A stretch of 64,000 nucleotides of DNA from Blastocatellia bacterium UBA7656. Its GTDB lineage: Bacteria; Acidobacteriota; Blastocatellia; UBA7656. The notes beneath the pieces are model-generated. The model was not told the origin of the DNA. It did not search any database and worked only from the letters and a program-made list of their open reading frames with translations. Position 1 is the first letter of the stretch, and the number at the start of each line of letters is the position of its first letter. Both the position numbers and the translations under genes were made by a program. The stretch is from positions 4,021 through 68,020 of the forward strand of contig DLHY01000152.1 of NCBI GenBank assembly GCA_002483445.1, read 5' to 3'. Positions 1-64,000 of the stretch are shown here, piece by piece.

Positions 1-215
1 CCGGTTTTCACCTCCGCTGTCGAAACGGTTTTGGCCGAAGAAGAGAAGTAGTAATAGCCCGCCGCTGCAAGAGCGACTATGGCCGACAGCGCGAGCAGTA
101 ATTTTTTCGGGGGAGCGTTTCGCCCTTGATGAGCGGGGGTTCTCTCGATGCGCAGACTTCGGAGCCGCTCGTTAAGCTCCCTCTTTTCCTCTTCGCTTTT
201 AGGGTTCGTAGCCAT
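1..215 (-). CDS. Partial gene (N-terminal 71 aa, runs off left edge): likely periplasmic adaptor/membrane-fusion (HlyD/MacA-like) protein.
   Basis: Reverse translation from ATG at 215 gives MATNPKSEEEKRELNERLRSLRIERTPAHQGRNAPPKKLLLALSAIVALAAAGYYYF: charged N-terminus, LRIER motif, single TM helix. Sits 20 bp downstream of the FtsX permease genes on the same strand. Confidence 0.35.
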   Translation of the reverse strand, partial: MATNPKSEEEKRELNERLRSLRIERTPAHQGRNAPPKKLLLALSAIVALAAAGYYYFSSSAKTVSTAEVKT

Positions 216-235
216 TCGATTCCTCACTAAATCCA

Positions 236-1396
236 TCAGGCGCGCAATGAATCAACGATTTTGAACCGCGACGCGCGGATCGAAGGCAGAAGCGAGCCGA
301 ACAGACCGATGCCTGCGCCGAAGATCAGAGCCGATAACATCAAATCAGGCGTCACCCGGAAATTAAAAGCGATCTCGCTGAAGTTCGTAAAATTAGCCGT
401 CCCGGTAGAGATGAAATTCAGAGGCAGAGCAAGCACGATGCCTATCGCTACACCTCCCATTGCCATCGCAATCGATTCCAGAACGAACGCCGTCAGTATG
501 CTGCGCCGCTTGAATCCCAGCACCCTGAGCGTTCCTATCTCTCTTGTACGACGCGAGACCGTAGCATACATCGTGTTCATTCCGGCAAAGGCGGCACCCA
601 CCGACATAATCAGAGAGACGAATACTCCAAGCCCTTTCAGCACGCCTGAAGCCGCGCCCTGCTGGTCTTCGTAAAACTGTTTTTCAGAGACGGCTTTCAA
701 CTGAAGCCTCTGGTCATCCGAGATTCGTTTGGCCAGAGAGTCCATCTCCGACTGATTGTTTACCCTAAGCAGCACGGAAGAGAAGGAGTCGCGTCGGGTG
801 GTGCTGGCGAGCGAGTTTGCGTCGACCCAAACCTCAGATTCGAAGGCCTTGCCACCGGCGTCGAACTTGCCGACGATGGTGTAATCGGTTCCCTGTATTC
901 GAAACTTGTCGCCTATATCGAGACCCTGAAACCGCTCTGCGATTCGCGTCGAAACTATGGCTTCGGCCAGACCCGTTTCATACATCCGGCCCGCGGCGAT
1001 CTTGAACCCTGAGCGCAGGCGCGTCGACATCGGGCCGACGCCGCGAATCGTGATATTCGATCCCTGACTCATTCCTTTGCGGGCGCGATAGATCAGGTTG
1101 ATCATTTCGGGAGAGGCGAGAGGCTGGTCTCCTTCGCGCGCCACACCTTCCAGAAACATCAGCGTGTTGAGTTTGTCGCGCTCGACATTGCTGTTGAGTT
1201 CCGCCGTGCTGCCCTGGCGAAGCACGATGAGGTTCAGAGGCTCGCCGCTCGTCTCAAGCGTCAGATCGATTCCGCGGGCCAGCGCCATCACCATCAGGTA
1301 GACCCCCACTGTCAGGCCGATGGTCAGCGCCGTAGCCAGCGTCGTCCCTTTGCGAACGGTCAGATTGCGAATGTTGTATTTCAGTGGCAGCGCCAT
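236..1396 (-). CDS. ABC transporter permease, FtsX/MacB-like family.
   Basis: 386 aa. N-terminal TM helix followed by a large periplasmic domain and a C-terminal FtsX-type 3-TM bundle (LRVLGFKRRSILTAFVLESIAMAMGG...). Start ATG overlaps upstream stop (TAATG). Confidence 0.85.
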   Translation of the reverse strand: MALPLKYNIRNLTVRKGTTLATALTIGLTVGVYLMVMALARGIDLTLETSGEPLNLIVLRQGSTAELNSNVERDKLNTLMFLEGVAREGDQPLASPEMINLIYRARKGMSQGSNITIRGVGPMSTRLRSGFKIAAGRMYETGLAEAIVSTRIAERFQGLDIGDKFRIQGTDYTIVGKFDAGGKAFESEVWVDANSLASTTRRDSFSSVLLRVNNQSEMDSLAKRISDDQRLQLKAVSEKQFYEDQQGAASGVLKGLGVFVSLIMSVGAAFAGMNTMYATVSRRTREIGTLRVLGFKRRSILTAFVLESIAMAMGGVAIGIVLALPLNFISTGTANFTNFSEIAFNFRVTPDLMLSALIFGAGIGLFGSLLPSIRASRFKIVDSLRA

Positions 1397-2541
1397 TATT
1401 CAGTACTCCGCAGCGCTTCGGCTATCGTCAGCCCGGAAACGCGATATGCCGAATAACTCACGCTCAGAAGGCCGACCACTACTGCAAGCGCAAAAGCCAC
1501 GATGAGCGTTTCGGCAGCCGGGATGAATGAGTAAAAATTCGGTATGTAGAGGCTCAGGTCGAAGGAGCGAAAGACAGTGGCGGCAAGGCCGACGCCGAGA
1601 GAGGCTCCTAATCCCGCGAGCAGCAACGATTCGCCCACGAAGAGCCAAACTATAGCGCCGCGCTGAAACCCGAGAGCCTTGAGCGTTCCGACTTCGCGCA
1701 CTCTTTCGCGCACGCTCATGGCCATGGAATTGGCCATCACCAGAAGGAGCGAAAAAGTGATCGCAGCTATGATGCCGTACATGAACTGTTTGACCCCGCC
1801 CATCATCGTTTGGAAACTCAGCGCGAACTCGCGCTCGGTTTCAGTCTTGGTGGGCGCGTCAGTGTTGAGGAATATAGAGTCTACGGCCTGAGCTATGCGC
1901 GGCACGTCCTCGGCGCTTGCGGCAAGGATGCTTAACATGCCGATTTTGTCTTTCGCCCAATCAGGCAGCAATTCGTGTTCGTTGAGATAGTCGTGATGAA
2001 AATAGAGCGTCTTTTCATCACCGCCCGTGTAGACACCCCGAATGATGAATTCCATATCGGTATTGTAGATGGGACTCTTGAGCGTGATCCTCTGACCCTT
2101 TTGAAAGCCGTAGAGCAAGACGAGTTTCTGTCCGACTATCGCTCCCTGTCGATCCTGCTCGAAAGCGCGCCACTCATCGTCCGACATTTTCATCTCGGTT
2201 ATGACTTCACGCAACAGGTCAGCGTCGACGGCGAAGTTGGCGAAGAAATTTTTCTCATCCTGATAGATTCCGCCGAACCAACTCATCGCCATCGCGCGCT
2301 TCACGCCAGACACGGCGGCGATCTTCTGTTTGTGGGCGGTGGGCAGCGGAAAAGTGAGCGAAACCGAATGGCGGGTGGCCAGCCTCAGAGGATTGGACTC
2401 ATCGGTTCCGCGAGTGAACTCGGTGACTATGGTCGCCAGCGTGATGATGAGAAAGAGCGACACGATCAGGCTGAGTATCGCCAGCAGCGAGCGCCGCTTG
2501 TTGCGCAGTATGTTCTTCCAAATCAGATGGCTGTATTTCAT
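1396..2541 (-). CDS. ABC transporter permease, FtsX/MacB-like family (paralogue of neighbour).
   Basis: MKYSHLIWKNILRNKRRSLLAILSLIVSLFLII..., C-terminal FtsX fold. Start chosen at ATG 2541 (GAGGGG SD 6 nt upstream); the ORF track's longer N-terminus is probably spurious. Confidence 0.85.
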   Translation of the reverse strand: MKYSHLIWKNILRNKRRSLLAILSLIVSLFLIITLATIVTEFTRGTDESNPLRLATRHSVSLTFPLPTAHKQKIAAVSGVKRAMAMSWFGGIYQDEKNFFANFAVDADLLREVITEMKMSDDEWRAFEQDRQGAIVGQKLVLLYGFQKGQRITLKSPIYNTDMEFIIRGVYTGGDEKTLYFHHDYLNEHELLPDWAKDKIGMLSILAASAEDVPRIAQAVDSIFLNTDAPTKTETEREFALSFQTMMGGVKQFMYGIIAAITFSLLLVMANSMAMSVRERVREVGTLKALGFQRGAIVWLFVGESLLLAGLGASLGVGLAATVFRSFDLSLYIPNFYSFIPAAETLIVAFALAVVVGLLSVSYSAYRVSGLTIAEALRSTE

Positions 2542-2770
2542 TATCATCCCCTCATTGTTGTCCGCTTTCGCTCCTGCTTCAAATGCGCAACATCGTACTA
2601 CAAGCAAACAGGTGTTTCAAGTATAAAATACGGTTCCATTTGTAAAAAACCATTCTACTTTGACTGGCGAAACTTTTGAAAAGTATCAGGCGGATTCATC
2701 TCGCCCGCTCGGCACTGACTGATACGCTGTTGGTGTTGGTGGTGTTCTATTGCTGCCTTCGATGCGTATT

Positions 2771-3094
2771 TCACGGACGGTCATTTGTTGCTCGACACTC
2801 TTCGCACTGGCACAACTCGCGCAGACGCTCCCATGTATAAATGCCGTCGTCGTGGCGGTCGCTGAACATGAATTTCACTCCGTAGCGGCCAACGTGTTCG
2901 GCTCCGGTTATGGTCAGATCGTCTACGAGCGTGCGCGGATCGAGTATGCGAAGGCCCGTGATTTCGTTGACGCAACGCGCGCATCTGCACTCGCCCCTGA
3001 GATATCGGGTGTGAAATACGCTCACGTGGCCGTCGTCCCAACTGACGGTCAATTCCTGCGGCCCGGTTTTTTTTATTTCTGTCGGCGTCGGCAT
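2771..3094 (-). CDS. DUF971 family small protein (gamma-butyrobetaine hydroxylase-like N-terminal domain).
   Basis: MPTPTEIKKTGPQELTVSWDDGHVSVFHTRYLRGECRCARCVNEITGLRILD... is the conserved DUF971 core with its CxC..C motif. Start moved to internal ATG at 3094. Confidence 0.6.
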   Translation of the reverse strand: MPTPTEIKKTGPQELTVSWDDGHVSVFHTRYLRGECRCARCVNEITGLRILDPRTLVDDLTITGAEHVGRYGVKFMFSDRHDDGIYTWERLRELCQCEECRATNDRP

Positions 3095-3098
3095 AATC

Positions 3099-3240
3099 AG
3101 GTTACAGGGAACAGGGGACAGGGGACAGGGAAACGCAATGAAAAAAATGGCTGATAAAAACAAGCTCGATTTCGCCTGAGCGATTACCTACAGCTTTGAT
3201 TCTCTTCATACCTGTAACCTGTTCCCTGTAACCTGTCCCC
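3099..3240. repeat. Large inverted repeat with GGTTACAGGGAACAGG-type tandem arms, flanking a ~75-bp spacer. Candidate terminator/REP-like element between crotonase and DUF971 genes.
   Basis: 3099-3130 caggttacagggaacaggggacaggggacaggg and 3211-3240 cctgtaacctgttccctgtaacctgtcccc are reverse complements (18-bp perfect core). The right arm directly abuts the crotonase stop codon. Confidence 0.6.
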
Positions 3241-4028
3241 TATTTGTGATGCCACTTGGGCGGGCGCTTGGCGATGAATGCCTCTATGCCCTCCACAGGG
3301 TCTTTGCGCGACATCAACTTGTTGAGATAGATATCTTCTGATTTCTTCAGCGCCTGATCGAAATTCAGTCCGGCGCTTTCAACTATCGCGCGTCGGGCCA
3401 TCTCAAGCGCGGTTGCGCTCAACTGTCTCAGCGCGTTTAGAATTTCTTCGCCCTTCGCTTCAAGCTTGTCGTCTTCGACAACGTAATTGACAAGCCCCAG
3501 TCGATTTGCGGTCGCTGCCGACATCAACTCGCCCGTCAGTATCAACTCGCGCGCTTTTTTGTCGCCAATGACTCGGGGCAAAACGACGGCGGCGACGGGC
3601 GGGAACGTGCCTATCTTGATTTCAGGCTGGCCGAATCTGGCGGATTGCCCGGCAACGACTATGTCGGCAAAGGCGGCAAGCTCGCATCCGCCGCCGAGCG
3701 CCGCCCCATGGACGAGCGCGATTACAGGCTTCGAGACGATGTTGAGCGTGCGAAAGATGGAATGAAAGGTGTCGAGCATCTGAAATACCGTCTCCGGCCT
3801 GTGTTCTTCAATCGATACTCCCGCCGAAAAAGCGCGTGTGCCGGAAGCGGCGGCAAACACTATAGCGCACACATCCGGCATCGAAGCGACGCGATTGACC
3901 GCATGGGCGATCTCTTTCATCATCGCGATATTGAACACATTGAGCGGCGCTCGCGCAAAAGACACGCGCGCCACGCGGTCAGTCACAGCAAATTGAATAT
4001 CTTTATACGGGCCAGCCATAGTTCGCAT
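3240..4028 (-). CDS. Enoyl-CoA hydratase/isomerase (crotonase) family protein.
   Basis: Crotonase-fold signatures FAAASGTRAFSAGVSIEE, ALVHGAALGGGCELAAFADIVVA, PEIKIGTFPP. Start ambiguous (4028 or 4019). Confidence 0.85.
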   Translation of the reverse strand: MRTMAGPYKDIQFAVTDRVARVSFARAPLNVFNIAMMKEIAHAVNRVASMPDVCAIVFAAASGTRAFSAGVSIEEHRPETVFQMLDTFHSIFRTLNIVSKPVIALVHGAALGGGCELAAFADIVVAGQSARFGQPEIKIGTFPPVAAVVLPRVIGDKKARELILTGELMSAATANRLGLVNYVVEDDKLEAKGEEILNALRQLSATALEMARRAIVESAGLNFDQALKKSEDIYLNKLMSRKDPVEGIEAFIAKRPPKWHHK

Positions 4029-4105
4029 GATGCACAGCCATCGGCTTTTTGTCATCCGAGCCTGGGAGCGCAAAGACTCGAATTCGCGCATCCCAGGCCG
4101 CCTTT

Positions 4106-4978
4106 TCATTTCGCCTTGAACAGGCTGTCGTCGAGAGGCTCCTTATGAGAAACCTTCTGCACCGAAAGCTCCCAGTCCCGGAGGTCTGCGCGGAACCCTG
4201 ATTCGCGCGCGAGTTGCAACTTGTAGCGGTGCGGGAGCGTCACCCCGTCGACTGCGCGAAAGTCGTCGAACTCTTCGGTGAGTTGTTGACGAGTGGACTG
4301 CATTCTGGACGAATCAGGAGCGTCTGAGCCGAACGTGTTATCGATTTCATATCTGTATTCGGTGCGAAGGTGACGGAACGTCTCGGCGTCGAAGTACAGC
4401 GTGATTTTCAAATCAGCCAGCCCTTTGCGTTTGCGATAATCCACCGCGTGCGCCTGCTGACCCTCGACTTTCTTCAGTCCTTTATACTCCAGCCGGGGCT
4501 GCCTCTCCTCCATTCGCGCGAGCGGCCAGGTCGTCGAAAGCACTCCGCCCACCAATCCTTCCTGAAGCGGCAATTGAAATCGGAAGAAAAAGTCGCTCAG
4601 AGGCTGGCCCTTTTGATACTGAAGGAACCCAGTGGCGACGCGCTCTCCGTCGAATATGATCTCTTCTTCTTTTCTGTCGCGAAGGATTCTCGGCCACAGT
4701 ATGGTGCAGCGGAACTTCGCGCCCGCAGAAATTATTCTCGCGACCGTATCCTCCTGATATGGGCTGCCGGTGCGTATGACGAACTTCAACTGGCCGCTGG
4801 CCATACGGGTTTTGATCGCAGAGCGGGCCTCCGGGCTGCCGATGGATTCGAGATGACGCGAGAGGAGTTCCTCAATCGTCATCTTTTTATCCTGAGCGAG
4901 CGAAGGGTTGATCAAATTCGCGGAGAAACTCAAGGCGATGAAAATCGATGCAAGATAGATGAGAAAGCTTTTGTTCAT
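4106..4978 (-). CDS. Secreted hypothetical protein (signal peptide; possibly LolA/DUF3108-like beta-barrel).
   Basis: MNKSFLIYLASIFIALSFSANLINPSLAQ signal peptide; no catalytic motifs recognised. Confidence 0.5.
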   Translation of the reverse strand: MNKSFLIYLASIFIALSFSANLINPSLAQDKKMTIEELLSRHLESIGSPEARSAIKTRMASGQLKFVIRTGSPYQEDTVARIISAGAKFRCTILWPRILRDRKEEEIIFDGERVATGFLQYQKGQPLSDFFFRFQLPLQEGLVGGVLSTTWPLARMEERQPRLEYKGLKKVEGQQAHAVDYRKRKGLADLKITLYFDAETFRHLRTEYRYEIDNTFGSDAPDSSRMQSTRQQLTEEFDDFRAVDGVTLPHRYKLQLARESGFRADLRDWELSVQKVSHKEPLDDSLFKAK

Positions 4979-5006
4979 GATACTGCCTCCTGGGGTTTGA
5001 GACGCT

Positions 5007-6542
5007 TCACATCCGCGTAATCATATCCGATTCAATCGCGCCCGCAATCGAAGAAGCTTCTTCCATCAGTCTTCGTATCTCGCTTCGTATCTCGCTGGCT
5101 TCTTCTGCGGGAAGCATACTGAGATTGACTCCCACGTTGTAGCAAGCGCCTTTTGTTGCCGCAAGCGCCATCTGCCCGCCTGTGGCTATGTCTGAAAATG
5201 CGTTCTGATTCGCGATCCTCGAAAGCTCGCTCAGATACTTTAACACTTCAACTGCGCGACGTGCCGTCTCCATCGGCGCGCCTGCCGCCCTGCGCCCTGC
5301 CGCTTCTATCCTGAGATTACGCTCCGCCTTCTGCTCCTCCGTCTCTTTCGGCAGGCGGTAGGCTTCCATCACTGCCTCGAAGCTCGCCGCATCTTCAGCG
5401 ATCAAAGCGCGCAACCTCCCGCCTATGCGCTCAAGCTCCGACGCGATCTCTTTTACTCGCGGCTCCACATCGGCGTACTTCTTTTTGCCAACGGTGAGAT
5501 TGCAAACCATTCGACCGAGCGAAGCGGCAAGCGCGCCCGAATGCGCCGCGACGCTGCCTCCTCCGGGCGTGGGCGTGTTTGCCGCGACAAGCTCGCTGAA
5601 CGTTCCTGTGCTATCTGCAAGATTATCTTCCGCAGTTTCCGCGGCGGCTTGCAGCCTGTGTTCAAGTATCTGATCCGGGCTGAAGTTCTCAAGCCTGAGA
5701 TAAAAATCCACAGCAGCATCGAGGGCGCGCTGAGGGACGAGTCCGACGATCTCTGATCCGACTATTGCCACGCCATAACGTTCGGCTTCGCGGCGGATCA
5801 TTTCGAAAGCGCGAAACAGGGGCGTTCCCTCGTAGTTGACCATGTTCATCGAGACCTGAACTATACGGCGATCTTTCAATTCGAATCCTAAAGCTTTCAC
5901 GTAACGAAGCCCGCCGGTCTGATGGCGCACGGCGCGAGCGATTCGGTGTGCAATCTCTATGTCAGATGTTGCGAGGTTCACGTTATAGGCGATGAGCGGC
6001 GGGCGCGCGCCGACGGCTGTAATTCCCGCCGTCGGATGAAGGCGGGCCTCTCCTAAGTCGGGCAGTCGCGCAGGGTTCGAAGCTATCTCGTCGCGTATGC
6101 CTTCGAACTGCCCTTTGCGCAACGCGGCGAGGTTTTCTCTTTCGGGCCGCGCGGCCGCTTTTTCATAAAGGTAAACCGGGATGCCGAGTTCTTTCCACAT
6201 CCTTTCGCCGCACTCTCGCGCAAGACGGACGCAATCATCCATAGTCACGCCCGCGATAGGAACGAAGGGGATGACATCGGTTGCGCCCATGCGCGGATGC
6301 TCGCCCTTGTGATGATTGAGGTCGATTAACGCGGCGGCTTTGCGCGCGGCAGCCAGCGCGGCATCGACTACTCGTTCGGGCGCGGCGACGAAGGTGATGA
6401 CTGAGCGGTTATGATCCGGGTCGGATTCGCGGTCTAACAGCACCGCGCCGGGGGTGGATCGTATGGCCGCGACTATCTCATCGATGACTTCAGCGCGACG
6501 GCCTTCGCTGAAGTTCGGTATGCATTCGACTATGTTTCGCAT
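5007..6542 (-). CDS. ftcD: Glutamate formimidoyltransferase fused to formiminotetrahydrofolate cyclodeaminase (FtcD-like, histidine degradation).
   Basis: N-terminus MRNIVECIPNFSEGRRAEVIDEIV...VITFVAAPE...HPRMGATDVIPFVP is the formiminotransferase domain; C-terminal ~200 aa (TFSELVAANTPTPGGGSVAAHSGALAASLGRMVCNLT) is the cyclodeaminase domain. Confidence 0.85.
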   Translation of the reverse strand: MRNIVECIPNFSEGRRAEVIDEIVAAIRSTPGAVLLDRESDPDHNRSVITFVAAPERVVDAALAAARKAAALIDLNHHKGEHPRMGATDVIPFVPIAGVTMDDCVRLARECGERMWKELGIPVYLYEKAAARPERENLAALRKGQFEGIRDEIASNPARLPDLGEARLHPTAGITAVGARPPLIAYNVNLATSDIEIAHRIARAVRHQTGGLRYVKALGFELKDRRIVQVSMNMVNYEGTPLFRAFEMIRREAERYGVAIVGSEIVGLVPQRALDAAVDFYLRLENFSPDQILEHRLQAAAETAEDNLADSTGTFSELVAANTPTPGGGSVAAHSGALAASLGRMVCNLTVGKKKYADVEPRVKEIASELERIGGRLRALIAEDAASFEAVMEAYRLPKETEEQKAERNLRIEAAGRRAAGAPMETARRAVEVLKYLSELSRIANQNAFSDIATGGQMALAATKGACYNVGVNLSMLPAEEASEIRSEIRRLMEEASSIAGAIESDMITRM

Positions 6543-6711
6543 CCCTTTTGGAAGTGAATCTCCGTCTCTTCAAGTTTGCCTGCAAAGAAAGACTTTGTAG
6601 CTCAAAAGCGGGCTGGGGCGCAATGCGTAAACGACGCGCTCAAAACAAATCTTTCAGCGTGCGGAAGATCGGTGATATCGATCCGCGCCTTGCGCCCCGA
6701 TTCCCCCCTCT

Positions 6712-6739
6712 TTGACGCCGCAGCCTCGACGGGTATAAG
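6712..6739 (+). promoter_or_regulatory. Candidate sigma70-type promoter (TTGACG-16 nt-TATAAG) for downstream secreted-protein gene.
   Basis: ttgacg at 6712-6717 and tataag at 6734-6739 (16-nt spacer). AGGAGA SD at 6761-6766 and TTG start at 6773 follow. Confidence 0.4.
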
Positions 6740-6772
6740 TTGTTTCAAGCTTGTGGCAAAGGAGAGCCGGCT

Positions 6773-7294
6773 TTGAAAAAAGTTTTTATTCTGGTTCTTG
6801 CCTGCATACTTATTTCAATAACGACTGCGGCTTCGCAGACCCGCAAACGCGGCAGCGCGAAACGCCCCGCGCCCTCGACAACTTTCGCAGAGAAACAACA
6901 GGCCGAAATTCGGGCTGGCTGCGTGAGAATCGCCGTGCAGATCAAAGCCCTGACGCAGTTCCTCTATCTGTTGGGGGGCATATCGAAAACCATCGAATCT
7001 GCCGAGCAGGCCACCCGCAATCGCGAGCCTTCTCAGCTTACTCCTGAACAGATCGAGCAAACCAAAGTCAAAATCAAAGAGAGCGTCAGAAATGTTCGCG
7101 TGGGTCTCGATGAGCTTGAGCGAGGGTTTCGGTTCAATCCGGCGCTGACAACCTTCTACCCATACCTGTCAGGAGTGGCCGTCATTGGCAAGACAGCCGA
7201 GAATCAGGCTGCGGGCAACAACTTCGATGAGTCAGGCAGATCGCTCATCCGCGCTGTCAATAAACTGACAGACGCTCTGGTTGCGATGCGATGA
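6773..7294 (+). CDS. Secreted hypothetical protein.
   Basis: In-frame TTG start with SD; product begins (M)KKVFILVLACILISITTAASQ (signal peptide). The ORF-track ATG at 6740 lies upstream of the predicted promoter -10. Confidence 0.45.
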   Translation: MKKVFILVLACILISITTAASQTRKRGSAKRPAPSTTFAEKQQAEIRAGCVRIAVQIKALTQFLYLLGGISKTIESAEQATRNREPSQLTPEQIEQTKVKIKESVRNVRVGLDELERGFRFNPALTTFYPYLSGVAVIGKTAENQAAGNNFDESGRSLIRAVNKLTDALVAMR

Positions 7295-7358
7295 AGCGAT
7301 CAGGTCGCAAAAACAGGGCAGGGACAGCGCCATATCGACGGCCTGTCCCTGCCCTGTT

Positions 7359-9167
7359 TTACTGAACTGTGATGACGCGCAATCGGTAGTTGGCGTTTCC
7401 TTCGAACGCGCTAATCCCGATGATGTAATCGCCCGGAGGGAGCGAAAATGGCATCGAGATTTGCTCCTTTCCCGTAAGCCCCAGGCTTGCGCCTATCAGA
7501 TTCGGGTCGTTGAGATTCGATTTCTTCTTGTTGACGCTCGACAGGAACAGATAAAGATCGAGATCGCCCGCCCCCGATGTCGCATCGAGGAATATGTAGA
7601 CTCTGGTCGAGCTTGTGACAGTGAACTTGTACAGGTCTTCGATCTTGTCGGTAAATCCTCCGCCGAGATCCATCTTCAGAACTGAAGAATCCGTCGAGTC
7701 GGCACCTCCCGTCACGTCGGCGAGAATGCCGATGCGGTCAGCCTTGTTCGTTTTGTGATTCGGCTCCGATTCAGCGACGGCCACGAGCGGCGCGGTGGAA
7801 AACCCGTTGAGGATGATATCGATGCCTGTCGTCACCTGGCCCGCCGCGACCGCTACAGGTTCGAAGTCGGTCGCCGCATCCGAAGCCGCGCCCGATTCGC
7901 GCGGCCCGCTGTAGAACTCCTGAACCGGCAGTATGTACTGCTCGTTCAGTTGGCCGATTGAAGAGCCTCCTGTAGCGTCGGGGTTGATCTGCTGAATCTC
8001 CACGAGGTAATTACCCGGCGGCAATCCCTGAATCCGATAGCGCCCCTCGCCGAAGTTGACGCTCGTCACCGCGCTCACGGCTGTCGCTAGTGGGTCGGTC
8101 ACGGTCTGCGGCTGAGGAGTTTCAGGCACTCCGAAAGCATCAAGCAGGGGCGGGACGGTGAAAGCAGGCGTACCGGCAGCCGGAGGGTATGCGCCCTGAT
8201 CTATGCGGCGAGCGACGACGTTGATTCCCGGCACGGGTATATCGCCCGATGAAGCGCCTACTATCACGCGCCCTTCTATCGTTCCGGTATTGGTCGCAAA
8301 ATCCGGCGTGGGATAGAGAGCCGAAAGCGCGTTCTGGGTGTCCAGATCGAGGGTGGCTATGAAGAATCCCGAATCGGGAAACTGAGCGCCGAGTTGTGAC
8401 CCTGCGGGCGCGTCGAATATGAACGGGTAGACCGTCTCAGTGAAAGGCCCGAAAAGATCATACGCCTGCGCCTGAGTGAAACCGGGCGGCAGGGGTTGGA
8501 GAGAAGAGCGGGCGAACCGATCCGCGAAATGGCCGTTGATCTGCGAGTGATCGAGCGGCCCGGCGAAGTGGCCGAACTCGTGCGTGAAGACTCCAAGCAG
8601 CGAAGTGGTTGAGAGCGAAGCGGGAGGAGAGAGAGACCGCCCGTTGATGACCACCGCGCCTTCGCGCAGGGTGTTCGACGGATCATCGATCTGCAAAAAA
8701 GTGAAGAACCCTAAAACGAGCGGGTCTCTGGTTATCGTGCCATCGCTGTCGAATATGATGGGGTTTTGAAAGGTCGGAGTGCTAGGGCTGAGGAACCTGC
8801 CGACATTCGAGCCGTTCACATCGACCTCCATTCCGGTGGTCGGGTCTATTATCCGTCCGGCGTTCACGAATTCTATGCTCGCGAACGGGATATCGGTGTA
8901 GAGGTTGAAAATTCGATCAACAATCGCCGTCGCATCCGCTTCCGAAAGCGTGCCGAGCGTTCCCTTGTCGACGCGATAAAGGACGCGGCCCGCCGCATCG
9001 ACGGTGGCTGAATTCAAAGCTCCGCCTCTCACTTCGCTCCTCGCCCAAAGCGTGGGCTGCCCGTCAAGAAGAAGCAGCGGCCCTCCCGCTTTGACCGCAG
9101 GTATTATGATCGCGGCCAGAGCGATGAGAATCGCAGGCAGTAGAATTTTTACGCGAAGATATTTCAT
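7359..9167 (-). CDS. Secreted zinc metalloprotease (HExxHxxGxxD zincin, M6/M7-like) with C-terminal pre-peptidase (PPC) domain.
   Basis: Signal peptide MKYLRVKILLPAILIALAAIII; zincin motif THEFGHFAGPLDH; C-terminal ~100 aa (KFTVTSSTRVYIFLD...GDLDLYLF...YRLRV) resembles a PPC/bacterial pre-peptidase domain. Confidence 0.7.
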   Translation of the reverse strand: MKYLRVKILLPAILIALAAIIIPAVKAGGPLLLLDGQPTLWARSEVRGGALNSATVDAAGRVLYRVDKGTLGTLSEADATAIVDRIFNLYTDIPFASIEFVNAGRIIDPTTGMEVDVNGSNVGRFLSPSTPTFQNPIIFDSDGTITRDPLVLGFFTFLQIDDPSNTLREGAVVINGRSLSPPASLSTTSLLGVFTHEFGHFAGPLDHSQINGHFADRFARSSLQPLPPGFTQAQAYDLFGPFTETVYPFIFDAPAGSQLGAQFPDSGFFIATLDLDTQNALSALYPTPDFATNTGTIEGRVIVGASSGDIPVPGINVVARRIDQGAYPPAAGTPAFTVPPLLDAFGVPETPQPQTVTDPLATAVSAVTSVNFGEGRYRIQGLPPGNYLVEIQQINPDATGGSSIGQLNEQYILPVQEFYSGPRESGAASDAATDFEPVAVAAGQVTTGIDIILNGFSTAPLVAVAESEPNHKTNKADRIGILADVTGGADSTDSSVLKMDLGGGFTDKIEDLYKFTVTSSTRVYIFLDATSGAGDLDLYLFLSSVNKKKSNLNDPNLIGASLGLTGKEQISMPFSLPPGDYIIGISAFEGNANYRLRVITVQ

Positions 9168-9931
9168 TTAAGCAGCCCTCCTTTCTGCCCGCCCGTTATG
9201 ACGCCTTTTTCGCCTCCGTGAGCCGAGACGATCTGTTCCACGATCTCGACGAGAGAATCGAGCGGCAAAGCGCCGCGCCTTCGCGTGACGCTTTCAACAG
9301 CCTGTATGGAGAGCGGCTGATCGCGGTCGGGAAAGACCACGCGGGCATCTTCGGGTTTCACTCCCAATCCCGTGTAGGGAGCGGTGAATAGTCCGAGGTT
9401 GTTTATGGAATTCTGCGCAAGCTCCTGACCCGAAGGCATACGCGTGATGAAGAACGCTCCCTGATAAAGCCCCACAGGAGAAGTGCCTCGCGCAGAGTCG
9501 GCGTTGAGAAACAGCATAACGCGGTCGCCCTCTTTGTAAGGGTTCATTCCATGCAGGAAAGTTTTTGTCGAAACCGCGCGCCCGTGCATAGTCAGCCTTC
9601 CCCCTTTGGCCGGACGCGACGCATGGCCGAGATGTTTGACTGTCATCTGCTTCGACACACGGCCTTTGATGGCGCGCTCTATTTCAAAAGTGTAAAGAGT
9701 GACTGGCAATATGCCCCCGGCAATCTCTTCTTCCGTCTCTACGATCGACAGGCAGCGACCGACGAAGACTCGATCAGCCATCACGGACATCTCTTCGAGA
9801 TTGACTCTTCGCACCAGATGATGAGCGTCTCCGATAAGGGAGGATGCCAGTCCATAGAGCGCGATGATCGTAATTGATAGCACCGCCTTGATACGATGTG
9901 TGTGCATAAAAACTCCTTGAGTGAATCTCAA
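9164..9931 (-). CDS. Secreted hypothetical protein, translationally coupled to the metalloprotease gene (4-bp overlap).
   Basis: Signal peptide (KAVLSITIIALYGLASSLIG); no recognisable domain. Confidence 0.5.
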   Translation of the reverse strand: MRFTQGVFMHTHRIKAVLSITIIALYGLASSLIGDAHHLVRRVNLEEMSVMADRVFVGRCLSIVETEEEIAGGILPVTLYTFEIERAIKGRVSKQMTVKHLGHASRPAKGGRLTMHGRAVSTKTFLHGMNPYKEGDRVMLFLNADSARGTSPVGLYQGAFFITRMPSGQELAQNSINNLGLFTAPYTGLGVKPEDARVVFPDRDQPLSIQAVESVTRRRGALPLDSLVEIVEQIVSAHGGEKGVITGGQKGGLLK

Positions 9932-9956
9932 ACTTTAAATCTCAAATCCGAGATCG

Positions 9957-10934
9957 TTATTGTAGCAACTGCGAAGCGCCGCGCCCTCCGACGGCAACTC
10001 CTCGCGCGGGAGTCGCAAGATCAATAGCCGACAGATCGCGCGATGAAACCGTGTTTATTGTAACCCACCCTCGCCCGCCATCGCGCGATTCGAGGGTAAC
10101 GCCATGAGCGCCGACCGCCCAGAAAACATCTCCCGATGCGGCAATTGCGTTGATCGCTTCAGTCGTCCCCGACTCGACTCTGCTCCAGTTTGCGCCGTCT
10201 TCGCTGCGAAGGACGGTTCCCGCTTCGCCCACCGCCGCCATAATTCCCGAAGGCGAAAGGGCGAGTCCGAAGAGCGCGCGCGATGTTCCCCCGCTTTGTT
10301 TCATCCACGTCTGACCGCCGTCCGCGGTGCCGATTATGATTCCGTCTTCGCCGACCGCCCAGCCGCGATCGTGGGTGGCGAAGCGAATCGCCCAGAAGCT
10401 TTCAACGCGATCAGTCTCGATCTGTTCCCACGTCTCGCCGCCGTCCGTCGTGCGAAGCATCAGACCTCCCGCGCCTGCCGCGCCGCCTGCGGCCCATCCT
10501 TTATTCTCATCGATGAAAAAGATCGAGTTGATGACCTCGCCCTGACGTTCGACTCTCTGAGCTTTCCATGTCCTCCCTCCGTCATCAGTTCGTTCGATGC
10601 GTCCGGCATAGCCTGCGACCCATCCGCGCTGAGGGCTTATGAAAAAAATCGAAGCCAGCACTTCGGGCGTCGTGGCTATGGGCTGCCAGCTTGCGCCGCC
10701 GTCTGAGGTGGCATAGATCGCGCCGCCTTTTCCCATCGGGTCGATGTCGCCTGCGGCCCAGCCTGTTTTATCGTCGATTAGATCGACAGCCAGAAGATCG
10801 AGCTTTCCAATGCTCGACCCGGCGACCCATCGGGCTGCGTCCGCTGAGGGAGAGATTTCCTTCGCGCAGGAGACAAACGCGAGCAGCAGGAAAATGACGA
10901 ACAGTTTCGATCCGTTCAAAATCTGATGATTCAC
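9957..10934 (-). CDS. Ycf48-like / BNR-repeat beta-propeller protein (photosystem II stability/assembly factor-like).
   Basis: Repeated SxDGGxTW Asp-box motifs (TSDGGASW, TDDGGRTW, TTDGGETW, TADGGQTW, SRDGGRGW); N-terminal lipoprotein-like signal (LLLAFVSCAK). Confidence 0.75.
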   Translation of the reverse strand: MNHQILNGSKLFVIFLLLAFVSCAKEISPSADAARWVAGSSIGKLDLLAVDLIDDKTGWAAGDIDPMGKGGAIYATSDGGASWQPIATTPEVLASIFFISPQRGWVAGYAGRIERTDDGGRTWKAQRVERQGEVINSIFFIDENKGWAAGGAAGAGGLMLRTTDGGETWEQIETDRVESFWAIRFATHDRGWAVGEDGIIIGTADGGQTWMKQSGGTSRALFGLALSPSGIMAAVGEAGTVLRSEDGANWSRVESGTTEAINAIAASGDVFWAVGAHGVTLESRDGGRGWVTINTVSSRDLSAIDLATPARGVAVGGRGASQLLQ

Positions 10935-11020
10935 AATAAGTTGTGACCGACGACCTCGGAAAGTTTATCACAGGCGCGTCAGTCTGTCTTGTTTGCTACG
11001 CGCCTCGCAAGAAATTTGTA

Positions 11021-11150
<130 letters not shown>

Positions 11151-11174
11151 TGCTGTTGGACTCTCGAATCAATA

Positions 11175-14000
11175 CTAAAGCCTGATTATTTTCGATTCGC
11201 ACTCAGGCATTCCGAGTTTGCGAGTGACGTTTCGCGTATCGAGTATGAGCGGCGCGAGGCGGGCTACGCGCGAGTAGTCTACGTTTGAGTGATCCGTCAC
11301 TATCAGCGCGCAATCGCATGAGACGATAAGTTCGTCCGTGAGCGGCTCGCTTCGGAGCGCCTCCTTGCTGTCGAGCCTCATCTCCGCGATATAAGAATCG
11401 TGATAGCTGACTCGTGCGCCTTTCGCTATGAGTTCTTCGACTATGGCGAGTGCAGGCGATTCCCGCACATCATCGATATCGCGCTTGTAGGCCACGCCCA
11501 GCACCAGCACGCGCGACCCTCTGAGCGGTTTGCTGTGATCGTTCAAAGCGTCCTGAACCCGACCGATCACATAGCGAGGCATGTGCGAATTGACTTCTTC
11601 GGCCAATCCGATGAAGCGCGCTTCGAATCCGTGCAGCCGCGCTTTCCATGAGAGATAGTGAGGGTCGAGAGGTATGCAATTATGCGCATAAATCCCGAAT
11701 GAAGTAGCGAACGTGTGAGTGTCTTCGACCTCGACGGAGTATACATCGACTGGGGATTCAGGCAGAGCAATCTCGATTGATTTAATCGGAACAGTCATAA
11801 GCAATCCTGCTGCTTTGAATGTTTTGCTTGCCGGAGCGCGACGGCTTTCTTCAAAGTATCGTTCTAAAGATTTGCCTTTGTTTCCAAGCCAGCCACGCAA
11901 CTTCATCAACTGCTCTCGACCTTTGAGTCTGAGATGCGGCTTCACACGATTAAATGTTGGAGTAAAGCCGAGGCTTTGAAGCAGGTAGACAGTTTGTTGA
12001 AACAATATAGGGCTGCTGCTGAAGAAGCCCACTTCTGCTGAAGCGTTTCGGCTGATATAACTCCGACCGTTTTTCCTGTAAGGCCGCATTCCTGTAATCA
12101 CATAAACATCCCCATCTCCGCGCAAAAGACCTTTGAGCAGTTCCCGCCGATGCACAGGAGATGCGCTCATCAAAACGTCAGGCACTCGCATGTCTGTGGA
12201 GCGCGCGCCGCAACTAAGCACATCTGCAAACAGCCATCCGAGCAATGGGGAACTAGCGCGAATATGTGTGGCTCTGTCGATTTTCGAATGGCTAATACTG
12301 CTCTTCACCCCCAATTCATTTTGCAAAAGGGAACGAACATCGTTGATGAATTCTGTCTCTGCACTGTTGAAAGTAAAACGAATTCGATAGCGCCCGTACT
12401 CGCGACTGATGCAACCTTCTGCAAGGTAATATCCAATCAGCCTCGCCAGACCGGGGGTCAGATTTATCTTTACGGGAAAAGATGTCATGCTTGGCCCTCG
12501 TCCTGTGTGCAGGCGAAGCGATTCATGAGGAAGGCTCAAATCTCCCGATCTTTCCAGTGCAAGAAAATCGTTAAATGGAACATAATCCTGACGCATGAAT
12601 TCATGAATAGAACTGGCTGACAGCCTGCTGCGAAGCGATTCCCGATGATCGCGCCATACTCCACCAACTATTCGAATCCGTGCCTTTGCCGCCAGATCGG
12701 AAGGTATAAGCGAAAATAGATCAAGGGATGGGTTGGTTGCATCGCCCGTTAATCCTCCCATCACAGGCGTAGGCAAATAGTGAATGGGGATTCGATCACC
12801 CGATGTCAAATCTCTGGCAAACACCTGACGCAATCGACCCTGCTCATCGCTCACCAGCATCGGATGTTTGTCGGTCGCCTTCAAACGCCGGTTGTCGCTC
12901 GTCGTGACGGTGACGATTTCTCCTTCATACTTGCGGCGGAAAAGGTATGTGAGGGGTTTCCATACGGGCTGCTGCGTTTCAGCATCGAGCGACAAAGCTT
13001 CAAGACCAGGCGCGTAAATAATCTCCGCGCCGTCGACAGTGAATCGGCGCACATCCGGCTTCGAAACCTGTTCAGCAAAAATTGCGGCGAGCGACGTGAC
13101 GCGCTCTATCTTCTCATTAGCAGATCGAACGATTATGGTTTCTTGTCCAACCAGACAATGCCCACCTATTCCGGGGCCGGGATAGAAGGCCATGAATCCG
13201 AATGGCTTGGTCGCTGCCGCATGAATGACTTCCCACGAATCGATCCCGAGATGATGGCAAAGCTGAGCCATCTCGTTGACTAAAGCTATGTTGACGGAAC
13301 GAAAAGTATTTTCCAGAAGCTTCGCCGTCTCGGCCACTCTCGCGCTCGAAACCTTATGCACTCGCTCTACGATGGTTTGATAAAGCGCCGCCGCAATCTC
13401 GGTCGACAACCCTGACACTCCGCCGACTACTTTCGGGATGTTATGAGTTTGAAACTGAGGATTGCCCGGATCGACTCTTTCAGGCGAGAAGGCAAGAAAA
13501 AAATCCTTGTCCAGAGCAAGCCCCCTCTCTTCCAGCATCGGAAGCAACACTTCGTCGGTCGTGCCGGGATAAGTGGTCGATTCGAGAATGACCAATTGAG
13601 GCGAACGCAGATTGGCTCTCACCTGCTCGCTTGCGGCGAGGATGTAAGAGATATCAGGCTCTTTGGTTTTGCGAAGCGGAGTCGGCACGCAAATGATGGC
13701 AGCATCTATTTCTTTGAGGCGCGAAAAATCGGTCGTCGCCCTTAGCTTTTCTCTTTCAACAAGCGCGCGTATCGATTCGGTAGCAACGTCGGGTATATAA
13801 GAAACTCCTGAATTGATCGTTTCAGTTCGATGGGCGTCGAGATCGAATCCTAAAACGCTGAACCCGCCGCGACCGAATTCGACCGCAAGCGGCAATCCCA
13901 CATAACCGAGTCCGAGTATGCCCACGACGGCGCGACGCTCTATGATTTTGCTCAATAATTCTGCGCTCATTTTTATTTCCTCGATCCTTGCGCGTGACAC
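11175..14000 (-). CDS. UDP-N-acetyl-D-mannosamine/UDP-sugar 6-dehydrogenase (WecC/TviB/Cap5O family) interrupted by an in-frame intein.
   Basis: N-extein: GILGLGYVGLPLAVEF Rossmann motif, then ...PGPGIGGH. C-extein begins CIPLDPHYL (canonical GGHCIP catalytic-Cys motif) and continues with the UDP-binding domain (VLVLGVAYKRDIDDVRESPA). Exteins sum to ~448 aa, a normal size for this family. Confidence 0.85.
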   Translation of the reverse strand: MSRARIEEIKMSAELLSKIIERRAVVGILGLGYVGLPLAVEFGRGGFSVLGFDLDAHRTETINSGVSYIPDVATESIRALVEREKLRATTDFSRLKEIDAAIICVPTPLRKTKEPDISYILAASEQVRANLRSPQLVILESTTYPGTTDEVLLPMLEERGLALDKDFFLAFSPERVDPGNPQFQTHNIPKVVGGVSGLSTEIAAALYQTIVERVHKVSSARVAETAKLLENTFRSVNIALVNEMAQLCHHLGIDSWEVIHAAATKPFGFMAFYPGPGIGGHCLVGQETIIVRSANEKIERVTSLAAIFAEQVSKPDVRRFTVDGAEIIYAPGLEALSLDAETQQPVWKPLTYLFRRKYEGEIVTVTTSDNRRLKATDKHPMLVSDEQGRLRQVFARDLTSGDRIPIHYLPTPVMGGLTGDATNPSLDLFSLIPSDLAAKARIRIVGGVWRDHRESLRSRLSASSIHEFMRQDYVPFNDFLALERSGDLSLPHESLRLHTGRGPSMTSFPVKINLTPGLARLIGYYLAEGCISREYGRYRIRFTFNSAETEFINDVRSLLQNELGVKSSISHSKIDRATHIRASSPLLGWLFADVLSCGARSTDMRVPDVLMSASPVHRRELLKGLLRGDGDVYVITGMRPYRKNGRSYISRNASAEVGFFSSSPILFQQTVYLLQSLGFTPTFNRVKPHLRLKGREQLMKLRGWLGNKGKSLERYFEESRRAPASKTFKAAGLLMTVPIKSIEIALPESPVDVYSVEVEDTHTFATSFGIYAHNCIPLDPHYLSWKARLHGFEARFIGLAEEVNSHMPRYVIGRVQDALNDHSKPLRGSRVLVLGVAYKRDIDDVRESPALAIVEELIAKGARVSYHDSYIAEMRLDSKEALRSEPLTDELIVSCDCALIVTDHSNVDYSRVARLAPLILDTRNVTRKLGMPECESKIIRL
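11679..13157 (-). mobile_element. Full-length intein (~493 aa) with LAGLIDADG homing-endonuclease domain, inserted at the catalytic cysteine of the UDP-sugar dehydrogenase.
   Basis: Block A CLVGQETIIV. Block B ATDKHPMLV (TxxH). LAGLIDADG motifs LIGYYLAEGCIS and LKGLLRGDGDVYV. Block F VYSVEVEDTHTFA. Block G ...GIYAHN followed by +1 Cys (CIPLD). Junction codons checked in DNA: ...GGH|C at 13155-13157 and N|C at 11679-11681 / 11676-11678. Confidence 0.8.
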
Positions 14001-14056
14001 GGGGAAGGGGCGACACGCGATTCATGAAACTACGCCGCATCAGGCGCGTCAACAGA

Positions 14057-14120
14057 AATGCGGAATTGCGAATGCGGAATGCGGAATAAGGGAATCTTTC
14101 TTCATTCCGCACTCCGCATT
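14057..14120. repeat. Microsatellite hairpin (GCGGAAT repeats vs ATTCCGC repeats) between wecC-like start and heptose-kinase stop.
   Basis: aatgcggaattgcgaatgcggaatgcggaat ... cattccgcactccgcatt; the right arm overlaps the stop codon at 14119. Confidence 0.6.
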
Positions 14121-15102
14121 AAAGTGTGGCCATCAACTCGTCTCGCGCGACGGCAGCCGTTCCCAGTTTGCCCACGACTACGCCCGCCGCGTGATTGGCA
14201 AGCACAGCCGCTTCGACAAACGACGCGCCCGCTGCAAGAGCCACCGCCAGCGTCGCTATCACAGTATCGCCCGCGCCCGTCACGTCGTAGACTTCGCGGG
14301 CGACCGTAGGTATGTGGGTCATCTCGCCCCCGGAAGTGAAAAGCGACATCCCTTCTTCGCCGCGTGTGATGAGCGCCGCGCGACAATCAATCCCGGCGAG
14401 TATCCTCCGGCCCGCTTCGATCAGGCTCGCTTCATCTTCTATCGCAATCCCCGCAGCCTCAGCCGCTTCCTGAGTGTTGGGAGTGATGATGGTCAGCGGC
14501 TGATAGCGCGAGAAGTTGCGCGCCTTGGGATCGATGCAAACCGTAAGGTTGCTCGTGCGCGCGGCTTCAAGCGCCCGCGCAAGCAGGCTTTCAGTCAAAA
14601 GCCCTTTGTTGTAATCCGACACAACGAGGGCGTCGGCTTTTTCCATCTCGCGGCGAAACAGATCGATGATCTCGTCTTCGATTTCCGGAGAAACCGGCCT
14701 GCGGCTTTCGCGGTCTGCGCGCACTACCTGCTGGTTGTGAGCGATGATGCGAGTCTTGAGCGTCGTCGGTCGCGACGGGTCTCGAACCAGAGTGGAAGTC
14801 TCGACGCCTATGGCATGAAATTTCGATCTGAGACGTTCCGCATCATCATCATCTCCGACGACGCCAAGCATCACGGGGCTTGCGCCGAGAGCCGCCAGAT
14901 TCGAAACCACATTGCCCGCGCCTCCGATGGACAGCGTTTGTCGTTCGACTTCGACTACAGGCACGGGCGCTTCGGGAGAAATCCTTCGCACTCGCCCCCA
15001 TACGAATTCATCGAGCATTACATCGCCCAGCACGACGATCCGTTTATCCGCGAATTCATCGATCAATGTCTTTGCGCGCTCTCGCTCTATGCCTTGACTC
15101 AT
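14119..15102 (-). CDS. D-glycero-beta-D-manno-heptose-7-phosphate kinase (RfaE/HldE domain I; pfkB carbohydrate kinase).
   Basis: KRIVVLGDVMLDEFVWGRVRRISPEAPVPVV at N-terminus and GAGDTVIATLAVALAAG pfkB motif at C-terminus. Confidence 0.85.
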   Translation of the reverse strand: MSQGIERERAKTLIDEFADKRIVVLGDVMLDEFVWGRVRRISPEAPVPVVEVERQTLSIGGAGNVVSNLAALGASPVMLGVVGDDDDAERLRSKFHAIGVETSTLVRDPSRPTTLKTRIIAHNQQVVRADRESRRPVSPEIEDEIIDLFRREMEKADALVVSDYNKGLLTESLLARALEAARTSNLTVCIDPKARNFSRYQPLTIITPNTQEAAEAAGIAIEDEASLIEAGRRILAGIDCRAALITRGEEGMSLFTSGGEMTHIPTVAREVYDVTGAGDTVIATLAVALAAGASFVEAAVLANHAAGVVVGKLGTAAVARDELMATL

Positions 15103-15105
15103 GTT

Positions 15106-16134
15106 TCAACTTTCTTTGCCTGCCGACTCTGCGGCCAGAACTTCATCAACAGAAGCCGAGACGCTTGAAGAGGGTATCATCTCGATTGCGTTTTCAGCAT
15201 GTACGACTCGATAAGGAGCGTCCGTCCACGGATGCCAGACCGCGGGGTTCGATGATCCGAACAGGACGACCATCGGGCGATTGAACGCTGCGGCTATGTG
15301 CGCGGGGCCGCTGTCATTGCCGACGAACAGCGCGCTCATTTTAATTATCGCCATCAACTCTTTCAAACTCAGGCGCGCAAGGACAGGCGGACGGCTTCGC
15401 GCCTTCGCGGAAACCTCTTCTGCAAAGGCTTCCTGTCCGGGGCCTGCGATTACGATGCTCGGCAGATTCCAATGCTCGCGCAGGTGATCGGCTATGGAAG
15501 AAAATCCCGCAGTAGTCCATCGCTTCGATTCCATAGCCGCAGAAGGCGCGATGATGGCAAAAGGTTCGCCGCGCAGACCGCCGATTCGCTCGATTCGCGT
15601 GCGCGCGCTCTCTTCAGCTTCGTGAGAAACGAAGAGAATGAGCCGCGGTTCGTCGGGCCACGGCACGCCCGACCAGTGAAGGAGCGCGAGTTGCTGCTCG
15701 ACGCTGTGAATGCGCGAGCGGCCAAGTATGACATCGGGCGACGGGGCGCGATGCGTGAGCAACTCTGTCAATCGATGTCCGGCAAAAGCCACCTGTTGAC
15801 GCGCGCCTGCGAGTCGGGCCATCACAGTGGCCGTAGTGCCGCCGTGCATGTTGAAAGCGATATCGAATCGCTCAGGTCGCAATGCGCGAATGAGTCGGGC
15901 GCGGGACGAGAGCGACGATTCTACCCGGATCAATTCATCGACCAGAGGATGATCTTCGAGCAGAGGCGCGGAGAGCGGCTCGCTGACCACTGAGATTTTT
16001 ATGTCTGTCCGCCAGGTCTTGATGGCCGAAAGGCAGGGAGTCATCAAAGCCGTGTCGCCTATCGATCTGAGGCGTATGAGAAGCACGCTTCGCGCGCGAG
16101 ACCAGTCCGGCAGAGTGATTTTTCGTAGCATCAC
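15106..16134 (-). CDS. ADP-heptose:LPS heptosyltransferase (glycosyltransferase family 9).
   Basis: VLLIRLRSIGDTALMTPCLSAIK N-terminal GT9 motif and C-terminal LFVGNDSGPAHIAAAFNRPMVVLFG motif. GTG start at 16134. Confidence 0.85.
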   Translation of the reverse strand: MMLRKITLPDWSRARSVLLIRLRSIGDTALMTPCLSAIKTWRTDIKISVVSEPLSAPLLEDHPLVDELIRVESSLSSRARLIRALRPERFDIAFNMHGGTTATVMARLAGARQQVAFAGHRLTELLTHRAPSPDVILGRSRIHSVEQQLALLHWSGVPWPDEPRLILFVSHEAEESARTRIERIGGLRGEPFAIIAPSAAMESKRWTTAGFSSIADHLREHWNLPSIVIAGPGQEAFAEEVSAKARSRPPVLARLSLKELMAIIKMSALFVGNDSGPAHIAAAFNRPMVVLFGSSNPAVWHPWTDAPYRVVHAENAIEMIPSSSVSASVDEVLAAESAGKES

Positions 16135-16301
16135 TCTTCAATCACGGCCTCGTCGATAAGCATAACGGGGATGTCGTCTCGAATGGGATAAACCCGTCTG
16201 CACTGGGGGCATTTCAGCGCGCTTCTATCCGGCTTGATCTCAACCTTCACCTTGCACGCCGGACAGGCAAGAATTTCGAGCAGTCTTTCGCTTACCGGCA
16301 A
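16131..16301 (-). CDS. Trm112-like (DUF343) small protein, 56 aa; not in the supplied ORF track (<60 aa).
   Basis: Reverse-strand translation from TTG at 16301 (AGGAGG SD 6 nt upstream): (M)PVSERLLEILACPACKVKVEIKPDRSALKCPQCRRVYPIRDDIPVMLIDEAVIEE. CPxCK...CxxC...YPI.D.IP.ML.DEA is the Trm112 signature. Stop overlaps the heptosyltransferase GTG (GTGA). Confidence 0.6.
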   Translation of the reverse strand: MPVSERLLEILACPACKVKVEIKPDRSALKCPQCRRVYPIRDDIPVMLIDEAVIEE

Positions 16302-16321
16302 AAGGCACCTCCTAGGGGAAA

Positions 16322-16349
16322 CAGTTTTCAGTTTTCAGTTTTCAGTTTT
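16322..16349. repeat. CAGTTTT x4 microsatellite (same unit as the hairpin at 57425-57553).
   Basis: cagttttcagttttcagttttcagtttt read directly. Confidence 0.5.
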
Positions 16350-16593
16350 CAATTCTTCATCATTTCAGGGCGTCGTTGAAAACGGCCTGAGCGATTTCTC
16401 AGAAAACGTACAGCAGGCTGCCAGCCTGCGGGTTCCCCGTTTTCATGCTTTCAGTTCATGCGCAATCTAACAGATTGCGCCATAGGGAATCCTTTCTTGA
16501 AGCGGAGAAGTCTAGCACTCGGTCAGCGAGGCGGTCAATTTTCGCAGCCGTTGAAAGCCCGGTATCTGCGTGATAATCTTTCAACACTCCATA

Positions 16594-17565
16594 ATGAAGC
16601 CCGAAGGAAAAATAAATCTCTTTTCGCGCTCGAAGGCGCTGGTCGCCGCGACAGTAGCGGCAGTTTTTTTCATCTCTTCGGCTCTGGCCCAAAAAGAGCA
16701 GGTCATCAAGCTCAACACCGATCTCGTCGTCATCGATGTGACTGTCACCGACAAGGATGGCAACTTCATTCGCAACCTCAAGGCTGAGGATTTCGCGATC
16801 TACGAAGACGACCAGATGCAGAAGATCGATTTCTTCGAGATGAATGAAGAAGCGGCGCTGACACGTCCGCTCGCTGTCGTCTTCGCGCTGGACGTATCGG
16901 GCAGCATCACTTCCGAAGAAGTCATCAAGCAGCGCGAGGCGACCGAGCATTTCATGAAACTGGTTCGCACTGATTCGGTCTTCTCTATCATCGCTTTCAA
17001 CAATGAAATCCGAGTCCTTCAGGATTTCACCAGCGACGCGAAGCGAATCAGATCGGCTTTCGAGAAGATCAAAGAGGTCGGCGGCTCTTCAAGAATTTTC
17101 GGCTCGATAGATCGCTCGGTTTCCCTGCTCCGTCGCGCCCCGCGCTACAAAAGCGGAAGGCGGTTGCGTCGCGTGGTCGTCGTACTCAGCGACGGATTCG
17201 ACAACATAGACCCGACCGATCAGACGGAATTGATCCGCCGCGCCAACGAAGCAGAGGTCACGGTTTATTCGATCACGCTGCCTTCATACCTTCCGGGCGC
17301 GATTGCGAACCAGCGGTCGATGACCTTGCTCGATGTCTCGCGCATAGTGCCGATGACGGGAGGCAAGGATTTTTCGGCGGACACGAAAGATTTCACTCCC
17401 GTATTCAAATCCATCGCCGAAGAAATCCGCGCGAGTTATACGCTGGCCTATTATCCGCCCGAAGAGAGTCGAAGAGACGGGCGCGCGCATCAACTTCGCA
17501 TCGAAGCCCGCCGCAGCGGAGCGATAGTGCGCGCGAGTCGGACAACCTATCAGGCTCCCAAATGA
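16594..17565 (+). CDS. von Willebrand factor type A (VWA) domain protein, secreted.
   Basis: Signal peptide; MIDAS motif AVVFALDVSGSIT; typical VWA spacing (VLSDGFDN...). Start at MKPEGK (16594) preferred over the upstream ATG. Confidence 0.75.
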   Translation: MKPEGKINLFSRSKALVAATVAAVFFISSALAQKEQVIKLNTDLVVIDVTVTDKDGNFIRNLKAEDFAIYEDDQMQKIDFFEMNEEAALTRPLAVVFALDVSGSITSEEVIKQREATEHFMKLVRTDSVFSIIAFNNEIRVLQDFTSDAKRIRSAFEKIKEVGGSSRIFGSIDRSVSLLRRAPRYKSGRRLRRVVVVLSDGFDNIDPTDQTELIRRANEAEVTVYSITLPSYLPGAIANQRSMTLLDVSRIVPMTGGKDFSADTKDFTPVFKSIAEEIRASYTLAYYPPEESRRDGRAHQLRIEARRSGAIVRASRTTYQAPK

Positions 17566-17616
17566 GCAGGAACAATCTGCCGCGCCAGGGTCACTGAGGC
17601 CCGCTTCTACTCTGTT

Positions 17617-20600
17617 TCAACTCCCATTGCCGCACGGGGCGACGATGCTGTCTCTGGTGTCAGAATCGATGATCGTACACTTCACCGTTCCCGGCGGCAT
17701 CTGCAACACTCCCTGCCCCTTCTTCTGACACGTGTCATAAGTCAGCGTCAGCCTCCTGTTCCCGGAGTTGTGCGTCAACGTCAACACGCATCCCTTCTTC
17801 ACTATCGTCCCCTTCCCGCTTACGATCATCCCTCCGCAGCACACCATGTAATCCCCCGTCAGCGTGTTGATGAATATCGCTCCTCCTCCGCTGTCGCTCC
17901 TTATCGCCACGTCGAACGTCGTCACGATGAAGCTGCAACTCGCAGTGTTGCCGCTCGTGTCCGTCGCCGTGCAAGTCACCGTCGTAAATCCTGCCGGGAA
18001 ACTCGATCCACTCGGCGGTGTGCAAACGGTCATCATCACTGCGCAGTTGTCCGATGAAGTCGGCGCTGGGTAATTCACCACCCCCGGCGGAGCCACCTGT
18101 GTCGGCGGACACACTATCGAAGGCGCCTGTGTGTCGTTGACCGTTACGGTGAAGCTGCACATCGCCGTGTTGCTGCTGGCGTCGGTCGCCGTGCAAGTCA
18201 CCGTCGTCGTCCCTACCGGGAATGTTGAGCCTGACGCGGGCGCGCACGCCACTCCTACTCCAGGACAGTTGTCCATCGCTGTTGCCATGAAAGTCACTAC
18301 CGCTGAACACTGCCCCGCTGTGTTTCCTGTCACTATGTTCGAGGGACACGTTATGCTCGGCGGCTGCATATCGTTGACCGTTACGGTGAACGAGCAGTTG
18401 GCTGTGTTGCCTGCTCCATCGCTCACTGTGCAGCCGACCGTTGTGACTCCTTTCGGGAATGTTGAGCCTGTCGGCGGGGTGCAAACCGGCGTCCCAACGC
18501 CAGAACAGTTGTCTGAGACCATCGGCGCTGAATAGCTCACGACTGCCGTACACACTCCCGCATCTGTTGACTGTGTGACCGGCGACGGACAGGTGATCGA
18601 AGGCGCATCGTCATCATTGATCGTTACACTGAAGCTGCACATCGCAGTGTTGCCGCTTGCGTCGGTCGCCGTGCAAGTCACCGTCGTCGTTCCTGTCGGG
18701 AATGATGTCCCGGTGTTTGGCGAGCAGGCCACACTCACTCCCGGACAGTTGTCCGCCCCTGTCGGCACCGTGTAGTTGACTATCGCTGCGCACATTCCAG
18801 CGTCCGTACCCTGCGTGATGTTAGAAGGACACATCACGGTCGGGTTCTCGGTGTCGTTGACCGTGACGGTGAACGAACAACTCGGCCCCACTGAGGTCGA
18901 ACACGTTACAGTCGTCGTGCCGACAGGGAACGATGAGCCTGATGCGGGATTGCAAGTCACCGTTCCGCAACTGCCCGTCGTCGTCGGGTTGGAGTAGCTG
19001 ACGACAGACGAACACTGGCCCGCGTCGTTGTTGGTCGTGATGTTCGACGGACAACTGATCGTGCATTGCACCACTTCTATGGTGAAAGAGCAGGAAGCTG
19101 TGTTGCTGCTGGCGTCAGTCGCCGTGCAGGTGACAGTCGTCATCCCAACGGGGAAGCACATCCCCGATGCTGGCGCGCAGACGACCATCGCTCCCGGACA
19201 GTTGTCTGTAGGAGTTGGAGTCGTGTAGTTGACCGTCGCGCAGCCAGCCCCGGTCGAAATCAGCATGTTGGGCGGGCAGGTGATCGAAGGAGGCTGATTG
19301 TCTGTCACCGTGACGGTGAAGGAACACATCGCCGTGTTGCCTGCTGCATCCGAGACCGAACAGGTAACGGTAGTCATCCCAACACTGAAGGATGAGCCTG
19401 ATGCGGGCGCACACATAGGCGTGCCGACTCCGGGACAGTTGTCCGAGGCCGTAGGCGGGGTGTAATTGACCGTTACGGTACACTGGCCCGCAGGCGGGGT
19501 CGTTGAGATATTAGACGGGCAGCCGATCAGCATCGGGTTTTCGGTGTCGTTGACCGTCACGGTGAAAGAGCATTGAGCCATCAGCCCTCCGGCATCAGTC
19601 ACGGTGCAGGTGACGGTCGTAGTCCCCTTGGGGAAAGCTGTTCCGGTGTTGGGAGCGCAGACGACATTGGCGCCTGGGCAGTTGTCCATCGGAGAGGGGA
19701 CGGTGTAGTTGACCACTGCTGTGCAAAGTCCCGAATCGGTGTTTGTAGTGGCGTTGGCCGGACAGGTGATGGTCGGATTCTCATTGTCGTTGACGGTGAC
19801 GGTGAAAGAGCAGTTGGCCGAGCCTGCTGAGTTGGTGGCCGAGCAGGTGACGGTAGTGACACCTTTGGGGAAAGCGAAGCCAGAAGCAGGAGAACACATC
19901 ACAGTAGGGACAGGGCAGCCGGTGACGGTGGGAGCGAAAGTTTCGACCGCCGTGCATTGACCCGGATCAGTATCAGTAGTGATGTTGGCCGGACAAGAGA
20001 TGGTCGGCACAGTGACTATAGTTGTGACAGTAGGCTGAGCGCCCATCATGCCAGCATCGCCGTCGGTTTGAATGTTAATGCCGCCATCGGCAGTGACAGT
20101 ACCCTGATTGGAGACAGAGCAGACACCATTGGGGAGCGGGTCATTGATCGTGACGTTGAACATGACGGTGATACTCTTGCCCGCAGGAAGGGTGAACGGG
20201 CCGAAGCTAACGGTCTCGCCGCTGGGAGTCATCACAGCAACACGTCTGGCGCGTGATCTGTAGTTGCTTGCGAACCCAGCAGGGTCAGCCCTCATCACGA
20301 CAGGCTTGAGCATCTCGTCAGATATAGCTGCCTGATCTGTCGCCGGGTTGAAGACGGCATAACGAGCATCGGCGGGAATTTTCGCCCTATCGGTTTGAAC
20401 ATTCGCCGTGCTGCTTTCAACCTGCGCGCCAGCGTGCTGGCTGCTCGCTTGCTTCACCGACTTGTCATCAGTAGAGGGCTTGATTGAGCCTATGGGCGAA
20501 GGAGTTACTTTCCACTGGTCAAGCGGCAAGCGCCTGACGCCAGGTGAAAGCGTGCCTTCCATAAGCGGCTGTAGGTTCTTCCGCTCTTTCTTCGGGAGCC

Positions 20601-23600
20601 GGTCTTTGCCCTGCATATAAACGTACCCAAGCTCGCGTATCACTACTGTGAGCAAGTCCATCTTGCCGTGCGCGATACTCAGGTCAGTCGTTTGAAGCTC
20701 TTTATCAGGAACAAGCACCTGGAATTCGCCGTCTTCCTGAGGTGTTTCATCGAAGTACCAGCCATAGCCTGCCGCCGTCTTATCAATCTTGACGTGTGTT
20801 GAAGAGACGTCTGCAAACTGATCGCCTGGCAAGTCAGCCATTTCGAATGAAACTGCGCGAAGGCGCGCGAGGTCTTCGGCAGCGATTTCTAACTGCTCCC
20901 ATCTTGCAAGGGCCGCTTGAACCGTCCATTGCAACTCGGCATCTTGGAGCTTATTAACCTGTTCTTCGCTTTGCCGCTCGCTGCTTGCGGCGACACAAGC
21001 GCTAGGAGGCCCCTTGCCTTCTTCGGGAGGCAGACTCAATGAGCCTGAGTCCGCAACGCCCCCTCTAAAAACAGATAATGGGGTCGTAATCGGCCCGGCA
21101 ATGAGCGCGACCCCGAACGCGGAGGCCGTGCCGGTATTTGTACTCGTCAATTGCGCCGTGGCATCGGCGCTCGCCGGCGGGGTGTCAACCAATTGCCCGA
21201 TGCCGTGACCGCCCGCCGCATCGTACTCGTAATAGGCAAGCTGCGTTGGAAGCAGGTCGAAAGTGGTCGTGCTGGGAACTATGTTGCCGCGCACGTCAGC
21301 CCGAACCGTTGGCGCTTTGTTGTCGGCACCAGTCTGGTTGTCGGCTTCGATCATAATCGCCGACAGAGGAAATCCAGATGGCGCCGGACCGGGGTCAACG
21401 TCGTTGTTAGTGAGGGTCACGTCGCTGGTCACGGTGTTCGGACCAAGGCTGCTGGCGAGAGGAGGCGCGGGGCCACGGAAAGCCACCGCGATACCGCGAG
21501 CGTCTGGCGTGCTCCTGATACGGTTGCCGTCGATGAGCATAGTAGCATCTGTCTGTCCCTGAATGACGACAGAAATGCCGCTGGCAACGGTGGCGCCATT
21601 GTTAATGTGGTTTCCCGAGATGGTGGCGACGATAGTGCCGCCGGTCGCCTGCGAGGATGAGAAGACGTTAACGGCCTGTAGAACAGTGCCAGTCATTGGA
21701 GACGCGAGCGTGCCATTATTGATGAACTTGAATGCATTGTTGGAACTGCTGTCCTGGGTGAAGCTGGCGTGGATGCCGTTGTTAGTGAACGTGTTGCCAG
21801 AGACGGTGAAATATGTTGCTGGTATGGCAGAAGTATTGCCGATTCTTCCGGTGTCGTGCGTCTGCACTTCCAAAGCTCGCTGGGGCGAGTTGTTGGTAAA
21901 CGTGCATCCGCTGATGCTCGCTACAGTCGTCACAGCCGTTCCCGACATCTCGAACAGGAACGCGTTGGCGCCGAACGTGTCGTTGAGGTCGTTGAAGGTG
22001 CTGTTCGTCACCGTGAACGAATCGATTGTCCCTGAGGTGTTGCGGAGGTGAACATTGTTGTGCGCGTTCCCGTTGACAGAGCTGTTGGTAATCGCTACGG
22101 TTCCGATTACACCCACAAAGGTACCCGATGGTTCGCCGAATCGAATTCCATCGTCGGAAGTGCTGTTGCCGTTGGTCGTGACGTTGCTGCGGTTGAGCGT
22201 GAAGCCATTGACATTGAGGCCCTTGATCCCGCTATCACCGCTGTTCTGGATGTTCATGTAGCCGAGGGAGACGTTGGTTGCGGCGTCGATTGCGACACCA
22301 TTCCCGCTTGAACTTTTGATAGAGCCCCCTGAGCCGTTGTTTGAAGCCCCGCCATCTCCTGCGACGGTAAAACTGCCGCTGGTTCTCGTAAGGATCAGGC
22401 CGCTTGTACCACCGCTTCCAGACGCCTCATTCATAGATACTTTCGTCAGCGTCATCATTAGTGGAGTTGTGCTGCTGCTGCGTGTGATCTCAACAGCCGT
22501 CGCGCTAGTGGTGCTGATAGTGCCGCTGGTCGTCGTGATGGTCATCGTGTTTTCGGTGGCGAGCAAGCCTCTCTGGTTTTGTTCCGGTGAGATGTTGAGA
22601 GCGCCAAATGTGATTGTGCCAGTGTTGGTAAGCAGGCTGACTCCTGTATTGCCTGTAGTGTTGGCATCTGGATTGGTTACGCTGGTAGTGCCAAAATTGA
22701 GAGTGGCGCTTGAAGTATTAACACTTATGCCAATGCCCGCCGCGTCCGTGACGGTTGTCGAACCAGACGACAGGCTACCGCTTGCGCTCGTCAGGCTTAT
22801 CCCTGTCGTCGTGCTGCCCGTCGATGTCAACGAGGTGAACGTCATCCCTATCGTCGTCGGATTGACATTGAGCGCAGGCCCGCCCGTCGCCACAACCGTA
22901 CCGCCGCTCACGTTGACCGTCCCGCTGCTCGCGGCTAGTATGCCCGTACCCGCTGTCACGCTGACCGTCACTCCTCCGCTGAAGTTGAATGTCGTCGCTC
23001 CGTTCGTTGCCAGATTGATTCCTGTCGCCGTGGCGTTCGTGATCGTAGTCGCTCCGCTTACGGTGAACGTCCCGCCCGTCGCTCCTGTCACTCTCAACCC
23101 TTGCGCTCCCGTCGTCGAACTCGCGCTCTCCAACGTCACCCCCAGCGTTCCCGCTGTCTGAATATCAACAGCCGCTCCCGGATTGCCCACCGCCTGCACT
23201 GTATCAGCGTTGAGGTTCCCGACGCTCGATCCGCCTATTCCTGCGCTTGCTCCTCCGGCGGCTGTCGTCTGCGCGACGAGTCCTCGCACCGTGTTGCCGC
23301 TTGCCAGCGTCACTCCGTTTCCTCCGCTATTGGTGATCGTCGGCTTCGCTCCCGCTGGGTTGAGCGTCAGGCTCGCGACGACCAAAGCCACTCCTTGCCC
23401 GATCAGTTTCTGACCAGTTTCAAGTCCTATCCCTGTCGTGTAATTCCCGCTTCCCGTGTGCACATAGATGAACTCGTTGGGATCGTCCGCGTCTCCCGCG
23501 CCTCCCGCTCCGTTTACTGGCGCGAGTGTCTGGAAGGGTGAAGTGGAACGTCCGTCGCCGCCTGCCGCTGATGCGTTGTTGACGTACCAGACCATCTCCG

Positions 23601-24285
23601 TGACCGTGATCGTGACTGTAGCCGTGCTGGTCTTTCCTGCCGAATCCTTGATCGTGTAGGTGAAGGTGTCTGTCCCGGTGAATCCTACCGGCGGCACATA
23701 GTCGAGATGGCCAAAGACCGGGTTGATGCTGACGTTGCCTCCCTGCGCGCTCGGATTTTGAAATGTGTCGAGCGTGAAAGTATCGCCGAGGAACTCCATA
23801 TCGTTGTCGAAGAGCGAGTCTCCTGGAATTACGACTTCAGGGCCGCTCACCGAGGCACTACCGACCTTGAGGCGAGTATTGCCGATAGTCGTGTAAGCGT
23901 CGTTGCCCGCCAGAGGCGAGACGTTGACTGATCCCATCACCAGAGTGGTGTTGGCGTCAATCATATCGGTGAACATCACGTTGGTAGCCGGGTCGGGGCC
24001 TCCATTGGAGAGAGTGACGGAGTACATCAAGGTGTCGCCGGGTTCGGCATTCCCGCCATTGACATCAGTGGCCGTTTTGGTCGCTGACAGGGAAGGAGCG
24101 AATGGGGCGGAGGTGATGACCGAAACCGGATCAAGGACAGAGGACATCTCGCTTTTGACAACAGGGATCGAATTCTCTGATCGAGAGGAAGAGGCGGGCT
24201 GGATGGCCAGCAGCAGCGTCAATCCTACGATGGCTGCTGATGAACGAATCAAAGTACCGGCAAGGCTAACACGATTTCTCCTCAT
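17617..24285 (-). CDS. Giant secreted surface/adhesin-like protein (~2222 aa): signal peptide, parallel beta-helix/POMP-like T/S/G-rich region, 9 tandem HYR domains, conserved C-terminal module.
   Basis: Start ATG 24285 with GGGAG SD (MRRNRVSLAGTLIRSSAAIVGLTLLLA). Nine CPxN...PxGxxF.xGxTxVTCxAxDxxGNxxxCSFTVTV units (HYR). C-terminal ~100 aa has a CCGG...LTL.HN...LQ.PPG...C.I.D..RD...CG.GGS pattern shared with the 38757..40877 protein. Confidence 0.8.
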   Translation of the reverse strand: MRRNRVSLAGTLIRSSAAIVGLTLLLAIQPASSSRSENSIPVVKSEMSSVLDPVSVITSAPFAPSLSATKTATDVNGGNAEPGDTLMYSVTLSNGGPDPATNVMFTDMIDANTTLVMGSVNVSPLAGNDAYTTIGNTRLKVGSASVSGPEVVIPGDSLFDNDMEFLGDTFTLDTFQNPSAQGGNVSINPVFGHLDYVPPVGFTGTDTFTYTIKDSAGKTSTATVTITVTEMVWYVNNASAAGGDGRSTSPFQTLAPVNGAGGAGDADDPNEFIYVHTGSGNYTTGIGLETGQKLIGQGVALVVASLTLNPAGAKPTITNSGGNGVTLASGNTVRGLVAQTTAAGGASAGIGGSSVGNLNADTVQAVGNPGAAVDIQTAGTLGVTLESASSTTGAQGLRVTGATGGTFTVSGATTITNATATGINLATNGATTFNFSGGVTVSVTAGTGILAASSGTVNVSGGTVVATGGPALNVNPTTIGMTFTSLTSTGSTTTGISLTSASGSLSSGSTTVTDAAGIGISVNTSSATLNFGTTSVTNPDANTTGNTGVSLLTNTGTITFGALNISPEQNQRGLLATENTMTITTTSGTISTTSATAVEITRSSSTTPLMMTLTKVSMNEASGSGGTSGLILTRTSGSFTVAGDGGASNNGSGGSIKSSSGNGVAIDAATNVSLGYMNIQNSGDSGIKGLNVNGFTLNRSNVTTNGNSTSDDGIRFGEPSGTFVGVIGTVAITNSSVNGNAHNNVHLRNTSGTIDSFTVTNSTFNDLNDTFGANAFLFEMSGTAVTTVASISGCTFTNNSPQRALEVQTHDTGRIGNTSAIPATYFTVSGNTFTNNGIHASFTQDSSSNNAFKFINNGTLASPMTGTVLQAVNVFSSSQATGGTIVATISGNHINNGATVASGISVVIQGQTDATMLIDGNRIRSTPDARGIAVAFRGPAPPLASSLGPNTVTSDVTLTNNDVDPGPAPSGFPLSAIMIEADNQTGADNKAPTVRADVRGNIVPSTTTFDLLPTQLAYYEYDAAGGHGIGQLVDTPPASADATAQLTSTNTGTASAFGVALIAGPITTPLSVFRGGVADSGSLSLPPEEGKGPPSACVAASSERQSEEQVNKLQDAELQWTVQAALARWEQLEIAAEDLARLRAVSFEMADLPGDQFADVSSTHVKIDKTAAGYGWYFDETPQEDGEFQVLVPDKELQTTDLSIAHGKMDLLTVVIRELGYVYMQGKDRLPKKERKNLQPLMEGTLSPGVRRLPLDQWKVTPSPIGSIKPSTDDKSVKQASSQHAGAQVESSTANVQTDRAKIPADARYAVFNPATDQAAISDEMLKPVVMRADPAGFASNYRSRARRVAVMTPSGETVSFGPFTLPAGKSITVMFNVTINDPLPNGVCSVSNQGTVTADGGINIQTDGDAGMMGAQPTVTTIVTVPTISCPANITTDTDPGQCTAVETFAPTVTGCPVPTVMCSPASGFAFPKGVTTVTCSATNSAGSANCSFTVTVNDNENPTITCPANATTNTDSGLCTAVVNYTVPSPMDNCPGANVVCAPNTGTAFPKGTTTVTCTVTDAGGLMAQCSFTVTVNDTENPMLIGCPSNISTTPPAGQCTVTVNYTPPTASDNCPGVGTPMCAPASGSSFSVGMTTVTCSVSDAAGNTAMCSFTVTVTDNQPPSITCPPNMLISTGAGCATVNYTTPTPTDNCPGAMVVCAPASGMCFPVGMTTVTCTATDASSNTASCSFTIEVVQCTISCPSNITTNNDAGQCSSVVSYSNPTTTGSCGTVTCNPASGSSFPVGTTTVTCSTSVGPSCSFTVTVNDTENPTVMCPSNITQGTDAGMCAAIVNYTVPTGADNCPGVSVACSPNTGTSFPTGTTTVTCTATDASGNTAMCSFSVTINDDDAPSITCPSPVTQSTDAGVCTAVVSYSAPMVSDNCSGVGTPVCTPPTGSTFPKGVTTVGCTVSDGAGNTANCSFTVTVNDMQPPSITCPSNIVTGNTAGQCSAVVTFMATAMDNCPGVGVACAPASGSTFPVGTTTVTCTATDASSNTAMCSFTVTVNDTQAPSIVCPPTQVAPPGVVNYPAPTSSDNCAVMMTVCTPPSGSSFPAGFTTVTCTATDTSGNTASCSFIVTTFDVAIRSDSGGGAIFINTLTGDYMVCCGGMIVSGKGTIVKKGCVLTLTHNSGNRRLTLTYDTCQKKGQGVLQMPPGTVKCTIIDSDTRDSIVAPCGNGS

Positions 24286-24909
24286 AACATCACTCCCTTT
24301 GTGAAGGCGGACGAGCCGCTCGGCGATATTAAACGGGATCATTTTTCCGGCCTGATCTTCCTCGACGGCATCTGGGGAAATGCCGGATCAGGCTATTGCG
24401 TAGGCATTCAGAGATAGAGCCTCAGAGTCAAGCGCGCAAAGCGTCGCCGTGGAGATGAGACTCGATTCTCAAAAACAGAAAGCAGGCGCGCACATACTGA
24501 AAGCGCGCGACAGGGCGGCGAAACACAGTGAGCGAAAAGAGCCTTTTGTTTTTACCATTCCGGTTTCGAAAGACCGTAAGTTATGCTCGAAGCGAACTGC
24601 AAAAACACTGAAACATTGGCTGATGAAGAATCGTCAGTCGGGGCTTATCTTACTCGACCACAGGTCGAATATCCAGACAAGTTTTCTACCGGCAATTGAA
24701 GGCATCAAGTCGGGTGAAGCGCAGCCTTATGCATTGTGCGTTTACGAATTGAAAGTATTGAAACCTCGCTCCACTATCAGTACAATCCCGACTGTCCGAT
24801 CTGCCCCCGATTCGCCAGTATCCTCATTCGAAAAAATATAGCTGATCGACACCGATTGATCGGCCCGCGTCCTCACCACCCGATTCGCGCTCCGACTCTT
24901 AGTGAAAGG

Positions 24910-27186
24910 ATGACCTTCTCGATGAAAGGCTTTCGATATTTGCTCATCTCTCTTGGCGCAGTCTTTTTTTTATCCGTAACCGCATCGGCAAACACTTATT
25001 ACGTTTCAACCACAGGCAATAACAACAATCCCGGAACCGAAGGGCTGCCGTGGCAGACCATTCAGTACGCCGTCGATCACGTCTCTCCGGGCGATACCAT
25101 TCTCGTCCAATCCGGCTCTTACGCGGGATGCCGCATCACGCGCTCAGGCACAGCCAACGCTCCCTGTACGCTCAAAGCCGCGCCCGGAGCCAGTGTCCTT
25201 ATCAATTCGCTCAGTCCCGCGAACAGACATCAGAGTCTCATCGAAATTGAAAACTTCGATGCGGTGGTCAGCTACTGGATAATCGATGGATTCGAGGTCG
25301 CCAACGGCGCGCGATACGGCATCGATCTTCGCTTTACGGATCACGTCACCATTCAGAACTGCCGCGCGCACGGCAGCCGACTCACAGGCATCTTTCTTGC
25401 GTTCTGTTACTTTCCGCTCATTCAAAACAACGAGTCTTACTCGAACGGCGAACATGGAATCTATCAGAGCAACAGCGGGGACAACCCTGTGATTCGAAGC
25501 AACAATCTGCATCACAACTTTGCCGCAGGGCTTCACATGAACGGCGACCGCAACTTCACTCCCGGCGACGGAATAATTTCTTTCGCGGTTGTTGAAAAAA
25601 ACATCGTCTGGGAAAACGGAACGGGCGGCGGATCGGGTATAAACTGCGACGGCGTATCGGACAGCATCATCCGCAACAACCTGCTCTATAACAATCGCGC
25701 AAGCGGCATTTCGCTTTACGCAATCGATGGCGCTGAAGGATCGAGCCGCAATCGCGTCTACAACAACACCATCGTGATGCCATCGAACGGGCGATGGTGC
25801 ATAAACATCCCGGCTTCGACCGAAGGCCAGACGAACCCCACAGGCAACAAGATCAAAAACAATATTCTCTACAACGCCCATTCGTTTCGCGGCGCGATCA
25901 CTACATACTCGAACGCGGCAAGCGGGTTCGAAAGCGATTACAACATCATCGTTCCACGCTTCAGCACGGACGGCGGCAGCAGCAACATGAATCTGTCTCA
26001 ATGGCAAAGTCGAGGATACGATCTGCATTCCGCCACGGCGACGCTCGATCAATTATTCATCGATGCGGCGGCTTTGAATTTTCGATTGAAGACCGCCTCG
26101 CCCGCTCAGGATTTCGGCACTGTGCTCGCGGATGTCACTCAAGACATAGACGGAGTCGCGCGCCCGCAAGGCGCAAAGCACGATGCGGGATGCTATGAAG
26201 CGCAGCAGTCGCCTCAAGCGCCCGTCGCTGATTTTTCGGCAAGCCCTGTGAGCGGCACGGCTCCGCTTGCAGTTCAGTTCACCGATCAATCGACCAATGC
26301 AACCGGGTGGCAATGGGATTTCGGCGATGGAGGAAGTTCTTCGCAGAAAAATCCTTCGCACACTTATCAAAACGCTGGAAGCTACACCGTCTCGCTGACG
26401 GCTTCGAATGCTGCCGGGATGTCAGTCAAAACGAAGACCGGCTACATCACCGCTTCCCAAGCGCCTCAGCCGCCCGTCGCTGATTTTTCAGCAACTCCGT
26501 TGACCGGTAATGCGCCACTGATAGTTCAGTTCAATGATCTGTCAACCAACGCGACCGGATGGCAGTGGGACTTCGGCGATGGAGGAAGTTCTTCGCAGAA
26601 AAATCCTTCGCACACTTATCAAAGCGCGGGCAGCTACACCGTCCGGCTTACTGCTTCAAACGCAGCGGGTCAGTCGATCAAAACGAAGACCAGCTACATC
26701 ACAGTCTCTCAAGCGCCGCCACCTCCACCGCCGCCCATCGCGCAGGATTACACATGCACGTCGGTTACGGTCGATTCAGGCAAAGTGAAATCGGGCAATC
26801 ACACGAGCGTTCACTCGTCGGACGATGTCACGCTGCAAATTCGTTCGAGCAATTCGGGCGGATTGCAGGCGGCGCAATCGACATACCTGTTCGAGACTGC
26901 GCTCAACCGGCTATCGAGCCTCACAGTGATGACGGAGGCGAAAGTCTCCATCAAGCCGCAGCGACAGCGCGTGATGGTCTTCAATTTCTCGACCAATCAG
27001 TGGGACACGATTGACGACCGCCAGATCACGAGCAAGAGCGATCAGGCGGTAACGATCAACGTGTCGAATCCTTCGCTCTACATCTCAGCTTCGGGGCAGG
27101 TGAGGGTTCGCATCAGAAGCGGCGACTCGACAACCAGCGGGTGGAAGCACTCGGTCGATTTAGTGAAGATCACCGCCGCGCCTTGA
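24910..27186 (+). CDS. Secreted right-handed parallel beta-helix protein with two tandem PKD domains and a C-terminal domain of unknown function.
   Basis: Start ATG 24910 (AAGGA SD). Signal peptide MKGFRYLLISLGAVFFLSVTASA. NNxxxN/beta-helix repeats (IIRNNLLYNNRASGISLY). Two PKD units (WQWDFGDGGSSSQKNPSHTYQ.AGSYTV.LTASNAAG). Confidence 0.75.
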   Translation: MTFSMKGFRYLLISLGAVFFLSVTASANTYYVSTTGNNNNPGTEGLPWQTIQYAVDHVSPGDTILVQSGSYAGCRITRSGTANAPCTLKAAPGASVLINSLSPANRHQSLIEIENFDAVVSYWIIDGFEVANGARYGIDLRFTDHVTIQNCRAHGSRLTGIFLAFCYFPLIQNNESYSNGEHGIYQSNSGDNPVIRSNNLHHNFAAGLHMNGDRNFTPGDGIISFAVVEKNIVWENGTGGGSGINCDGVSDSIIRNNLLYNNRASGISLYAIDGAEGSSRNRVYNNTIVMPSNGRWCINIPASTEGQTNPTGNKIKNNILYNAHSFRGAITTYSNAASGFESDYNIIVPRFSTDGGSSNMNLSQWQSRGYDLHSATATLDQLFIDAAALNFRLKTASPAQDFGTVLADVTQDIDGVARPQGAKHDAGCYEAQQSPQAPVADFSASPVSGTAPLAVQFTDQSTNATGWQWDFGDGGSSSQKNPSHTYQNAGSYTVSLTASNAAGMSVKTKTGYITASQAPQPPVADFSATPLTGNAPLIVQFNDLSTNATGWQWDFGDGGSSSQKNPSHTYQSAGSYTVRLTASNAAGQSIKTKTSYITVSQAPPPPPPPIAQDYTCTSVTVDSGKVKSGNHTSVHSSDDVTLQIRSSNSGGLQAAQSTYLFETALNRLSSLTVMTEAKVSIKPQRQRVMVFNFSTNQWDTIDDRQITSKSDQAVTINVSNPSLYISASGQVRVRIRSGDSTTSGWKHSVDLVKITAAP
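26206..26706 (+). repeat. Near-identical tandem duplication (~249 bp x2) encoding the two PKD domains.
   Basis: Protein repeats differ at only ~10 of 83 positions; DNA blocks starting ~26206 and ~26455 are nearly identical. Confidence 0.7.
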
Positions 27187-27190
27187 GGAA

Positions 27191-27272
27191 GGCAAAAGTA
27201 AAAAGGTAAAAGGCAAAAGTGGGAAAGACCGCTCGATATTTTTGCCTTTTTACTTTTGCCTTTTTACTTTTC
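27191..27272 (+). terminator. Microsatellite hairpin (GGCAAAAGTAAAAAG repeats vs CTTTTTACTTTTGCC repeats) immediately after the beta-helix gene stop. Candidate terminator/REP-like element.
   Basis: ggcaaaagtaaaaaggtaaaaggcaaaagt ... ttttgcctttttacttttgcctttttactttt, read directly. Confidence 0.6.
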
Positions 27273-27323
27273 CATTGATGTTGGCTACTATCTTTCCTTC
27301 CAAAACATGCCTGTGGAGGGAAC

Positions 27324-29003
27324 ATGAGAAAAGCCATCCTGACGCTCACGCTCGCCAGCCTTTGCCTCGTGTCCGCGCGAACAGCAGCCGACGAGGCCGA
27401 TGCGGTTTTCTTAAACGGTAACATCTATACCGTCAGTGAACGCGCGCCTCGCGCTCAGGCCGTAGCCGTCAAAAACGGAAAGATAATATTCGTCGGCTCC
27501 AACCGCGACGCGAAAGCGTATCAGGGCAAAAGCACTCGCGTCATCGATCTCGGCGGCAATACGGTCGTGCCGGGACTCACCGATGCGCATTATCATCTTG
27601 CCGGAGTCGGCGCGCGCGAGATGACTCTCAACCTCGAAGGCATAACGAGCCTCGAAGGATTTCTGGCAAAGGTCAAAGAACGGGTGGATCGCGCGAGACC
27701 GGGCGAGTGGGTAACAGGTCGCGGATGGATAGAAACTTTCTGGAAGCCGCCCGTCTTTCCCACGCGCTGGGACTTGGATAAAATCGCGCCTGCAAACCCT
27801 GTCTATCTCACCCGCGCTGACGGTCACGGCTCGGTCGCAAACAGCGCGGCACTGAAGATTGCCAAAGTAGACCGCAACACGCAGTCGCCTTTCGGCGGCG
27901 AAATCATGAAAGACAAGGCGGGCGAGCCTAATGGAATGTTTCTGGATCGCGCGCAGGGGCTTATCGGCGCGCACGTCCCGCGAGAGACTCGCGCCGACCA
28001 GGAGCAGGCCATTTATTTGGGCGCAAAACGCAGCGTCGAGCTTGGCTGGTGCCAGATTCAAAACGCGGGCAATTCCTACAGTGAGATCGAACTGATCAAA
28101 AAACTCTACAGCGAAGGAAAGATCAAACTGAGAATCTATAACGCCGTTCGCGGGCCGGGTGCGGACTCTGAGCGATTGCTTCGCGAAGGGCCGATCCTCG
28201 GCGCGTTCGACAATCGCTTCACCGTGCGCGCGATCAAGGTCGCTATCGATGGCGCGTTGGGATCGAAGGGCGCGGCGCTGCTCGAAAATTATAACGATCA
28301 CGACACGAACGGATTTCTAACTTTCAAGGAAGAGCAGGTTCTTCCCATGCTCATCGAAGCTCTCAAACAGGGCATACAGGTTGAAACTCATGCCATCGGA
28401 GACAGAGCTAATCGAACGATCCTGGACTGGTATGAAAAAGCTCTCAACTCGGTTCCCGTGGCTGATAGAAAAATCCGCGAGCCTCGATGGCGAATCGAAC
28501 ACGCGCAGATACTAAACCCTGCGGACATTCCGCGCTTCATGCGTCTCGGAATCATTCCATCCATGCAGCCTTCGCACGCCATAGGTGATTTACATTTCGC
28601 GCCCTCGCGCGTAGGCATCAAGCGACTTGAGGGCGCTTATGCATGGCAGAGTCTCATCCGTAGCGGTTGCATCATCGCCGGAGGGTCGGACGCTCCCGTA
28701 GAGCGCGGCGAGCCGATGATAGAATTTTACGCCGCAGTCGCGCGCAGGGATCAGCGGGGATTTTCAGGCGAGGGCTGGCACCCGGAAGAGAAAGTCACGC
28801 GCGAGCAGGCTCTCAAGATGTTTACCATCTGGGCCGCCCATGCTGCGTTTGAAGAAAATCTCAAAGGCTCGATTGAAGTGGGCAAGCTGGCCGATCTCAC
28901 GGTGCTGTCGGCGGACATCATGAAGATACCCGAAGCTGAGATACTCAAGACCCGCTGCGTGATGACGGTGATCGGAGGCGAAGTCGCTTTCTCTGCGAAG
29001 TGA
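27324..29003 (+). CDS. Amidohydrolase family protein (amidohydrolase-3 type metal-dependent hydrolase), secreted.
   Basis: Signal peptide; VVPGLTDAHYHL metal-binding HxH motif; C-terminal GSDAPVE motif. Confidence 0.85.
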   Translation: MRKAILTLTLASLCLVSARTAADEADAVFLNGNIYTVSERAPRAQAVAVKNGKIIFVGSNRDAKAYQGKSTRVIDLGGNTVVPGLTDAHYHLAGVGAREMTLNLEGITSLEGFLAKVKERVDRARPGEWVTGRGWIETFWKPPVFPTRWDLDKIAPANPVYLTRADGHGSVANSAALKIAKVDRNTQSPFGGEIMKDKAGEPNGMFLDRAQGLIGAHVPRETRADQEQAIYLGAKRSVELGWCQIQNAGNSYSEIELIKKLYSEGKIKLRIYNAVRGPGADSERLLREGPILGAFDNRFTVRAIKVAIDGALGSKGAALLENYNDHDTNGFLTFKEEQVLPMLIEALKQGIQVETHAIGDRANRTILDWYEKALNSVPVADRKIREPRWRIEHAQILNPADIPRFMRLGIIPSMQPSHAIGDLHFAPSRVGIKRLEGAYAWQSLIRSGCIIAGGSDAPVERGEPMIEFYAAVARRDQRGFSGEGWHPEEKVTREQALKMFTIWAAHAAFEENLKGSIEVGKLADLTVLSADIMKIPEAEILKTRCVMTVIGGEVAFSAK

Positions 29004-29011
29004 TACGCCGC

Positions 29012-29509
29012 TCACTCAAGGAACTGCTCAACCTCTTCGACCGGACGGGGCGAAAGATGGTTGTTCATAATCATGCGCGCGCAGGTGTTCCATCTCAGTA
29101 TCGCGTCATCGTTTCCGTGTGGGCGAATCGATTCGGCTTTCTCGAACCATTCCATAGCTTCGCGGAGCCATTCGTAAGCCGCGAATTTGCTCCCCGGCGA
29201 GCCTTGATGTAGCTGGGCTTTTGCGCGACGCTCACAAACGATCCCCGAATAATAAGTTCGCTCATACTCATCACGGATGCGGGCCAGCACCTCGCGGATT
29301 TGAGTGTCGCCTATGGCGTATCCTCTGGCGAAGCGATCCGTCATCGCAAGAAGCAGCGTCACCAAAGCCTGCTGATTTTCCGAATCGATTCGCAGCACAT
29401 CGTGGCATATACTTTCGGCATCGCCCGGTTCGTTGAGCAGGCGATAACGCATCGCTTTTTCTAGGGCTGCCGGGATGGATTCTTTTGATAATGGCTTGAT
29501 CTCGAACAT
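29012..29509 (-). CDS. Hypothetical cytoplasmic protein (alpha-helical).
   Basis: Intact ORF with AGGAGAG SD; no recognised motif. Confidence 0.5.
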   Translation of the reverse strand: MFEIKPLSKESIPAALEKAMRYRLLNEPGDAESICHDVLRIDSENQQALVTLLLAMTDRFARGYAIGDTQIREVLARIRDEYERTYYSGIVCERRAKAQLHQGSPGSKFAAYEWLREAMEWFEKAESIRPHGNDDAILRWNTCARMIMNNHLSPRPVEEVEQFLE

Positions 29510-29528
29510 AGCATCTCTCCTTCGGAGA

Positions 29529-29602
29529 GATGTTAGAGGTTAGATGCTGGATGTTAGTGAGAACGAGTAGCTACTAACATCTAACATCTGATATCTAACA
29601 TC
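29529..29602. repeat. Microsatellite hairpin (GATGTTAG-type repeats vs CTAACATC repeats) between sdhB stop and the downstream gene start.
   Basis: gatgttagaggttagatgctggatgttagt ... actaacatctaacatctgatatctaacatc; the right arm abuts the sdhB stop (29602-29604). Confidence 0.6.
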
Positions 29603-30342
29603 TACTTTTTGAAAATGCGCACGAGCTTGACGAGCGGGTCATAAAACTCGCTGACCACGCGCTCCTTGAGCGGGATGATCGCGTTGTCGGTTATCGTTAT
29701 TTCTTCAGGGCAAACTTTCGTGCAGCACTTGGTGATGTTGCAATAACCTATGCCGTCCGTATCTTTCAATTCCGCCAGACGATCCTCCACGTCGAGCGGG
29801 TTCATCTCCAGAGCCGCCACATAAACGAAGAAGCGCGGGCCGATGAATTCCTTATGCAGATGATGCTCGCGCAAAACATGACAGACATCCTGACAGAGAA
29901 AACATTCTATGCACTTGCGAAATTCCTGCACCCGGTCGATGTCCTTTTGAGACATGCGCCAGGTGCCGTCTTCTGCATCAGGCGGACGTGGCTTGAATCG
30001 CTTGATCTTCTTTTTCACTTCATAGTTCCACGACACATCCGTGATGAGGTCTTTGACGAGAGGAAATGCCTTGAGCGGTTCGACTCTCACGGGCTTATCA
30101 GTCGGAAGGCTGTTGAGCCGCGTCATGCACATCAATCGAGGAAGTCCGTTTATCTCCGCCGAACACGAGCCGCACTTGCCCGCTTTGCAGTTCCACCGAC
30201 AGGCAAGATCAGGCGCTTCGTCGGCCTGTATTCGGCGCACAGCGTCAAGCACTACCATGCCTTCGGCAACTTCTGTGGTGTAATCGACGAACTGGCCGCT
30301 TTCGGCGTCGCCTCGCCATATTCTGAATGTCGCCTTTGCCAT
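29602..30342 (-). CDS. sdhB: Succinate dehydrogenase/fumarate reductase iron-sulfur subunit.
   Basis: 2Fe-2S motif CRWNCKAGKCGSCSAEINGLPRLMC and 4Fe-4S/3Fe-4S cysteine clusters (CIECFLCQDVC, CNITKCCTKVCP). Confidence 0.9.
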   Translation of the reverse strand: MAKATFRIWRGDAESGQFVDYTTEVAEGMVVLDAVRRIQADEAPDLACRWNCKAGKCGSCSAEINGLPRLMCMTRLNSLPTDKPVRVEPLKAFPLVKDLITDVSWNYEVKKKIKRFKPRPPDAEDGTWRMSQKDIDRVQEFRKCIECFLCQDVCHVLREHHLHKEFIGPRFFVYVAALEMNPLDVEDRLAELKDTDGIGYCNITKCCTKVCPEEITITDNAIIPLKERVVSEFYDPLVKLVRIFKK

Positions 30343-32153
30343 CAGCCCATCTCCTCTATGATCTTTTTCAACTCATCAGGCATCGGAGGAATTTCATCGC
30401 GGCGCATCTGCATACTTCCGTCAGCGCCTTTCCACACGATGATGTTGACTTTGCCGAGTTCCGCGTCTTTGTTCGGATAGTCGTCGCGAAACTGAGCGCC
30501 GCGGCTTTCTTTCCGCTCGATTGCTGCGCGGGTAACAGCTTCCGAAACTGTGAGCAGATTGCTCAGGTCGAGCGCGGTATGCCAGCCCGGATTGTACTCG
30601 CGGTTGCCGGTCACGCTGACCTGACGGGTTCTCTGCCACAGGTCGTCGAAGCTTTCGAGCGCGCGAGTGAGTTCATCTTCTTTTCGCACTATCCCGACAA
30701 GCTCCTGCATCATTTCTTTCAGGTCGTCCTGAATCTTGTAAGGGTTTCCCGAATCACTGCGCTCGAAGGGTTCGAGAGCCGCTCGCGCAGCTTCATCGAC
30801 CTGGTCGTTGTTAATATCGCCAGCAGAATGTTCTTTAGCGAATTGAGCGGCGAATTCACCGGCCCTTTTGCCGAACACCAGAAGGTCTGAAAGCGAGTTG
30901 CCGCCCAATCGATTCGCTCCGTTGATGCCTGCCGCGCATTCACCGGCGGCGAAGAGGCCAGCGACTTTAGACATCTCGGTTTCGGCATCCACTCGGATTC
31001 CGCCCATCGCGTAATGCGTGGTCGGCCCGACTTCCATCGGCTGCGCGGTGATATCGATGTCGGCCAGTTGTTTGAACTGATGATACATGCTCGGAAGCTT
31101 TCGACGTATATGCTCGGCGGCGTTTGGGAGTTTTTCTTTTATCCACGCGATGTCGAGATAGACTCCTCCGTGTTCGCTGCCTCGCCCTTCCTTGACTTCG
31201 CGGACGATGCAGCGGGCGACGTGATCGCGCGTCAAAAGTTCCGGCGGGCGGCGAGCCGCTTTATCGCCCTGCGTGTAGCGCCAGCCTTCTTCTTCGTTAT
31301 CGGCGGTCTGGCTTTTGTAATTATCAGGGATGTCGCCGAACATAAAGCGACGGTTTTCCTTGTTGAGGAGAACGCCGCCTTCGCCTCTGACGCCTTCGGT
31401 CACGAGTATGCCGCGAACGCTCGGCGGCCAGACCATCCCTGTCGGATGGAATTGAACGAACTCCATGTCGATCAGTTCTGCGCCCGCGTGATAGGCAAGC
31501 GCGTGTCCGTCGCCTGTGTATTCCCAACTGTTGCTCGTCACGCGATACGCGCGCCCGATGCCGCCTGTGGCCAAGACGATGGCTTTTGCTTTGAACAATC
31601 GGAAGCGTCCCCGCTCGCGCTCATAAGCGAAAGCGCCTGTGACGCGATCTCCATCTTTGAGCAGAGTCACGACGGTCGTTTCCATGTAGACTTCTATGCC
31701 CTGATGGATTCCGTGATCCTGAAGCGTGCGGATCAACTCCAATCCTGTCCGGTCTCCCACGTGCGCGAGGCGCGGGTACTTATGGCCTCCGAAGTTTCGC
31801 TGAAGTATTCGGCCATCTCCTGTGCGGTCGAATACTGCGCCCCAGGCTTCGAGCTCGCGCACGCGGTCGGGCGCTTCTTTGGCGTGAAGTTCGGCCATGC
31901 GCCAGTTGTTGACATACTGCCCGCCGCGCATCGTGTCCGAAAAATGCACCTTCCAGTTGTCACGCTCATCGACATTGGCAAGCGCGGCTGCTATTCCGCC
32001 TTCGGCCATAACGGTGTGCGCTTTTCCGAGGAGCGATTTGCATACAAGTCCGACCGATACGCCTGCTGCGGAAGCTTCTATCGCGGCTCTCAGTCCTGCC
32101 CCGCCCGCGCCTATCACCAGCACGTCTTTCTCGAATGTCTCGTATTCAGCCAT
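30342..32153 (-). CDS. sdhA: Succinate dehydrogenase/fumarate reductase flavoprotein subunit.
   Basis: Start ATG at 32153 (MAEYETFEKDVLVIGAGGAGLRAAIEA FAD-binding motif; GGAG SD). Covalent-FAD region RGGQY, catalytic HPTG and MGGIRVD motifs. The 791-aa ORF-track version carries a spurious 187-aa N-terminal extension. Confidence 0.9.
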   Translation of the reverse strand: MAEYETFEKDVLVIGAGGAGLRAAIEASAAGVSVGLVCKSLLGKAHTVMAEGGIAAALANVDERDNWKVHFSDTMRGGQYVNNWRMAELHAKEAPDRVRELEAWGAVFDRTGDGRILQRNFGGHKYPRLAHVGDRTGLELIRTLQDHGIHQGIEVYMETTVVTLLKDGDRVTGAFAYERERGRFRLFKAKAIVLATGGIGRAYRVTSNSWEYTGDGHALAYHAGAELIDMEFVQFHPTGMVWPPSVRGILVTEGVRGEGGVLLNKENRRFMFGDIPDNYKSQTADNEEEGWRYTQGDKAARRPPELLTRDHVARCIVREVKEGRGSEHGGVYLDIAWIKEKLPNAAEHIRRKLPSMYHQFKQLADIDITAQPMEVGPTTHYAMGGIRVDAETEMSKVAGLFAAGECAAGINGANRLGGNSLSDLLVFGKRAGEFAAQFAKEHSAGDINNDQVDEAARAALEPFERSDSGNPYKIQDDLKEMMQELVGIVRKEDELTRALESFDDLWQRTRQVSVTGNREYNPGWHTALDLSNLLTVSEAVTRAAIERKESRGAQFRDDYPNKDAELGKVNIIVWKGADGSMQMRRDEIPPMPDELKKIIEEMG

Positions 32154-32953
32154 CAGAGGATTCTCCAGTCTGTCCAGATTCCTGATGAGCAAAGCCTGAT
32201 GTAGATGTCGGAAAAGGCCACCCAGAACAGGCTCATCCAGGCCCACAGCATGTGCCGACGATTGAGGGCGCTGGCGCAGATGTAAGCTCCCTGGCAAATT
32301 GGAGCTTTTGACATCTGATCGATCCGGCCTCCGATGAGATGGCGCAGCGAGTGACAACTGAAGGTATAACCGCCCAGCAGAGTCACGTTGACGGCCAAAA
32401 CAAGAGTGCCTACGCCGATGCCGAATGAAGTGTTGCCCGAAGAGTCTGAAAACCACAGCGCATTCCACACGTCGTAGGCGAGGATGACGATAAACACGAG
32501 CGCGAGGTAAAGAAAGTAGCGATGAATATTTTGAAGTATGAGCGGGAACCGTCTCTCGCCGCGGTAAGCTTTTCTCGGCTCGCCCACTGTGCAGGCGGGC
32601 GGGTCTGCCCAGAACGATTTGTAATAAGCGCCGCGATAGTAATAGCAGGTCAGACGGAATCCGCCCGGCGCCCAGAGTATCAGCAAGGCAGGCGAGAAGG
32701 GCAGCCACAGGGGCCACCAGCCCGGTTTCGGCCCGAACCAGCTATGAACCGAATCGCCGAAGATTTCCGGCGAGTAAAGCGGCGACAGATATGGGCCGAA
32801 ATGGTAATGCCCGTTTTGCAACGCCGCCCATGTTGAATAGACGATGAATGCAGACAGGCACAAAAAAACTACGAGAGGCTGCAACCACCACGCGCCGTAG
32901 CGCATGGTCTGGCCGAAGCCGCGTCGCTTCAGGGTGACATTTGTAGAAGCCAT
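32153..32953 (-). CDS. sdhC: Succinate dehydrogenase cytochrome b subunit (b558-type, 5-6 TM).
   Basis: Polytopic membrane protein directly upstream of and overlapping sdhA; conserved His residues in TM helices (HYHFGPY, CHSLRHLIGG). Confidence 0.7.
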   Translation of the reverse strand: MASTNVTLKRRGFGQTMRYGAWWLQPLVVFLCLSAFIVYSTWAALQNGHYHFGPYLSPLYSPEIFGDSVHSWFGPKPGWWPLWLPFSPALLILWAPGGFRLTCYYYRGAYYKSFWADPPACTVGEPRKAYRGERRFPLILQNIHRYFLYLALVFIVILAYDVWNALWFSDSSGNTSFGIGVGTLVLAVNVTLLGGYTFSCHSLRHLIGGRIDQMSKAPICQGAYICASALNRRHMLWAWMSLFWVAFSDIYIRLCSSGIWTDWRIL

Positions 32954-33192
32954 GAGAGTGTAGGTGGAACCTCCGAATCACAAATTGCGAATTGCGACAT
33001 AAAAGAAAAATGATTGCGTTGGTTTCTGTATGAATAAAACCATGGAGGTTCAATCTCATCATGACTTGGCCGAACGTTTATCATGCCCGTTGATTTCGAG
33101 TCAAGACAGGTGAGGCTTTAATCGCATTTCGGCAACGGTCAAACTAGAGCCATTTAATTTTCAGAGGCAGGATCAGAATAGCCCGCAGATGA

Positions 33193-33258
33193 CGCGGATC
33201 AGGCGGATTTACGCTGATCTGATCCGTGTTCGTCCGCCAAATCCGCTTGATCCGCGTT
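33193..33258. repeat. 19-bp inverted repeat (ACGCGGATCAGGCGGATTT / AAATCCGCTTGATCCGCGT) around a 28-bp spacer, directly downstream of the truncated retropepsin-like ORF.
   Basis: Read directly; one mismatch between arms. Confidence 0.5.
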
Positions 33259-33477
33259 CTATTTCCGAAGATTAAATGACCCTACGGTCAATTCGAAAAC
33301 CTCACAACCGATAACATCTATGTTAAGGCGGTCAATGATTTTTCGAGGTAATACAATCTGACCGTTGAAGCCCGTGTCGATCAGGCATTCGATCACTTCG
33401 CTGCCGACAAGTCGCAGAGGAAGGTATGCTTCGGAAGAAGCGGACACTCTACCCAGTTCGCAGGCCATGTCCGCCAA
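33259..33477 (-). CDS. Retropepsin-like (clan AA) aspartic protease domain protein, apparently C-terminally truncated (72 aa).
   Basis: YLPLRLVGSEVIECLIDTGFNGQIVLP matches the hydrophobic-strand+DTG active-site pattern of bacterial single-domain aspartyl proteases; only ~40 aa follow the DTG versus ~70 expected. Confidence 0.45.
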   Translation of the reverse strand: MADMACELGRVSASSEAYLPLRLVGSEVIECLIDTGFNGQIVLPRKIIDRLNIDVIGCEVFELTVGSFNLRK

Positions 33478-33745
33478 TCGTATGCGCCGATTTCTGTCCT
33501 ATTCGGATGAGGTAGAAAAGTTTGTCAGGCATTGCCGAGCGCGCGGAGATGAGGACTTGCGCTCCCGTGTCGCCGAGGAAGTAACTGCCCGTCGCAGGCT
33601 CGATGGCAACAAAATGTCCGGCGTGACGAGATTCAAGGTCAACCTTCAATCGCTCTTCGTAAATGGGCTGGCCCTGCTCGGCAAGGTCGTTTTTCGATAT
33701 GGCTTCGGTTTTGAGTGACCCGCTCACAAAGCACTCTCCCGACAA
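33449..33745 (-). CDS. Small hypothetical protein with an FVAI...G...P...RIG pattern (DUF5678-like, tentative), overlapping the aspartic-protease ORF by 29 nt in another frame.
   Basis: HFVAIEPATGSYFLGDTGAQVLISARSAMPDKLFYLIRIG. Gene-pair arrangement noted; identity is inferred from memory of the family pattern only. Confidence 0.35.
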   Translation of the reverse strand: MSGECFVSGSLKTEAISKNDLAEQGQPIYEERLKVDLESRHAGHFVAIEPATGSYFLGDTGAQVLISARSAMPDKLFYLIRIGQKSAHTIGGHGLRTG

Positions 33746-33760
33746 ACACTGACAAGCAAC

Positions 33761-33820
33761 AAGTGATGAGTGACAAGTTGAACAGACTCGTCACTCATCA
33801 CTTTGAACTCATCACTTCTT
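33761..33820. repeat. Hairpin (AAGTGATGAGTGAC / GTCACTCATCACTT, 14-bp stem) plus CATCACT repeats, at the stop of the downstream secreted-protein gene.
   Basis: aagtgatgagtgacaagttgaacagactcgtcactcatcactt read directly. Confidence 0.55.
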
Positions 33821-34519
33821 CTTGGCTGCCCACTTACCCTGGAACTGACCGGCGAAATCGAAATCGCCCGTCAGCGTTCCGTCCTTGACCAGACCCGACA
33901 TGGTGACGGCTCCGTTCGGAGTGTCGAGAGTGAAGCTCAGTTTGCCAGCCTTGAAAGAGCCGTTGCTCAACGGGGCCGATCCCTGTGCCGACTCGCTCGA
34001 TCCGGTGACCTTCTCGCCGTCGAGTTTCAGCTTGAGCGTGAAAGGAAACTCCTGACCCTGAACATCGACCGTCGCGTCCCAGTCGCCAGTGACCGGATCG
34101 CCGCCCGCCGCGGGGGTCGATGGTGCGGATGGCGTTGACGGAGCGCCTGCTGCGCCATCTCTCTTCAACTCAAGCGTTCCGGTCTGGCCCGCCAGTTCCC
34201 ATTCGCCTGTGATCTTGTCGCCTTCGAGTTTGGCGTTGATGGTGATCTCGTTTCCTCCGGCGTCGAGCTTCATCATAATCTTTCCGCCAGCGAAAGAGCC
34301 GCTTGTGATCGCAGCGGGGCCGTTGGGAGTGTCGACGCTGCCTGATAGTTTGCCGCCATCATTTTTGAGATTGACCGTGATCGGGATGTCTCCGATGGCA
34401 GCGCTCTTGGCGACGCCCGTGTACTTGCCGGTGACGGGATCGGATTGAAGGGTTGCCGCTGACGCCGCGACGGTCAGCAACAGGATTGCCAGCAGGGTTG
34501 CAAGCTTTTTGGACTGCAT
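33812..34519 (-). CDS. Secreted protein with two internal ~100-aa repeats (DPVTG...GKL.G....PNG.....G.F.GGK).
   Basis: Signal peptide MQSKKLATLLAILLLTVAASAA; the two halves align, and a PSTPSAPSTPAAGG linker lies between them. Confidence 0.55.
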   Translation of the reverse strand: MQSKKLATLLAILLLTVAASAATLQSDPVTGKYTGVAKSAAIGDIPITVNLKNDGGKLSGSVDTPNGPAAITSGSFAGGKIMMKLDAGGNEITINAKLEGDKITGEWELAGQTGTLELKRDGAAGAPSTPSAPSTPAAGGDPVTGDWDATVDVQGQEFPFTLKLKLDGEKVTGSSESAQGSAPLSNGSFKAGKLSFTLDTPNGAVTMSGLVKDGTLTGDFDFAGQFQGKWAAKKK

Positions 34520-34794
34520 TTTTTCATTCTCCTGATATGGGGTTTTAATCTTCGGAACTCAAGCCAGTCTACGACGTGAGAGCGGCGAAAGTTCTAAATC
34601 CGTTTATTTATACAGCAAAACAACTGGGGGCGAAAGGGCGCACAACGCCGAACTTTTGAAAACTGCGCCCGTTTGCACATTTCGCAAACCTGCGGAATTC
34701 AACACGACATCTTGCTTCACACTTGCCAAACGCAGACAACTGCGAGATAAATGCACCTGAATCAGGTGTTTTGGCTTTCCGGGGAGAGGGCATA

Positions 34795-37700
34795 ATGCTG
34801 ATCGGTCGATCGAGCAGTCCAAAGGTCTATCAGTATCCACACCTGTACAGACCTCCGCAAGCGCGAAAAGAGATCGGTCATTGGCAGAAGATTTGTCGAA
34901 GCGCCCTTCTATGGCCCGCGATCGTAATTCTTATAGCCCTCGGGAGAGCGGCTCCTCCTGGTCTCGCCTCGCAACCCGGCTCAACCCCATCGCAGATCGA
35001 CCGTCAGTATATTCGGACCGTGTGGACATCGGAGGAGGGCCTGCCGCAAAACTCGGTCAACGCCATCGTGCAAACGCGCGATGGCTACTTGTGGCTGGGT
35101 ACGTTTGGAGGACTCGTGCGATTTGACGGGCTCAAGTTCACGGTCTTCAATTCGGGCAATACGCCGGGATTGAAGGGCAACCGGATTCTGGCACTTTATG
35201 AGGACCGCGCGGGTACCTTATGGATCGGCACAGAGAGCGGGGAGGTGATGAGCCTCAAAGATGGGCAGGCTCGCACCTTCACCACCGCTGACGGTCTGCC
35301 CGGCGGGCTGGTCAGGTGCTTCTTTGAAGACCAGGCTGGCACGCTCTGGATCGGCACGACCTTCGGCCTCGTCTGCTGGCAGCCGGGCAACGTCAAGACC
35401 TACACACCGTGGGATGTCCCGGTAGACAATTGGGTGTGGGCGATCTATGAAGACCGTCCGGGCCACCTGTTGATCGGCATGAATGGCGGGCTGGTCGAGT
35501 TTTCCAACGGCAGGGCGATCCCGCGCGATACCAGCGGGAATGTCTGGGCGTTCCTCTCCAGCCCGCAAGGCAGCCTGTTGCTGGGCACCAGCAACGGGAT
35601 CGCCCGCTTCGTCAATGGCCGGCTGATGGCAGATCCCAGGACGAAAGGGTTGGCCGCCCAGTCGGTCCGCATGATGGTCCCGGACCGGACCGGAAATCTC
35701 TGGATCGGGTATGTTGAGATGGGCATCATCAGCCGCTGGCAGGCCGGAGCATCAACTGACCGATTGGAAAAAATCGATCTGGGACCGAGTCCGATTATGG
35801 CTCTCTGTGTCGACCGCGAAGGCAACCTGTGGGTCGGCACGCGGGGCGGCGGACTGGCGCGGCTCAAGGAACGCAAGCTGAGGGCTTATGGGTCGGAAGA
35901 CGGCTTATCTGATAGCATTCGGGCCATCGTCGATGATGGCGGGGATGGCGTCTGGGCAGCCACCGCTAATGGGCTGGCCCATATATCGGGTGGTCAGGAG
36001 CCGCGGATCACGACCTACCGAGACGGATTGCCAAACACTTACTTGCAGGCGCTTTACCGGGACCGCAGCGGGGCGCTGTGGTTCGGCTCCGGCAACGGGT
36101 TCGATGGGTTGATCCGATTCAAGGATGGCGCGTTTACCATCTACTCAGAGGCGTCGGGATTATCGCACACCTCGGTTAACGCCATTGTCGAAGACCGCGA
36201 GGGCTATCTATGGGTCGGCACCACTGGCGGCTTGAATCGATTCCGCGACGGGAGATTCGTCAGCTACCGCACGGCTGAAGGACTGATCCATAACGACATA
36301 CGGTATCTTCTGCCGGCGGCGGACGGCAGCCTCTGGCTGGGCACGGTTGGCGGGCTGAGTCACTTCCACAACGGCGCGTTCACCAACTACACCTCCGAAC
36401 AGGGTCTGTCGAACAATTTTGTTCGAACCATCCTGGAACAGAGCGATGGGACATTGTGGATCGGCACGTATGGCGGAGGACTCAACCGCTTCAAAGATGG
36501 GCGCTTCACGCCGGTCACGGTCAAGGATGGGCTGTTTGATGACTACATCTCGCAGATCATCGAGGATAATCGGGGGCGCTACTGGATGTTGAGCAACCGA
36601 GGCATCTTTCATGTCGCCGCCAGCGAGTTGAACGATCTTGCCGACCGCCGGGTCAGCGCCATCACCTGCATCTCGTATGGCATCGGCGATGGAATGAAGA
36701 GCAGCGAGGGCAACGGCGGCATTCAGCCCGCCGGGTGCAAGGCGAGGGACGGCAAGTTCTGGTTCGCCACCATCAAGGGACTGGTCGCCATCGATCCGGA
36801 GTCCAGCAGCGCATTGCTGCCTCCGGTACGGATTGAGCAGGTCGTGCTCGACCGGCAAGCGCTGCCGCTCGGCCAGAGGGTGCGAATCGAGCCCGGCCAG
36901 GAGAGCCTTGAGATTCATTACACGGGATTGAGTTTCACCCGCCCGGAACAAATTCGATTCAAGTACCGATTGAGCGGACTCGATCACGACTGGGTTGATG
37001 CCGGGACGCGACGGGTGGCCTACTATTCTCACATTCCGCCGGGCGAATATGTCTTCTCGGTCATAGCGGCAAGCAGTGACGGCGTGTGGAACGAGTCGGC
37101 GGCGACGCTTGCCGTCACCATCGTGCCGCCATTTTGGAGAACGTGGTGGTTTACTCTGCTCGGGGCCTCGCTCGTGATTGCAGTCGCGGTATTTCTCTAC
37201 ACGCGCCGCATCTCGGCGCTAAAGCGCGCGCACGCAGTTCAGGAAGCATTCTCCCGACAGCTCATCGAATCGCAGGAAGCGGAGCGCAAACGAATCGCCG
37301 CAGAACTTCATGACTCTCTGGGTCAGAACCTCCTGGTCATAAAAAACCGCGCGATGCTTGCGATGAGGACGGCAGATGACGGCACTATCGAACAACTGAA
37401 CGAGATTTCATCGACTACCGATCAGGCGATAGACGAAGTATCAGAAATCTCATACAACCTGCGCCCCTATCATCTCGACCGCCTCGGACTCACCCGCGCC
37501 ATAGAAGCGATGCTGCGCCGCGTATCGGAATCGTCGGGCATAACGTTTTCATCCGATGTCGATCAGATAGACAGGCTCTTCGATCAGAATGCTGAGATCA
37601 GCATCTATCGCATAGTGCAGGAGAGCGTAAACAACATCGTCAAGCATTCGGGCGCGACCGAAGCGCGAGTGACCATAAAGAAAAACGGGCGCGAGATACA

Positions 37701-37896
37701 GATAGAGATTCGAGACAACGGGCATGGAATCAATCGCGAAGTCGGCGCGAACGATTCACGCAATGGAGGATTCGGACTCATCGGCATAGCCGAGCGCGCA
37801 AGGATGCTCGGAGGTCGTCACTCTTTGCAATCGGCTGCAAGCGGGACCATCATAACCGTCAATATCGATTTGCCTGAAGGAAAAAATGATGACTGA
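34795..37896 (+). CDS. Sensor histidine kinase with periplasmic two-component-regulator-propeller (Reg_prop) repeats, Y_Y_Y domain, TM helix, HisKA_3 and HATPase_c.
   Basis: Many LWIGT/LWVGT propeller repeats; FWRTWWFTLLGASLVIAVAVFLY TM helix; AAELHDSLGQNL H-box; C-terminal GGFGLIGIAERARMLGG ATPase G2 box. Confidence 0.85.
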   Translation: MLIGRSSSPKVYQYPHLYRPPQARKEIGHWQKICRSALLWPAIVILIALGRAAPPGLASQPGSTPSQIDRQYIRTVWTSEEGLPQNSVNAIVQTRDGYLWLGTFGGLVRFDGLKFTVFNSGNTPGLKGNRILALYEDRAGTLWIGTESGEVMSLKDGQARTFTTADGLPGGLVRCFFEDQAGTLWIGTTFGLVCWQPGNVKTYTPWDVPVDNWVWAIYEDRPGHLLIGMNGGLVEFSNGRAIPRDTSGNVWAFLSSPQGSLLLGTSNGIARFVNGRLMADPRTKGLAAQSVRMMVPDRTGNLWIGYVEMGIISRWQAGASTDRLEKIDLGPSPIMALCVDREGNLWVGTRGGGLARLKERKLRAYGSEDGLSDSIRAIVDDGGDGVWAATANGLAHISGGQEPRITTYRDGLPNTYLQALYRDRSGALWFGSGNGFDGLIRFKDGAFTIYSEASGLSHTSVNAIVEDREGYLWVGTTGGLNRFRDGRFVSYRTAEGLIHNDIRYLLPAADGSLWLGTVGGLSHFHNGAFTNYTSEQGLSNNFVRTILEQSDGTLWIGTYGGGLNRFKDGRFTPVTVKDGLFDDYISQIIEDNRGRYWMLSNRGIFHVAASELNDLADRRVSAITCISYGIGDGMKSSEGNGGIQPAGCKARDGKFWFATIKGLVAIDPESSSALLPPVRIEQVVLDRQALPLGQRVRIEPGQESLEIHYTGLSFTRPEQIRFKYRLSGLDHDWVDAGTRRVAYYSHIPPGEYVFSVIAASSDGVWNESAATLAVTIVPPFWRTWWFTLLGASLVIAVAVFLYTRRISALKRAHAVQEAFSRQLIESQEAERKRIAAELHDSLGQNLLVIKNRAMLAMRTADDGTIEQLNEISSTTDQAIDEVSEISYNLRPYHLDRLGLTRAIEAMLRRVSESSGITFSSDVDQIDRLFDQNAEISIYRIVQESVNNIVKHSGATEARVTIKKNGREIQIEIRDNGHGINREVGANDSRNGGFGLIGIAERARMLGGRHSLQSAASGTIITVNIDLPEGKNDD

Positions 37897-38539
37897 GATC
37901 ACCATACTCATAGCAGACGATCATCCCATATTTCGCAAAGGGCTTCGACAGATCATCGAATCGGGGAGCGGAATGAATGTCGTGGCCGAAGCCGACGACG
38001 GGGAAGCGTGTTATGAAAAAGCCCGCGAACTGAAGCCCGACGTAATCATACTCGATGTGAACATGCCCAAAATGGACGGCTTCGAAGTCGCGCGCAAGCT
38101 TCACGATTCGAACCTGTCGGTCGAAGTCGTTTTCCTGACTATGTACAAAGACGAAGAGATGTTCAACGAAGCGCTCGACCTCGGAGCCAGAGGGTATGTT
38201 TTGAAATCGAGTGCGCTGACCGACATCGTCGACTGCGTGCGCGCGGTCTCTTCAGGTCAGCATTACATCAGCCCCACGCTTTCCGACTTCCTCCTCAATC
38301 GCAGAAACCGTGCCGCGAGTTTCGTCAGGAGCAAGCCTTCGATAGGCGATCTCACGCCAACGGAGTTGCGCATACTGAGGCTGATTGCCGAATCAAAAAC
38401 GAGCAAGGAAATCGCCGCCGAACTTTTCATCAGCTACCGCACAGTCGAAAATCACCGCGCAAACATCTGCCAGAAACTCGACCTCCACGGCTCGAATGCG
38501 CTGGTCAAATTTGCAATTGAACATAAATCGGCCCTTTAG
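37886..38539 (+). CDS. Response regulator, NarL/FixJ (LuxR-type HTH) family.
   Basis: ITILIADDHPIFRKGL...DVIILDVNMPKMDG receiver domain; C-terminal LTPTELRILRLIAESKTSKEIAAELFISYRTVENHRANICQKL LuxR HTH. 11-bp overlap with the kinase gene. Confidence 0.9.
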   Translation: MMTEITILIADDHPIFRKGLRQIIESGSGMNVVAEADDGEACYEKARELKPDVIILDVNMPKMDGFEVARKLHDSNLSVEVVFLTMYKDEEMFNEALDLGARGYVLKSSALTDIVDCVRAVSSGQHYISPTLSDFLLNRRNRAASFVRSKPSIGDLTPTELRILRLIAESKTSKEIAAELFISYRTVENHRANICQKLDLHGSNALVKFAIEHKSAL

Positions 38540-38594
38540 TTTTCAGTTGAGCGGTGACGGCATCTGAAAACTGGAAACTGGAAACTGAAAACTG
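38538..38594 (+). terminator. Microsatellite hairpin (AGTTTTCAGTT / GAAAACTGGAAACTGGAAACTGAAAACTG) right after the response-regulator stop.
   Basis: Read directly; GAAAACTG unit shared with the locus at 57425-57553. Confidence 0.55.
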
Positions 38595-38756
38595 CCTGAG
38601 TGGACACACTTAGAAAAATGAGCGTCGACACTCACCCCGCTCGTGAGGGTTCCTCTATTTAATCCAACTCCCTTTTCCCCCATCATAGCTCGTGAACAGG
38701 CTTCGGCCATCGAGGGGATTGCTGATTTGTTCACTTTGCATTCAGGAGGAATTTCA

Positions 38757-40877
38757 ATGATTTCTGCCCGTCTTCAACGCTTTTACTTTTTTCTTTGCAT
38801 ATCACTATCAATAATCGCTTCTTTCTGCGTGCTCCTCTGGCTCATAACCCGTTCGGCCTCGCAGGCGGCTACAGGCCCGATGTTTTCACAATTGCAGAAA
38901 TTGACTGCGCCGGACGGCGGGCCGAATAACCTCTTCGGCAACTCAGTCGCCATCAGCGGCGATACTGCCATCGTTGGCGCTTTCGCACACGGAGGGCCTT
39001 TGCCCGACGAAGCCGGAGACGGAGCGGCGTATATATTCGTCAATGCAGGTGGCGTGTGGAGCCTCCAGCAGAAGCTGCTCCCACCAGGTGGGCCGTTTCT
39101 TAAGGGTTTCGGTGCATCAGTCGCAATCGACGGCGATACGCTCGTGGTCGGCGCCCCCGGTGTAGATTTGACTGGGGCCGCATACGTGTTCGTGAGAGCC
39201 GCCGGGGTGTGGAGCCAGCAGCAGAAGCTGACGGCATCGGACGCGGCGTCGGGCGATGCTTTCGGCACCTCTCTGGCAATCAGCGGCGATACAGTGATCG
39301 TTACCGCTAGATTTGACCATGTAGGAGCGAATTTGTCTCAAGGCTCGGCCTATGTATTTGTGAGATCAGGCGGGTTGTGGAGCGAACAGCAGAAGCTGAC
39401 CGCATCGGACGGTGGAATGAGTGACTTCTTTGGCAACTCAGCCGCCATCAGTGGCAACACTATCGTCATTGGGGCTCAATTTGCCAATGTGGTGGGGAAG
39501 GCGGATCAAGGCTCGGCTTATGTATTTGTGAGAGCCGCCGGGGTGTGGAGCGAGCAGCAGAAGCTGACCGCATCGGACGGCGCGGAGTTTGACCATTTCG
39601 GCGAATCAGTCGCCATCAACGACGATACCATCGTCGTTGGCGCTTCCGGTGACGATGCAGGGGCGGGTGCGTTCCAGGGATCGGCTTATGTGTTTGCGAG
39701 AACGAGCGGGGTGTGGAGCGAGCAGCAGAAGCTGACCTCATCAGATGCGGGGGGGGGTGACGGGTTCGGTTCATCAGCCGCCATCAGCGGCGAGACGATC
39801 GTCGTTAGCGCTCCTCGGAAGCAGATAGGAGGGAATCCATTCCAAGGTGCAGCCTATGTGTTTGTGAAAGCGGGCGGGGTGTGGAGCGAGCAGCAGAAGT
39901 TGATTGCCTCGGACGGAAAAAAGGCTGACGGGTTCGGCACATCAGTCGCCATCGACGGCGAGACGATTGTCGCTGGCGCTCCCTTTGACCCGGTAGGGGG
40001 GAACGACGATCAAGGCTCGGCTTATATCTTCATGCCCAACACTCCTCCCGCTATCACCGCTTCACCTGTCACACTTCAGCAGGGACGAGCGATCAACGAC
40101 ACAAACATCGCCACTGTCTCCGACAATGAGCAGGCTGCCTCCCTGCTTAACGTCTCAGTCGTCTCAGGCGGCACTGCCACAGGCATCACTCTCACGAACA
40201 TCGTCAACATCGGCGGCGCGATCACCGCCGACGTGGCGGCAACCTGCGCGGCAACGGGCGGGACGGTGCGGCTGCGCGTGACCGATACAGGCGGCTTTAC
40301 GAGTGAAGCCGATCTTCAAGTCAACATCACTCCGAACGATCCGCCTGTGATCACCTGTCCGCCGAATTTGATCGCGAAGGCGGCAACACCCGGCAGCGCA
40401 ATGTCGATGATCATTTATCCGCTGCCTACTGCTACGGACGACTGCGGCGTGATGAGCGTAGTGTGCAATCCGCCTTCAGGCTCATCATTCCCGGCGGGGA
40501 CGACGACCGTCACCTGCACTGCGACCGACACGACAGGAAACACCGCGCGGTGCAGTTTCATCATCACCCTCTTCGATGTCTGCCTTCAGGATGATTCCAA
40601 CCCCGCTCGCTCGATGCTCTTCATCAGTTCAGGCCCACAGGCGGGCGAATACCGCTTCTGCTGCGGAGGCGCGATGAAAACCGGCAGAGGAGTTGTCGCA
40701 AGAAAAGGGAACACCTTCACCCTCGCTCACAACACTGCTGACCTCAGAGTGCAGGCCACAGTCGACAGCAGCACTGCGAGAGGCTCGGCCCTGCTGCAAT
40801 CTCCTCCCGGCTCTGCGCCCTGCTCGATTACCGACAGGAACATAAGAGACAACTCATGTGGCTGCGGCGGCAGTTAG
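38757..40877 (+). CDS. Secreted FG-GAP-repeat beta-propeller protein with one C-terminal HYR domain and the conserved C-terminal module shared with the giant adhesin.
   Basis: ATG 38757 with AGGAGGA SD; N-terminal TM/signal. ~8 repeats of FG.SVAISGDT.VVGA...G..QGSAYVFVR.GGVWSEQQKLTASDG. HYR unit ITCPPNLIAKAATPGS...VTCTATDTTGNTARCSFIITLFDV. Then FCCGG...TLAHN...LQSPPG..PCSITDRNIRDNSCGCGGS. Confidence 0.75.
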   Translation: MISARLQRFYFFLCISLSIIASFCVLLWLITRSASQAATGPMFSQLQKLTAPDGGPNNLFGNSVAISGDTAIVGAFAHGGPLPDEAGDGAAYIFVNAGGVWSLQQKLLPPGGPFLKGFGASVAIDGDTLVVGAPGVDLTGAAYVFVRAAGVWSQQQKLTASDAASGDAFGTSLAISGDTVIVTARFDHVGANLSQGSAYVFVRSGGLWSEQQKLTASDGGMSDFFGNSAAISGNTIVIGAQFANVVGKADQGSAYVFVRAAGVWSEQQKLTASDGAEFDHFGESVAINDDTIVVGASGDDAGAGAFQGSAYVFARTSGVWSEQQKLTSSDAGGGDGFGSSAAISGETIVVSAPRKQIGGNPFQGAAYVFVKAGGVWSEQQKLIASDGKKADGFGTSVAIDGETIVAGAPFDPVGGNDDQGSAYIFMPNTPPAITASPVTLQQGRAINDTNIATVSDNEQAASLLNVSVVSGGTATGITLTNIVNIGGAITADVAATCAATGGTVRLRVTDTGGFTSEADLQVNITPNDPPVITCPPNLIAKAATPGSAMSMIIYPLPTATDDCGVMSVVCNPPSGSSFPAGTTTVTCTATDTTGNTARCSFIITLFDVCLQDDSNPARSMLFISSGPQAGEYRFCCGGAMKTGRGVVARKGNTFTLAHNTADLRVQATVDSSTARGSALLQSPPGSAPCSITDRNIRDNSCGCGGS

Positions 40878-41049
40878 ATTCACTCTCGAAGTGGAGATAA
40901 GGAAGATTTAGTTCAGCGGGCGACAAAGAGATTCGTTGTCGAAGAGCGAATTAGCAAGGGCGACCGCCTTTGAGGCGGCACCGTTCACCGGGCCACTCGC
41001 TTTGCCGGGTGTCCGACACTTAAACCAATTTAAGCGAAAGGAGAAAACC

Positions 41050-41583
41050 ATGACTATTTGCAGTTCCACCATAGATCAAGTGAACATAATATCGCAACTA
41101 GCCGACCCAGTTGGACATATAACGGCAATAACCGCCCACGTAGTAAGCATTGGCGAGTACGGTGTTGTGATAGGAGATTTCCCAACCATAGTTGAATCCC
41201 AGATACAGACTTTCAATCGGGATATTACGTTGGCTTTCGATGGAACCAACTATTGGTTTGGCTATGTGCTATGGGTCAAATTCCCGCACGACCGAGGCGG
41301 ACCAGTGGCTTTGACTTATAACGGCGACCAACAGAAGGTCACTATGACTCCATACATTACAGGATCCGCCCGGGCTAATCAGATATGGGGAATGCGAGTG
41401 CAGAACAGGGAAGGATATTATGTAATCCAATCCTACAACTACGGAGACGACGAGGTTATGGACATTCAAAAGGGAGTGGCAAAACCCGGCACGCCGATCA
41501 TCACGTTTCATTATCACGACGGAAAGAATCAACGATGGCAGTACAGGCCGGCCATTCCACTCGTGATCGAACCAGATCGCTGA
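41050..41583 (+). CDS. Small beta-trefoil (ricin-B-like) lectin-like protein, tentative; low-GC gene.
   Basis: ATG 41050 with AAAGGAG SD. QxW-like motifs (NQIWGMR, NQRWQY) and hydrophobic-aromatic repeats. Visibly AT-richer than its neighbours. Confidence 0.35.
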   Translation: MTICSSTIDQVNIISQLADPVGHITAITAHVVSIGEYGVVIGDFPTIVESQIQTFNRDITLAFDGTNYWFGYVLWVKFPHDRGGPVALTYNGDQQKVTMTPYITGSARANQIWGMRVQNREGYYVIQSYNYGDDEVMDIQKGVAKPGTPIITFHYHDGKNQRWQYRPAIPLVIEPDR

Positions 41584-41726
41584 TAAAGCTCAAGCTGTGA
41601 TCAGTACCGTTTCTCGCGATGGGACAGCCATAGGGTGAAGGGCACCAGGAATCCAGCGATTAGCCCTGCATCACCGACCACGAATAACACCTGCGCCTGT
41701 TCCTCACCCCGGCGCAGGTCAAGGAC

Positions 41727-41783
41727 AGCAGAGACGCCGCAGAGTTTTTCTCTGCCCGCCAGCCGGCGAAGGCGTCTCTGCTG
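41727..41783. repeat. Nested palindrome: 13-bp perfect inverted repeat CAGCAGAGACGCC/GGCGTCTCTGCTG enclosing an inner GCAGAG-TTTTT-CTCTGC hairpin.
   Basis: Read directly, ~95 bp upstream of the orphan receiver gene. Confidence 0.5.
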
Positions 41784-41878
41784 TCGAGTTATGAAAAAGT
41801 AATGCGTGATCCGCAGGGTCTTGCGCAGAAGCCATTACACGAATGACAGAGAACGTTGATCCTATATGGACTGCTTTG

Positions 41879-42253
41879 ATGAAGCTAATGATAGTCGATG
41901 ACAACGAGCAGATGCGCAGAACCATTCGAAGCATAGTCGGCGACCTCGTTGAAGAGGTTTACGAATGTGAAGATGGCAAAGAGGCCATCGCGCTTTATGC
42001 CAAGCGGCGACCGGATTGGGTAATAATGGATCTTCGGATGAAAAAGATGGACGGGCTGGAAGCCACAAGGCGAATCACATCGTTATTCCCGGATGCTCGA
42101 ATAGCGATAGTAACCGACTATGACGATTCAGACCTGCGAGAAGCGGCGCGCGAGGCCGGAGCCTGCCAGTATATAAACAAGCGTCGTCTCTTCGATCTGC
42201 GCCCGCTGCTTTCGCCGCAGTCAGACTTGAAGCCGCCTCATCATGTCGAATGA
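41879..42253 (+). CDS. Single-domain response regulator (CheY-like receiver only).
   Basis: MKLMIVDDNEQMRRTI...DWVIMDLRMKKMDGLEA...IVTDYDD receiver motifs; no output domain. Confidence 0.75.
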   Translation: MKLMIVDDNEQMRRTIRSIVGDLVEEVYECEDGKEAIALYAKRRPDWVIMDLRMKKMDGLEATRRITSLFPDARIAIVTDYDDSDLREAAREAGACQYINKRRLFDLRPLLSPQSDLKPPHHVE

Positions 42254-42733
42254 GGGCTGATGCCCGCAAAGCAACCGATGCGCTGCTGCATCGCTCGATG
42301 AGTGAACATTTGCGCCACAGCGCGTCTGTTGACCTTCTCCCCAATCGCCCTACTCTGCCTGATCAAATATCTCACGACCTGAAGCGAACAGGCTTCGACA
42401 AAGCGCGAAACCAGTTGTTCGAGCGCAGTCAATTTGACTGAAAAACGCGCTTCTGCTATCGAACGCTCGCGATAGTTTTCATTCCCCATTCAGGTTTGAT
42501 TTCGAGCCAATAGTGCAAGCCAGTATTTCCGCAAATTTTCCTGCGTCGAGCGCCGACGTGCGAGTCCATTCACTTTGCCAACACTCGGTCGTTTTGATGA
42601 TCAAGTCTGATGTGAGGCAGATGTGTGACAACAGACACCACAATCGATGATGTCATTTTGATGGCATACCTGTTGCACCACTCAGTGTTCGGATGCGATG
42701 AAATCGCTCCGCTGGCAGGTTGGGAGTAAGACA

Positions 42734-43402
42734 ATGAAGAATGACAGAAAAAAAGAGTTTGGATTCACGCTCGTCGAGGTCGCTGTCGTGCTGATGATTG
42801 CAGGCGTCGTCGTCGCCTTTACCGTTCCCGGCATCACCTCTTCGATGCGCACCTATCGATTGAATTCGGCAGCGCGACAGACCATAGACATGCTCAAGCG
42901 AGCGAAGACGGAAGCCGTCTCGTCAAGCAACAAGGCCGGTATCGCCGTCGATCTGGCGGGCCGAAGAATAGGCGTCGTCAAATACAAAGACGATGGCGTG
43001 ACGGTCGATAGAATCGACTTCGTGCCGCTTCCCGATGGCGTCGAGTTTGAAAGGCCCGAAAAAGAATCGGCTCCTCCCGATGGCACGGACGCCGACAGCA
43101 TAGTGTCGTTCGGCTTCAAAGAGGGGTTTTATCGACAGGACTTCAATTCGCGCGGCTTCCCCACAGTCGCTTCCGGCGCTGATGTCGTTTCGATCTTCCT
43201 GGGAAACGGGAAAGACTATCGCGCAATCACGATGTCGAGCGTGGGAGGCATCCGCACTTATCGCCTTGAACAATACAGTTGGGTCAACACCCGGTCGAAA
43301 AATCCTGAAGCTTCTTCAGACAGCGATCAGGGCAGCGATCAGGGCAGCGGAAAGGGTCAGGGAAAGAGCGGCGATAATCCTGGAAAGGGGCCGAAGAAAT
43401 GA
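42734..43402 (+). CDS. Type IV pilus minor pilin / pseudopilin (FimT/GspH-like) with prepilin N-terminal methylation motif and a Gly/Ser/Lys-rich C-terminal tail.
   Basis: KKEFGFTLVEVAVVLMIAGVVVA prepilin leader plus hydrophobic helix; C-terminal SSDSDQGSDQGSGKGQGKSGDNPGKGPKK low-complexity tail. Confidence 0.7.
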   Translation: MKNDRKKEFGFTLVEVAVVLMIAGVVVAFTVPGITSSMRTYRLNSAARQTIDMLKRAKTEAVSSSNKAGIAVDLAGRRIGVVKYKDDGVTVDRIDFVPLPDGVEFERPEKESAPPDGTDADSIVSFGFKEGFYRQDFNSRGFPTVASGADVVSIFLGNGKDYRAITMSSVGGIRTYRLEQYSWVNTRSKNPEASSDSDQGSDQGSGKGQGKSGDNPGKGPKK

Positions 43403-43866
43403 AAGAGACTCAAAACAATCAGGCGGGTTTCACTCTTATCGAAGTGGCAATAGCTTCGCTCATCATGATGGCCGGACTTCTGGTTCTGGCCTCGCTCTTC
43501 ACGCTAGCCATTTCGCAAAACAAGATGGTCAAGGGGTACACCACCACGACGGCGCTGGCCCAGCAGAAGCTCGAAGAAATAAACGCCATCGAAAAAAATG
43601 ACGCGCGACTCACCATCGGCGGCGGCCTTACGGAAGAGACGAAAAAAGAGGGCTACTGCGATGTGGTCTACGTCAATCCTCAAACGGGAACAGTCACCAC
43701 CACGATTCCCGATGGCGCGACCGCGCTCTATGCCCGCTACTGGATGGTCGAGCCTGACGCGCAGATGGACAGGACTGTGCTTATCTCTGCGCGAGTAGTC
43801 GCGCTTCAACCGAGTCATGGGCGTCAGAGCGAAGAAACCACGCTCACGACCGGGCGCTCATGGTGA
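43399..43866 (+). CDS. Type IV pilus minor pilin (PilV-like), prepilin-type N-terminal cleavage/methylation domain.
   Basis: QAGFTLIEVAIASLIMMAGLLVLASLF. Confidence 0.7.
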   Translation: MKETQNNQAGFTLIEVAIASLIMMAGLLVLASLFTLAISQNKMVKGYTTTTALAQQKLEEINAIEKNDARLTIGGGLTEETKKEGYCDVVYVNPQTGTVTTTIPDGATALYARYWMVEPDAQMDRTVLISARVVALQPSHGRQSEETTLTTGRSW

Positions 43867-43876
43867 AGGAGGCAAT

Positions 43877-44890
43877 ATGACAAGCAGTGAAAAAGGTTTT
43901 TCTCTCATAGAGCTTATGATGGCGGCATTCCTGACGGTCGGATTGATGGGCGCGGTGTTCGCTCTGATGAATCAGAACCAGAACGTCTTCGTGGCTGAAT
44001 CCGGTGTGACCGACATGAATCAGAACCTTCGCACCGTAGATGATCTGCTCACCCGCGACGTTCAATCGGCAGGCATGGGAATGTCTCGAATCAACGGCAG
44101 CTTCGCGGCCATCTTTTACACAAACGGAGCGAACGGCTCGCCCGACACGATAATGATCATCAACGGCGATCCGTTCGCGCCCGAAGCCGAAGTGACCGAC
44201 CGCGCGGGGGGAAGCGCCGAGCTCTTCTGTATGCCGCCTCCCGATGTGACCGTCACGGGCAACGGCTCGAATCAGACGATGACTTATCTGGATGAGGGCG
44301 GAAATCCCAAGCCTATCTACAAAGACTCAGCGACCACGGGCATTCATTACATCTGCTACGACGACACCAACGCCATGATATTCGATCTGACCAAAGACGG
44401 GCAGATAGTCGGCAACGGAGCCAGCGCCCGGCTCAAGCTTCAGCATAATCCGACAAGCTCTCTGAATCCGCCCAGCGTATTCGGATCGCTGCTCGACACC
44501 CAGGAGCCTGATTACGCCAACGCGCAAATTTCCGTGCTGGGCAGCCTCATCGCATACCGCCTCAATCAGCAGACCGATGAGCTTGAGCGCACGGAAGATT
44601 TGCAAAACTGGTATACGGTCGCGCAGGGCGTAACCAACTTTCAGATCGAATACCGCGTCGTTTCCAGAGACAACACCGGCCAGATAGTCGAACAGGTGAC
44701 GAGCGCGCCCACAGACCGACGAGCTATTCGCGCAGTTATCTTCACCATTTCAGCAAAGACGGCGGATTTCGATCCCAGTGACAAGGCATACCGGGTGGCG
44801 GTGCAGAAATTCGAGGCCGCGCCCCGAAACTTCAACCTCCTCAACAACAATAATCTTAGCTCGAACACCAAGAGCACCTGGCAGTTCTGA
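43877..44890 (+). CDS. Type IV pilus minor pilin (PilW-like).
   Basis: ATG 43877 with AAGGAGG SD; KGFSLIELMMAAFLTVGLMGAVFAL prepilin motif. Confidence 0.65.
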   Translation: MTSSEKGFSLIELMMAAFLTVGLMGAVFALMNQNQNVFVAESGVTDMNQNLRTVDDLLTRDVQSAGMGMSRINGSFAAIFYTNGANGSPDTIMIINGDPFAPEAEVTDRAGGSAELFCMPPPDVTVTGNGSNQTMTYLDEGGNPKPIYKDSATTGIHYICYDDTNAMIFDLTKDGQIVGNGASARLKLQHNPTSSLNPPSVFGSLLDTQEPDYANAQISVLGSLIAYRLNQQTDELERTEDLQNWYTVAQGVTNFQIEYRVVSRDNTGQIVEQVTSAPTDRRAIRAVIFTISAKTADFDPSDKAYRVAVQKFEAAPRNFNLLNNNNLSSNTKSTWQF

Positions 44891-44901
44891 AGGATAAAGT
44901 T

Positions 44902-46926
44902 ATGGAAGGGAATACTCACACAAACACCGAGCGCGGCATGGCGCTCATCACTTCTCTGCTTGCGACGACGATGCTGCTCTCCCTGGGGCTTGCGGTGGTC
45001 TATTCGGCCACTTACGACAACGGGACGACTAAAGCCTATCGCGCAGGCGAGCAGGCATTCTTTTCGGCAGACGCGGGCATAGGAATAGCGCGACGGTCGA
45101 TCACTCAGGCGTTCTCGGAAGAGATCGAAAAGATTCGCAACGGCAAGACCGCCTTTTACAAAAACAACCCGGCGACAAAATCCGGCCAGTTCCCCGATGT
45201 TCAGGTCATCCCCGATCCCGACACGGTCGATCAAACCAAAGACCCTTTCTATACGGCAGTCTCTGCGCGCGCCGGTGAGCTTGTGAATGTAGCTGCGCGC
45301 GATAATCGCCTCGACGAGTTAAACGGCAGCAGCTTCACCGTCAAGTTCAAACCGCTGACGGGAAGCGTCTCTCTCATCACTGCCAGCGCGACCCAGGCGA
45401 CCGAAGCGATTGTTTTGCGTTATGCGATAGAAGTCACGGGCAAGACTCAGATGGGAGGCAGCGCGACCGTCAACGAGACTGGGAGGCTTTCCTCGAACAT
45501 CACGCTTCAGGCCGGCCCTTCGACCCAGGGTTATCGCGATTTCAGTTTCTCCGGCTTCGGAGCCTTCTGGGATGATGGCGACCCGGATGTCAATGCGGTG
45601 CTGACTCCCGGAACCTTTTCGGGCGCGGTGCATACGAACACGCGGCTGGCGTTTTATTCGGCGTGGCAATACACCTTTCGCAGCGCAGTCACGCAGGTCG
45701 ATCCTAAAATCCGATACTGGACTAACAACAAGAACAACACCATCAACATACCGACGACGAGCATAAAAGGAATCACTCTGAGCAAGGAAGGCTATAAACA
45801 GGCTTCCGCAGTGCCGCTTCCGCAAAATACTTTCTCTCAGGAATATGCGGTGATAAATCGCACGGGTATCACGGACAAAAATGCGGACGGCTCGCCCGTC
45901 GATGCGCCCGCCGTGATACCTAAGGACAGCAAAGGGAATCCGCTTCCCGTATTTGATTCGTCGGGCCGCGTCAATACAGACGTGCTGGCGGCGAACCTGC
46001 GCAACACTTCGAATCAAAAGCCGACGCTTCAAAGCGGCGCTCTCCCGCAGGGCGTCTACATCTCGTCTTCAGACGGGGCCAACATCGATGGCGCGGGCAT
46101 ATACGTTCAAGGCGATGTAACTGATTTCCAACTCTATTCCACCAACGGCGATCAGTACTATGTCCTGACTCAGGGCAGCGCGACCACCACGATTCGCGTC
46201 AACTATACGGCGAATCAAACCACGCTCACATCAGGCAAGGTCTCGAAGACCTACACGGGCGTCTTCACCGATATGCAGGACCCGACCGCCCCGCGACCGG
46301 GCGCGGCGGTTTATGTCGCGGGCAGCATCAACAGCCTTCGTGGAGGCACCAACGGCTCGACCAAAAATCCGGCCATCGCTTCGAAGACCGCGCTGACCAT
46401 AACCGCCCAGCGGCATCTGATAGTGACCGGCGACTTGAAATACGCTGACCCGGTAGCGAACTCCGACGGCACACCGGTTTCCAATATCGATTCGGTTAAA
46501 AACGTGCTCGGCCTGTTCACCAATGACGGGAATCTCTTCCTCGACGCGAAGAAAAATTATGTCTCATCAGGGGTGAACATAGAGATAAACGCCGCCGTGG
46601 TGGCTTTCGACAGCAACACCAAGAACAACAACGGCAAGAGCGAAGGCGGCATCACTTCCCACACCGGCGCGGGCCACGTGACGCCCGGCACCAAGGACCG
46701 CATACGGCTTGTCGGCAGCGACGTTGAGAAAAACAACAGCCTGGTTGATTACAACTACGCGGACATTTATTTCGATGTGCGCTTTTCGGGCGGCACATTT
46801 CGCCCGCCCTTTTTTCCGGGAACGAATTACGCACTCGGCCCTGAGCCTGTGTCCGGCACAGTCACGATAGCCGCCGTCGACGCTGCGGCATCAACCGCTA
46901 TGTCCTGGTTCCGAGAGTACAAATAG
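44902..46926 (+). CDS. Large pilus-associated protein with PilX-like N-terminus (pilus assembly/tip protein, PilX/PilY1-like role).
   Basis: ERGMALITSLLATTMLLSLGLAVVYSA matches the PilX N-terminal family; 674 aa, last gene of the minor-pilin operon. Confidence 0.55.
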   Translation: MEGNTHTNTERGMALITSLLATTMLLSLGLAVVYSATYDNGTTKAYRAGEQAFFSADAGIGIARRSITQAFSEEIEKIRNGKTAFYKNNPATKSGQFPDVQVIPDPDTVDQTKDPFYTAVSARAGELVNVAARDNRLDELNGSSFTVKFKPLTGSVSLITASATQATEAIVLRYAIEVTGKTQMGGSATVNETGRLSSNITLQAGPSTQGYRDFSFSGFGAFWDDGDPDVNAVLTPGTFSGAVHTNTRLAFYSAWQYTFRSAVTQVDPKIRYWTNNKNNTINIPTTSIKGITLSKEGYKQASAVPLPQNTFSQEYAVINRTGITDKNADGSPVDAPAVIPKDSKGNPLPVFDSSGRVNTDVLAANLRNTSNQKPTLQSGALPQGVYISSSDGANIDGAGIYVQGDVTDFQLYSTNGDQYYVLTQGSATTTIRVNYTANQTTLTSGKVSKTYTGVFTDMQDPTAPRPGAAVYVAGSINSLRGGTNGSTKNPAIASKTALTITAQRHLIVTGDLKYADPVANSDGTPVSNIDSVKNVLGLFTNDGNLFLDAKKNYVSSGVNIEINAAVVAFDSNTKNNNGKSEGGITSHTGAGHVTPGTKDRIRLVGSDVEKNNSLVDYNYADIYFDVRFSGGTFRPPFFPGTNYALGPEPVSGTVTIAAVDAAASTAMSWFREYK

Positions 46927-46942
46927 AGTCCCTTCCTGCTTC

Positions 46943-46976
46943 GCGGGCCGGGTGAGTTCCGGCCCGCCTTTTTTCA
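46943..46976. terminator. Rho-independent terminator (GCGGGCCGG-loop-CCGGCCCGC + T6) shared by the convergent pilX-like and M20 peptidase genes.
   Basis: gcgggccgggtgagttccggcccgccttttttc read directly. Confidence 0.65.
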
Positions 46977-48491
46977 CCTCATAGTCATGATCGCGGCGAA
47001 TGTTTCGATGCCGTCCCACAGATTTTTTATCCGCACGTTCTCGTTTATCGAATGCTGATTGTTGTCGTGATTGACTATGGGAACGCCGATCTGAGGCGAG
47101 CCGGTTCCGCTTTCGAGGATGTAAAGCGGCACGCTGCCGCCAAGCGTGGGCGCAAGCACCAAATGCCCTCCCAGAGCCTGTTCCGTGGCGCGGATGATCT
47201 GCTGAGATATGGCAAGACCCATCGATGTTCGCACCGCGCGATATCCGTCCCTGCTCTCTACGCGAGCGATCAGCCCGTAGCGGAGGCGAGTCGCGCGATC
47301 AGGCTCTTCAGCGGTGACGAAGTAGCCCTGTTTTTTGATATGAGCGATGACGCGCTCGACCTGACGGCGCGGATCGATTCCCTTCACGAGTCGCATATCA
47401 ATCGTCGCCGTCGCTTCCGCGGGGATGATCGTCCGCGATTCTCTTCCGACATACTCCGAGCGGATGCCATCGATGTTGAGCGAAGGCTCATTCAAAAGTT
47501 CTGCCAGAGAGCGACCCCCTCCGTCTACTGCGGCAAGCCCGTACTCGCGCATAAGTTCAGCATCGTTGTCGGGCATATCTTTCAACGCTTTCTTTTCTTC
47601 TTCACCTAGAGGCTCCGCGTCCGCATAAAACCCGTCGATCAGCACGCGGCCCGCGTCATCTTTCATGCTGGCAAGCAATCGGGCCAATCGCATCGCCGGG
47701 TTGGGCGCCCAGTTGCCATAATGCCCGCTGTGCAGTCCTCTGTCCGGCCCGTAGACGGTGATCGTGGCAGTGACTACGCCGCGCACGCCGAAATAAATCA
47801 GCGGCTTTCGCGTCTGATGAACCGGCCCGTCAGCGCATATCCATGCATCAGCTTTGAGCAGCGCGGCGTTTCGCTTCACTATGTCTTCGAGATGCAAAGA
47901 CCCGGCTTCCTCTTCTCCCTCGAAGAGAAATTTAATATTCGAAGTTATCGCTTTGCTTGAAGCCTTGAGCGCGTCGAGGGCGATCATCAAAGCGATGATC
48001 GGAGCTTTGTCATCCGAAGCCGAGCGCGCATAAAGCCGCGCTTCAGGATCGACTTTTTCTCCCGCCTTTGGAAAATCGATCACGCGCCCGCCCGCTTCGA
48101 GAGGCTTGTCTCTCAAGACAGGTTTGAACGGATCAGAAGCCCACTTGGTTGGATCGGCTGCCTGTCCGTCGTAGTGCGCATAGAAACCCACGGTGCGAGT
48201 CGCGCCCTGAGTTTTGATCTCGCCGTAAACCGCGGGCGGCCCGTTGCCTTCGAGCAGTCGCGCTTCGACTCCCCGACGGCGCAACATATCAACGAGCCAG
48301 TCCGCATTGCGGCGAATGTTTACGGTGTCGTTGGCGTGATTAGGGATCGAAAGCAGTTCGACGAATTCGCGCAGGATTTCCGCTTCTTTCGATTCGCGAT
48401 AAGCGCGCACACTCGCAGTTTGAGCGGAAACATTAAAAAAGCTCGTGACTGACAGAGCTATCAGACAGACCGCCAGAACGGATTGCTTCAT
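46974..48491 (-). CDS. M20 family metallopeptidase (dipeptidase-like), secreted.
   Basis: Signal peptide; FYAHYDGQ, SASDDKAPIIALM, FLFEGEEEAGS M20 metal-binding/catalytic motifs. Confidence 0.85.
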   Translation of the reverse strand: MKQSVLAVCLIALSVTSFFNVSAQTASVRAYRESKEAEILREFVELLSIPNHANDTVNIRRNADWLVDMLRRRGVEARLLEGNGPPAVYGEIKTQGATRTVGFYAHYDGQAADPTKWASDPFKPVLRDKPLEAGGRVIDFPKAGEKVDPEARLYARSASDDKAPIIALMIALDALKASSKAITSNIKFLFEGEEEAGSLHLEDIVKRNAALLKADAWICADGPVHQTRKPLIYFGVRGVVTATITVYGPDRGLHSGHYGNWAPNPAMRLARLLASMKDDAGRVLIDGFYADAEPLGEEEKKALKDMPDNDAELMREYGLAAVDGGGRSLAELLNEPSLNIDGIRSEYVGRESRTIIPAEATATIDMRLVKGIDPRRQVERVIAHIKKQGYFVTAEEPDRATRLRYGLIARVESRDGYRAVRTSMGLAISQQIIRATEQALGGHLVLAPTLGGSVPLYILESGTGSPQIGVPIVNHDNNQHSINENVRIKNLWDGIETFAAIMTMR

Positions 48492-48735
48492 TCAGATACC
48501 TCCGAGACTTTTGGGAAGCTTGACGAAGAATAGCACTGTTGGATCGCTGCTGTCATTCAGGGCTGGAAAAATTCTCGTCTCGCGCATTGACAAGGCGAGT
48601 CTGTTCAGGGTATAAGGCAATGTTATCATAATCAATCGTTTGCAGGAGAAAAGTTAAGGTGATGCCTTAGCTGCTATTCAATGATTTTTTATCCAGCAAG
48701 CCCCACTGGTGTAAGTTCCGGTGAGGAAACGTCAG

Positions 48736-48986
48736 TGCCACAGAGTTTGAAAAAACGCGCAGCCGAGCTTGAACTCCGCGTCAAGGAACGAGCCGAACTG
48801 GTCAAAAAGGCGCTCAGGGAATACCGCGAGATCATGCGGGCCGCTTCGAGGGCCAAAGAAGGACGCCAGCGTGCGAGCGCGCGGCTCAACAAAAAGCGGC
48901 TCCACGTCGAGCGCGCCAACGCTGAGTACATTCAGCTTCAAAAGGAACTCGAACAAGTGCGAATGAGGCTGCAAGCCAGGAAGTGA
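48736..48986 (+). CDS. Small basic coiled-coil hypothetical protein (possible GTG start).
   Basis: GAGGAA SD then GTG; KKRAAELELRVKERAELVKKALREYREIMRAASRAKEG... No homology recognised; could be non-coding. Confidence 0.3.
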
Positions 48987-48991
48987 GATCA

Positions 48992-49095
48992 GGAGAGTGG
49001 GAGAGTGGGAGAATGGGAGATGAAGAGTCTTCGCTCCCACTCCCACACTCCCACACCCCCACACTCTTTCTTCCCCCACTCCCACTCTCCCATTC
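48992..49095. repeat. Microsatellite hairpin: GGGAGAGT/GGGAGAAT repeats vs ACTCCCAC/ACTCTCCC repeats, then a T-run.
   Basis: ggagagtgggagagtgggagaatgggagatg ... ctcccactcccacactcccacacccccacactc ... cccactcccactctcccattcttttg. Confidence 0.6.
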
Positions 49096-49225
49096 TTTTG
49101 TCAGCCCGAAAAGGAAATCGGCGCTGATTCTCAGGCTTCCGTGATGGCTGTCACTGATAAGAAGCGCAGCTTTATGTTACTACCTTTTTGTGCAGTGTGG
49201 GTCATAAGATAATAAGGAGACGAAT

Positions 49226-49549
49226 ATGATAAGCAAGCTTCTGAATTTTAGAAAACTGTTTCCCTTAGCGGCAGCCGCAATGCTCCTGTTTGCAGGCGCT
49301 GCCACCCCTCAGACTGAACGCAGTCAGTCAGGAGAGACTGCTATACAGGCAGGAGTGGTGAACGCGAAATCGCCAGCAGTGGATTTGAAAGCTGTTGGCA
49401 AAGAGGTGGCTCCGGGAGTGCTTGAAGTAGACCCCAATTCTGTTCGCGGCAAACGGCTCATAATCCCTCGCGGCAATCAAACAGCAAGATTCATCTGCAT
49501 TGGAAAATGGAAGAACGGCGAATGCAAAGGAATCTACATTGAGTGGTAG
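49226..49549 (+). CDS. Small secreted hypothetical protein (107 aa).
   Basis: TAAGGAG SD; signal peptide LFPLAAAAMLLFAGAATPQ; Cys pair near the C-terminus. Confidence 0.45.
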   Translation: MISKLLNFRKLFPLAAAAMLLFAGAATPQTERSQSGETAIQAGVVNAKSPAVDLKAVGKEVAPGVLEVDPNSVRGKRLIIPRGNQTARFICIGKWKNGECKGIYIEW

Positions 49550-49641
49550 ATGACTTCAATCGCCTGAAGTCTCGCATCAGCAGGGCCGCGCGTAACATTC
49601 AGCACGCGAAACTCACTTCGCGGCCCCTGCTGTATGCGTTG

Positions 49642-51780
49642 TTATTGTCGAATGAGCGCGGTGTTTTTAAGTATAGCGGCTTCGAGTATGCGCGCCTGGT
49701 GGCTTGCTCTCACCCAGTTGCCGTTTTCTACGGCTTCCGTCAGCGCAGGCAATTCAAGATGAGCGTAGGTGTAGCGGGCAGCGTAAAGCAGATGCTTGAA
49801 CCACGGACGGTCAGGTATGCCTCGCGCGTAAAGCCAGTTCGATTCGAATTGAAAGATGCGCCGGTTGATGTTTTTCAACTGCAACCGGTTCAACTGACCT
49901 GACGCGAGTTTCGCTTCCACGTCTAGTTTGAATCCTTCGGCAGCGGCTTTCATTTCACGTATGCGTCGAAAGACGCCGGAAAGGTCAAGATACCTTTTCG
50001 CATCTTCGCGGCGGGCGATCTCTTCGACGAACTCACGGAGCTTGTCCGAATAAAAAACGAAATCGAATGGCAGTATGTCGGCATTGGCCAATCGCAGGGT
50101 GAGCGCGCCCCAGTAAACACTCATCAGCGCGTGATAGCGAAATTCGGGATCGCCTATGTTCGTCATCCAGTAGTGATTGTCGTACATCGAATGATACACG
50201 CCGTAAGGCCCGTCGAAGGTCAGCCCGACGGTCGGGCGTCCGAGGTGATTGAGAAAAACCGTGTGATCCGAGCCGCTGCCTATTCTCACATCGACAAGTT
50301 CATCGTCGCTGATTTCTTTCTCCTCGCCTTTTTCTTTTCGCTCGCGGTTGATCGAATCTTTCCACTCTTCATAAAGGCTGCGGCCTGAAGGCGCATCAAT
50401 CGAACGGCTCATTTCGACTATCAAAGGCGCGAGCGAGGCGACAGCAGACGGGCGAAAGTTCGGCCCTGACACCGAGGAATCGACGTTGATGTAGGCGACC
50501 ATTTTTTGTTTGATCTCTGAAGCGAAATGCTCGCCCCATTCGGTCGAGCCGGTAAGGGCCACCTCTTCTCCATCCCAACTGCAAACAACTATGCTTCGAC
50601 GAGGACGGATGCCCTGACGTTTCAATTCGCCCAGAGCGCGAGTCATCTCCATCATCGAAGCCGTTCCGCTCGACGGGTCTACGCCGCCGAATTCCCATGC
50701 GTCGCGATGATTGCCCAGCACTATCCATTCATCAGGCAGTTCAGACCCTCGCAGTCGCGCTTCGACCACGTAGTTGGGTTTTATGCCGTTGTCCATATCG
50801 ACTTTGAGATGGACGCGCACAGCTTTTCCGCCCAGTCGATATTTGATGGGAAGTCCGCCCTGCCATTCGCGCGGAGCTTCAGGGCCGTCCATATTTTCCA
50901 GCAATGGCCGCGCATCGCGCCAAGACATCGGAAGCGCGATTATTTTCGGAACGGAGCGCGCCTGTTTCGGAGATATGCGTTTTGCGCCCGGAACCGATGG
51001 CCAGCCCGGAGTGAGCGGGTCGCCTGCGACCAGAAAATCATAAGTGATCGCGCCGCGTTGAATATGGCTTTCCGGCCCCCACGGGCCATCGGGGAAAACT
51101 TTGCCGCGCTTGTATCCGTCTTCCGCAGGATCGGAATAAATGATGATCGCGGAGGCTCCTTCGCGCTCTGCCGTGAGAGCTTTGAATCCGCGATAGCTGT
51201 ACGGATTGGAATATCGGACGAGAACTATTTTGCCCCGCACATCGATGCCATGCTTTCTGAGCAACTCGTAATCTTCCGGGTTGCCGCTGTGCGCATAGAC
51301 TACGGGCGCGGTGACTTCGCCCGATGCGGACATTCCGGTGAATGCTGACCTCACGCGGGGGTTTTTCGTGTCGGGGTCTACGTCGTAAGCGTCTTCGCGC
51401 AGGCTCGCTTTGTAATAAACAGGCGCGATCATTTCAGCCATAACAGAGCGTGGGTGAGTGTCCATCACGTCGTAGCGATGGAGGCGAACATCTTCCCATC
51501 CCTGTTGTTTCCAAAGTTGAGCGATGTGACGGGCAAGCTCGTTGTTGCGCGGAGAGCCTGCCGGGTGAGGCTCGGCGGTGAAGAAGCGATGATGACGGCG
51601 GGCCTCCTCTGCTGACGGAAGTCGTTTGTATTTTTCTTCGATCTCTTTTTGCCTGGAGGCAGAGCGCGGAGAGAATCCCGTCATTCGTTCCTGCATCGTT
51701 GCGACAGGCGGCGCGAGTATCGCCGCGATCATCGCAAGGCCGCAAACGAAAAGCGGCCAGCTTCTTCGAGCGATTTTCAT
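49642..51780 (-). CDS. M28 family peptidase of the glutamate carboxypeptidase II / transferrin-receptor-like type (PA + M28 + TFR-dimerisation domains).
   Basis: Strong overall similarity pattern to PSMA/NAALADase-like proteins: FTAEPHPAGSPRNNELARHIAQ, VVYAHSGNPEDYELL, HRDAWEFGGVDPSSGTASMMEM, C-terminal helical dimerisation region. Confidence 0.85.
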   Translation of the reverse strand: MKIARRSWPLFVCGLAMIAAILAPPVATMQERMTGFSPRSASRQKEIEEKYKRLPSAEEARRHHRFFTAEPHPAGSPRNNELARHIAQLWKQQGWEDVRLHRYDVMDTHPRSVMAEMIAPVYYKASLREDAYDVDPDTKNPRVRSAFTGMSASGEVTAPVVYAHSGNPEDYELLRKHGIDVRGKIVLVRYSNPYSYRGFKALTAEREGASAIIIYSDPAEDGYKRGKVFPDGPWGPESHIQRGAITYDFLVAGDPLTPGWPSVPGAKRISPKQARSVPKIIALPMSWRDARPLLENMDGPEAPREWQGGLPIKYRLGGKAVRVHLKVDMDNGIKPNYVVEARLRGSELPDEWIVLGNHRDAWEFGGVDPSSGTASMMEMTRALGELKRQGIRPRRSIVVCSWDGEEVALTGSTEWGEHFASEIKQKMVAYINVDSSVSGPNFRPSAVASLAPLIVEMSRSIDAPSGRSLYEEWKDSINRERKEKGEEKEISDDELVDVRIGSGSDHTVFLNHLGRPTVGLTFDGPYGVYHSMYDNHYWMTNIGDPEFRYHALMSVYWGALTLRLANADILPFDFVFYSDKLREFVEEIARREDAKRYLDLSGVFRRIREMKAAAEGFKLDVEAKLASGQLNRLQLKNINRRIFQFESNWLYARGIPDRPWFKHLLYAARYTYAHLELPALTEAVENGNWVRASHQARILEAAILKNTALIRQ

Positions 51781-51795
51781 CAGCTTCTCCTTCGC

Positions 51796-52539
51796 TCACT
51801 TCACAGCGACGGCCAGCGTGTCGTGATGCTTGTAGATGAGGGTTCGCAGGTAAGGGCCGATTCTCGTTGCGCCTTCGAATCCGGCTGCTCTCGCTGCGGC
51901 TTCCTGATCTTTTTCCGCGATGTCGGCGCTCTCGGCATAGTGCTTCAGATCGCGATAAAATCCGAGCGTGAACAAATCCCACCCCGCGCCCTGATCGCGC
52001 ACGAAGATGAAATTTTCCGGCCTGTGCAGCGCGCGCTGATAAGCGTTTTCCATCTCGCGTTCTCGATAAAGCTCCGCTTGACGACCGGGCAGAGCATGAA
52101 ATATTTCGAGATGAAAGAAAGCCGCTTTCGCAAACGCAGCGCGCAGATCAACGAGCGGCGGGCCGTAGACGAACAAATCTTCCTGCCACGCAATGCACTC
52201 CTTGAATCGGGCTGAGAATTTCTGATCGGCCTCTTTTCTTTTCGCCATCCGGTCAGCGCGATAGTATTCCGTGTAGCTCGCAACGGGGAACAGGAGCATC
52301 AAGTCCCATTGATCGCCCTGAGAGTGACGAATCCACATGGGCGGCTCATCTCCGACAGTCGCATAAACGGGCATTCGCGATTTGTAGAGATCGATCAATT
52401 CGAGAAGTTTACCCGGCGCTGCCTGCACGAACCGGGCTTGATAGAGAAAGGTTTCTTTCTGCTGCGCTCTTGCGGGCGCGTTACTGAAAATCAAAAAGGC
52501 AAATGCTATGAGCAGCGCAATCGCTTTGATCAATTTCAT
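51796..52539 (-). CDS. Secreted hypothetical protein with two tandem ~100-aa repeats (possibly dimeric alpha/beta-barrel ABM/Dabb-like).
   Basis: ATG 52539 with GGAGGAG SD; signal peptide; halves align (FLYQARF...WDLMLLF... vs AFFHLEIF...WDLFTLGF...). Confidence 0.45.
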   Translation of the reverse strand: MKLIKAIALLIAFAFLIFSNAPARAQQKETFLYQARFVQAAPGKLLELIDLYKSRMPVYATVGDEPPMWIRHSQGDQWDLMLLFPVASYTEYYRADRMAKRKEADQKFSARFKECIAWQEDLFVYGPPLVDLRAAFAKAAFFHLEIFHALPGRQAELYREREMENAYQRALHRPENFIFVRDQGAGWDLFTLGFYRDLKHYAESADIAEKDQEAAARAAGFEGATRIGPYLRTLIYKHHDTLAVAVK

Positions 52540-52559
52540 CTCTCCTCCATTGTCAGCCT

Positions 52560-53375
52560 CTAGGGAACAGAGGCGCGGCGCAGTTCTTCTATATCGTCGA
52601 GTATGCCTTTGACAAGGGCTTCGGTCACTATTCGGCCTTTCTCGCGCGTGGCCAGCGTTGCGTCGCCCCACACGCCAGAAGGCGAATAGGTTCCTTCGCC
52701 GTTCGGATTGCGCGTCAGCCTTCCCTGTCCCGGTCGATAATCCTTCACCGCCTTTTTCATATCGACTGATTTCGGATCCATGTAAAGGATCATCGAGGTT
52801 TCTATTTCGTCGGCGTGCGTGCCGCCTTCCTGCTTCGCTATCTGTTTTTCGACCGGCCCTGTGATTTTCAGCAAATCGGTGAAGCGCATCACTATGCCGT
52901 CCGAGGCGAGAAGTTCGACAGCAGGGCGGAGGGCGCGCACCGTAGAGACTCCGGTGTTGAGTATGTAAAACCTTCGCGGCCCATGTCGCGCGAGGCTGCG
53001 ACAGATGTCGACTATCATATCGCGCGCCGTTTCCATCCTTAGAGTCGTCGAGCCGGGATACTCTACGAACGCCGGATAAAAACTGTAATTGACAGTCGGC
53101 GCGATGACCGCGTTCGAGGCTTTAAGCACGCGCCGCTTGAGATACTCGGCCAGTATCAGATCGTTTTTCAACTTGAGGTGCGGCCCGTGTTCTTTGGCCG
53201 CCGCGCCGAGCGGTATGACCACAACGGTGTCGCGTGTTAAAACTTTTTCAGCTTCAAGCCATGTGAAGTCTTCAAGCAGTATGCCTTTGTTCTTCGTTTG
53301 TCCGCGCGCTGCGATAATGCAAGCAAGAAGCGCGATGATGAGGAAAAGTTTTTTCACAGATGCACCTCCGATCAA
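52560..53375 (-). CDS. Creatininase family protein (creatinine amidohydrolase-like), secreted.
   Basis: VVVIPLGAAAKEHGPHLKLKNDLILAEYL and GGTHADEIETSMIL motifs typical of the creatininase family. Confidence 0.8.
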   Translation of the reverse strand: MIGGASVKKLFLIIALLACIIAARGQTKNKGILLEDFTWLEAEKVLTRDTVVVIPLGAAAKEHGPHLKLKNDLILAEYLKRRVLKASNAVIAPTVNYSFYPAFVEYPGSTTLRMETARDMIVDICRSLARHGPRRFYILNTGVSTVRALRPAVELLASDGIVMRFTDLLKITGPVEKQIAKQEGGTHADEIETSMILYMDPKSVDMKKAVKDYRPGQGRLTRNPNGEGTYSPSGVWGDATLATREKGRIVTEALVKGILDDIEELRRASVP

Positions 53376-54455
53376 TCGAAACCTACAAACACAGGCTCCA
53401 CGTCGAGCGCGATTCCGAAGCGATCCCGCACGCGCGATTTTATCTCTTCCGCAAGATGGAGGACTTCGCGCGCTGTGCCGCCGCCGCGATTGACTATCGC
53501 AAGCGCGTGCTTAGTTGAAATCCCCACGTTGCCATGCTCGTGTCCTTTTTCAAATCCGGCCTGCTCTATGAGCCACGCTGCCGAAAGTTTTATTCTGTCT
53601 CCAGATGGAAAAGCGGGCATCTTCTCCGTATCGGATATGAAACTTGAGGCGCGACTTCTGATTTCTTCATACTCGCCGGGAGTGACGACGGGGTTGACGA
53701 AAAACGAGCCGACGCTTCGTGAATCTGTGTCCGCCGGATCGATGACCATAGCCTTGCGCCGACGTATGGCGATGACCGCTTCGCGCACCTCCGCGAGCGA
53801 AGGAGAAGAAATTCCGCGCTCAGCAAAATATCGCTCAAGCTCCGCGTATCGAATCGCCGGCTTGCCCTGTACTCTGAGGCGATATTCGACTTGGGTTATG
53901 ATGAAGCGACTGTGATCCTGCCTTTTGAAACGCGAAGCGCGATAGCCGAACTGGCACTCGTCGCGACTGATCTCTGTGATTTCGCCTGTCACGAGATCGA
54001 TTGCCGAAAGTCGCTTCATCGTCTCGCTTATCTCCTGCCCGTAAGCGCCGACGTTTTGAATGGGCGTGGCTCCGACGCTGCCCGGTATGCCTGAAAGACA
54101 TTCGAATCCGGCGAGTTGGCTCGCCACACAAAGCGCGACCAGATCATCCCACTCTTCGCCCGCGCCCGCCTTGACCGTAGCCCACTCGCCGCTTGTCTCG
54201 ATGCTTATGCCTTTTACTGCAACGCGAAGTACGAGTCCGCGAAAGCCGCTGTCCGAGATGACGATGTTGCTGCCGCCGCCGAGAATCAGTAGCGGAAGGC
54301 GCTGCTCTCGCGCCCAGCGGACGCCCGCTTGCAGGCATTCGATTGAGCCAGCCTCGCAGAAAAATCGCGCCGCGCCGCCCAGGCCCAGAGTCGTGAAGCG
54401 GGCAAGCTGCTCATTTTCCCGCAGCGATTTTTCGAACTCAAGGTTAGTGTTTTGC
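53372..54455 (-). CDS. murB: UDP-N-acetylenolpyruvoylglucosamine reductase.
   Basis: FAD-binding FTTLGLGGAARFF...LLILGGGSNIV and catalytic region RFGYRASRFK, SVGSFFVNPV. The upstream ~35 aa of the ORF-track version overlaps the divergent hydrolase gene; a TTG start near 54455 is more plausible. Confidence 0.8.
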
Positions 54456-54512
54456 AAGCTCAACAGCCTACATTGTCCGCCTCGATCAAGTCCAGTTATG
54501 ATGCGATTCACA

Positions 54513-55214
54513 ATGGCGGAAAAACTGTCGATACATATCAACGACGATGACATCGTCACAGGATCGATTTATTTTGCGACTCCGCGCAAACGAAAGCGAG
54601 CGACGCTTCTGCTCGGACACGGAGCGGGCGCGAATCAGCAGAGCGAATTCATGGTGAGTTTCGCTCGCGGGCTTGCTTTGCGTGGAATCGATGCGGTCAC
54701 TTTCAATTTTCTCTACACAGAGCGGAGCCGCCGCGCGCCCGACCGAAACGATAAACTTGAAAGCTGTTACATGTCCGCGATTGATTCGGTCCGCGGTCAC
54801 AAAAAACTCAAGGGCAACAAATTGTTGATCGGCGGAAAATCCATGGGCGGGCGCATAGCCTCGCAGGTCGCGGCTTCAGGAGTTGAAGTTTCAGGATTGA
54901 TCTTTCTCGGCTATCCGCTCCATCCTCCTGGCAAACCCGAAGCGACGCGCGATGCGCATCTCGCGCTCGTCCGTTCGCCGATGCTTTTCCTTCAGGGCGA
55001 GCGAGATGCTTTCGGCACATCGGAAGAAATCTCCCGCATGATAAAACGGCTCAAGCTCGATGCAAGAATTTATCCGGTAGAGGGCGGCGATCATTCTTTT
55101 ACGGTTCCGAAAAGCCGGGGCATATCCGAGGAAGAAATTTTCCGGCTCGCTGAGGATGAAATCGCGCGATGGGTGGACGAGTTGATTCGAAATGAAAAAG
55201 GAAGCGGGAAATGA
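54513..55214 (+). CDS. Alpha/beta-hydrolase fold protein (dienelactone-hydrolase-like).
   Basis: ATG 54513. TLLLGHGAGANQQSEFM...LLIGGKSMGGRIASQV (GxSxG nucleophile elbow)...GERDAFG...GGDHSF (Asp/His). Confidence 0.7.
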   Translation: MAEKLSIHINDDDIVTGSIYFATPRKRKRATLLLGHGAGANQQSEFMVSFARGLALRGIDAVTFNFLYTERSRRAPDRNDKLESCYMSAIDSVRGHKKLKGNKLLIGGKSMGGRIASQVAASGVEVSGLIFLGYPLHPPGKPEATRDAHLALVRSPMLFLQGERDAFGTSEEISRMIKRLKLDARIYPVEGGDHSFTVPKSRGISEEEIFRLAEDEIARWVDELIRNEKGSGK

Positions 55215-55246
55215 TCCCGCTTCCCTGAAGCTTTCGCTGATGATTT

Positions 55247-55798
55247 TTACTGTCCGACGATATCGCCCTTGAGCGATCCGAGGATGGTGAGCAGTTCAGT
55301 CTTTTCGGCCTCAGGCACGTTGAATTTGTCGAGCGCCTTGACGAGGTCTTCGACCAGCGCGGTGAAATCGGCATCGGTTATGCCCATGCCCTTGTGAGAG
55401 GTCTTCATATCCTTGCCCTTGTATTTGCAGCGACCGCCGGTGGCCGAGCAAATCTGAGCGACAAGATTATCCTTGAGAGCCTGAAGACGGGCCGGGTTGG
55501 CGACTGTATCGGCGAAGAATTTGTTGATGCGGTTATCAGCGCCTACGACGTTGATGAATTCGTCTACGACTGCCGTTATCGCCTTCTTGCCTCCGAGTCT
55601 GGTGTAAAGCGTTTTCTTCTTGGAAGATTTGCCTTCCTTCATCTTGTCGTCCGACTTCATCTTGTCGTCCGACTTCATCTCTTTTTCTTCGGACTTCTTC
55701 TTGTCTTTGTCTTTCTGCATCGCGAATGACGATGCAACGCTGAATGATCCCATTGCCAGCATTGCTGCGATTGCGATTGCGGTCAAAGTCTTGCGCAT
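55247..55798 (-). CDS. Truncated haemoglobin (group I trHbN-like) with N-terminal signal peptide and a Lys/Asp-rich low-complexity linker.
   Basis: Signal MRKTLTAIAIAAMLAMGSFSVASSFA. KDKDKKKSEEKEMKSDDKMKSDDKMKEGKSSKKK linker (21-bp tandem DNA repeat). Globin core TLYTRLGGKKAITAVVDEFINVVGADNRINKFF...HKGMGITDADFTALVEDLVKALDKFNVPE. Confidence 0.75.
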   Translation of the reverse strand: MRKTLTAIAIAAMLAMGSFSVASSFAMQKDKDKKKSEEKEMKSDDKMKSDDKMKEGKSSKKKTLYTRLGGKKAITAVVDEFINVVGADNRINKFFADTVANPARLQALKDNLVAQICSATGGRCKYKGKDMKTSHKGMGITDADFTALVEDLVKALDKFNVPEAEKTELLTILGSLKGDIVGQ

Positions 55799-56080
55799 AA
55801 GCTGATCCTTCCTTTCTTACGAGTTAAAGAAGAGCGGCTCTGTCAGCGCCGCTTTTGTGATTGGTTCGAATTGATTTTGAACAGTGAGGCTCAGGGATTA
55901 CCAACCGGGCGAATCCGAAAGCAAACTGTTAAGTATAATGCCATAAGCGCGCCAACTCCGGGGCTGCGATTTTATCAGCCTCCCACGAGGCGCGCAATGA
56001 GCAATACGGAGTGAAACTTTACGGGTTAAAAGCCTCAAACCCCTATTACGCGCCCGCCGACGGATGTGGATTTTATCGGA

Positions 56081-57409
56081 TCATTTTTTTTCTGCCCCTC
56101 TGCGCCAGAAGAAATAAGCGGGCAGCCCCAGAAGGATGATGCCGACGGCTATAGCCGTGTAGAGAGCTTGCGTCTTCACGTTGACCCATACGGTGTTGAC
56201 GACCAGAGCTGCCGCCGAAAGTATGAACAAGGCAGGCGTCAGCGGGTAGCCGGGAACGCTGTAAGGCCGATCCGATTCCGGTATACGGCGACGATAAACG
56301 AATAAAGTCGCCGCTCCAATCCCGTAAAATATCCAGCCCGCAAAAACGACATAAGTCAGAAGCTGGTTGAAATCGCCGAGCATCGCCAGCGCCGCCGCCC
56401 ACGAAGACCCTGCGATGACTGCGAAAGCCGGAGTGCCGAAACGCGGATGAACCTCGGCAAGACGGTGGAAGAAAACTCCATCGACGGCCATCGCATAATA
56501 AACCCGCGAGGCGGTAAGCACCGTGGCGTTGGCCGCGCCGAATATCGATATGGCTATGGCGATTGCGAGAAGCTTTGCTGCCGTAGGTCCGGCGATCACT
56601 CCCACAGCAGCGGCGGCTGGACTCGCTGAACGCGCCACTTCCGCAGGGCCGAGCGCGGCAAGATAAGCGACATTGGCCAGAAGATAAATAAAGACGAGCG
56701 CGGCAAGCCCTATGAGAAAAGCTCGCGGGAATGTGCGCTGCGCGTCTATGGTTTCGCCCGCGCTGTAGGTGGCGTATTGCCATCCTTCATAGGCCCAAAG
56801 CACGCTTATCATCGCAAGCCCGAACCCGGAGGCCAGAGAACTGTTGACTTCAGCAGGCCATACTTTTCCTGATCCGGTCAGGTTGTTGCCGAACCACAAT
56901 AGCGCCGCGCTCATCACCAGTATCGAGCCGATCTTGATGGCCGCAGTCACGTTTTGCAGATTCGCGCTCTCTCGTGTGCCGTAGACATTGACCGCCGTCA
57001 GTACCGCTATCACCGCGAGCGCGATTATCTTTTTGGCAACCGCAGACAATTCGATTGACTGGCCGAGATTGTCGCCGAAGGCCACGGCGAGAGTCGCTAT
57101 GGTGCCTCCGCTGATGGCGAAAAACAGAGTCCACCCGAACAGGAAAGCGAGAAGCGGGCCGAAGCAATCACGGATATAAACGTAGAGTCCACCCGCGTGG
57201 GGATGACTCGCGCTCAACTCTCCGTAGGTGAGCGCGCCGAGGAGCGAAAGCGCGCCGCCTGCGAACCAGACCAGAAGAGCCGGACCTATATCGCCGCCGA
57301 CCTGAGTCAGAACAGTTCCCGGCACCAGAAAAATTCCTGACCCGATGACCGATCCTATGACCAGAAGCGTTATGTCGCCGAATCCGAGCGTGCGAGCGAG
57401 TTTATTCAT
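56081..57409 (-). CDS. Amino acid permease (APC superfamily).
   Basis: 12-TM protein; N-terminal LGFGDITLLVIGSVIGSGIFLVPG APC signature. Confidence 0.85.
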   Translation of the reverse strand: MNKLARTLGFGDITLLVIGSVIGSGIFLVPGTVLTQVGGDIGPALLVWFAGGALSLLGALTYGELSASHPHAGGLYVYIRDCFGPLLAFLFGWTLFFAISGGTIATLAVAFGDNLGQSIELSAVAKKIIALAVIAVLTAVNVYGTRESANLQNVTAAIKIGSILVMSAALLWFGNNLTGSGKVWPAEVNSSLASGFGLAMISVLWAYEGWQYATYSAGETIDAQRTFPRAFLIGLAALVFIYLLANVAYLAALGPAEVARSASPAAAAVGVIAGPTAAKLLAIAIAISIFGAANATVLTASRVYYAMAVDGVFFHRLAEVHPRFGTPAFAVIAGSSWAAALAMLGDFNQLLTYVVFAGWIFYGIGAATLFVYRRRIPESDRPYSVPGYPLTPALFILSAAALVVNTVWVNVKTQALYTAIAVGIILLGLPAYFFWRRGAEKK

Positions 57410-57424
57410 GCGGTCTCCTCAAAA

Positions 57425-57553
57425 CAGTTTTCAGTTTTCAGTTTTCAGTTTTCAGTTTTTCATCACTTCGTTTCAGGTCATCGCTCTTGACGACCTGAAT
57501 AACTTTTCATCTGAGAAATGAAACTGCTTCTGAAAACTGAAAACTGAAAACTC
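57425..57553. repeat. Microsatellite hairpin: CAGTTTT x4 ... GAAAACT x3 around a ~75-nt spacer, between the beta-lactamase-like stop and the permease start.
   Basis: cagttttcagttttcagttttcagttttt ... gaaaactgaaaactgaaaactc read directly. Confidence 0.65.
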
Positions 57554-58572
57554 TACCTGGGCTGGAACAAAAAGAAATCGTGAACCGCGCGCGCGATCTC
57601 AGCTATCGCGCGCTCGCGGGCCGCAGCTTCTTTTTCGGATGACTTCACGAAAACCGCGACGGCGACGTGCGTCGAGTCGGGCAGCGTTATGATGCCGACA
57701 TCGTTCGTCGAGCCGCCGATGGTTCCGGTCTTGTGAGCGACCTCGGTGCCTTCAGGCAGCAATCCGCGAAGTCGCGCTTCGCCCGTGCGGCAACGGCGAA
57801 GTATGTCGAGCAGCAGATCGGCGCTCGGATCTTTGAGCAGGTCTTTGCGAAAAATGCGCGCAAGCAGATCAGCCATCGCGTCGGGCGTAGAAGTGTCGCG
57901 CGGATCAGTATCGAAACGTTTCGCCGCAGCCGCGCGGTCTTCAGGTTTGACCGCAGAGTATTTCATGCGAAACAAGGCCGGAGTCCACTCATCTTCGGGC
58001 GGAAGGTCGGTCGCGCCTATCCAGTCGGATATGAGTTGAGCCGTCGAGCGATTGACGTTGATGCCTTCAATGGCAAGCGCGCGCATACGAGCGGTTACTG
58101 CCTCAGCGCCCCCGGCTAAACGAAGGCAGATATCGGTCGCGCTGTTGTCACTGATGAGCAGCATCAGTTCGATCAGGTTGCGAACCGAAAGCGAGAGGCC
58201 CGGTTTGTTGAACAGATCGGAAAGAGTGCCGCTGCCGGGGTGAAGGTCTTTCGGTTTTATTTCGATCATGTCTTCGAGGCGGACTTCTCCCTGATCGATG
58301 AGGGTGAAGAGTTGAACGGCGATGGGGATTTTGTAGGTGCTGGCCATGGGGAATCGCTCGCCGCCGTTGATAGAAACCCGTCGACCTGTCTCAAGATGAA
58401 TCGCAGTTGCGCCTACAGTGCCGCCTCCGACGCGAGCCAGTCGCGACATTTCGCGTTCCAGTCTTTCAAGCGCCGGGTCGCGACGTTGAGCGACGGCGGA
58501 TGAGTGGAGAACGAAAAGGGCGAGACATAGCAGGGCGACTTGATATGATCTGAGCGCGCTTCGACTTTTCAT
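57553..58572 (-). CDS. Class A beta-lactamase-family serine hydrolase, secreted.
   Basis: ATG 58572; signal peptide. SxxK (MASTYK), SDN (LLISDNSATD) and KTG (AHKTGTIGGS) motifs all present. Confidence 0.75.
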   Translation of the reverse strand: MKSRSALRSYQVALLCLALFVLHSSAVAQRRDPALERLEREMSRLARVGGGTVGATAIHLETGRRVSINGGERFPMASTYKIPIAVQLFTLIDQGEVRLEDMIEIKPKDLHPGSGTLSDLFNKPGLSLSVRNLIELMLLISDNSATDICLRLAGGAEAVTARMRALAIEGINVNRSTAQLISDWIGATDLPPEDEWTPALFRMKYSAVKPEDRAAAAKRFDTDPRDTSTPDAMADLLARIFRKDLLKDPSADLLLDILRRCRTGEARLRGLLPEGTEVAHKTGTIGGSTNDVGIITLPDSTHVAVAVFVKSSEKEAAARERAIAEIARAVHDFFLFQPR

Positions 58573-58698
58573 AGCATCCTTTCCGAGATAGATGATTCGA
58601 GAGCGGGCACAATTCCTAACACAAACGTCGCCGCCTATCAACAGCGGGGCGCGCATATCAAACTTGGCTCTGACGCTTTCAGAATAATCAACCAACGA

Positions 58699-60159
58699 TC
58701 ACCTTTGAACAGGAAATAAAAAAAACTTGTGACCATGCGTCGCGGCTGTGCAGCCGTCCGAGATTTGAAACCCACGTTCGGCTAAAACTTCCTGAGCGAG
58801 CCGCTTATTATCGAATCTGTATTTGACGAAAGCCGCCCAGAACTGCGAGTCGTCTATCTCTTCAAAGCTGCGGACATAAATGATCTCGAATCTTTTTTCA
58901 CTCTGTCGGTCGAGATAAAACTGAAGGGTGGTTCCAACTATCCCGTCGTCGGTATAAATGCGAACGTGCTGTTTCTCATCAGACTCGGCTTCGATCATCT
59001 GTTTGACTAAAGGCTCGACGGCGAACTTTTCTCTGTTGACTAACTCCGTCCATCCCGACAGCGCGGCCCATGCGATCAATGAAGAAACCGTCAGCGTCCT
59101 GATCCGTCTCGGTTGCAGATCGAAGACGCTCATCGACAGGATCAGAAAATAAGCGACAGACGAAATGATGAGATACCGCATTCCCCAGATCGATTGCGGC
59201 AGCGCGTAGCTTGCGGTCAGCGCCAGAACGGACGGCAGGAAAGCCATCACTGCAAGCGCGATCATCGCGTCGCGGTTTCGCTCTTTGCGATCTCGAATCA
59301 AACGGGTCAGGAAACGAGCGATGGCATAAAAAAATAAAAGAGTGAGCAGGGCATAAACGCCCAGCGACACTTTGTAAAATACGCCATAGTCTTCCCACCT
59401 GTAGCTGATCGGCCCGTTGAGGTTGAGATAGAACCAGAAGAAGTCTCCGATCCCCGGTTTCGGATTCCACGAGAGGTTCGCGCCCAATCCGCCTTTTTCA
59501 ATCGAAGCGCGAAAGGCGAGATATATCCACGGGCTGAAGCACAGAACCAGAGCGAGCGAGGAAACGACGAATCGTTTCAGCTTGTGTCTTTGCAGAATCA
59601 CTAAAGCCAAAGCCTGCGCGCCTGCGAGCAGCCATCCGTAGTAATGCGTATAAACCAGAATCAGGTTTGCGACAAACAGCAGCAGGTCTGTTCCGAGCTT
59701 GCTTTCTGTTTCGTTCATCATCTTCACAAACAGCCAGCAGGAACAGGTGGATGCAAAAAGCAGGAGGCTGTACATGCGCAGGTCTTGCGCATAGACGACC
59801 ATATACATATTCACGGCCATAAGCCCCAGAGCGAGACGTGAGACTTTAGGTTCGAGTTTCGACTCACGGCACAACAGATAAAAAGGCGCAAGCGATGCTA
59901 TCGAAGCGCAGACGGGAAAGAGCTTCACCCAATAGACAGACTCGCCGCCAACAGTGATCCACAATTTGAGCAGCACGTAAAAGAGGGGAGGGTGAACCGC
60001 GTCGCGTATTACGTTTGCAAATAGATCGCTCCAGGAGCCTGCGGCAAGGCGAAGGCTGAAAATCTCGTCACCATAAAGCCCGAAGCGAGCGAGCCACCAA
60101 AGTCTGGTCGTGACGAACAGAATGATGAGCAGTGCGATGATCGAGCGTTGAAGGCGCAT
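58699..60159 (-). CDS. Polytopic membrane glycosyltransferase (GT39/ArnT/PMT-like, dolichyl/undecaprenyl-phosphate-sugar dependent).
   Basis: ~11 TM helices; N-terminal loop with YGDEIFSLRLA (DE motif) characteristic of GT-C glycosyltransferases. Confidence 0.6.
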   Translation of the reverse strand: MRLQRSIIALLIILFVTTRLWWLARFGLYGDEIFSLRLAAGSWSDLFANVIRDAVHPPLFYVLLKLWITVGGESVYWVKLFPVCASIASLAPFYLLCRESKLEPKVSRLALGLMAVNMYMVVYAQDLRMYSLLLFASTCSCWLFVKMMNETESKLGTDLLLFVANLILVYTHYYGWLLAGAQALALVILQRHKLKRFVVSSLALVLCFSPWIYLAFRASIEKGGLGANLSWNPKPGIGDFFWFYLNLNGPISYRWEDYGVFYKVSLGVYALLTLLFFYAIARFLTRLIRDRKERNRDAMIALAVMAFLPSVLALTASYALPQSIWGMRYLIISSVAYFLILSMSVFDLQPRRIRTLTVSSLIAWAALSGWTELVNREKFAVEPLVKQMIEAESDEKQHVRIYTDDGIVGTTLQFYLDRQSEKRFEIIYVRSFEEIDDSQFWAAFVKYRFDNKRLAQEVLAERGFQISDGCTAATHGHKFFLFPVQR

Positions 60160-60304
60160 AGTTGCGACGATGCGAGCGAATGGCGTGCAGTCGGAGATTG
60201 TATCGCGAACGGGTGTGAAAACAAATCCGTCGTTTTATCCGATTGATCTGTTTCGAGTTTGATTGGCTTTTGTTAGGATACATCAAACACGAGGAGTAAC
60301 GATC

Positions 60305-60553
60305 ATGAGTAAGAACGTTGAAGGAATTTATCGCAGCGGCAAGGTTGAGCTATTAGAGACGCCGTCGGATGTTCCTGAAGATACGCGCGTCACCGTAACA
60401 TTTCCCGATTCGAAGCTCGATTTGCGCGAGCGCGGGATCGACGAGGCGCAGGCCGCAGATTTGCGAGCGCGATTGAGGACTTTCGTTGAGGAATGGGAAA
60501 GCCCTGAGATGGATATTTACGATAACTATGACAGCATCAAACCCAGGCCATAA
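60305..60553 (+). CDS. Type II antitoxin, DUF104-like (partner of MazF/PemK toxin).
   Basis: GAGGAG SD; MSKNVEGIYRSGKVELLETPSDVPEDTRVTVTF matches the EAIYENGVLKPLEP...EG.KV.I pattern. Confidence 0.55.
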   Translation: MSKNVEGIYRSGKVELLETPSDVPEDTRVTVTFPDSKLDLRERGIDEAQAADLRARLRTFVEEWESPEMDIYDNYDSIKPRP

Positions 60554-60887
60554 ACGCGGGGATGTCGCCCTTGTGCTTTTCCCGCATTCCAACCTGCGCA
60601 CTGCCAAACCTCGTCCAGCGTTGGTGGTACAGGCAGATAATCTGCAAACGGGCTTGCAGCAGGTCATCGTCGCTATGATTACCAGCAGAATGTTTCGCGC
60701 CAATCATCCGAGTCGAGTAACGATTCTGCTATCCACACCCGATGGGCAGAATTCAGGTCTGCTCACGGATTCAGTTGTAATGTGCGACAACCTGGCAACC
60801 ATCACAGAAACAGAAATAGATCGAGTGATCGGCAATCTTCCAATGGCTGATGTAGATCAGGCATTGCGTCACACGCTTGGGTTGTGA
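60528..60887 (+). CDS. mazF: PemK/MazF-family endoribonuclease toxin.
   Basis: GDVALVLFPHSNLRTAKPRPALVVQAD...VIVAMITS...DSVVMCDNLATI is the MazF/PemK core; start overlaps the antitoxin 3' end. Confidence 0.75.
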   Translation: MTASNPGHKRGDVALVLFPHSNLRTAKPRPALVVQADNLQTGLQQVIVAMITSRMFRANHPSRVTILLSTPDGQNSGLLTDSVVMCDNLATITETEIDRVIGNLPMADVDQALRHTLGL

Positions 60888-61033
60888 AGAAGCTATTGAT
60901 CGAATAATAAATAAAGCTGAAACCTTTTTGCAGCCAGTGCGCCTTAACATCGTCGCTTGCCGGAAGCTGACCGCTTGACTTCCCAGCCGCGCGCTTTCAA
61001 TATGTGCGACGCAACAAACAAGGGAGGTGCTTT

Positions 61034-63094
61034 ATGCGATTCTCGACTCGTGTGCTTGCGATTTGTTTCATTATCGCTTTGATAGCGATGCCCGCCGCTG
61101 CGCAGGATAAAAAGAAACTCGCAGCCGCGGACGCTTTCAATCTCGAATTCGTCTCCGATCCGCAAATCTCGCCCGACGGAAGACGGATCATCTACGTCCG
61201 CCAGTTCACCGATATCATGTCGGATCGCAACTACTCGAACCTATGGATAGTCAACTTCGACGGCTCGGACAATCGCCCGCTCACTACCGGGCTTCGCGGT
61301 GACTCTTCTCCTCGTTGGTCGCCCGACGGCGCACGGATCATTTATATATCCGATCAGGACGGCGCGGCTCAAATCTATCAGCGATGGATGGACACCGGGC
61401 AGACGGCAAGGCTGACTAACCTGCAATTCCCGCCTGCGGGCATTAGCTTTTCGCCCGATGGAAAACATATTGCTTTTACCTCGTTCGTACCCGAGAGACC
61501 GCCGCAGGTTGCAAACATCCCCGCGCCTCCTCCGGGTGCGAAGTGGGCTGACCCGGCGATGGTCATAGATAAACTGGTTTATCGATTCAACGGGCCGGGT
61601 TATCTCAAACCGGGATACACGCATCTGTTCGTCCTTCCTTCGGAGGGCGGCACGCCGCGCCAGATTTCGAGCGGCAACTTTCAGCACGGAGGCGCGCCCT
61701 TTCGCGCAAGCGAGGCCGTCTGGACGCCCGACGGCAAATATCTGTTGATGTCTGCCAATCGCCGCGCGGATTATGAACTCGAACCGCTCGATTCGGAGGT
61801 GTATGAATTCTCGGTCGCCGATGGATCAGTTCGCGCTCTTACAAATCGTCGCGGGCCTGACAATGCGCCCGCTGTTTCGCCTGATGGAAAGCTCATAGCT
61901 TACACGGGATTCGATGACCGTTATCAGGGCTATCAGGTCGCGCGGCTCTATGTGATGAACCGCGACGGAAGCGGCTCGCGTATGCTGTCGGGCGATTTTG
62001 ATCGCGATGTGGGCTTTGTGCGCTGGTCTGCGGATGGAAGCGGCGTCTTTTTCCTCTACGACGATCAGGGAAACACAAAGATCGGTTTCTATTCGCTCGA
62101 CGGAAAGATGAAACAACTCGCCGCAAACGCCGGAGGAACGGGAAGCGCCTACGGAGGCGGATCGTTTTCGATAAGCAAGTCGGGAGCTTTCGCATTCACT
62201 TACTCGCGCCCATACATACCTTCGGATATTGCAGTCGCCTCGGCGGCCAATCCATCAGCGAAAGTCATCACTGCCGTCAACGATGATCTTCTCACGGCGC
62301 GAAGGCTGGGCGAAGTGGAAGAAATCTGGTACGAGTCTTCTTTCGACAAACGAAAGATTCATGGCTGGATCATCAAGCCTCCCGACTTCGACCCCGCGAA
62401 GAAGTATCCGCTCGTACTTGAAATTCACGGCGGGCCGTTTGCCAACTACGGCGACCGCTTCGATTTCGAAAAGCAGGTCTGGGCCGCCAAAGGCTACATC
62501 GTCCTCTACACCAATCCGCGAGGCTCGACGAGCTATGGCGGTGAGTTCGGCAACCTCATCCATCATGCCTATCCCGGAAATGATTTCTACGATCTCAACT
62601 CAGGCGTAGATGCTGTGATAGCCAGAGGTTACATCGACACGGACAACCTGATGGTGACGGGCGGAAGCGGCGGCGGAGTGTTGACCTGCTGGATGATAGG
62701 CCGCTCGCCGCGCTTTCGCGCAGCCGTGACTGTCTATCCCGTGATCAACTGGTACAGCTTCGTGCTGACGGCTGACATCTCTGCTTTCGTATCGAAGTAC
62801 TGGTTTCCGGGTCTCCCGTGGGATAACGTCGAACATTACGAAAAGCGATCCCTGCTTTCCGTCGTCAAAAACGTGAAGACGCCGACTATGGTTTTGACGG
62901 GAGAAGAAGACTATCGCACGCCGATGTCGGAATCGGAGCAGTACTTTCAGGCGTTGAAATTGTTGAACGTCGAATCGGTGCTGGTAAGAGTTCCGGGCGA
63001 ACCTCACGGAATTCGCCGAAGGCCGAGCCATTGGATGGCCAAGATCGAATACATCGGCGGGTGGTTCGACAAGCACAAGAAGAACAATCCATGA
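61034..63094 (+). CDS. S9 family serine peptidase (prolyl oligopeptidase / acylaminoacyl-peptidase type) with N-terminal TolB-like beta-propeller, secreted.
   Basis: ATG 61034 with AGGGAGG SD; signal peptide. Propeller repeats (SPDGRRIIY, SPDGARIIY, SPDGKHIAF). Catalytic triad context GGSGGG (Ser), EEDYRTP (Asp), GEPHG (His). Confidence 0.85.
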   Translation: MRFSTRVLAICFIIALIAMPAAAQDKKKLAAADAFNLEFVSDPQISPDGRRIIYVRQFTDIMSDRNYSNLWIVNFDGSDNRPLTTGLRGDSSPRWSPDGARIIYISDQDGAAQIYQRWMDTGQTARLTNLQFPPAGISFSPDGKHIAFTSFVPERPPQVANIPAPPPGAKWADPAMVIDKLVYRFNGPGYLKPGYTHLFVLPSEGGTPRQISSGNFQHGGAPFRASEAVWTPDGKYLLMSANRRADYELEPLDSEVYEFSVADGSVRALTNRRGPDNAPAVSPDGKLIAYTGFDDRYQGYQVARLYVMNRDGSGSRMLSGDFDRDVGFVRWSADGSGVFFLYDDQGNTKIGFYSLDGKMKQLAANAGGTGSAYGGGSFSISKSGAFAFTYSRPYIPSDIAVASAANPSAKVITAVNDDLLTARRLGEVEEIWYESSFDKRKIHGWIIKPPDFDPAKKYPLVLEIHGGPFANYGDRFDFEKQVWAAKGYIVLYTNPRGSTSYGGEFGNLIHHAYPGNDFYDLNSGVDAVIARGYIDTDNLMVTGGSGGGVLTCWMIGRSPRFRAAVTVYPVINWYSFVLTADISAFVSKYWFPGLPWDNVEHYEKRSLLSVVKNVKTPTMVLTGEEDYRTPMSESEQYFQALKLLNVESVLVRVPGEPHGIRRRPSHWMAKIEYIGGWFDKHKKNNP

Positions 63095-63098
63095 AATA

Positions 63099-63148
63099 GT
63101 CTGGAGTCTGGAGTCTGGAGTCTGGAGTCCAGAGAGTCTGGAGAGTCG
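63099..63148. repeat. CTGGAGT x4 microsatellite followed by a partial complement.
   Basis: tctggagtctggagtctggagtctggagtccagagagtctggagagtc. Confidence 0.5.
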
Positions 63149-63156
63149 TTTGACGC

Positions 63157-63197
63157 GCAGCCGGGGCGACTGGCAGTCGCTCCGGCTGTGTTGTTTT
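63157..63197. terminator. Rho-independent terminator between the convergent S9 peptidase and MocR-like genes.
   Basis: gcagccggggcgactggcagtcgctccggctg + tgttgtttt. Confidence 0.6.
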
Positions 63198-63201
63198 CAT
63201 A

Positions 63202-64000
63202 TCAACGACTGGAGATGGTTTTCTTCGCTTTGCTCAATTCCTGAAGCGCCGCCGCGAGCCTGCGCGCTCCGACACGGATTTCTCTTTCACTGATTCCCGT
63301 GTATCCGAGCAGCAGCCCGCCCCGCAGTTTCGTTTCGATGCAGTAAAAAGAAAGCGGCGGCGCATCGACTTTGTGTTCTACTGCGATGAGTGATGCGGCT
63401 CTGTCACCTATTCCATCGGGCAGCCATCCTATCAGATGCATTCCTGCTTCGGACGGGCGGACATCAAGCAGCCCGTCGAGTTCTCGCGATGCCGATTCGA
63501 TCAATATCTTCTGCCTTTCTTCATAGAGAGAACGCATACGGCGAAGGTGTCGTGCGAAGTGGCCTTCCGCGATGAACTCAGCCAGCACGTCCTGTTCGAT
63601 CAACGGCGAGTGATAAGCCGCAAAAGCTTGCGCTGCTGTGAAGGCTTCGACAAGATCGGACGGAACCACTATGTAACCGAGTCGCAAGGATGGAAAAAGC
63701 GCGCGGCTGAATGTGCCAATGTAGATGACGCGGCCTTCGGTATCGAGTCCCTGAAGAGAAGCGAGCGGACGACCTGCGTAACGGTATTCGCTGTCGTAGT
63801 CGTCTTCGACGATCCACGCCCCAGCCTCTCTCGCCCACGCGAGCAGTTCGAGCCTTCGCGTAAGGCTCATCGTCATTCCGAGCGGATACTGATGCGAAGG
63901 CGTCACATAGGCGAACCGGGCAGCGGGGCAAAGCCTTCGGCCTGCTGCAACGCTCAACCCTTCGTCATCTACAGGGACAGGAACTGTTCGAGCGAGACCG
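63202..64000 (-). CDS. MocR/GabR-type PLP-dependent aminotransferase-domain regulator, C-terminal part (gene continues beyond the right edge).
   Basis: YVTPSHQYPLGMTMSLTRRLELLAWAREAGAWIVEDDYDSEYRY is the hallmark MocR aminotransferase-domain motif; the reading frame stays open to position 64000. Confidence 0.7.
   Translation of the reverse strand, partial: GLARTVPVPVDDEGLSVAAGRRLCPAARFAYVTPSHQYPLGMTMSLTRRLELLAWAREAGAWIVEDDYDSEYRYAGRPLASLQGLDTEGRVIYIGTFSRALFPSLRLGYIVVPSDLVEAFTAAQAFAAYHSPLIEQDVLAEFIAEGHFARHLRRMRSLYEERQKILIESASRELDGLLDVRPSEAGMHLIGWLPDGIGDRAASLIAVEHKVDAPPLSFYCIETKLRGGLLLGYTGISEREIRVGARRLAAALQELSKAKKTISSR

Follow-up and report, generated by a model that had tools for sequence, protein, structure and literature searches.

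The genome analysed here is that of an uncultured soil or biofilm acidobacterium (Blastocatellia, Acidobacteriota). Where a long stem-loop lies directly 3' of a stop codon in it, the arms are in most cases built from tandemly repeated units of 7-8 bases, which differ rapidly from one close strain to the next. This hairpin pattern is real and lineage-specific. Based on the sequence, we consider it fairly probable that these elements, here named SSR hairpins, are gene-end stem-loops that were reshaped by heptamer slippage and inter-arm exchange and that function as RNA structures at transcript ends. The window, i.e. the whole stretch of 64,000 nucleotides that was analysed, was compared with a sister strain (S) that is 94-98% identical to it and with two relatives (T and U) whose identity is only ~80-88%. 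The individual loci are listed in Table 1.

TRF detected in the window 16 arrays with a period of 7 or 8 and at least three copies. A partner, defined as a reverse complement no more than 150 nt away with at least 2p-2 of 2p bases matching, was found for 11 of them; the controls, reverse-only and complement-only units, gave 0/16 each. An independent scan for close inverted repeats (minimum arm length 16 nt) returned ten in the window, eight with periodic arms (7-9 nt), against a mean of 0.69, a maximum of 3 and no periodic case in 100 Markov-1 simulations of the window. The original prediction grouped 12 loci under one architecture with arms complementary on folding. At nine of these, two arrays of 7-8-nt units genuinely face each other in inverted orientation and fold into a long hairpin, but the arms at 11021 are mismatched and pair imperfectly, and the loci at 16322 and 63099 are unpaired, no inverted partner lying within 150 nt of either array (CAGTTTT x4 at 16322-16351; AGTCTGG x6 at 63098-63143). 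The list was also incomplete, as the hairpin at 7301-7369 had been overlooked. Folding z-scores range from -5.5 to -10.5 at eight mirror-array hairpins (3098, 14057, 27189, 29528, 33192, 33758, 48992 and 57425), and locus C, whose arms have diverged in unit length, folds well only as minus-strand RNA, through G-U pairs. The idea that each locus invents a different unit, with no shared sequence, has to be abandoned: CAGTTTT/AAAACTG is present at three window loci (16322, 38538 and 57425), ACAGGnn is found at 3104 and 7310 and again on the same contig just beyond the window, and units such as AATGCGG and AAAAGGC coincide across distant genomes (24 coincidences vs 4.3 +/- 2.0 expected). Heptamers also dominate the arrays of at least three copies in the other fetched loci.

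Table 1. Repeat arrays and hairpins of the window, with their setting, folding (dG; z) and counterparts in related genomes
Locus	Position	Strand	Repeat structure	Setting	Folding	Counterparts
A	3098..3244		ACAGGnn heptamer arrays, ~4-5 units/arm, centre 88 nt	Entire 145-nt spacer from ECH stop codon to GBBH-like gene start, both genes minus strand	dG -59 to -61 kcal/mol; z -5.5 to -7.9	S: almost identical
B	7301..7369		18-27-bp stem AAAACAGGGCAGGGACAG / CTGTCCCTGCCCTGTTTT, ACAGGG units, T-runs both sides	Between convergent genes	dG -45 to -47	S: identical; T: degenerate
C	11022..11141	-	7-mer array CAGGAGT/CAGAAGT x7 beside 8-mer array TCACCTCY x7.5; arms not reverse complements	Flanked by UDP-glucose dehydrogenase and BNR gene	minus (sense) -49.0 kcal/mol, z -3.6; plus -23.6, z -0.9	T: same units, fewer copies; S: ACAGGnn-type hairpin instead
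D	14057..14120		AATGCGG units	PfkB stop codon TAA within first unit		T: 3 fewer units in 3' arm, otherwise same; S: unrelated G-rich 8-mer hairpin, different stop codon
E	16322..16351	-	Unpaired; (AAAACTG)x4 on minus = CAGTTTT x4	Divergent (5') region, no hairpin; ends 8 nt upstream of AGGAGG ribosome-binding site of 56-aa Trm112-like ORF (16131-16301, minus; Pfam Trm112p in orthologue)	z ~0	4 copies in window, 6 in S, 0 in T
F	27189..27276		GGCAAAA/GTAAAAA units, higher-order period 14 nt	Begins 2 nt past PKD-domain gene stop codon	sense -42.0, antisense -29.6	S: 3 SNPs, otherwise conserved
G	29528..29604		AGATGTT units, 4 + 4 copies	Overlaps SdhB stop codon; 18 nt from its end to next start codon		S: same copy numbers, different unit variants, loop swapped (17 nt in S vs 36 nt); U: non-repetitive terminator-like hairpin GCAGGCTGGCAGCCTAC, then T-rich tail
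H	33192..33257		19-bp stem, GCGGATYA, period ~8-9 nt	1 nt after stop codon		S: identical
I	33758..33820		GTGAYGA units	Overlaps stop codon of 235-aa gene		S: +1 unit, 15-nt loop is exact reverse complement of window loop; U: stem of single unit
J	38538..38594		AGTTTTCAGTT (1.5 units) vs (CTGAAAA/CTGGAAA)x4.4; asymmetric	Overlaps response-regulator gene stop codon	weak: dG -19.2; z -2.8	
K	48992..49096		8-mer units GGGAGAGT / CACTCCCA, 3.6 and ~7 units	Begins 5 nt past stop codon; TTTTG after	dG -52 to -56	S: 4 + 4 units, altered loop; U (locus L173): same unit family
L	57425..57552		plus: (CAGTTTT)x5 ... (CTGAAAA)x3.3 around non-repetitive inner hairpin	Entire 143-nt spacer from beta-lactamase stop codon to amino-acid permease ribosome-binding site	dG -52 to -58; z ~-10	Sense (minus) arms: 3 and 5 units in window vs 4 and 4 in S; spacer length constant
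M	63098..63188		Unpaired (AGTCTGG)x6 array; separate GC-rich non-repetitive hairpin at 63158-63188	After S9 peptidase stop codon; convergent genes on both sides		

The location of the hairpins is consistent with the proposed transcript-end positions. Paired hairpins occupy 11 of the 20 intergenic regions with a gene 3' end on at least one side vs none of the seven divergent regions (Fisher p = 0.02), which comprise 1.6 kb of free DNA in the window. For ten of the 11, the hairpin base and the upstream stop codon either overlap or are at most ~5 nt apart, so that the claim of abutment to stop codons is borne out. Across all fetched loci, a long-ORF stop is found at a distance of 10 nt or less in 27 of 53 periodic hairpins vs 45 of 176 non-periodic inverted repeats. 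Because a run of at least four U follows the stem in only four of the 11 hairpins (B, D, K and L) and several of the 'loops' are 28-88 nt long, most of these structures are not canonical intrinsic terminators; hairpin B looks like a bidirectional one. Of 48 periodic hairpins, 40 have a purine-rich 5' arm (p = 3e-6), and RNA made from either direction consequently ends in a pyrimidine-rich 3' arm, a polarity that would fit easy template release. Sense RNA is more stable than antisense in 14 of 19 cases, a difference that is only suggestive and not statistically secure, since the orthologues among these cases are not independent.

Comparison with related strains revealed presence/absence and unit-copy variation. 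Between the window and S, copy number differs by 1-3 units at E (16322), I (33758), K (48992) and L (57425), the loops have been replaced at G (29528) and K, and the sites of C and D carry hairpins of a different unit type. The exactly inverted loop of hairpin I implies that the whole hairpin flipped. Copy-number change, loop swap and hairpin inversion with respect to S are direct evidence for a local generation mechanism of the kind originally suggested. Moreover, two contigs that encode identical PfkB proteins differ by two copies of a 52-nt higher-order repeat. In T and U, hairpins C, D, I and K are retained with 1-2 units, and the more distant relatives have, at the corresponding sites, hairpins of simpler build or an ordinary one that resembles a terminator; elsewhere, site C harbours a 20-bp non-repetitive hairpin (locus L002) or a different periodic one (L001). 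As simpler orthologous forms persist in relatives that are ~80-88% identical, the hairpins mark old sites rather than recent inventions. Per 100 kb, the window has 12.5 of them and S 16.2, compared with 1.7 for T plus U, 4.7 for other Blastocatellia and 1.1 for other phyla, the density in the species-level clade of the window and S being ~10x higher than in other lineages. Divergence between the window and S amounts to 4-5% in the gene that separates C from D vs 1-1.5% in the flanks, and the switch of unit type at these two sites between 96%-identical strains could be an in-place transformation, an import by recombination or a copy from another locus.

What could have generated hairpins of this kind? 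In the reading that we favour, the seed would be an ordinary post-stop hairpin, in each arm of which slipped-strand mispairing would duplicate 7-nt units. The inverted arms might then exchange sequence, copied or flipped from one to the other by template switching or by recombination across the hairpin, and such exchange would leave the arms roughly complementary while the unit drifts and is homogenised at each locus. Growth would halt at the coding boundary, as a 7-nt unit in the reading frame causes a frameshift. The repeat character would be mostly a mutational by-product and not a functional feature; the putative roles of the RNA structure are bidirectional termination, protection of the 3' end from exonucleases or an intercistronic processing boundary, a function that we infer entirely from sequence. 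At sites G and C, periodic hairpins stand where relatives have ordinary ones. Against this reading, the unit variants of hairpin G are non-compensatory between arms both in the window and in S, and the divergence of the locus C arms into a 7-mer and an 8-mer means that pairing is not strictly kept unit by unit. In addition, purely local drift does not predict that a unit will recur at unrelated loci or in a distant genome.

The hairpins might instead have no function at all: in this lineage, unusually slippage-prone or repair-deficient replication would expand whatever short palindromes and tandem duplications the non-coding DNA contains, and the clustering after stop codons might only reflect that free, non-coding DNA is found there and that terminator palindromes already existed. 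The restriction of the burst to the clade of the window and S, with short versions in T and U, speaks for such a by-product, as do the non-compensatory variants and diverged arms described above, the occurrence of the unpaired arrays E and M, and arrays that reach or include the stop codon as if coding constraint alone limited their growth. The predominance of heptamers points the same way, heptanucleotide repeats being the commonest long SSR class in most surveyed prokaryotic genomes according to a summary of Mrazek 2007 in PMC4679880. We nevertheless regard this explanation as unlikely: same-site hairpins with still complementary arms have been kept down to ~80-88% identity, the divergent intergenic DNA is devoid of them, the purine/pyrimidine polarity requires an additional assumption, and the ordinary hairpins at the same positions in relatives make the underlying site look functional. 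The arrays could alternatively be sequence-specific cis-regulatory elements that act at the DNA level (through a G-quadruplex, a cruciform or a nucleoid or regulatory protein) or in translation control from the 5' UTR, with the inverted arm as masking partner. TAACTGA repeats of Beggiatoaceae, for which translation control in 5' UTRs has been proposed (PMC4679880), are one base away from AAAACTG in the same register, and (AAAACTG)n ends 5-8 nt upstream of the ribosome-binding site at E and L; at least four GGG runs, sufficient to make a quadruplex possible, are present in A, K and the S version of D, and some units are found across phyla. However, most units lack G-runs, most arrays lie away from start codons and a candidate binding protein was not found. 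A specific binding code is also hard to reconcile with copy number, and even unit type, varying at the same gene between near-identical strains, and we judge such a role quite improbable.

The recurrence of units within the genome and in distant ones, well above the expected number of coincidences, would be accounted for if MITE- or REPIN-like copy-paste elements, or ectopic conversion, had spread unit families (ACAGGnn, CAGTTTT, GGGAGTGT, AATGCGG and AAAAGGC) between gene ends. The S hairpins at C and D are of unit families found elsewhere in the window genome: the former has an identical 25-nt stretch in common with a hairpin just outside the window, and the latter shares a GAGTCTTC apex with hairpin K. 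In U, the amidohydrolase gene has a hairpin of the AAAGGCA type on its other side. Spread of this type is nonetheless very improbable in our estimation. The family members have no conserved termini, loops, lengths or target-site duplications, which upholds the earlier view that they are not a classical REP or MITE family, and no transposase or RAYT gene linked to the hairpins was found in the 83 kb available. Orthologous hairpins are vertically inherited and altered gradually by units, and the conserved flank of site C, ACAGCAGG, could have seeded ACAGG units in place. An artefact of short-read metagenome assemblers, to which the breaking of short-read Logan contigs inside arrays might point, has a negligible likelihood, because two assemblies made independently, each from a different sample, show 100% identity as far as the arrays, the orthologous architecture is present in S, T and U, which come from other studies and other assemblers, MAGs of other studies display the architecture as well, and the flanking genes are conserved and in frame. 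The closest known parallel to the gene-end hairpins is provided by the GGGAATC inverted pairs of Xanthomonas, whose repeats form a quadruplex (PMC4692102); the architecture was previously described there, and the SSR hairpins resemble this pattern.

The mirror hairpins of the window are real and lineage-specific, and their evolutionary dynamics are documented in the comparison of closely related strains. TRF found 16 arrays with a period of 7 or 8 and three or more copies, and period 7 accounts for 13 of the 19 window arrays with at least three copies. A reverse-complement partner, lying within 150 nt and comprising at least two units with at most two mismatches, was found for 11 of the 16 arrays; with a reversed-only or a complemented-only unit the same search gave 0 of 16 each. 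An inverted-repeat scan that is blind to tandem repeats (arms of at least 16 nt) recovered ten close inverted repeats, eight of them periodic at 7-9 nt. One hundred Markov-1 simulations of the window yielded a mean of 0.69 inverted repeats and no periodic ones, so the architecture is commoner than chance. All paired arrays are intergenic, and the arrays display the features of long simple sequence repeats (LSSRs): head-to-tail units of 5-11 nt beyond chance expectation, chiefly intergenic, with heptamers commonest. Folding supports the description as mirror hairpins for most of the listed loci: A, B, D, F, G, H, I, K and L (Table) fold at -26 to -61 kcal/mol with z of -5.5 to -10.5, and B (7301-7369) is an addition to that list. 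Four of the listed loci need amendment. The arrays at 16322 (E; fold z about 0) and 63099 (M) had been described as paired and are both unpaired; 38538 (J) is paired, yet weakly and asymmetrically, with 1.5 versus 4.4 units; and 11021 (C) consists of a 7-mer array adjoining an 8-mer array with only imperfect pairing, its RNA folding far better from the minus strand (-49.0) than from the plus strand (-23.6). The idea that every locus carries a different unit does not hold either: CAGTTTT occurs at three loci and ACAGGnn at two window loci, with a further ACAGGnn copy on the same contig 4 kb outside the window. In a metagenome contig of 82,997 bp at ENA (ERZ922866, run SRR747868, "biofilm metagenome"), the window corresponds to positions 5118-69117, with two SNPs over the 15 kb compared. 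An independent second assembly from another run (Logan SRR5322494) contains two stretches that are 100% identical, and its contigs stop inside arrays. The nearest named relatives of several window proteins are MAGs labelled Blastocatellia, Pyrinomonadaceae or Acidobacteriota.

Using the gene calls attached to the contig, every intergenic region was tabulated. With a minimum length of 60 nt, 10 of 17 co-oriented regions contain a paired hairpin, as does one of three convergent regions; the seven divergent regions contain none (Fisher p = 0.02). The earlier statement that most hairpins abut a stop codon is confirmed: in 10 of 11 cases the outermost pairs share bases with the upstream stop codon or are no more than about 5 nt away, and at D, G, J and L the first unit contains or directly abuts the stop. 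The gap from the hairpin to the next start codon ranges from 3 to 238 nt. Across all fetched loci, 27 of 53 periodic hairpins have an ORF of 100 aa or more ending within 10 nt, as against 45 of 176 non-periodic inverted repeats. Of 48 periodic hairpins, 40 have the purine-rich arm on the 5' side (p = 3e-6), and G exceeds C in the 5' arm in 37 of 46; the CAGTTTT family is the main exception to this purine-first order. As an inverted repeat reads alike on both strands, the polarity belongs to the element itself and does not depend on the direction of transcription, and RNA synthesized from either side presents the purine-rich arm first and the pyrimidine-rich arm second. A U-rich stretch 3' of the stem is confined to B, D, K and L. 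Hairpin B, with its GC-rich stem, short loop and U-tract, fits the intrinsic terminator fully and looks like a textbook terminator acting in both directions. On bases 1-20000, a scan for consensus terminators and promoters gave overall counts equal to those of shuffles and flagged no hairpin, because its loop limit of 3-8 nt is exceeded by the hairpin loops. In 14 of 19 cases, among which orthologues are not independent, the sense strand gives the stabler RNA fold. The window contains no structured-RNA match in Rfam 15 at the gathering score, and ARAGORN reported neither tRNA nor tmRNA.

How do these elements change over short evolutionary distances? Close relatives were reached by protein search followed by exact-protein look-ups: a sister strain, S (ENA ERZ21828258, loci L167, L171 and L175), at 94-97.7% nucleotide identity, and two sets of more distant relatives, T (loci L168-170) at about 86% and U (loci L173/174 and L177/178) at about 80-86%. 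Comparison of orthologous spacers, the check for which the original prediction had called, uncovered changes in unit copy number between the window and S at E, I, K and L (Table). Whole units are gained and lost in individual arms, the arms diverge independently (C), loops turn over and a hairpin is inverted: the reverse-complemented loop of I in S marks a flip of this hairpin between its arms. In the spacer that separates the BNR gene from the gene after it, a small heptamer array likewise differs by one unit between the window and S. In T, two contigs with identical PfkB carry a 52-nt higher-order repeat made up of these heptamers, one contig having two more copies than the other. In the deeper comparisons C, D, I and K are present in T and U as one- or two-unit versions, site G in U carries a terminator-like, non-repetitive hairpin, and site C is a plain 20-bp hairpin in comparison locus L002 and a different periodic hairpin in L001, where 42-nt arms are nested in a second purine/pyrimidine repeat.

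Table. Repeat loci of the window and their state in the sister strain S
Locus	Start in window	Window versus S	Relative T
A	3098	few SNPs	
B	7301	identical	
C	11022	wholly different unit types and loop in S	
D	14057	wholly different unit types and loop in S	
E	16322	4 copies (window), 6 copies (S)	without array
F	27189	few SNPs	
G	29528	equal copy numbers, variant units differ; loop 17 against 36 nt	
H	33192	identical	
I	33758	one unit extra; 15-nt loop is the exact reverse complement	
J	38538		
K	48992	units about 7 + 3.6 (window), 4 + 4 (S); loop changed	
L	57425	sense-strand units 3 + 5 (window), 4 + 4 (S); spacer length the same	
M	63098		

At C and D, where S has other unit types, T, though farther from the window than S, retains the window unit types in fewer copies. 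Import by recombination is possible at these two sites, because the UDP-glucose/GDP-mannose dehydrogenase gene between the two sites (11175-13970, minus strand) is 4-5% diverged from S, more than its flanks (1-1.5%), and because its intein form differs. In the window the gene (931 aa) is split by an intein that includes a LAGLIDADG homing-endonuclease domain, in S it has a 623-aa form with the intein splicing domain and no LAGLIDADG match, and in L001 and L002 the intein is absent. The new ACAGG units at C could equally have been seeded in place by the conserved flank ACAGCAGG. The nested hairpin of L001, a 69% relative, lies 3' of UDP-glucose dehydrogenase (5400-5600); its inner stem is (GAAAATTGCAAATT)n, its outer stem pairs irregular GGGAGAA-type purine with CGCCCCT-type pyrimidine repeats, and the 200 nt fold with a dG of about -100 kcal/mol. 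This nesting suggests successive rounds of repeat growth.

The density of periodic hairpins, obtained with one detector for all sets, is 12.5 per 100 kb in the window and 16.2 in S, compared with 1.7 in T and U together, 4.7 in other Blastocatellia-labelled loci, 2.1 in other Acidobacteriota, 1.1 in other phyla and 1.6 in SdhB-neighbourhood metagenome loci. To describe the hairpins as genome-characteristic was therefore fair, and the pattern is that of a burst in one clade on a low, more widespread background. The genome-collection scan by PfkB reached relatives at no more than 69% identity and served for distribution, not for orthologous comparison; the metagenome scan by SdhB returned relatives at 73-81%, of mixed taxonomy and too distant, which were used as a background set.

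Based on these comparisons, the sites are old and behave like gene-end hairpin sites, and the feature specific to the clade is that their stems have turned into microsatellites. We propose that slippage within each arm would add and remove units, and that template switching or recombination between the arms would operate alongside it. Acting together, slippage and arm-to-arm exchange would preserve approximate complementarity of the arms and let the unit drift between loci. Entry of a 7-nt unit into a reading frame would cause a frameshift, a limit that fits arrays ending exactly at stop codons. Quasipalindrome template-switch mutagenesis, as well as inversion between short inverted repeats, has reportedly been described by Ripley and by Lovett in E. 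coli reporters and would account for arm-to-arm copying and for the flip at hairpin I; we know of no description of this mechanism as the generator of a genome-wide class of elements. The putative function is bidirectional termination, 3'-end protection or an intercistronic boundary, as suggested by position, by ordinary hairpins at the same sites in relatives, by absence from divergent regions and, weakly, by sense-strand stability. To our knowledge, heptanucleotide repeats, noticed nearly twenty years ago, are the most over-represented long bacterial microsatellites. The clade offers an unusually clean natural experiment, in which dozens of gene-end hairpins stand at different stages of repeat growth, sister strains record unit gain and loss, arm-to-arm exchange and hairpin inversion, and outgroups retain the plain ancestral hairpin. 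Two questions can be tested in it: how palindromes and microsatellites promote one another, and whether turnover of this kind is tolerated by transcript-end structures or put to use. At a practical level, the arrays break short-read Blastocatellia assemblies at gene boundaries.

A full-text literature search, beyond whose reach most subscription-journal papers lie, returned no account of such hairpins in Acidobacteria. The closest description is that of the inverted GGGAATC pairs of Xanthomonas: X. campestris and X. axonopodis carry 183-186 GGGAATC-type heptamer arrays, among them 70-75 convergent inverted pairs per genome (Rehm et al. 2015, PMC4692102). Those pairs are mostly intergenic, on average 28 nt after the upstream ORF, far from the downstream ORF and rare between divergent ORFs; related species have them at corresponding intergenic sites but with different lengths and sequences, and they place the G-rich arm first on either strand and have no known function (PMC4692102). 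The window hairpins share the architecture, the mostly intergenic location, the proximity to the upstream ORF, the rarity between divergent ORFs, the constancy of site with changing length and sequence among relatives, and the G-rich-first polarity. However, the Xanthomonas unit is essentially one, GGGANTN, and quadruplex-capable (PMC4692102), whereas the window has at least eight unit types in 64 kb, most of them not quadruplex-capable, and no single GGGAATC consensus. The window also belongs to another phylum, Acidobacteriota, nearly all its long intergenic hairpins are of the periodic kind, and inversion, loop replacement and unit-type change between near-identical strains are not reported for Xanthomonas. 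Heptanucleotides dominate the long SSRs with 5-11-nt units in many prokaryotes, for which polymerase slippage has been suggested (Mrazek, Guo and Shah 2007, as summarised in PMC4679880 and PMC4692102). Heptamer predominance, intergenic arrays and sporadic spread across lineages recur here; in these summaries the survey treats arrays singly, and mirror pairing and stop-codon placement fall outside its description. The cyanobacterial STRR repeats of Calothrix PCC 7601 comprise three tandem heptanucleotides (as cited in PMC4692102), and few arrays are paired in Nostoc (PMC4692102). They resemble the window in that several heptamer families form intergenic tandem arrays in one genome, and differ in that pairing is the rule in the window. 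The STRR units CCCCAGT, TTGGTCA and CAACAGT had no match among the TRF consensus units of the window, the nearest being ACAGGGG, whose reverse complement CCCCTGT is one mismatch from CCCCAGT. Direct TAACTGA repeats lie upstream of start codons in Beggiatoaceae, Cyanobacteria and Bacteroidetes, and in Cand. "Maribeggiatoa" the arrays number 169 direct sets and one indirect set (MacGregor 2015, PMC4679880). E and L also stand upstream of a start, the (AAAACTG)n array at each (16322 and 57425) lying 5-8 nt upstream of a ribosome-binding site, and AAAACTG is one base off TAACTGA in the same register; it is nevertheless a different unit, belongs to a family that forms hairpins as well, and stands beside many other unit types.

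REP, BIME, REPIN and MITE elements are likewise short intergenic palindromes located after genes, and have been proposed as terminators or mRNA stabilisers. REPs and REPINs have a conserved palindrome of 20-40 nt with a GTAG or CGTC head and are linked to a RAYT transposase, and MITEs have terminal inverted repeats, target-site duplications and many near-identical copies. These are families of conserved sequence, whereas the window hairpins share a repeat unit at most: loci have no sequence in common beyond the unit, family members are without common termini, loops or lengths, and flanks are not duplicated. We accordingly reject a MITE or REPIN origin, in agreement with the earlier view that this is no classical REP/MITE family. 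G-quadruplex formation was rejected as a general explanation, since G-runs are missing in most units and four GGG runs occur in the window in hairpins A and K only. The units themselves recur more than expected: coincidences across loci and genomes number 24, versus 4.3 +/- 2.0 after shuffling of the unit letters. AATGCGG sits 3' of stop codons in the window, T and comparison locus L075 (50% PfkB identity), and AAAAGGC is found in the window, in U and in two other fetched loci (L078 and L006). This recurrence argues either for limits on which heptamers can prosper or for copying from locus to locus. A more far-reaching reading is that the unit families (AAAACTG, ACAGGnn, GGGAGTGT, AATGCGG and AAAAGGC) would not be slippage accidents but the recognised sequences of a lineage-spanning system, for instance a hairpin-directed enzyme adding or copying 7-nt units symmetrically at gene ends, or RNA-binding factors reading the unit and its copy number as a post-transcriptional code that evolves fast and operates both at transcript ends and in 5' UTRs. 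If true, it would account for the recurrence of heptamers after stops down to 50% PfkB identity and for the strict purine-first polarity. It would parallel the regulatory network proposed, and never shown, for TAACTGA repeats, and we regard it as quite improbable.

Several further features were observed at and near the loci. A 56-aa ORF (16131-16301, minus strand), Trm112/UPF0434-like with a zinc ribbon, separates array E from the heptosyltransferase gene. It has a TTG start and AGGAGG as ribosome-binding site and is below the size of the 100-aa ORF list; in the orthologous loci it is called with Pfam Trm112p. The 5' leader of this Trm112-GT9-PfkB operon contains GCAGGCTGGCAGCCTRCTGTACG with a T-rich tail, a terminator-like element (16413-16429, minus strand; L167 1286-1308), and nearly the same 23-nt sequence occurs in U at an unrelated locus, between SdhB and the next gene (L173 10811-10833). 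Between the MurB and creatininase genes, S has an 88-nt insertion (L175 8322-8423; window 53358-53371) made up of a hairpin (GCGCAAGCTAACAGCTTGCGC) and a second TCGGAGG ribosome-binding motif, and T has a comparable cassette, GAAATTTGAAGCCGCGCAAG...CTTGCGCCA...TTTCAGAGGAGG, upstream of its Trm112 ORF (L168 about 5880-5941). The two may represent a small dispersed hairpin-plus-RBS element. About 560 nt of the window (49097-49641), comprising a 107-aa gene (49226-49549) and its flanks, are missing in S (L175 12152-12230), where K sits directly between the convergent stops of the M28 peptidase gene and a 101-aa gene; the window M28 gene has a different 3' hairpin, GC-rich and non-repetitive.

The window contains 19 copies of the motif ATGAAGA, where 10.2 +/- 3.0 would be expected. 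Four of them lie on the sense strand, exactly at the inner edge of the 5' arm of A (3203-3209, minus), D (14099-14105, minus) and K (49020-49026, plus), and just before array E (16354-16360, minus). At site D the ATG of this motif (GTG in S) opens an ORF whose TGA stop is shared by the window, T and S. Small leader peptides encoded in the loops were considered and rejected, the K ORF being without a start codon in S. In-frame tandem repeats are present in a PKD/beta-helix protein (26210-26717; 252 nt, two copies) and in an FG-GAP/HYR protein (39338-39982; 168 nt, 2.4-2.8 copies); these are domain duplications, unrelated to the heptamer arrays. Outside the window, about 4 kb before its start, a DDE transposase gene (DDE_5/DDE_Tnp_1) lies at the contig end (L165 19019-20089, contig positions 1-1100).

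Follow-up and report, generated by a model that had tools for sequence, protein, structure and literature searches.

A canonical LAGLIDADG intein predicted at the catalytic cysteine of a nucleotide-sugar dehydrogenase from a Blastocatellia-like acidobacterium

In the window, by which we mean the whole 64,000-nucleotide stretch of DNA that was analysed, a gene for a nucleotide-sugar dehydrogenase similar to Cap5O and WecC is interrupted just before the codon of its catalytic cysteine. The insert is, with a probability of about 0.88, a canonical class 1 intein with a LAGLIDADG homing endonuclease. The organism that carries it is a Blastocatellia-like acidobacterium from a biofilm metagenome. Protein splicing, DNA cleavage and homing by the intein are predicted from its sequence. 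Judged on this evidence, the intein is real but ordinary. The same site carries this insert in hundreds of public sequences from bacteria and archaea, which makes the window copy a textbook example and not a discovery.

The positions of the features are listed in Table 1. The interrupted open reading frame and its 493-residue insert lie exactly, to the base, where the earlier note had placed them. The length of 941 residues given there holds for the maximal frame, counted from a GTG codon. The likely start of the gene is the ATG at position 13970, which shortens the protein to 931 residues, has the sequence GAGGA 8–12 nucleotides upstream, and brings the protein into register with its homologues. 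Read from Met11, the frame has the same sequence as the public gene call P0352. The stop codon of the gene occupies positions 11175..11177.

Table 1. Features of the intein-bearing dehydrogenase gene, in positions of the window.
Feature	Position	Strand	Remarks
Maximal ORF, intein-containing nucleotide-sugar dehydrogenase	11175..14000	-	941 aa, GTG start
Probable real dehydrogenase gene with intein	11175..13970	-	931 aa, ATG start
N-extein	13158..13970	-	Rossmann NAD-binding domain and most of the central domain; PF03721, PF00984; ends PGPGIGGH
Intein, class 1, Cys1...His-Asn	11679..13157	-	493 aa, ORF aa 282-774
Block A with Cys1 nucleophile, CLVGQETIIVRSA	13119..13157	-	direct reading
Block B, TDKHP (TxxH motif)	12861..12875	-	direct reading; TDKH = intein aa 95-98
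Central cassette: linker, endonuclease, pre-block-F region	11757..12805	-	replaced in genome L021 by ~125-135 unrelated nt
LAGLIDADG homing-endonuclease domain	11838..12485	-	~intein aa 225-440; PF14528
LAGLIDADG motif 1, LARLIGYYLAEGC	12411..12449	-	acidic residue E247 of intein
LAGLIDADG motif 2, ELLKGLLRGDGDV	12105..12143	-	acidic residue D348 of intein
Blocks F and G, DVYSVEVEDTHTFATSFGIYAHN	11679..11747	-	penultimate His, terminal Asn
+1 Cys, splice-junction nucleophile	11676..11678	-	after splicing, catalytic Cys of GGHC
C-extein	11178..11678	-	CIPLDPHYL through UDP-binding domain; PF03720

The Pfam domains PF03721, PF00984, and PF03720 of the exteins all score above their cutoffs and follow one another in order, and GIGGH is read directly from the DNA as the last residues of the N-extein. 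Removal of the insert leaves a protein of 448 residues, counted from the GTG of the maximal frame, in which the active-site motif GGHC is restored. This extein-only protein matches positions 3–413 of the 413 positions of TIGR03026 in a single stretch (score 428.3, cutoff 189.8; E 2.6e-128). It is also colinear with its closest solved relatives, the UDP-ManNAc(A) dehydrogenases 4r16 (E 8e-66) and Cap5O (PDB: 3ojl; E 3e-61), and its GGHC aligns with theirs; the colinearity expected of an intein-split enzyme is thus confirmed. The enzyme had been described as WecC/TviB-type, which stands at the level of the subfamily model. The equivalog models for WecC (NF008286, 253.9 against a cutoff of 459), archaeal WecC (NF040825, 276.4 against 750), and TviB (NF011729, 238.7 against 592) are all missed, so the protein is assigned to the TIGR03026 subfamily only and to no substrate. 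The neighbouring genes encode a heptose-7-phosphate kinase (TIGR02198, 405.9 bits, cutoff 345) and a GT9 heptosyltransferase-family protein, in agreement with the LPS-core/heptose setting proposed earlier. Rfam and tRNA scans of the window found no RNA genes.

The limits of the insert are set by GGHC at residues 279–282 and AHNC at residues 772–775 of the maximal frame, and the insertion is exactly at the catalytic cysteine, as had been proposed. All the intein blocks quoted in the earlier note (block A, TDKHP, two LAGLIDADG motifs, blocks F and G, His-Asn, and the +1 Cys) were read again from the DNA, and the terminal His-Asn and the +1 Cys are in place. Cys1 is encoded by positions 13155..13157. 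In alignments A1 and A3, C282, H379 of block B, H773, N774, and C775 are invariant; in alignment A2, T95 of block B is invariant and H98 is at least 90% conserved. Block F contains VYS, whereas many inteins have VYD. The serine is at least 90% conserved in the family and is therefore a family trait and not a sign of decay. The matches to Pfam Intein_splicing (PF14890, 47.3 bits, cutoff 35.8), to the intein N-terminus (TIGR01445, 31.9, cutoff 24.5) and C-terminus (TIGR01443, 22.1, cutoff 15.6) models, and to LAGLIDADG_3 (PF14528, 46.4, cutoff 22.5) are far beyond chance.

In motif 1 of the endonuclease, residues G242, Y243, Y244, L245, E247, G248, and C249 are at least 90% conserved, and in motif 2 residues G343, R346, G347, D348, and G349 are invariant. 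The AlphaFold2 model of the intein (pLDDT 89.8, pTM 0.89) has a predicted HINT fold that superposes on the mini-inteins 5o9i, 4e2u, and 4o1s with an rmsd of 2.0–2.6 Å over about 125–129 columns, and also on full inteins. A pseudo-dimeric alpha-beta-beta-alpha-beta-beta-alpha secondary structure is predicted over residues 235–395 of the model, and the endonuclease domain has Foldseek matches to I-Tsp061I, I-DmoI, I-OnuI, PI-PfuI, and PI-PkoII.

The best Foldseek matches of the complete model are PI-PkoII, intein-2 of the Thermococcus kodakarensis Pol (PDB: 2cw7; E 2e-27, TM 0.66), the TliVMA intein (PDB: 7qsu, 7qss), PI-PfuI (PDB: 1dq3), and PI-SceI (PDB: 1vde); for 7qsu, 1dq3, and 7qss the E value is about 1e-18. 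The window intein also matches 2cw7 in sequence (E 1.3e-12). As in PI-PkoII, the HINT domain of the window intein is split by an endonuclease with two LAGLIDADG motifs, and this architecture is common to all four inteins. Each of them and the window intein has an extra linker or DNA-recognition region. The C-terminal ends SFGIYAHN and GFGLVYAHN, of the window intein and the PI-PkoII group, are alike. The hosts of the four inteins (DNA polymerase, RNR, V-ATPase) differ from the dehydrogenase of the window, the sequence identity is only 11–17%, and the group has VYD in block F in place of VYS.

The HINT fold is also shared with bacterial intein-like (BIL) and Hedgehog/Hint domains, and the insert has a weak, sub-threshold match to PT-HINT (18.7 bits, cutoff 27.7). 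BIL domains occur in variable regions of non-conserved proteins, are not known to contain an endonuclease, and usually do not have the pair of +1 nucleophile and Asn. The window insert, in contrast, contains all the intein-defining residues and is located in the most conserved motif of its host. On this residue evidence we rejected its assignment as a BIL domain, a class 2 or class 3 intein, or a pseudogene. The broader idea of an insertion that does not splice, or of an inactivated pseudogene, either of which would leave the dehydrogenase non-functional, has a probability close to nil. No stop codon interrupts the reading frame over 2.8 kb, all four residues that act as nucleophiles or assist in splicing are present and invariant, and an identical intein-bearing protein recurs on independent assemblies. 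Furthermore, purifying selection is strong in both the exteins and the intein, as is evident from the dN/dS values given below, and the window contains no second copy of the dehydrogenase, as it contains no second intein.

In the canonical intein that we favour, the gene would be translated as a precursor of about 931 residues, which cannot be active because 493 residues part GGH from its cysteine. Cys1 would undergo an N-S acyl shift, and the thioester would be attacked by the +1 Cys, the future catalytic nucleophile of the enzyme. The terminal Asn would then cyclise with the help of the penultimate His, and an S-N shift would re-form GIGGH-CIPLDPHY to give an ordinary dehydrogenase of about 438 residues. 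The released 493-residue protein would act as a site-specific endonuclease and cut intein-less alleles around GGTGGGCAT|TGYATMCCTCT, and the intein would be copied into the cut allele during recombinational repair.

The insertion site occurs in full, mini, and empty states in related genomes. In Acidobacteriota MAG146 (L002), which has the same neighbouring genes and 81–84% nucleotide identity across the locus, the site is uninterrupted (GIGGHCIPLDPHYLSW, encoding GGHCIPLDPHY) and the DNA is joined exactly at the intein-less junction. The putative cut region of this allele is GGTGGGCAT|TGTATCCCTCT. In other phyla, a further 18 alleles without the intein read straight through this position. Mini-inteins at the site in sister genomes (for example P0030 from genome L021, P0043, P0046, P0047) have splice junctions identical to those of the window intein; unlike it, they are 169–210 residues long and contain no endonuclease. 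The L021 genome is 95–97% identical to the window and encodes a mini-intein of 185 residues, which shares its first 117 and roughly its last 23 residues with the window intein. At the nucleotide level the identity is 100% up to intein nucleotide 352 and once more over the final 70 nucleotides or so, with abrupt breakpoints on both sides of the cassette; a global MAFFT alignment of the two inteins is misleading. The short unrelated linker and the sharp breakpoints point to an exchange of cassettes, and a simple recent deletion of the window intein was rejected as the origin of the L021 mini-intein. The sharp boundaries could reflect endonuclease modules that recombine within the splicing domain and so enter resident mini-inteins anew.

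The intein of genome L001 has 88% nucleotide identity to that of the window (dS 0.42, dN/dS 0.13), whereas the exteins of the pair have only 68–73% (dS 1.6–2.2, dN/dS 0.06–0.15), and the identity steps at both intein junctions. Since among 224 carriers the extein is as a rule better conserved than the intein, this single pair indicates a recent transfer. A scan of viral_contigs with the intein alignment found no intein relatives that would point to phage vectors.

The same comparisons bear on whether the endonuclease still works. The intein might splice but carry an endonuclease that is inactive or has decayed in specificity; it would then be a passenger that is passed on vertically and has reached a late stage of the homing cycle, and not an element that still moves. 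The identities of inteins and exteins correlate at 0.89 over the 224 carriers, which indicates that inheritance is mostly vertical and that homing may not happen often. Many alleles at the site are mini-inteins or half-deleted intermediates (P0015, P0017), so the endonuclease is often lost, and the closely related L021 genome has none at all. However, both LAGLIDADG motifs of the window intein are intact and conserved, acidic residues included, and the endonuclease core is under purifying selection: its dN/dS relative to L001, 0.088, is the lowest of all intein segments. In addition, the intein shared with L001 is much younger than its exteins, and empty target sites exist in related genomes. 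We therefore regard a decayed endonuclease as unlikely, at odds somewhat better than one in five.

The earlier note had called inteins in bacterial UDP-sugar dehydrogenases rare and thereby implied that the window copy was novel; this does not hold, as hundreds of bacterial proteins carry an intein at the exact residue. Among the best 150 representatives of 50%-identity clusters, 73 are sugar dehydrogenases with an intein at this position. The new matches of the A3 profile search contain inteins of 366–504 residues (median 488), with the GGH|C junction in all 118 and HN|C in 117 of them, and both junction residues are cysteines in essentially all carriers. Carriers were found in Pyrinomonadaceae, Blastocatellia, Omnitrophota, Woesearchaeota, and Nanoarchaeota, and in Dictyoglomus thermophilum H-6-12, a cultured bacterium with a complete genome, whose protein ACI19365.1 contains an intein of 481 residues. 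Predicted sugar-dehydrogenase inteins abound in Acidobacteriota, Dictyoglomota, Omnitrophota, CPR, and DPANN lineages. The protein of the window is itself already present in public assemblies, with intein Pfam matches, and JGI product names of homologues include "/intein/homing endonuclease". NCBI-style names read only "nucleotide sugar dehydrogenase" or "hypothetical protein", so that a comparison of gene lengths can easily overlook the intein.

The known inteins at the catalytic cysteine of dehydrogenases have the same host family as the window intein, and those compared are of class 1 with a LAGLIDADG endonuclease, as in the window. In all database relatives examined, the insert occupies this same position (GGH|C or GGS|C...HN|C). 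The window copy differs from the known inteins in its host, a Blastocatellia-type acidobacterium. Over the whole protein, it is 25–47% identical to non-acidobacterial carriers: 46% to that of Dictyoglomus and 33–36% to archaeal-type carriers, the archaeal comparison being with Woesearchaeota and Nanoarchaeota homologues. InBase presumably holds two entries for such inteins, "Mja UDP GD" and "Dth UDP GD", the first of which we take to be the Methanocaldococcus jannaschii intein in MJ1054. This intein is absent among the matches listed in the protein and representative searches. A literature search for nucleotide-sugar-dehydrogenase, UDP GD, or MJ1054 inteins returned nothing useful, and that for an intein in Dictyoglomus yielded XynB xylanase papers only. 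The statement that the known UDP-glucose dehydrogenase intein is archaeal agrees with a survey that lists UDP-GlcDH inteins for Euryarchaeota only (Novikova et al. 2016, PMC4760082), but inteins in this dehydrogenase family also occur in Dictyoglomus and other bacteria. The claim of rarity thus reflects the literature and not the sequence data.

The position and persistence of these inteins might instead be read as signs of a conditional post-translational switch, for example one gated by redox state or temperature, that holds an envelope-sugar dehydrogenase off. A disulfide between Cys1 and the +1 Cys would block splicing until conditions change, as the cysteines at both junctions of nearly all carriers would permit. 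Because the insertion falls on the catalytic nucleophile, the precursor has to be inactive, and a benefit from switching would explain why mini-inteins without an endonuclease persist widely in many bacterial and archaeal phyla. Conditional splicing was proposed for other inteins in the same survey (PMC4760082), and native inteins in general lie close to active sites (PMC3359363). However, a selfish element is equally expected to insert at conserved catalytic residues, where the homing site is conserved and an imprecise deletion is lethal to the enzyme. The persistence of mini-inteins is also expected from the rarity of precise deletion. We consider such a switch improbable; if it were true, the intein would be more than a parasite and would gate a cell-envelope sugar dehydrogenase.

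The scientific weight of the canonical intein described here is small, as inteins at the catalytic residues of conserved enzymes, this enzyme family included, are textbook knowledge. It shows that, contrary to the impression left by the 2016 survey, the inteins of sugar dehydrogenases are not restricted to Euryarchaea. The window, L021, L002, and L001 form a compact natural series in which the homing cycle may be studied in uncultured soil and biofilm bacteria: related genomes have the site with a full intein, with a mini-intein, and empty, and one probable transfer adds to the series.

The insert in the nucleotide-sugar dehydrogenase is an intein, as the earlier note had interpreted it. The maximal ORF begins with a GTG at position 14000, and in its numbering the motifs GGHC and AHNC occupy residues 279–282 and 772–775, so that the insert comprises residues 282–774, in exact agreement with the coordinates noted previously. 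All the motifs quoted before, from block A to the first residue of the C-extein (Cys+1), could be re-read from the DNA. The 941-aa reading frame does exist, but the start is likely ATG 13970, because this codon has the Shine-Dalgarno-like sequence GAGGA ahead of it, homologues begin in register with it, and the resulting product matches the public gene call P0352 exactly; judged from these features, the precursor is probably 931 aa long. The exact 931-aa protein was also found in a biofilm metagenome assembly (ENA ERZ922866). The GC content of the intein centre (11600..12650) is 0.47–0.51, that of the extein parts 0.51–0.57, and that of neighbour genes about 0.58–0.64; the low value of the centre is compatible with a foreign origin of the insert.

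Positions and contents of the dehydrogenase gene, its insert and other features of the window
Feature	Position	Strand	Content	Source
Dehydrogenase ORF	11175..14000	-	941 aa from GTG	ORF reading
Intein	11679..13157	-	493 aa	GGHC and AHNC positions
Block A		-	CLVGQETIIVRSA	read from DNA
Block B		-	TDKHP	read from DNA
LAGLIDADG motifs 1 and 2		-	LARLIGYYLAEGC and ELLKGLLRGDGDV	read from DNA
Blocks F and G		-	DVYSVEVEDTHTFATSFGIYAHN	read from DNA
Cys+1 codon	11676..11678	-		read from DNA
Hairpin	14066..14120	-	19-bp stem	
VWA-domain gene	16570..17565			
HYR-repeat ORF	17617..24342	-	2241 aa; seven HYR domains (344 bits), Big_9, cadherin-like, DUF11	
Beta-helix protein	24736..27186	+	816 aa; right-handed beta-helix (NosD-like), two PKD domains	

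The insert-bearing protein is matched by the Pfam models Intein_splicing (47.3 bits, cutoff 35.8) and LAGLIDADG_3 (46.4 bits, cutoff 22.5), and by TIGR01445 and TIGR01443, which describe the N- and C-terminal splicing regions, both over their cutoffs. Among solved sequences, the intein endonuclease PI-PkoII comes nearest (E 1.3e-12). The structure of the intein, predicted confidently by AlphaFold2 from 25 homologues (pLDDT 89.8, pTM 0.89), has top PDB matches that are all intein endonucleases: PI-PkoII (E 2e-27), the TliVMA intein, PI-PfuI, and PI-SceI. The predicted splicing domain by itself fits mini-inteins at about 2 Å, and the predicted centre superposes with free-standing LAGLIDADG enzymes. 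Cys1, the His of TxxH, the His-Asn pair, and Cys+1 are invariant in alignments of carriers, and the LAGLIDADG acidic residues E247 and D348 (intein numbering) are both conserved. Block F contains a serine (VYS), whereas consensus inteins have an aspartate; the serine is at least 90% conserved in the family of carriers and is therefore a lineage trait rather than a sign of decay.

The cysteine of GGHC is the catalytic nucleophile in Cap5O and UDP-glucose dehydrogenases. The extein-only protein (448 aa) forms one continuous match to positions 3–413 of the 413 in the nucleotide-sugar dehydrogenase model TIGR03026 (E 2.6e-128), which is broken into two in the unspliced precursor. Its alignments with the UDP-ManNAcA dehydrogenase of P. 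horikoshii (4r16, E 8e-66) and S. aureus Cap5O (3ojl, E 3e-61) extend over the whole length and place GGHC on GGHC in both cases. The equivalog cutoffs for WecC, archaeal WecC, and TviB are all missed, so the previous label "WecC/TviB-type" holds only as an approximation and gives no substrate.

A scan of species-representative genomes identified L002 (Acidobacteriota MAG146), a locus with 81–84% DNA identity to the window and the same neighbours. Its 453-aa dehydrogenase is uninterrupted (...GIGGHCIPLDPHYLSW...), and the window flanks, joined at the DNA level, give the L002 sequence (GGTGGGCAT/TGYATMCCTCT, the slash marking the junction). Intein-less alleles of other phyla (n = 18) are likewise unbroken at the insertion point. 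The earlier note had named a non-colinear junction as evidence against an intein; the empty L002 allele and the 18 uninterrupted ones decide the matter for the intein.

Upstream of the dehydrogenase gene lie genes for a D-glycero-beta-D-manno-heptose-7-phosphate kinase (TIGR02198, 405.9 bits, cutoff 345) and a GT9 heptosyltransferase-family protein, and downstream lies a BNR/Ycf48-like gene. The gene order is common to the related loci L001, L002, and L021, which carry an intein, an empty site, and a mini-intein, respectively. The description as a heptose cluster is fair for the kinase and GT9 neighbours, but the genes farther out (VWA, HYR-repeat, and formiminotransferase-cyclodeaminase) are unrelated. 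Downstream of the stop codon of the rfaE-like gene, and ahead of the start of the dehydrogenase gene, lies a near-perfect hairpin made of the repeated motif ATTCCGCATT, with a minimum free energy of −34.1 kcal/mol (z-score −5.1 versus shuffles); the 17-mer is unique to this site within the window. The hairpin may separate the two genes as a terminator or as a REP-like element. The HYR-repeat ORF, a putative giant surface protein or adhesin, is adjoined by the VWA-domain gene, and the beta-helix protein is probably secreted and polysaccharide-active or surface-located.

From the sequence we propose, with a probability of about 0.88, that the precursor would undergo the standard class-1 splicing pathway, which would re-form the GGH-C of the host dehydrogenase and free a LAGLIDADG endonuclease that, once excised, would home into intein-less alleles. 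That the insert is instead a non-splicing insertion or a pseudogene is scarcely credible, since the splicing residues are intact, the reading frame is open, purifying selection is evident, and the identical protein recurs in independent assemblies. Conditional control of splicing, for example via a Cys1–Cys+1 disulfide, is improbable.

The insertion site occurs in three states in related genomes: with the full 493-aa intein (window), with a 185-aa mini-intein (L021), and empty (L002). L021 is a 102-kb contig with 95–97% identity and synteny to the window over about 12.7 kb. Intein nucleotides 1–352 and about the last 70 are 100% identical in the full and mini alleles, and between abrupt breakpoints the centre is swapped, with about 1050 nt including the endonuclease in the window (11757..12805) and an unrelated 125–135 nt or so in L021 (4945..5071). 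This pattern points to a cassette exchange in which a full and a mini intein allele recombined. The unrelated centre and sharp breakpoints speak against a recent simple deletion as the origin of the mini-intein.

The inteins of the window and L001 (Blastocatellia MAG PMV_6.28) share 88% nucleotide identity (dS 0.42, dN/dS 0.13), the N-exteins 73% (dS 2.2, dN/dS 0.059), and the C-exteins 68% (dS 1.6, dN/dS 0.154). Identity rises stepwise at both intein junctions, and the neighbour genes are only 66–72% identical. Among 224 full-length carriers, the extein is usually the better conserved part (r = 0.89), and in no case is the intein ahead by more than 5 points of identity. The window/L001 pair thus stands apart, and horizontal acquisition of the intein explains it best. 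A scan of viral contigs turned up no relatives of the intein. Of the intein segments compared in this pair, the endonuclease core shows the lowest dN/dS (0.088), which argues for an endonuclease that is functional or recently was. A decayed endonuclease, in an element now inherited only vertically, is compatible with splicing and is an unlikely, if appreciable, alternative to splicing with homing.

A word-indexed search with the intein only yielded 72 matches, nearly all within the same host gene, from Blastocatellia, Pyrinomonadaceae, other Acidobacteriota, and one Chloroflexi MAG. HMMER, run exhaustively against 1.84 billion representatives clustered at 50% identity, gave 1516 matches at E<=1e-3, 63 of them at E<=1e-30. 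Nucleotide-sugar dehydrogenases with an intein at the catalytic-Cys position account for 73 of the best 150 of these 1516; among these 73, the host junction is GGH/C in 35 and GGS/C, the UDP-glucose 6-dehydrogenase type, in 13, and the C-junction is HN/C in 44 of the 45 readable cases. The 120 best matches listed from each of two profile searches all have intein Pfam domains and are nearly all full-length (about 860–950 aa); the new matches examined from the first have GGH/C in 118/118 and HN/C in 117/118. Carriers include Pyrinomonadaceae, Blastocatellia, Dictyoglomus thermophilum, Omnitrophota, Peregrinibacteria, Woesearchaeota, and Nanoarchaeota, and the intein of the cultured Dictyoglomus strain H-6-12 (ACI19365.1) has 481 aa. 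Many carriers already bear the JGI name [quoted passage not shown]. A Dictyoglomus "UDP GD" intein is reportedly among the InBase entries. The homologues P0015 (766 aa) and P0017 (746 aa) have intermediate-size inteins at the same site, which lack the first LAGLIDADG half and retain the second (RGDGDV...); their sequences read as snapshots of endonuclease decay.

The ten UDP-GlcDH inteins in the published survey by Novikova et al. (PMC4760082) are all from Euryarchaeota, and the databases hold many bacterial carriers, so the earlier claim that such inteins are rare in bacterial UDP-sugar dehydrogenases reflects the literature and not the data. The intein of the window joins a large family of allelic inteins that has been annotated before, and its modest value lies in the neat series of full, mini and empty sites and in the sign of transfer.

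What the first reader, a model, noticed from the sequence alone, without database searches (positions are those of the whole stretch)
17617..17935. Conserved ~100-aa C-terminal module following HYR domains, shared by two large secreted proteins
The last ~100 residues of the 2222-aa adhesin (FDVAIRSDSGGGAIFINTLTGDYMVCCGGMIVSGKGTIVKKGCVLTLTHNSGNRRLTLTYDTCQKKGQGVLQMPPGTVKCTIIDSDTRDSIVAPCGNGS) and of the FG-GAP protein at 40575-40877 (FDVCLQDDSNPARSMLFISSGPQAGEYRFCCGGAMKTGRGVVARKGNTFTLAHNTADLRVQATVDSSTARGSALLQSPPGSAPCSITDRNIRDNSCGCGGS) align throughout, with conserved Cys positions. Both follow an HYR unit. A shared cysteine-rich terminal module on otherwise unrelated surface proteins suggests a sorting, anchoring or secretion-recognition tag, analogous to Por/T9SS CTDs or PEP-CTERM. 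I do not recognise it as a described domain.
Basis: seen in the sequence. Interest (0 to 1): 0.7.

Follow-up and report, generated by a model that had tools for sequence, protein, structure and literature searches.

The report
New C-terminal barrel domain, Acidobacteria surface proteins
The shared ~97-residue tail of the two big secreted proteins is real: it is an undescribed, disulfide-stapled small beta-barrel domain that ends hundreds of otherwise different secreted proteins, almost all from one class of soil Acidobacteria, and it most likely serves as a common surface-targeting or anchoring module, though that role is inferred and not shown.

Summary
The two tails lie at 17620-17916 on the minus strand and 40572-40874 on the plus strand. 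They are 37% identical (E 3e-24), and each is followed directly by a stop codon.

The tail is not part of HYR (hhalign probability 0.7%). It matches no Pfam, NCBIfam or PDB sequence family.

An exhaustive profile search finds 1340 protein clusters (50% identity). In 152 of 156 examined proteins the module ends within 12 residues of the C-terminus. The regions upstream of the module vary: HYR stalks in 81%, plus FG-GAP, LamG, beta-helix, propellers and P-domain. About 86% have signal-peptide-like N-termini.

The genomes that carry it are almost all Blastocatellia MAGs, often with several copies, including runs of up to 6-7 adjacent module-bearing genes. One variant is from Abditibacteriaceae.

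AlphaFold gives a confident model (pLDDT 93.6) of a small up-and-down beta-barrel of about eight strands. Covarying cysteines suggest disulfides that pin its two ends. Solved structures match it only at generic fold level, and it is not a T9SS-like sandwich.

No conserved sortase or translocon neighbour was found. Stand-alone, N-terminal and internal copies also exist.

My best reading is a lineage-specific surface-targeting or anchoring domain. This is inferred, with confidence about 0.45. A ligand-binding module is the main rival.

The parts
17620..17916 (-). Module copy A (99 aa, FDVAIRSD...APCGNGS); stop codon at 17617-17619. It belongs to a divergent subfamily: no C4/C96, with an extra Cys pair.
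   Evidence: Close relatives at 66-83% identity in metagenomes. AF2 pLDDT 79.
40572..40874 (+). Module copy B (101 aa, FDVCLQDD...NSCGCGGS); stop codon at 40875-40877. It belongs to the main family, with 6 Cys.
   Evidence: AF2 pLDDT 93.6, pTM 0.83. 51-62% identity to the close main-family members chosen for alignment A3.
17617..24285 (-). Gene for the 2222-aa secreted adhesin-like protein (from MRRNRV...). Domain order: signal peptide, DUF11, Big_9/cadherin-like, a long low-complexity/beta-helix-like region, 9 HYR units, module A.
17917..20007 (-). Array of 9 HYR units that abuts module A with no linker (…CSFIVTT|FDVAI…).
   Evidence: hhalign of HYR against the module gives probability 0.7%.
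38757..40877 (+). Gene for the FG-GAP protein. The likely start is MISARLQ; the longest ORF starts at 38643 and the public gene call at 38829. Domain order: signal peptide, 7 FG-GAP_2 repeats, an Ig-like region, one HYR (about 40338-40571), module B.
   Evidence: Orthologues at 41-59% identity in Blastocatellia/Acidobacteriota MAG loci.
34723..38539 (+). Reg_prop/Y_Y_Y sensor histidine kinase plus LuxR-type response regulator, directly upstream of the FG-GAP-HYR-module gene. This neighbourhood recurs next to module-bearing genes in other genomes (an orthologue in L011, other module genes in L018, L035 and L052). It is probably the regulator of this particular gene, not a partner of the module in general.

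Best explanation
SHOWN. The tail is an autonomous domain of about 95-100 residues that belongs to a large family with no existing description.
- The consensus is FDxCLQDDSN..LLFNS.TGDYrFCCgG...tG.GtV..kG...tL.HN..DRRv.A..D.....G.AsLQsPPG...CtItDRnt.NN.C.C.
- The predicted fold is a compact up-and-down beta-barrel of about eight strands.
- Cysteine covariation points to one disulfide joining the first strand to the C-terminal CxC tail (C4-C96). It also points to links from the CC motif to C84, and probably to C98. Together these would pin both ends of the domain.
- The domain terminates hundreds of Sec-exported multidomain proteins, almost all from Acidobacteriota class Blastocatellia. It usually sits directly after an HYR stalk.

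INFERRED mechanism.
1. After Sec export and oxidative folding in the periplasm, the barrel acts as a common handle.
2. A shared partner recognises it. The partner could be an outer-membrane translocon/receptor or a cell-envelope or matrix component.
3. This takes or holds otherwise different passenger domains at the cell surface.
4. HYR repeats act as the stalk between the anchor and the functional head.

In kind this resembles the C-terminal 8-stranded barrel of T11SS/Slam cargo or the T9SS CTD. The module is not a member of either family, and it is probably retained, not cleaved off.
For: - Extreme C-terminal position. 152 of 156 proteins end within 12 aa of the module, and 84 end exactly one residue after the profile. 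In 6-frame scans, 85 of 87 copies have a stop codon within 12 aa.
- Size and coherence of the family. There are 1340 clusters at E<=1e-3 and 841 at E<=1e-10.
- Varied upstream regions on one conserved tail. Among 67 members: HYR in 54, FG-GAP_2 in 10, Laminin_G_3 in 7, Beta_helix in 4, P_proprotein in 3, Lactonase in 3, plus DUF5122, PPC and others.
- Export signals. 95 of 111 full-length members have a signal-peptide-like N-terminus and my crude lipobox pattern found none among the 111 (P0011 does have a lipoprotein-like LVFSGC), so the module is the only shared candidate for cell attachment.
- Lineage restriction with several copies per genome and tandem gene arrays. 71 loci come from 36 genomes, nearly all Blastocatellia/Pyrinomonadaceae. 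L021 has 6-7 module genes in 20 kb.
- Extracytoplasmic folding. Cysteines covary: C4 with C96, phi 0.78; C84 with C30/C31, 0.55/0.46.
- The conserved polar motifs (QDD, HN..DRR, LQSPPG, TDR..NN) are kept in members that lack HYR and in stand-alone copies. They therefore serve the module's own function and not an interface with HYR.
Against: - No conserved neighbouring translocon, sortase or peptidase. The recurrent neighbours are Ser/Thr kinases, response regulators, ADOP-like permeases and CHAT-TPR proteins, which I take (from general knowledge, not tested here) to be common families in Acidobacteria.
- Some copies are not C-terminal. P0090 has it at the N-terminus. P0014 has one just after the signal peptide and one at the C-terminus. 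P0083 and P0099 have an internal copy plus a C-terminal one. P0011 has an internal tandem pair, and L050 has 339 aa after the module.
- A stand-alone 'signal peptide + module' gene is conserved in synteny in two metagenomes.
- HYR runs into the module with no linker (…CSFxVTV|FDVCLQDD…), which argues against a cleavable tag.
- No localisation, cleavage or binding data exist.
Confidence: 0.45

Rival explanations
1. The module is a ligand-binding functional domain (lectin-, avidin- or lipocalin-like, or a dockerin-like protein-binding module). It would be the adhesive or recognition end of these proteins, binding an environmental or matrix ligand, and would play no part in sorting or in anchoring to the producing cell.
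For: - The fold class is shared with avidins, lipocalin-like binders, PliC-type inhibitors and NHBA.
- Conserved polar and charged motifs sit in the loops.
- Stand-alone secreted copies, bivalent proteins with a copy at both ends (P0014) and tandem copies (P0011) are typical of binding modules.
- No sorting machinery was found nearby.
Against: - The module ends at the last residue in about 97% of proteins, which is stricter than most CBM or lectin modules.
- The barrel is very small (about 95 aa, strands of 4-7 residues), which leaves little room for an internal ligand cavity (inference).
- With the signal peptide cleaved and no lipobox, nothing else in these proteins would hold them on the cell.
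Confidence: 0.3
2. The module is a structural cap or folding nucleus for the HYR stalk. It would be a terminal domain that stabilises or nucleates folding of the preceding Ig-like array and would have no partner.
For: - 54 of 67 members have HYR, usually fused directly with no linker.
- Disulfides pin the N- and C-termini of the module together.
Against: - 13 of 67 members lack HYR; for example, in P0028 the module follows FG-GAP directly, and in P0083 it follows a beta-helix.
- Stand-alone and N-terminal copies exist.
- The surface polar motifs are conserved whatever lies upstream.
- None of the 9 HYR units in the window array carries the extension.
Confidence: 0.1
3. The module is a divergent member of a known C-terminal sorting family (T9SS type A/B CTD, PEP-CTERM or another exosortase/sortase signal), or an outer-membrane-embedded 8-stranded anchor barrel of the OmpA/OmpX/OmpW type.
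For: - C-terminal position on many secreted proteins.
Against: - None of the 68 members hits Por_Secre_tail, TIGR04183, TIGR04131, PEP-CTERM or any other Pfam/NCBIfam model.
- The predicted fold is a barrel, whereas the T9SS CTD is a 3+4 beta-sandwich (PMC11285876).
- There is no hydrophobic C-terminal helix.
- Strands of 4-7 residues, charged residues within strands, 6 cysteines and a C-x-C-x end with no terminal aromatic residue do not fit a transmembrane barrel (sequence; inference).
Confidence: 0.03
4. The similarity is just the tail of the HYR domain, or arises by chance or composition.
For: Both copies follow an HYR unit.
Against: - Pairwise E 3e-24.
- hhalign of the module profile against the HYR profile gives probability 0.7%.
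- Internal HYR units lack the extension.
- Family members without HYR exist.
Confidence: 0.01

Closest known systems
[quoted passage not shown]
   Same: - A small soluble up-and-down barrel of the same general kind sits at the C-terminus of proteins with variable N-terminal effector regions and a beta-rich 'pedestal' or stalk in between.
- Some cargo has a second, internal barrel (the TbpB lobes), as P0014, P0083 and P0099 do here.
   Different: - No sequence similarity: no Pfam TbpB_B_D or lipoprotein-C hit.
- This module is smaller (about 95 aa) and stapled by disulfides.
- The host is Acidobacteriota, whereas T11SS outer-membrane proteins are described from Proteobacteria.
- No recurrent outer-membrane protein gene lies beside 87 copies.
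- No lipobox pattern was found among the 111 full-length members checked.
T9SS C-terminal domains (type A TIGR04183/Por_Secre_tail; type B TIGR04131) of Bacteroidota
   Same: - A folded C-terminal domain of about 80-100 aa shared by dozens of Sec-exported proteins per genome with diverse passenger regions.
- It is lineage-restricted.
   Different: - The fold differs: barrel against a 3+4 Ig-like sandwich (PMC11285876, PMC4804311).
- No model hit.
- There is no linker or cleavage region before the module.
- Non-C-terminal copies exist.
- The phylum differs.
DUF1842 (PDB 8t0b)
   Different: - 6-8% identity and no sequence-profile hit.
- Its function is itself unknown, so it gives no functional lead.
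Dockerin, SLH and CBM-type terminal binding modules
   Same: - A small autonomous module, usually at the C-terminus of many different secreted proteins in one organism.
- Stand-alone and repeated copies occur.
- It would tether enzymes or adhesins to a common scaffold or wall polymer.
   Different: - The fold and sequence are unrelated.
- No cohesin-like partner has been identified.
- Binding has not been tested.

Membership tests
HYR domain (PF02494) | Match to the HYR profile; the same extension present on all HYR units | tested here: not met
   Pfam HYR ends one residue before the module. hhalign of the module against the window's HYR repeats gives probability 0.7%. No other copy exists in the window. 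13 of 67 members have no HYR.
T9SS CTD (Por_Secre_tail PF18962 / TIGR04183 / TIGR04131) | Sequence match to the CTD models | tested here: not met
   No hit at E<=1 for the two window copies and none at E<=0.01 for 68 members.
T9SS CTD (Por_Secre_tail PF18962 / TIGR04183 / TIGR04131) | Seven-stranded Ig-like 3+4 beta-sandwich fold | tested here: not met
T9SS CTD (Por_Secre_tail PF18962 / TIGR04183 / TIGR04131) | T9SS machinery (PorU/PorV/SprA and others) in the genome | not testable with these tools
   Whole genomes could not be scanned. Nothing of the kind was seen in the window ORFs that were annotated (about 30 of them) or among recurrent neighbours in the flanks.
PEP-CTERM / exosortase and LPXTG / sortase signals | Short motif, then a hydrophobic helix and a basic tail at the C-terminus; match to the models | tested here: not met
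   The C-terminus is ...DRNxxNNxCxCx, polar and without a hydrophobic segment. No NCBIfam or Pfam hit.
T11SS (Slam) cargo barrel | C-terminal 8-stranded soluble beta-barrel | tested here: met
T11SS (Slam) cargo barrel | Sequence homology to the TbpBBD / lipoprotein-C barrel families | tested here: not met
   No Pfam or NCBIfam hit. No PDB sequence hit with the profile.
T11SS (Slam) cargo barrel | Co-occurring (often adjacent) DUF560 outer-membrane protein | tested here: inconclusive
   No recurrent outer-membrane protein cluster was found among neighbours of 87 copies in about 1 Mb. Neighbour ORFs were not scanned against the DUF560 model one by one, and whole genomes could not be searched.
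Outer-membrane 8-stranded barrels (OmpA/OmpX/OmpW/PagL) | Membrane-spanning amphipathic strands of about 9 or more residues, aromatic girdles, a C-terminal aromatic beta-signal | tested here: not met
   Strands are 4-7 residues. Conserved charged residues lie in and around the strands, there are six cysteines, and the terminus is C-x-C-x with no aromatic end. This judgement comes from sequence and model, not from an energy calculation.

The most novel reading that the evidence does not exclude
The barrel is the recognition signal of an outer-membrane translocation or attachment pathway that has not been described. The pathway would be specific to Blastocatellia (with sporadic transfer, for example to Abditibacteriaceae). 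It would be a barrel-directed system that works like T11SS or T9SS but uses unrelated machinery. If so, it would account for how these Acidobacteria display their large HYR, FG-GAP and beta-helix surface proteins.
Probability: 0.2. Interest if true: 0.8.

Novelty: new variant of a known kind. Interest (0 to 1): 0.55.

Why it matters
Acidobacteria are among the most abundant soil bacteria, yet how they export and display their many giant surface proteins is largely unknown.

A sharply defined domain that marks the C-terminus of many of these proteins gives three things:
- a ready-made profile for annotating what is now called 'hypothetical' or 'HYR domain-containing' protein;
- a marker set of likely surface or secreted proteins in Blastocatellia;
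- a concrete handle (phylogenetic profiling, pull-downs) for finding the partner, which could be a new sorting or anchoring system.

Even if it proves to be only a binding module, it is a new, confidently modelled disulfide-stapled mini-barrel family.

Tried and rejected
- HYR tail or chance similarity: rejected.
- Known sorting domains (T9SS CTD, PEP-CTERM and others): no model hits for the 2 window copies or for 68 family members, and the fold differs.
- afdb50 fold search: the library was unavailable, so AlphaFold-DB neighbours were not examined.
- Conserved partner gene next to module genes: all-vs-all clustering of about 700 neighbour ORFs from 73 sources gave only Ser/Thr kinase-TPR, response regulators/NtrC, ADOP-like permeases and CHAT-TPR (6 loci, which I judged compatible with background without measuring the background rate).
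- The HK/RR/receiver cassette next to window gene B is conserved, but only in a few loci around particular module-bearing genes (window, L011, L018, L035, L052), not with the module in general.
- Context of the stand-alone and tandem variants: no secretion genes.
- Genome scan with the diverse alignment A2: failed because it was too divergent. It was repeated with the closer alignment A3. Genome counts are therefore lower bounds, biased towards main-family sequences.
- Literature searches for the motif, and for HYR or C-terminal domains in Acidobacteria/Blastocatellia: nothing relevant.
Disulfide pairing rests on covariation only.
Full report
1. The observation.

- Copy A is on the minus strand at 17620-17916, with its stop at 17617-17619. 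It ends a 2222-aa protein (ORF 17617-24342, probable start at 24285).
- Copy B is on the plus strand at 40572-40874, with its stop at 40875-40877. It ends the FG-GAP protein (ORF 38643-40877).

The finding's coordinates are slightly off. It gave no strand, and its range for A adds about 6 codons of HYR. Its range for B starts one codon late.

BLASTP gives 37% identity over 94 residues, E 3e-24. tblastn of both copies against the whole window finds only these two. None of the nine HYR units in the large protein therefore carries such an extension.

2. It is a domain of its own.

- Pfam HYR ends at residue 642 of the FG-GAP protein and the module begins at residue 644.
- A profile of 68 modules compared with a profile of the window's nine HYR units gives hhalign probability 0.7%.
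- Neither the two copies nor 68 family members hit any Pfam-A or NCBIfam model at meaningful E-values.
- The family profile hits no PDB sequence.
- Text searches found no description.

3. The family.

A word-indexed search first gave eight close relatives of copy A, at 51-83% identity. A profile built from these, scored against 1.84 billion cluster representatives, gave 1340 proteins at E<=1e-3, 841 at <=1e-10 and 8 at <=1e-30.

Position within the protein:
- Re-scanning the 156 retrieved proteins, 152 have the module ending within 12 residues of the C-terminus. 84 end exactly one residue after the profile.
- In six-frame scans of 73 DNA sources, 85 of 87 copies have a stop codon within 12 residues.

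The main-family consensus is FDxCLQDDSN..LLFNS.TGDYrFCCgG...tG.GtV..kG...tL.HN..DRRv.A..D.....G.AsLQsPPG...CtItDRnt.NN.C.C. Copy B is a typical member. Copy A belongs to a divergent subfamily.

4. What the module is attached to.

- Pfam families among 67 full-length members: HYR in 54, FG-GAP_2 in 10, Laminin_G_3 in 7, Beta_helix in 4, P_proprotein in 3, lactonase propeller in 3. DUF5122, DUF11, CHRD, PPC and others also occur.
- Where HYR is present it runs into the module with no linker (…CSFxVTV|FDVCLQDD…).
- HYR is not required. In P0028 the module follows FG-GAP directly, and in P0083 it follows a beta-helix.
- 95 of 111 full-length members have a signal-peptide-like N-terminal hydrophobic segment. 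The remainder look like mis-called starts. A crude lipobox pattern found none among these 111, though P0011 has a lipoprotein-like LVFSGC.

5. Exceptions.

- P0090 has the module at its N-terminus, after the signal peptide and a Thr/Pro linker.
- P0014 has one copy right after the signal peptide and a second at the C-terminus.
- P0083 and P0099 have an internal copy and a C-terminal copy.
- P0011 has an internal tandem pair.
- In L050, 339 residues follow the module.
- P0222 and P0213 are small proteins made only of a signal peptide plus the module. Their genes sit in the same neighbourhood (after a GFO_IDH_MocA oxidoreductase gene) in two different metagenomes, so they are real stand-alone genes.

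6. Who has it.

- A pattern scan of one genome per GTDB species, confirmed by tblastn, returned 71 loci from 36 genomes.
- Almost all are labelled Blastocatellia, Pyrinomonadaceae or Acidobacteriota.
- A few MAGs are labelled 'uncultured Clostridia' or 'Bifidobacterium'. Their loci have 54-59% G+C, like the window and some Blastocatellia loci, so the labels are probably wrong. I could not verify this.
- The P0011 cluster includes an Abditibacteriaceae protein, so there is some spread outside the class.
- Several genomes have 4-6 loci even under this restrictive scan. L021 has six or seven consecutive module-bearing genes.
- The window itself is a biofilm-metagenome contig (ENA ERZ922866). It carries the Acidobacteria signature family acidobact_VWFA above cutoff.
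- Its FG-GAP-HYR-module gene has relatives at 41-59% identity in Blastocatellia and Acidobacteriota MAGs.

7. Structure.

- With a shallow alignment, copy A gave pLDDT 79.
- With 68 sequences, copy B gave pLDDT 93.6 and pTM 0.83. The model has nine short strands (4-7 residues), which I read as a small up-and-down barrel of about eight strands, with a short C-terminal tail.
- Foldseek finds nothing at E<=1e-3.
- The AFDB library was not available.
- The fold is therefore of a common class with no close solved relative. It is not the 3+4 sandwich of T9SS CTDs (PMC11285876, PMC4804311).

8. Cysteines.

Among 236 distinct modules, 123 have six Cys. The pattern of joint loss is:
- C4 with C96, phi 0.78;
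- C84 with the CC motif, 0.55/0.46;
- C47 with C67, 0.39.

This suggests disulfides that tie the first strand to the terminal CxC and the CC motif to C84/C98. Disulfides imply folding outside the cytoplasm.

9. Neighbourhood.

- Clustering about 700 neighbour ORFs found no recurrent sortase, peptidase or outer-membrane protein.
- The recurrent families are Ser/Thr kinase-TPR, response regulators and NtrC, ADOP-like permeases and CHAT-TPR. I take these (general knowledge, not tested here) to be common families in Acidobacteria.
- The sensor kinase, LuxR regulator and single-domain receiver around window gene B recur in L018, L035 and L052, with weaker relatives in L011. That is a conserved neighbourhood of particular module-bearing genes, not a property of the module.

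10. Interpretation.

SHOWN:
- The module is a new, large, lineage-restricted domain family.
- It is independent of HYR and almost always at the extreme C-terminus of Sec-exported proteins whose upstream regions differ.
- It is confidently predicted to be a small barrel, and its cysteines covary.

INFERRED:
- It is a common handle by which these proteins are targeted to, or held at, the cell surface, with HYR as the stalk.
- The closest functional analogue by architecture and fold class is the C-terminal 8-stranded barrel of T11SS cargo. By distribution, the closest is the T9SS CTD.
- It fails the sequence tests for both families and the fold test for T9SS, so it is a member of neither.

Three observations keep a plain ligand-binding role, or less likely a stalk-capping role, open:
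- copies that are not C-terminal, and stand-alone copies;
- the absence of a linker before the module;
- the absence of any identified partner.

I put about 0.45 on targeting/anchoring, 0.3 on a binding module with no sorting role and 0.1 on a structural cap. Membership of a known family, or an artefact, is negligible.

11. Verdict.

Its 'sorting tag' reading is plausible but unproven. The finding is a genuine new domain family and a lead to how Blastocatellia display surface proteins. Interest is moderate to good (0.55).

Noticed in passing
window 11175-14000 (-): A UDP-glucose/GDP-mannose dehydrogenase gene is interrupted by an intein with a LAGLIDADG homing-endonuclease domain. The Intein_splicing and LAGLIDADG_3 hits lie between the central and C-terminal dehydrogenase domains.
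   Followed up: no
window 42698-46926 (+): A cluster of four minor (pseudo)pilin-like genes lies about 1.8 kb downstream of module gene B. They are GspH/FimT-like, PilV-like, GspJ/PilW-like and a 674-aa protein with PilX_N. The cluster does not recur next to module genes in other loci at the thresholds used.
   Followed up: partly
window 34723-38539 (+) and 41843-42253 (+); L018, L035, L052, L026, L019: A Reg_prop/Y_Y_Y sensor kinase, a LuxR-type regulator and a small single-domain receiver recur next to module-bearing genes in several genomes (RR 58-61% identity, HK 42-44%, receiver 52-57%). They are probably a dedicated regulator of these surface proteins.
   Followed up: partly
L074 7001-7423 and L075 7001-7345: A stand-alone gene encodes only a signal peptide plus the module. 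It is conserved after a GFO_IDH_MocA oxidoreductase gene, and near a multihaem cytochrome gene and an M1 peptidase-TPR gene, in two unrelated metagenomes.
   Followed up: partly
L021 1-20285 (also L025, L060, L064, L003, L005): Tandem arrays of paralogous genes on one strand all end in the module. There are up to 6-7 in 20 kb in a MAG labelled 'uncultured Clostridia', which is probably a mislabelled Acidobacteriota genome (57% G+C).
   Followed up: partly
P0239 (ENA contig of 69,652 nt): The C-terminal half of this protein matches window copy B closely (71% identity over 78% of the query) and has the same ...DRNIRDNSCGCGGS end. Its N-terminal 90 residues are unrelated and Arg-rich. It looks like a frameshifted or mis-called orthologue of the FG-GAP gene in a related genome.
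   Followed up: no
window 16570-17565 (+): An acidobact_VWFA (TIGR03436) protein, 161.8 bits against a cutoff of 81, is convergent with the adhesin gene and ends 52 nt from its stop codon. It is a useful taxonomic marker that places the window in Acidobacteriota.
   Followed up: yes
window 7359-9167 (-) and 24736-27186 (+): Two other apparently secreted proteins in the window end in different domains and lack the module: a 602-aa protein with a C-terminal PPC domain, and an 816-aa beta-helix/PKD protein. Not all exported proteins of this organism therefore use the module.
   Followed up: partly
P0011 / P0246 (L076 8001-10070): An Abditibacteriaceae protein with a lipoprotein-like signal peptide carries two tandem internal copies of a variant module. 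The variant lacks the first strand's FD..LQDD motif and ends in C-G-A-C. This is the only clear occurrence outside Acidobacteriota that was seen.
   Followed up: partly
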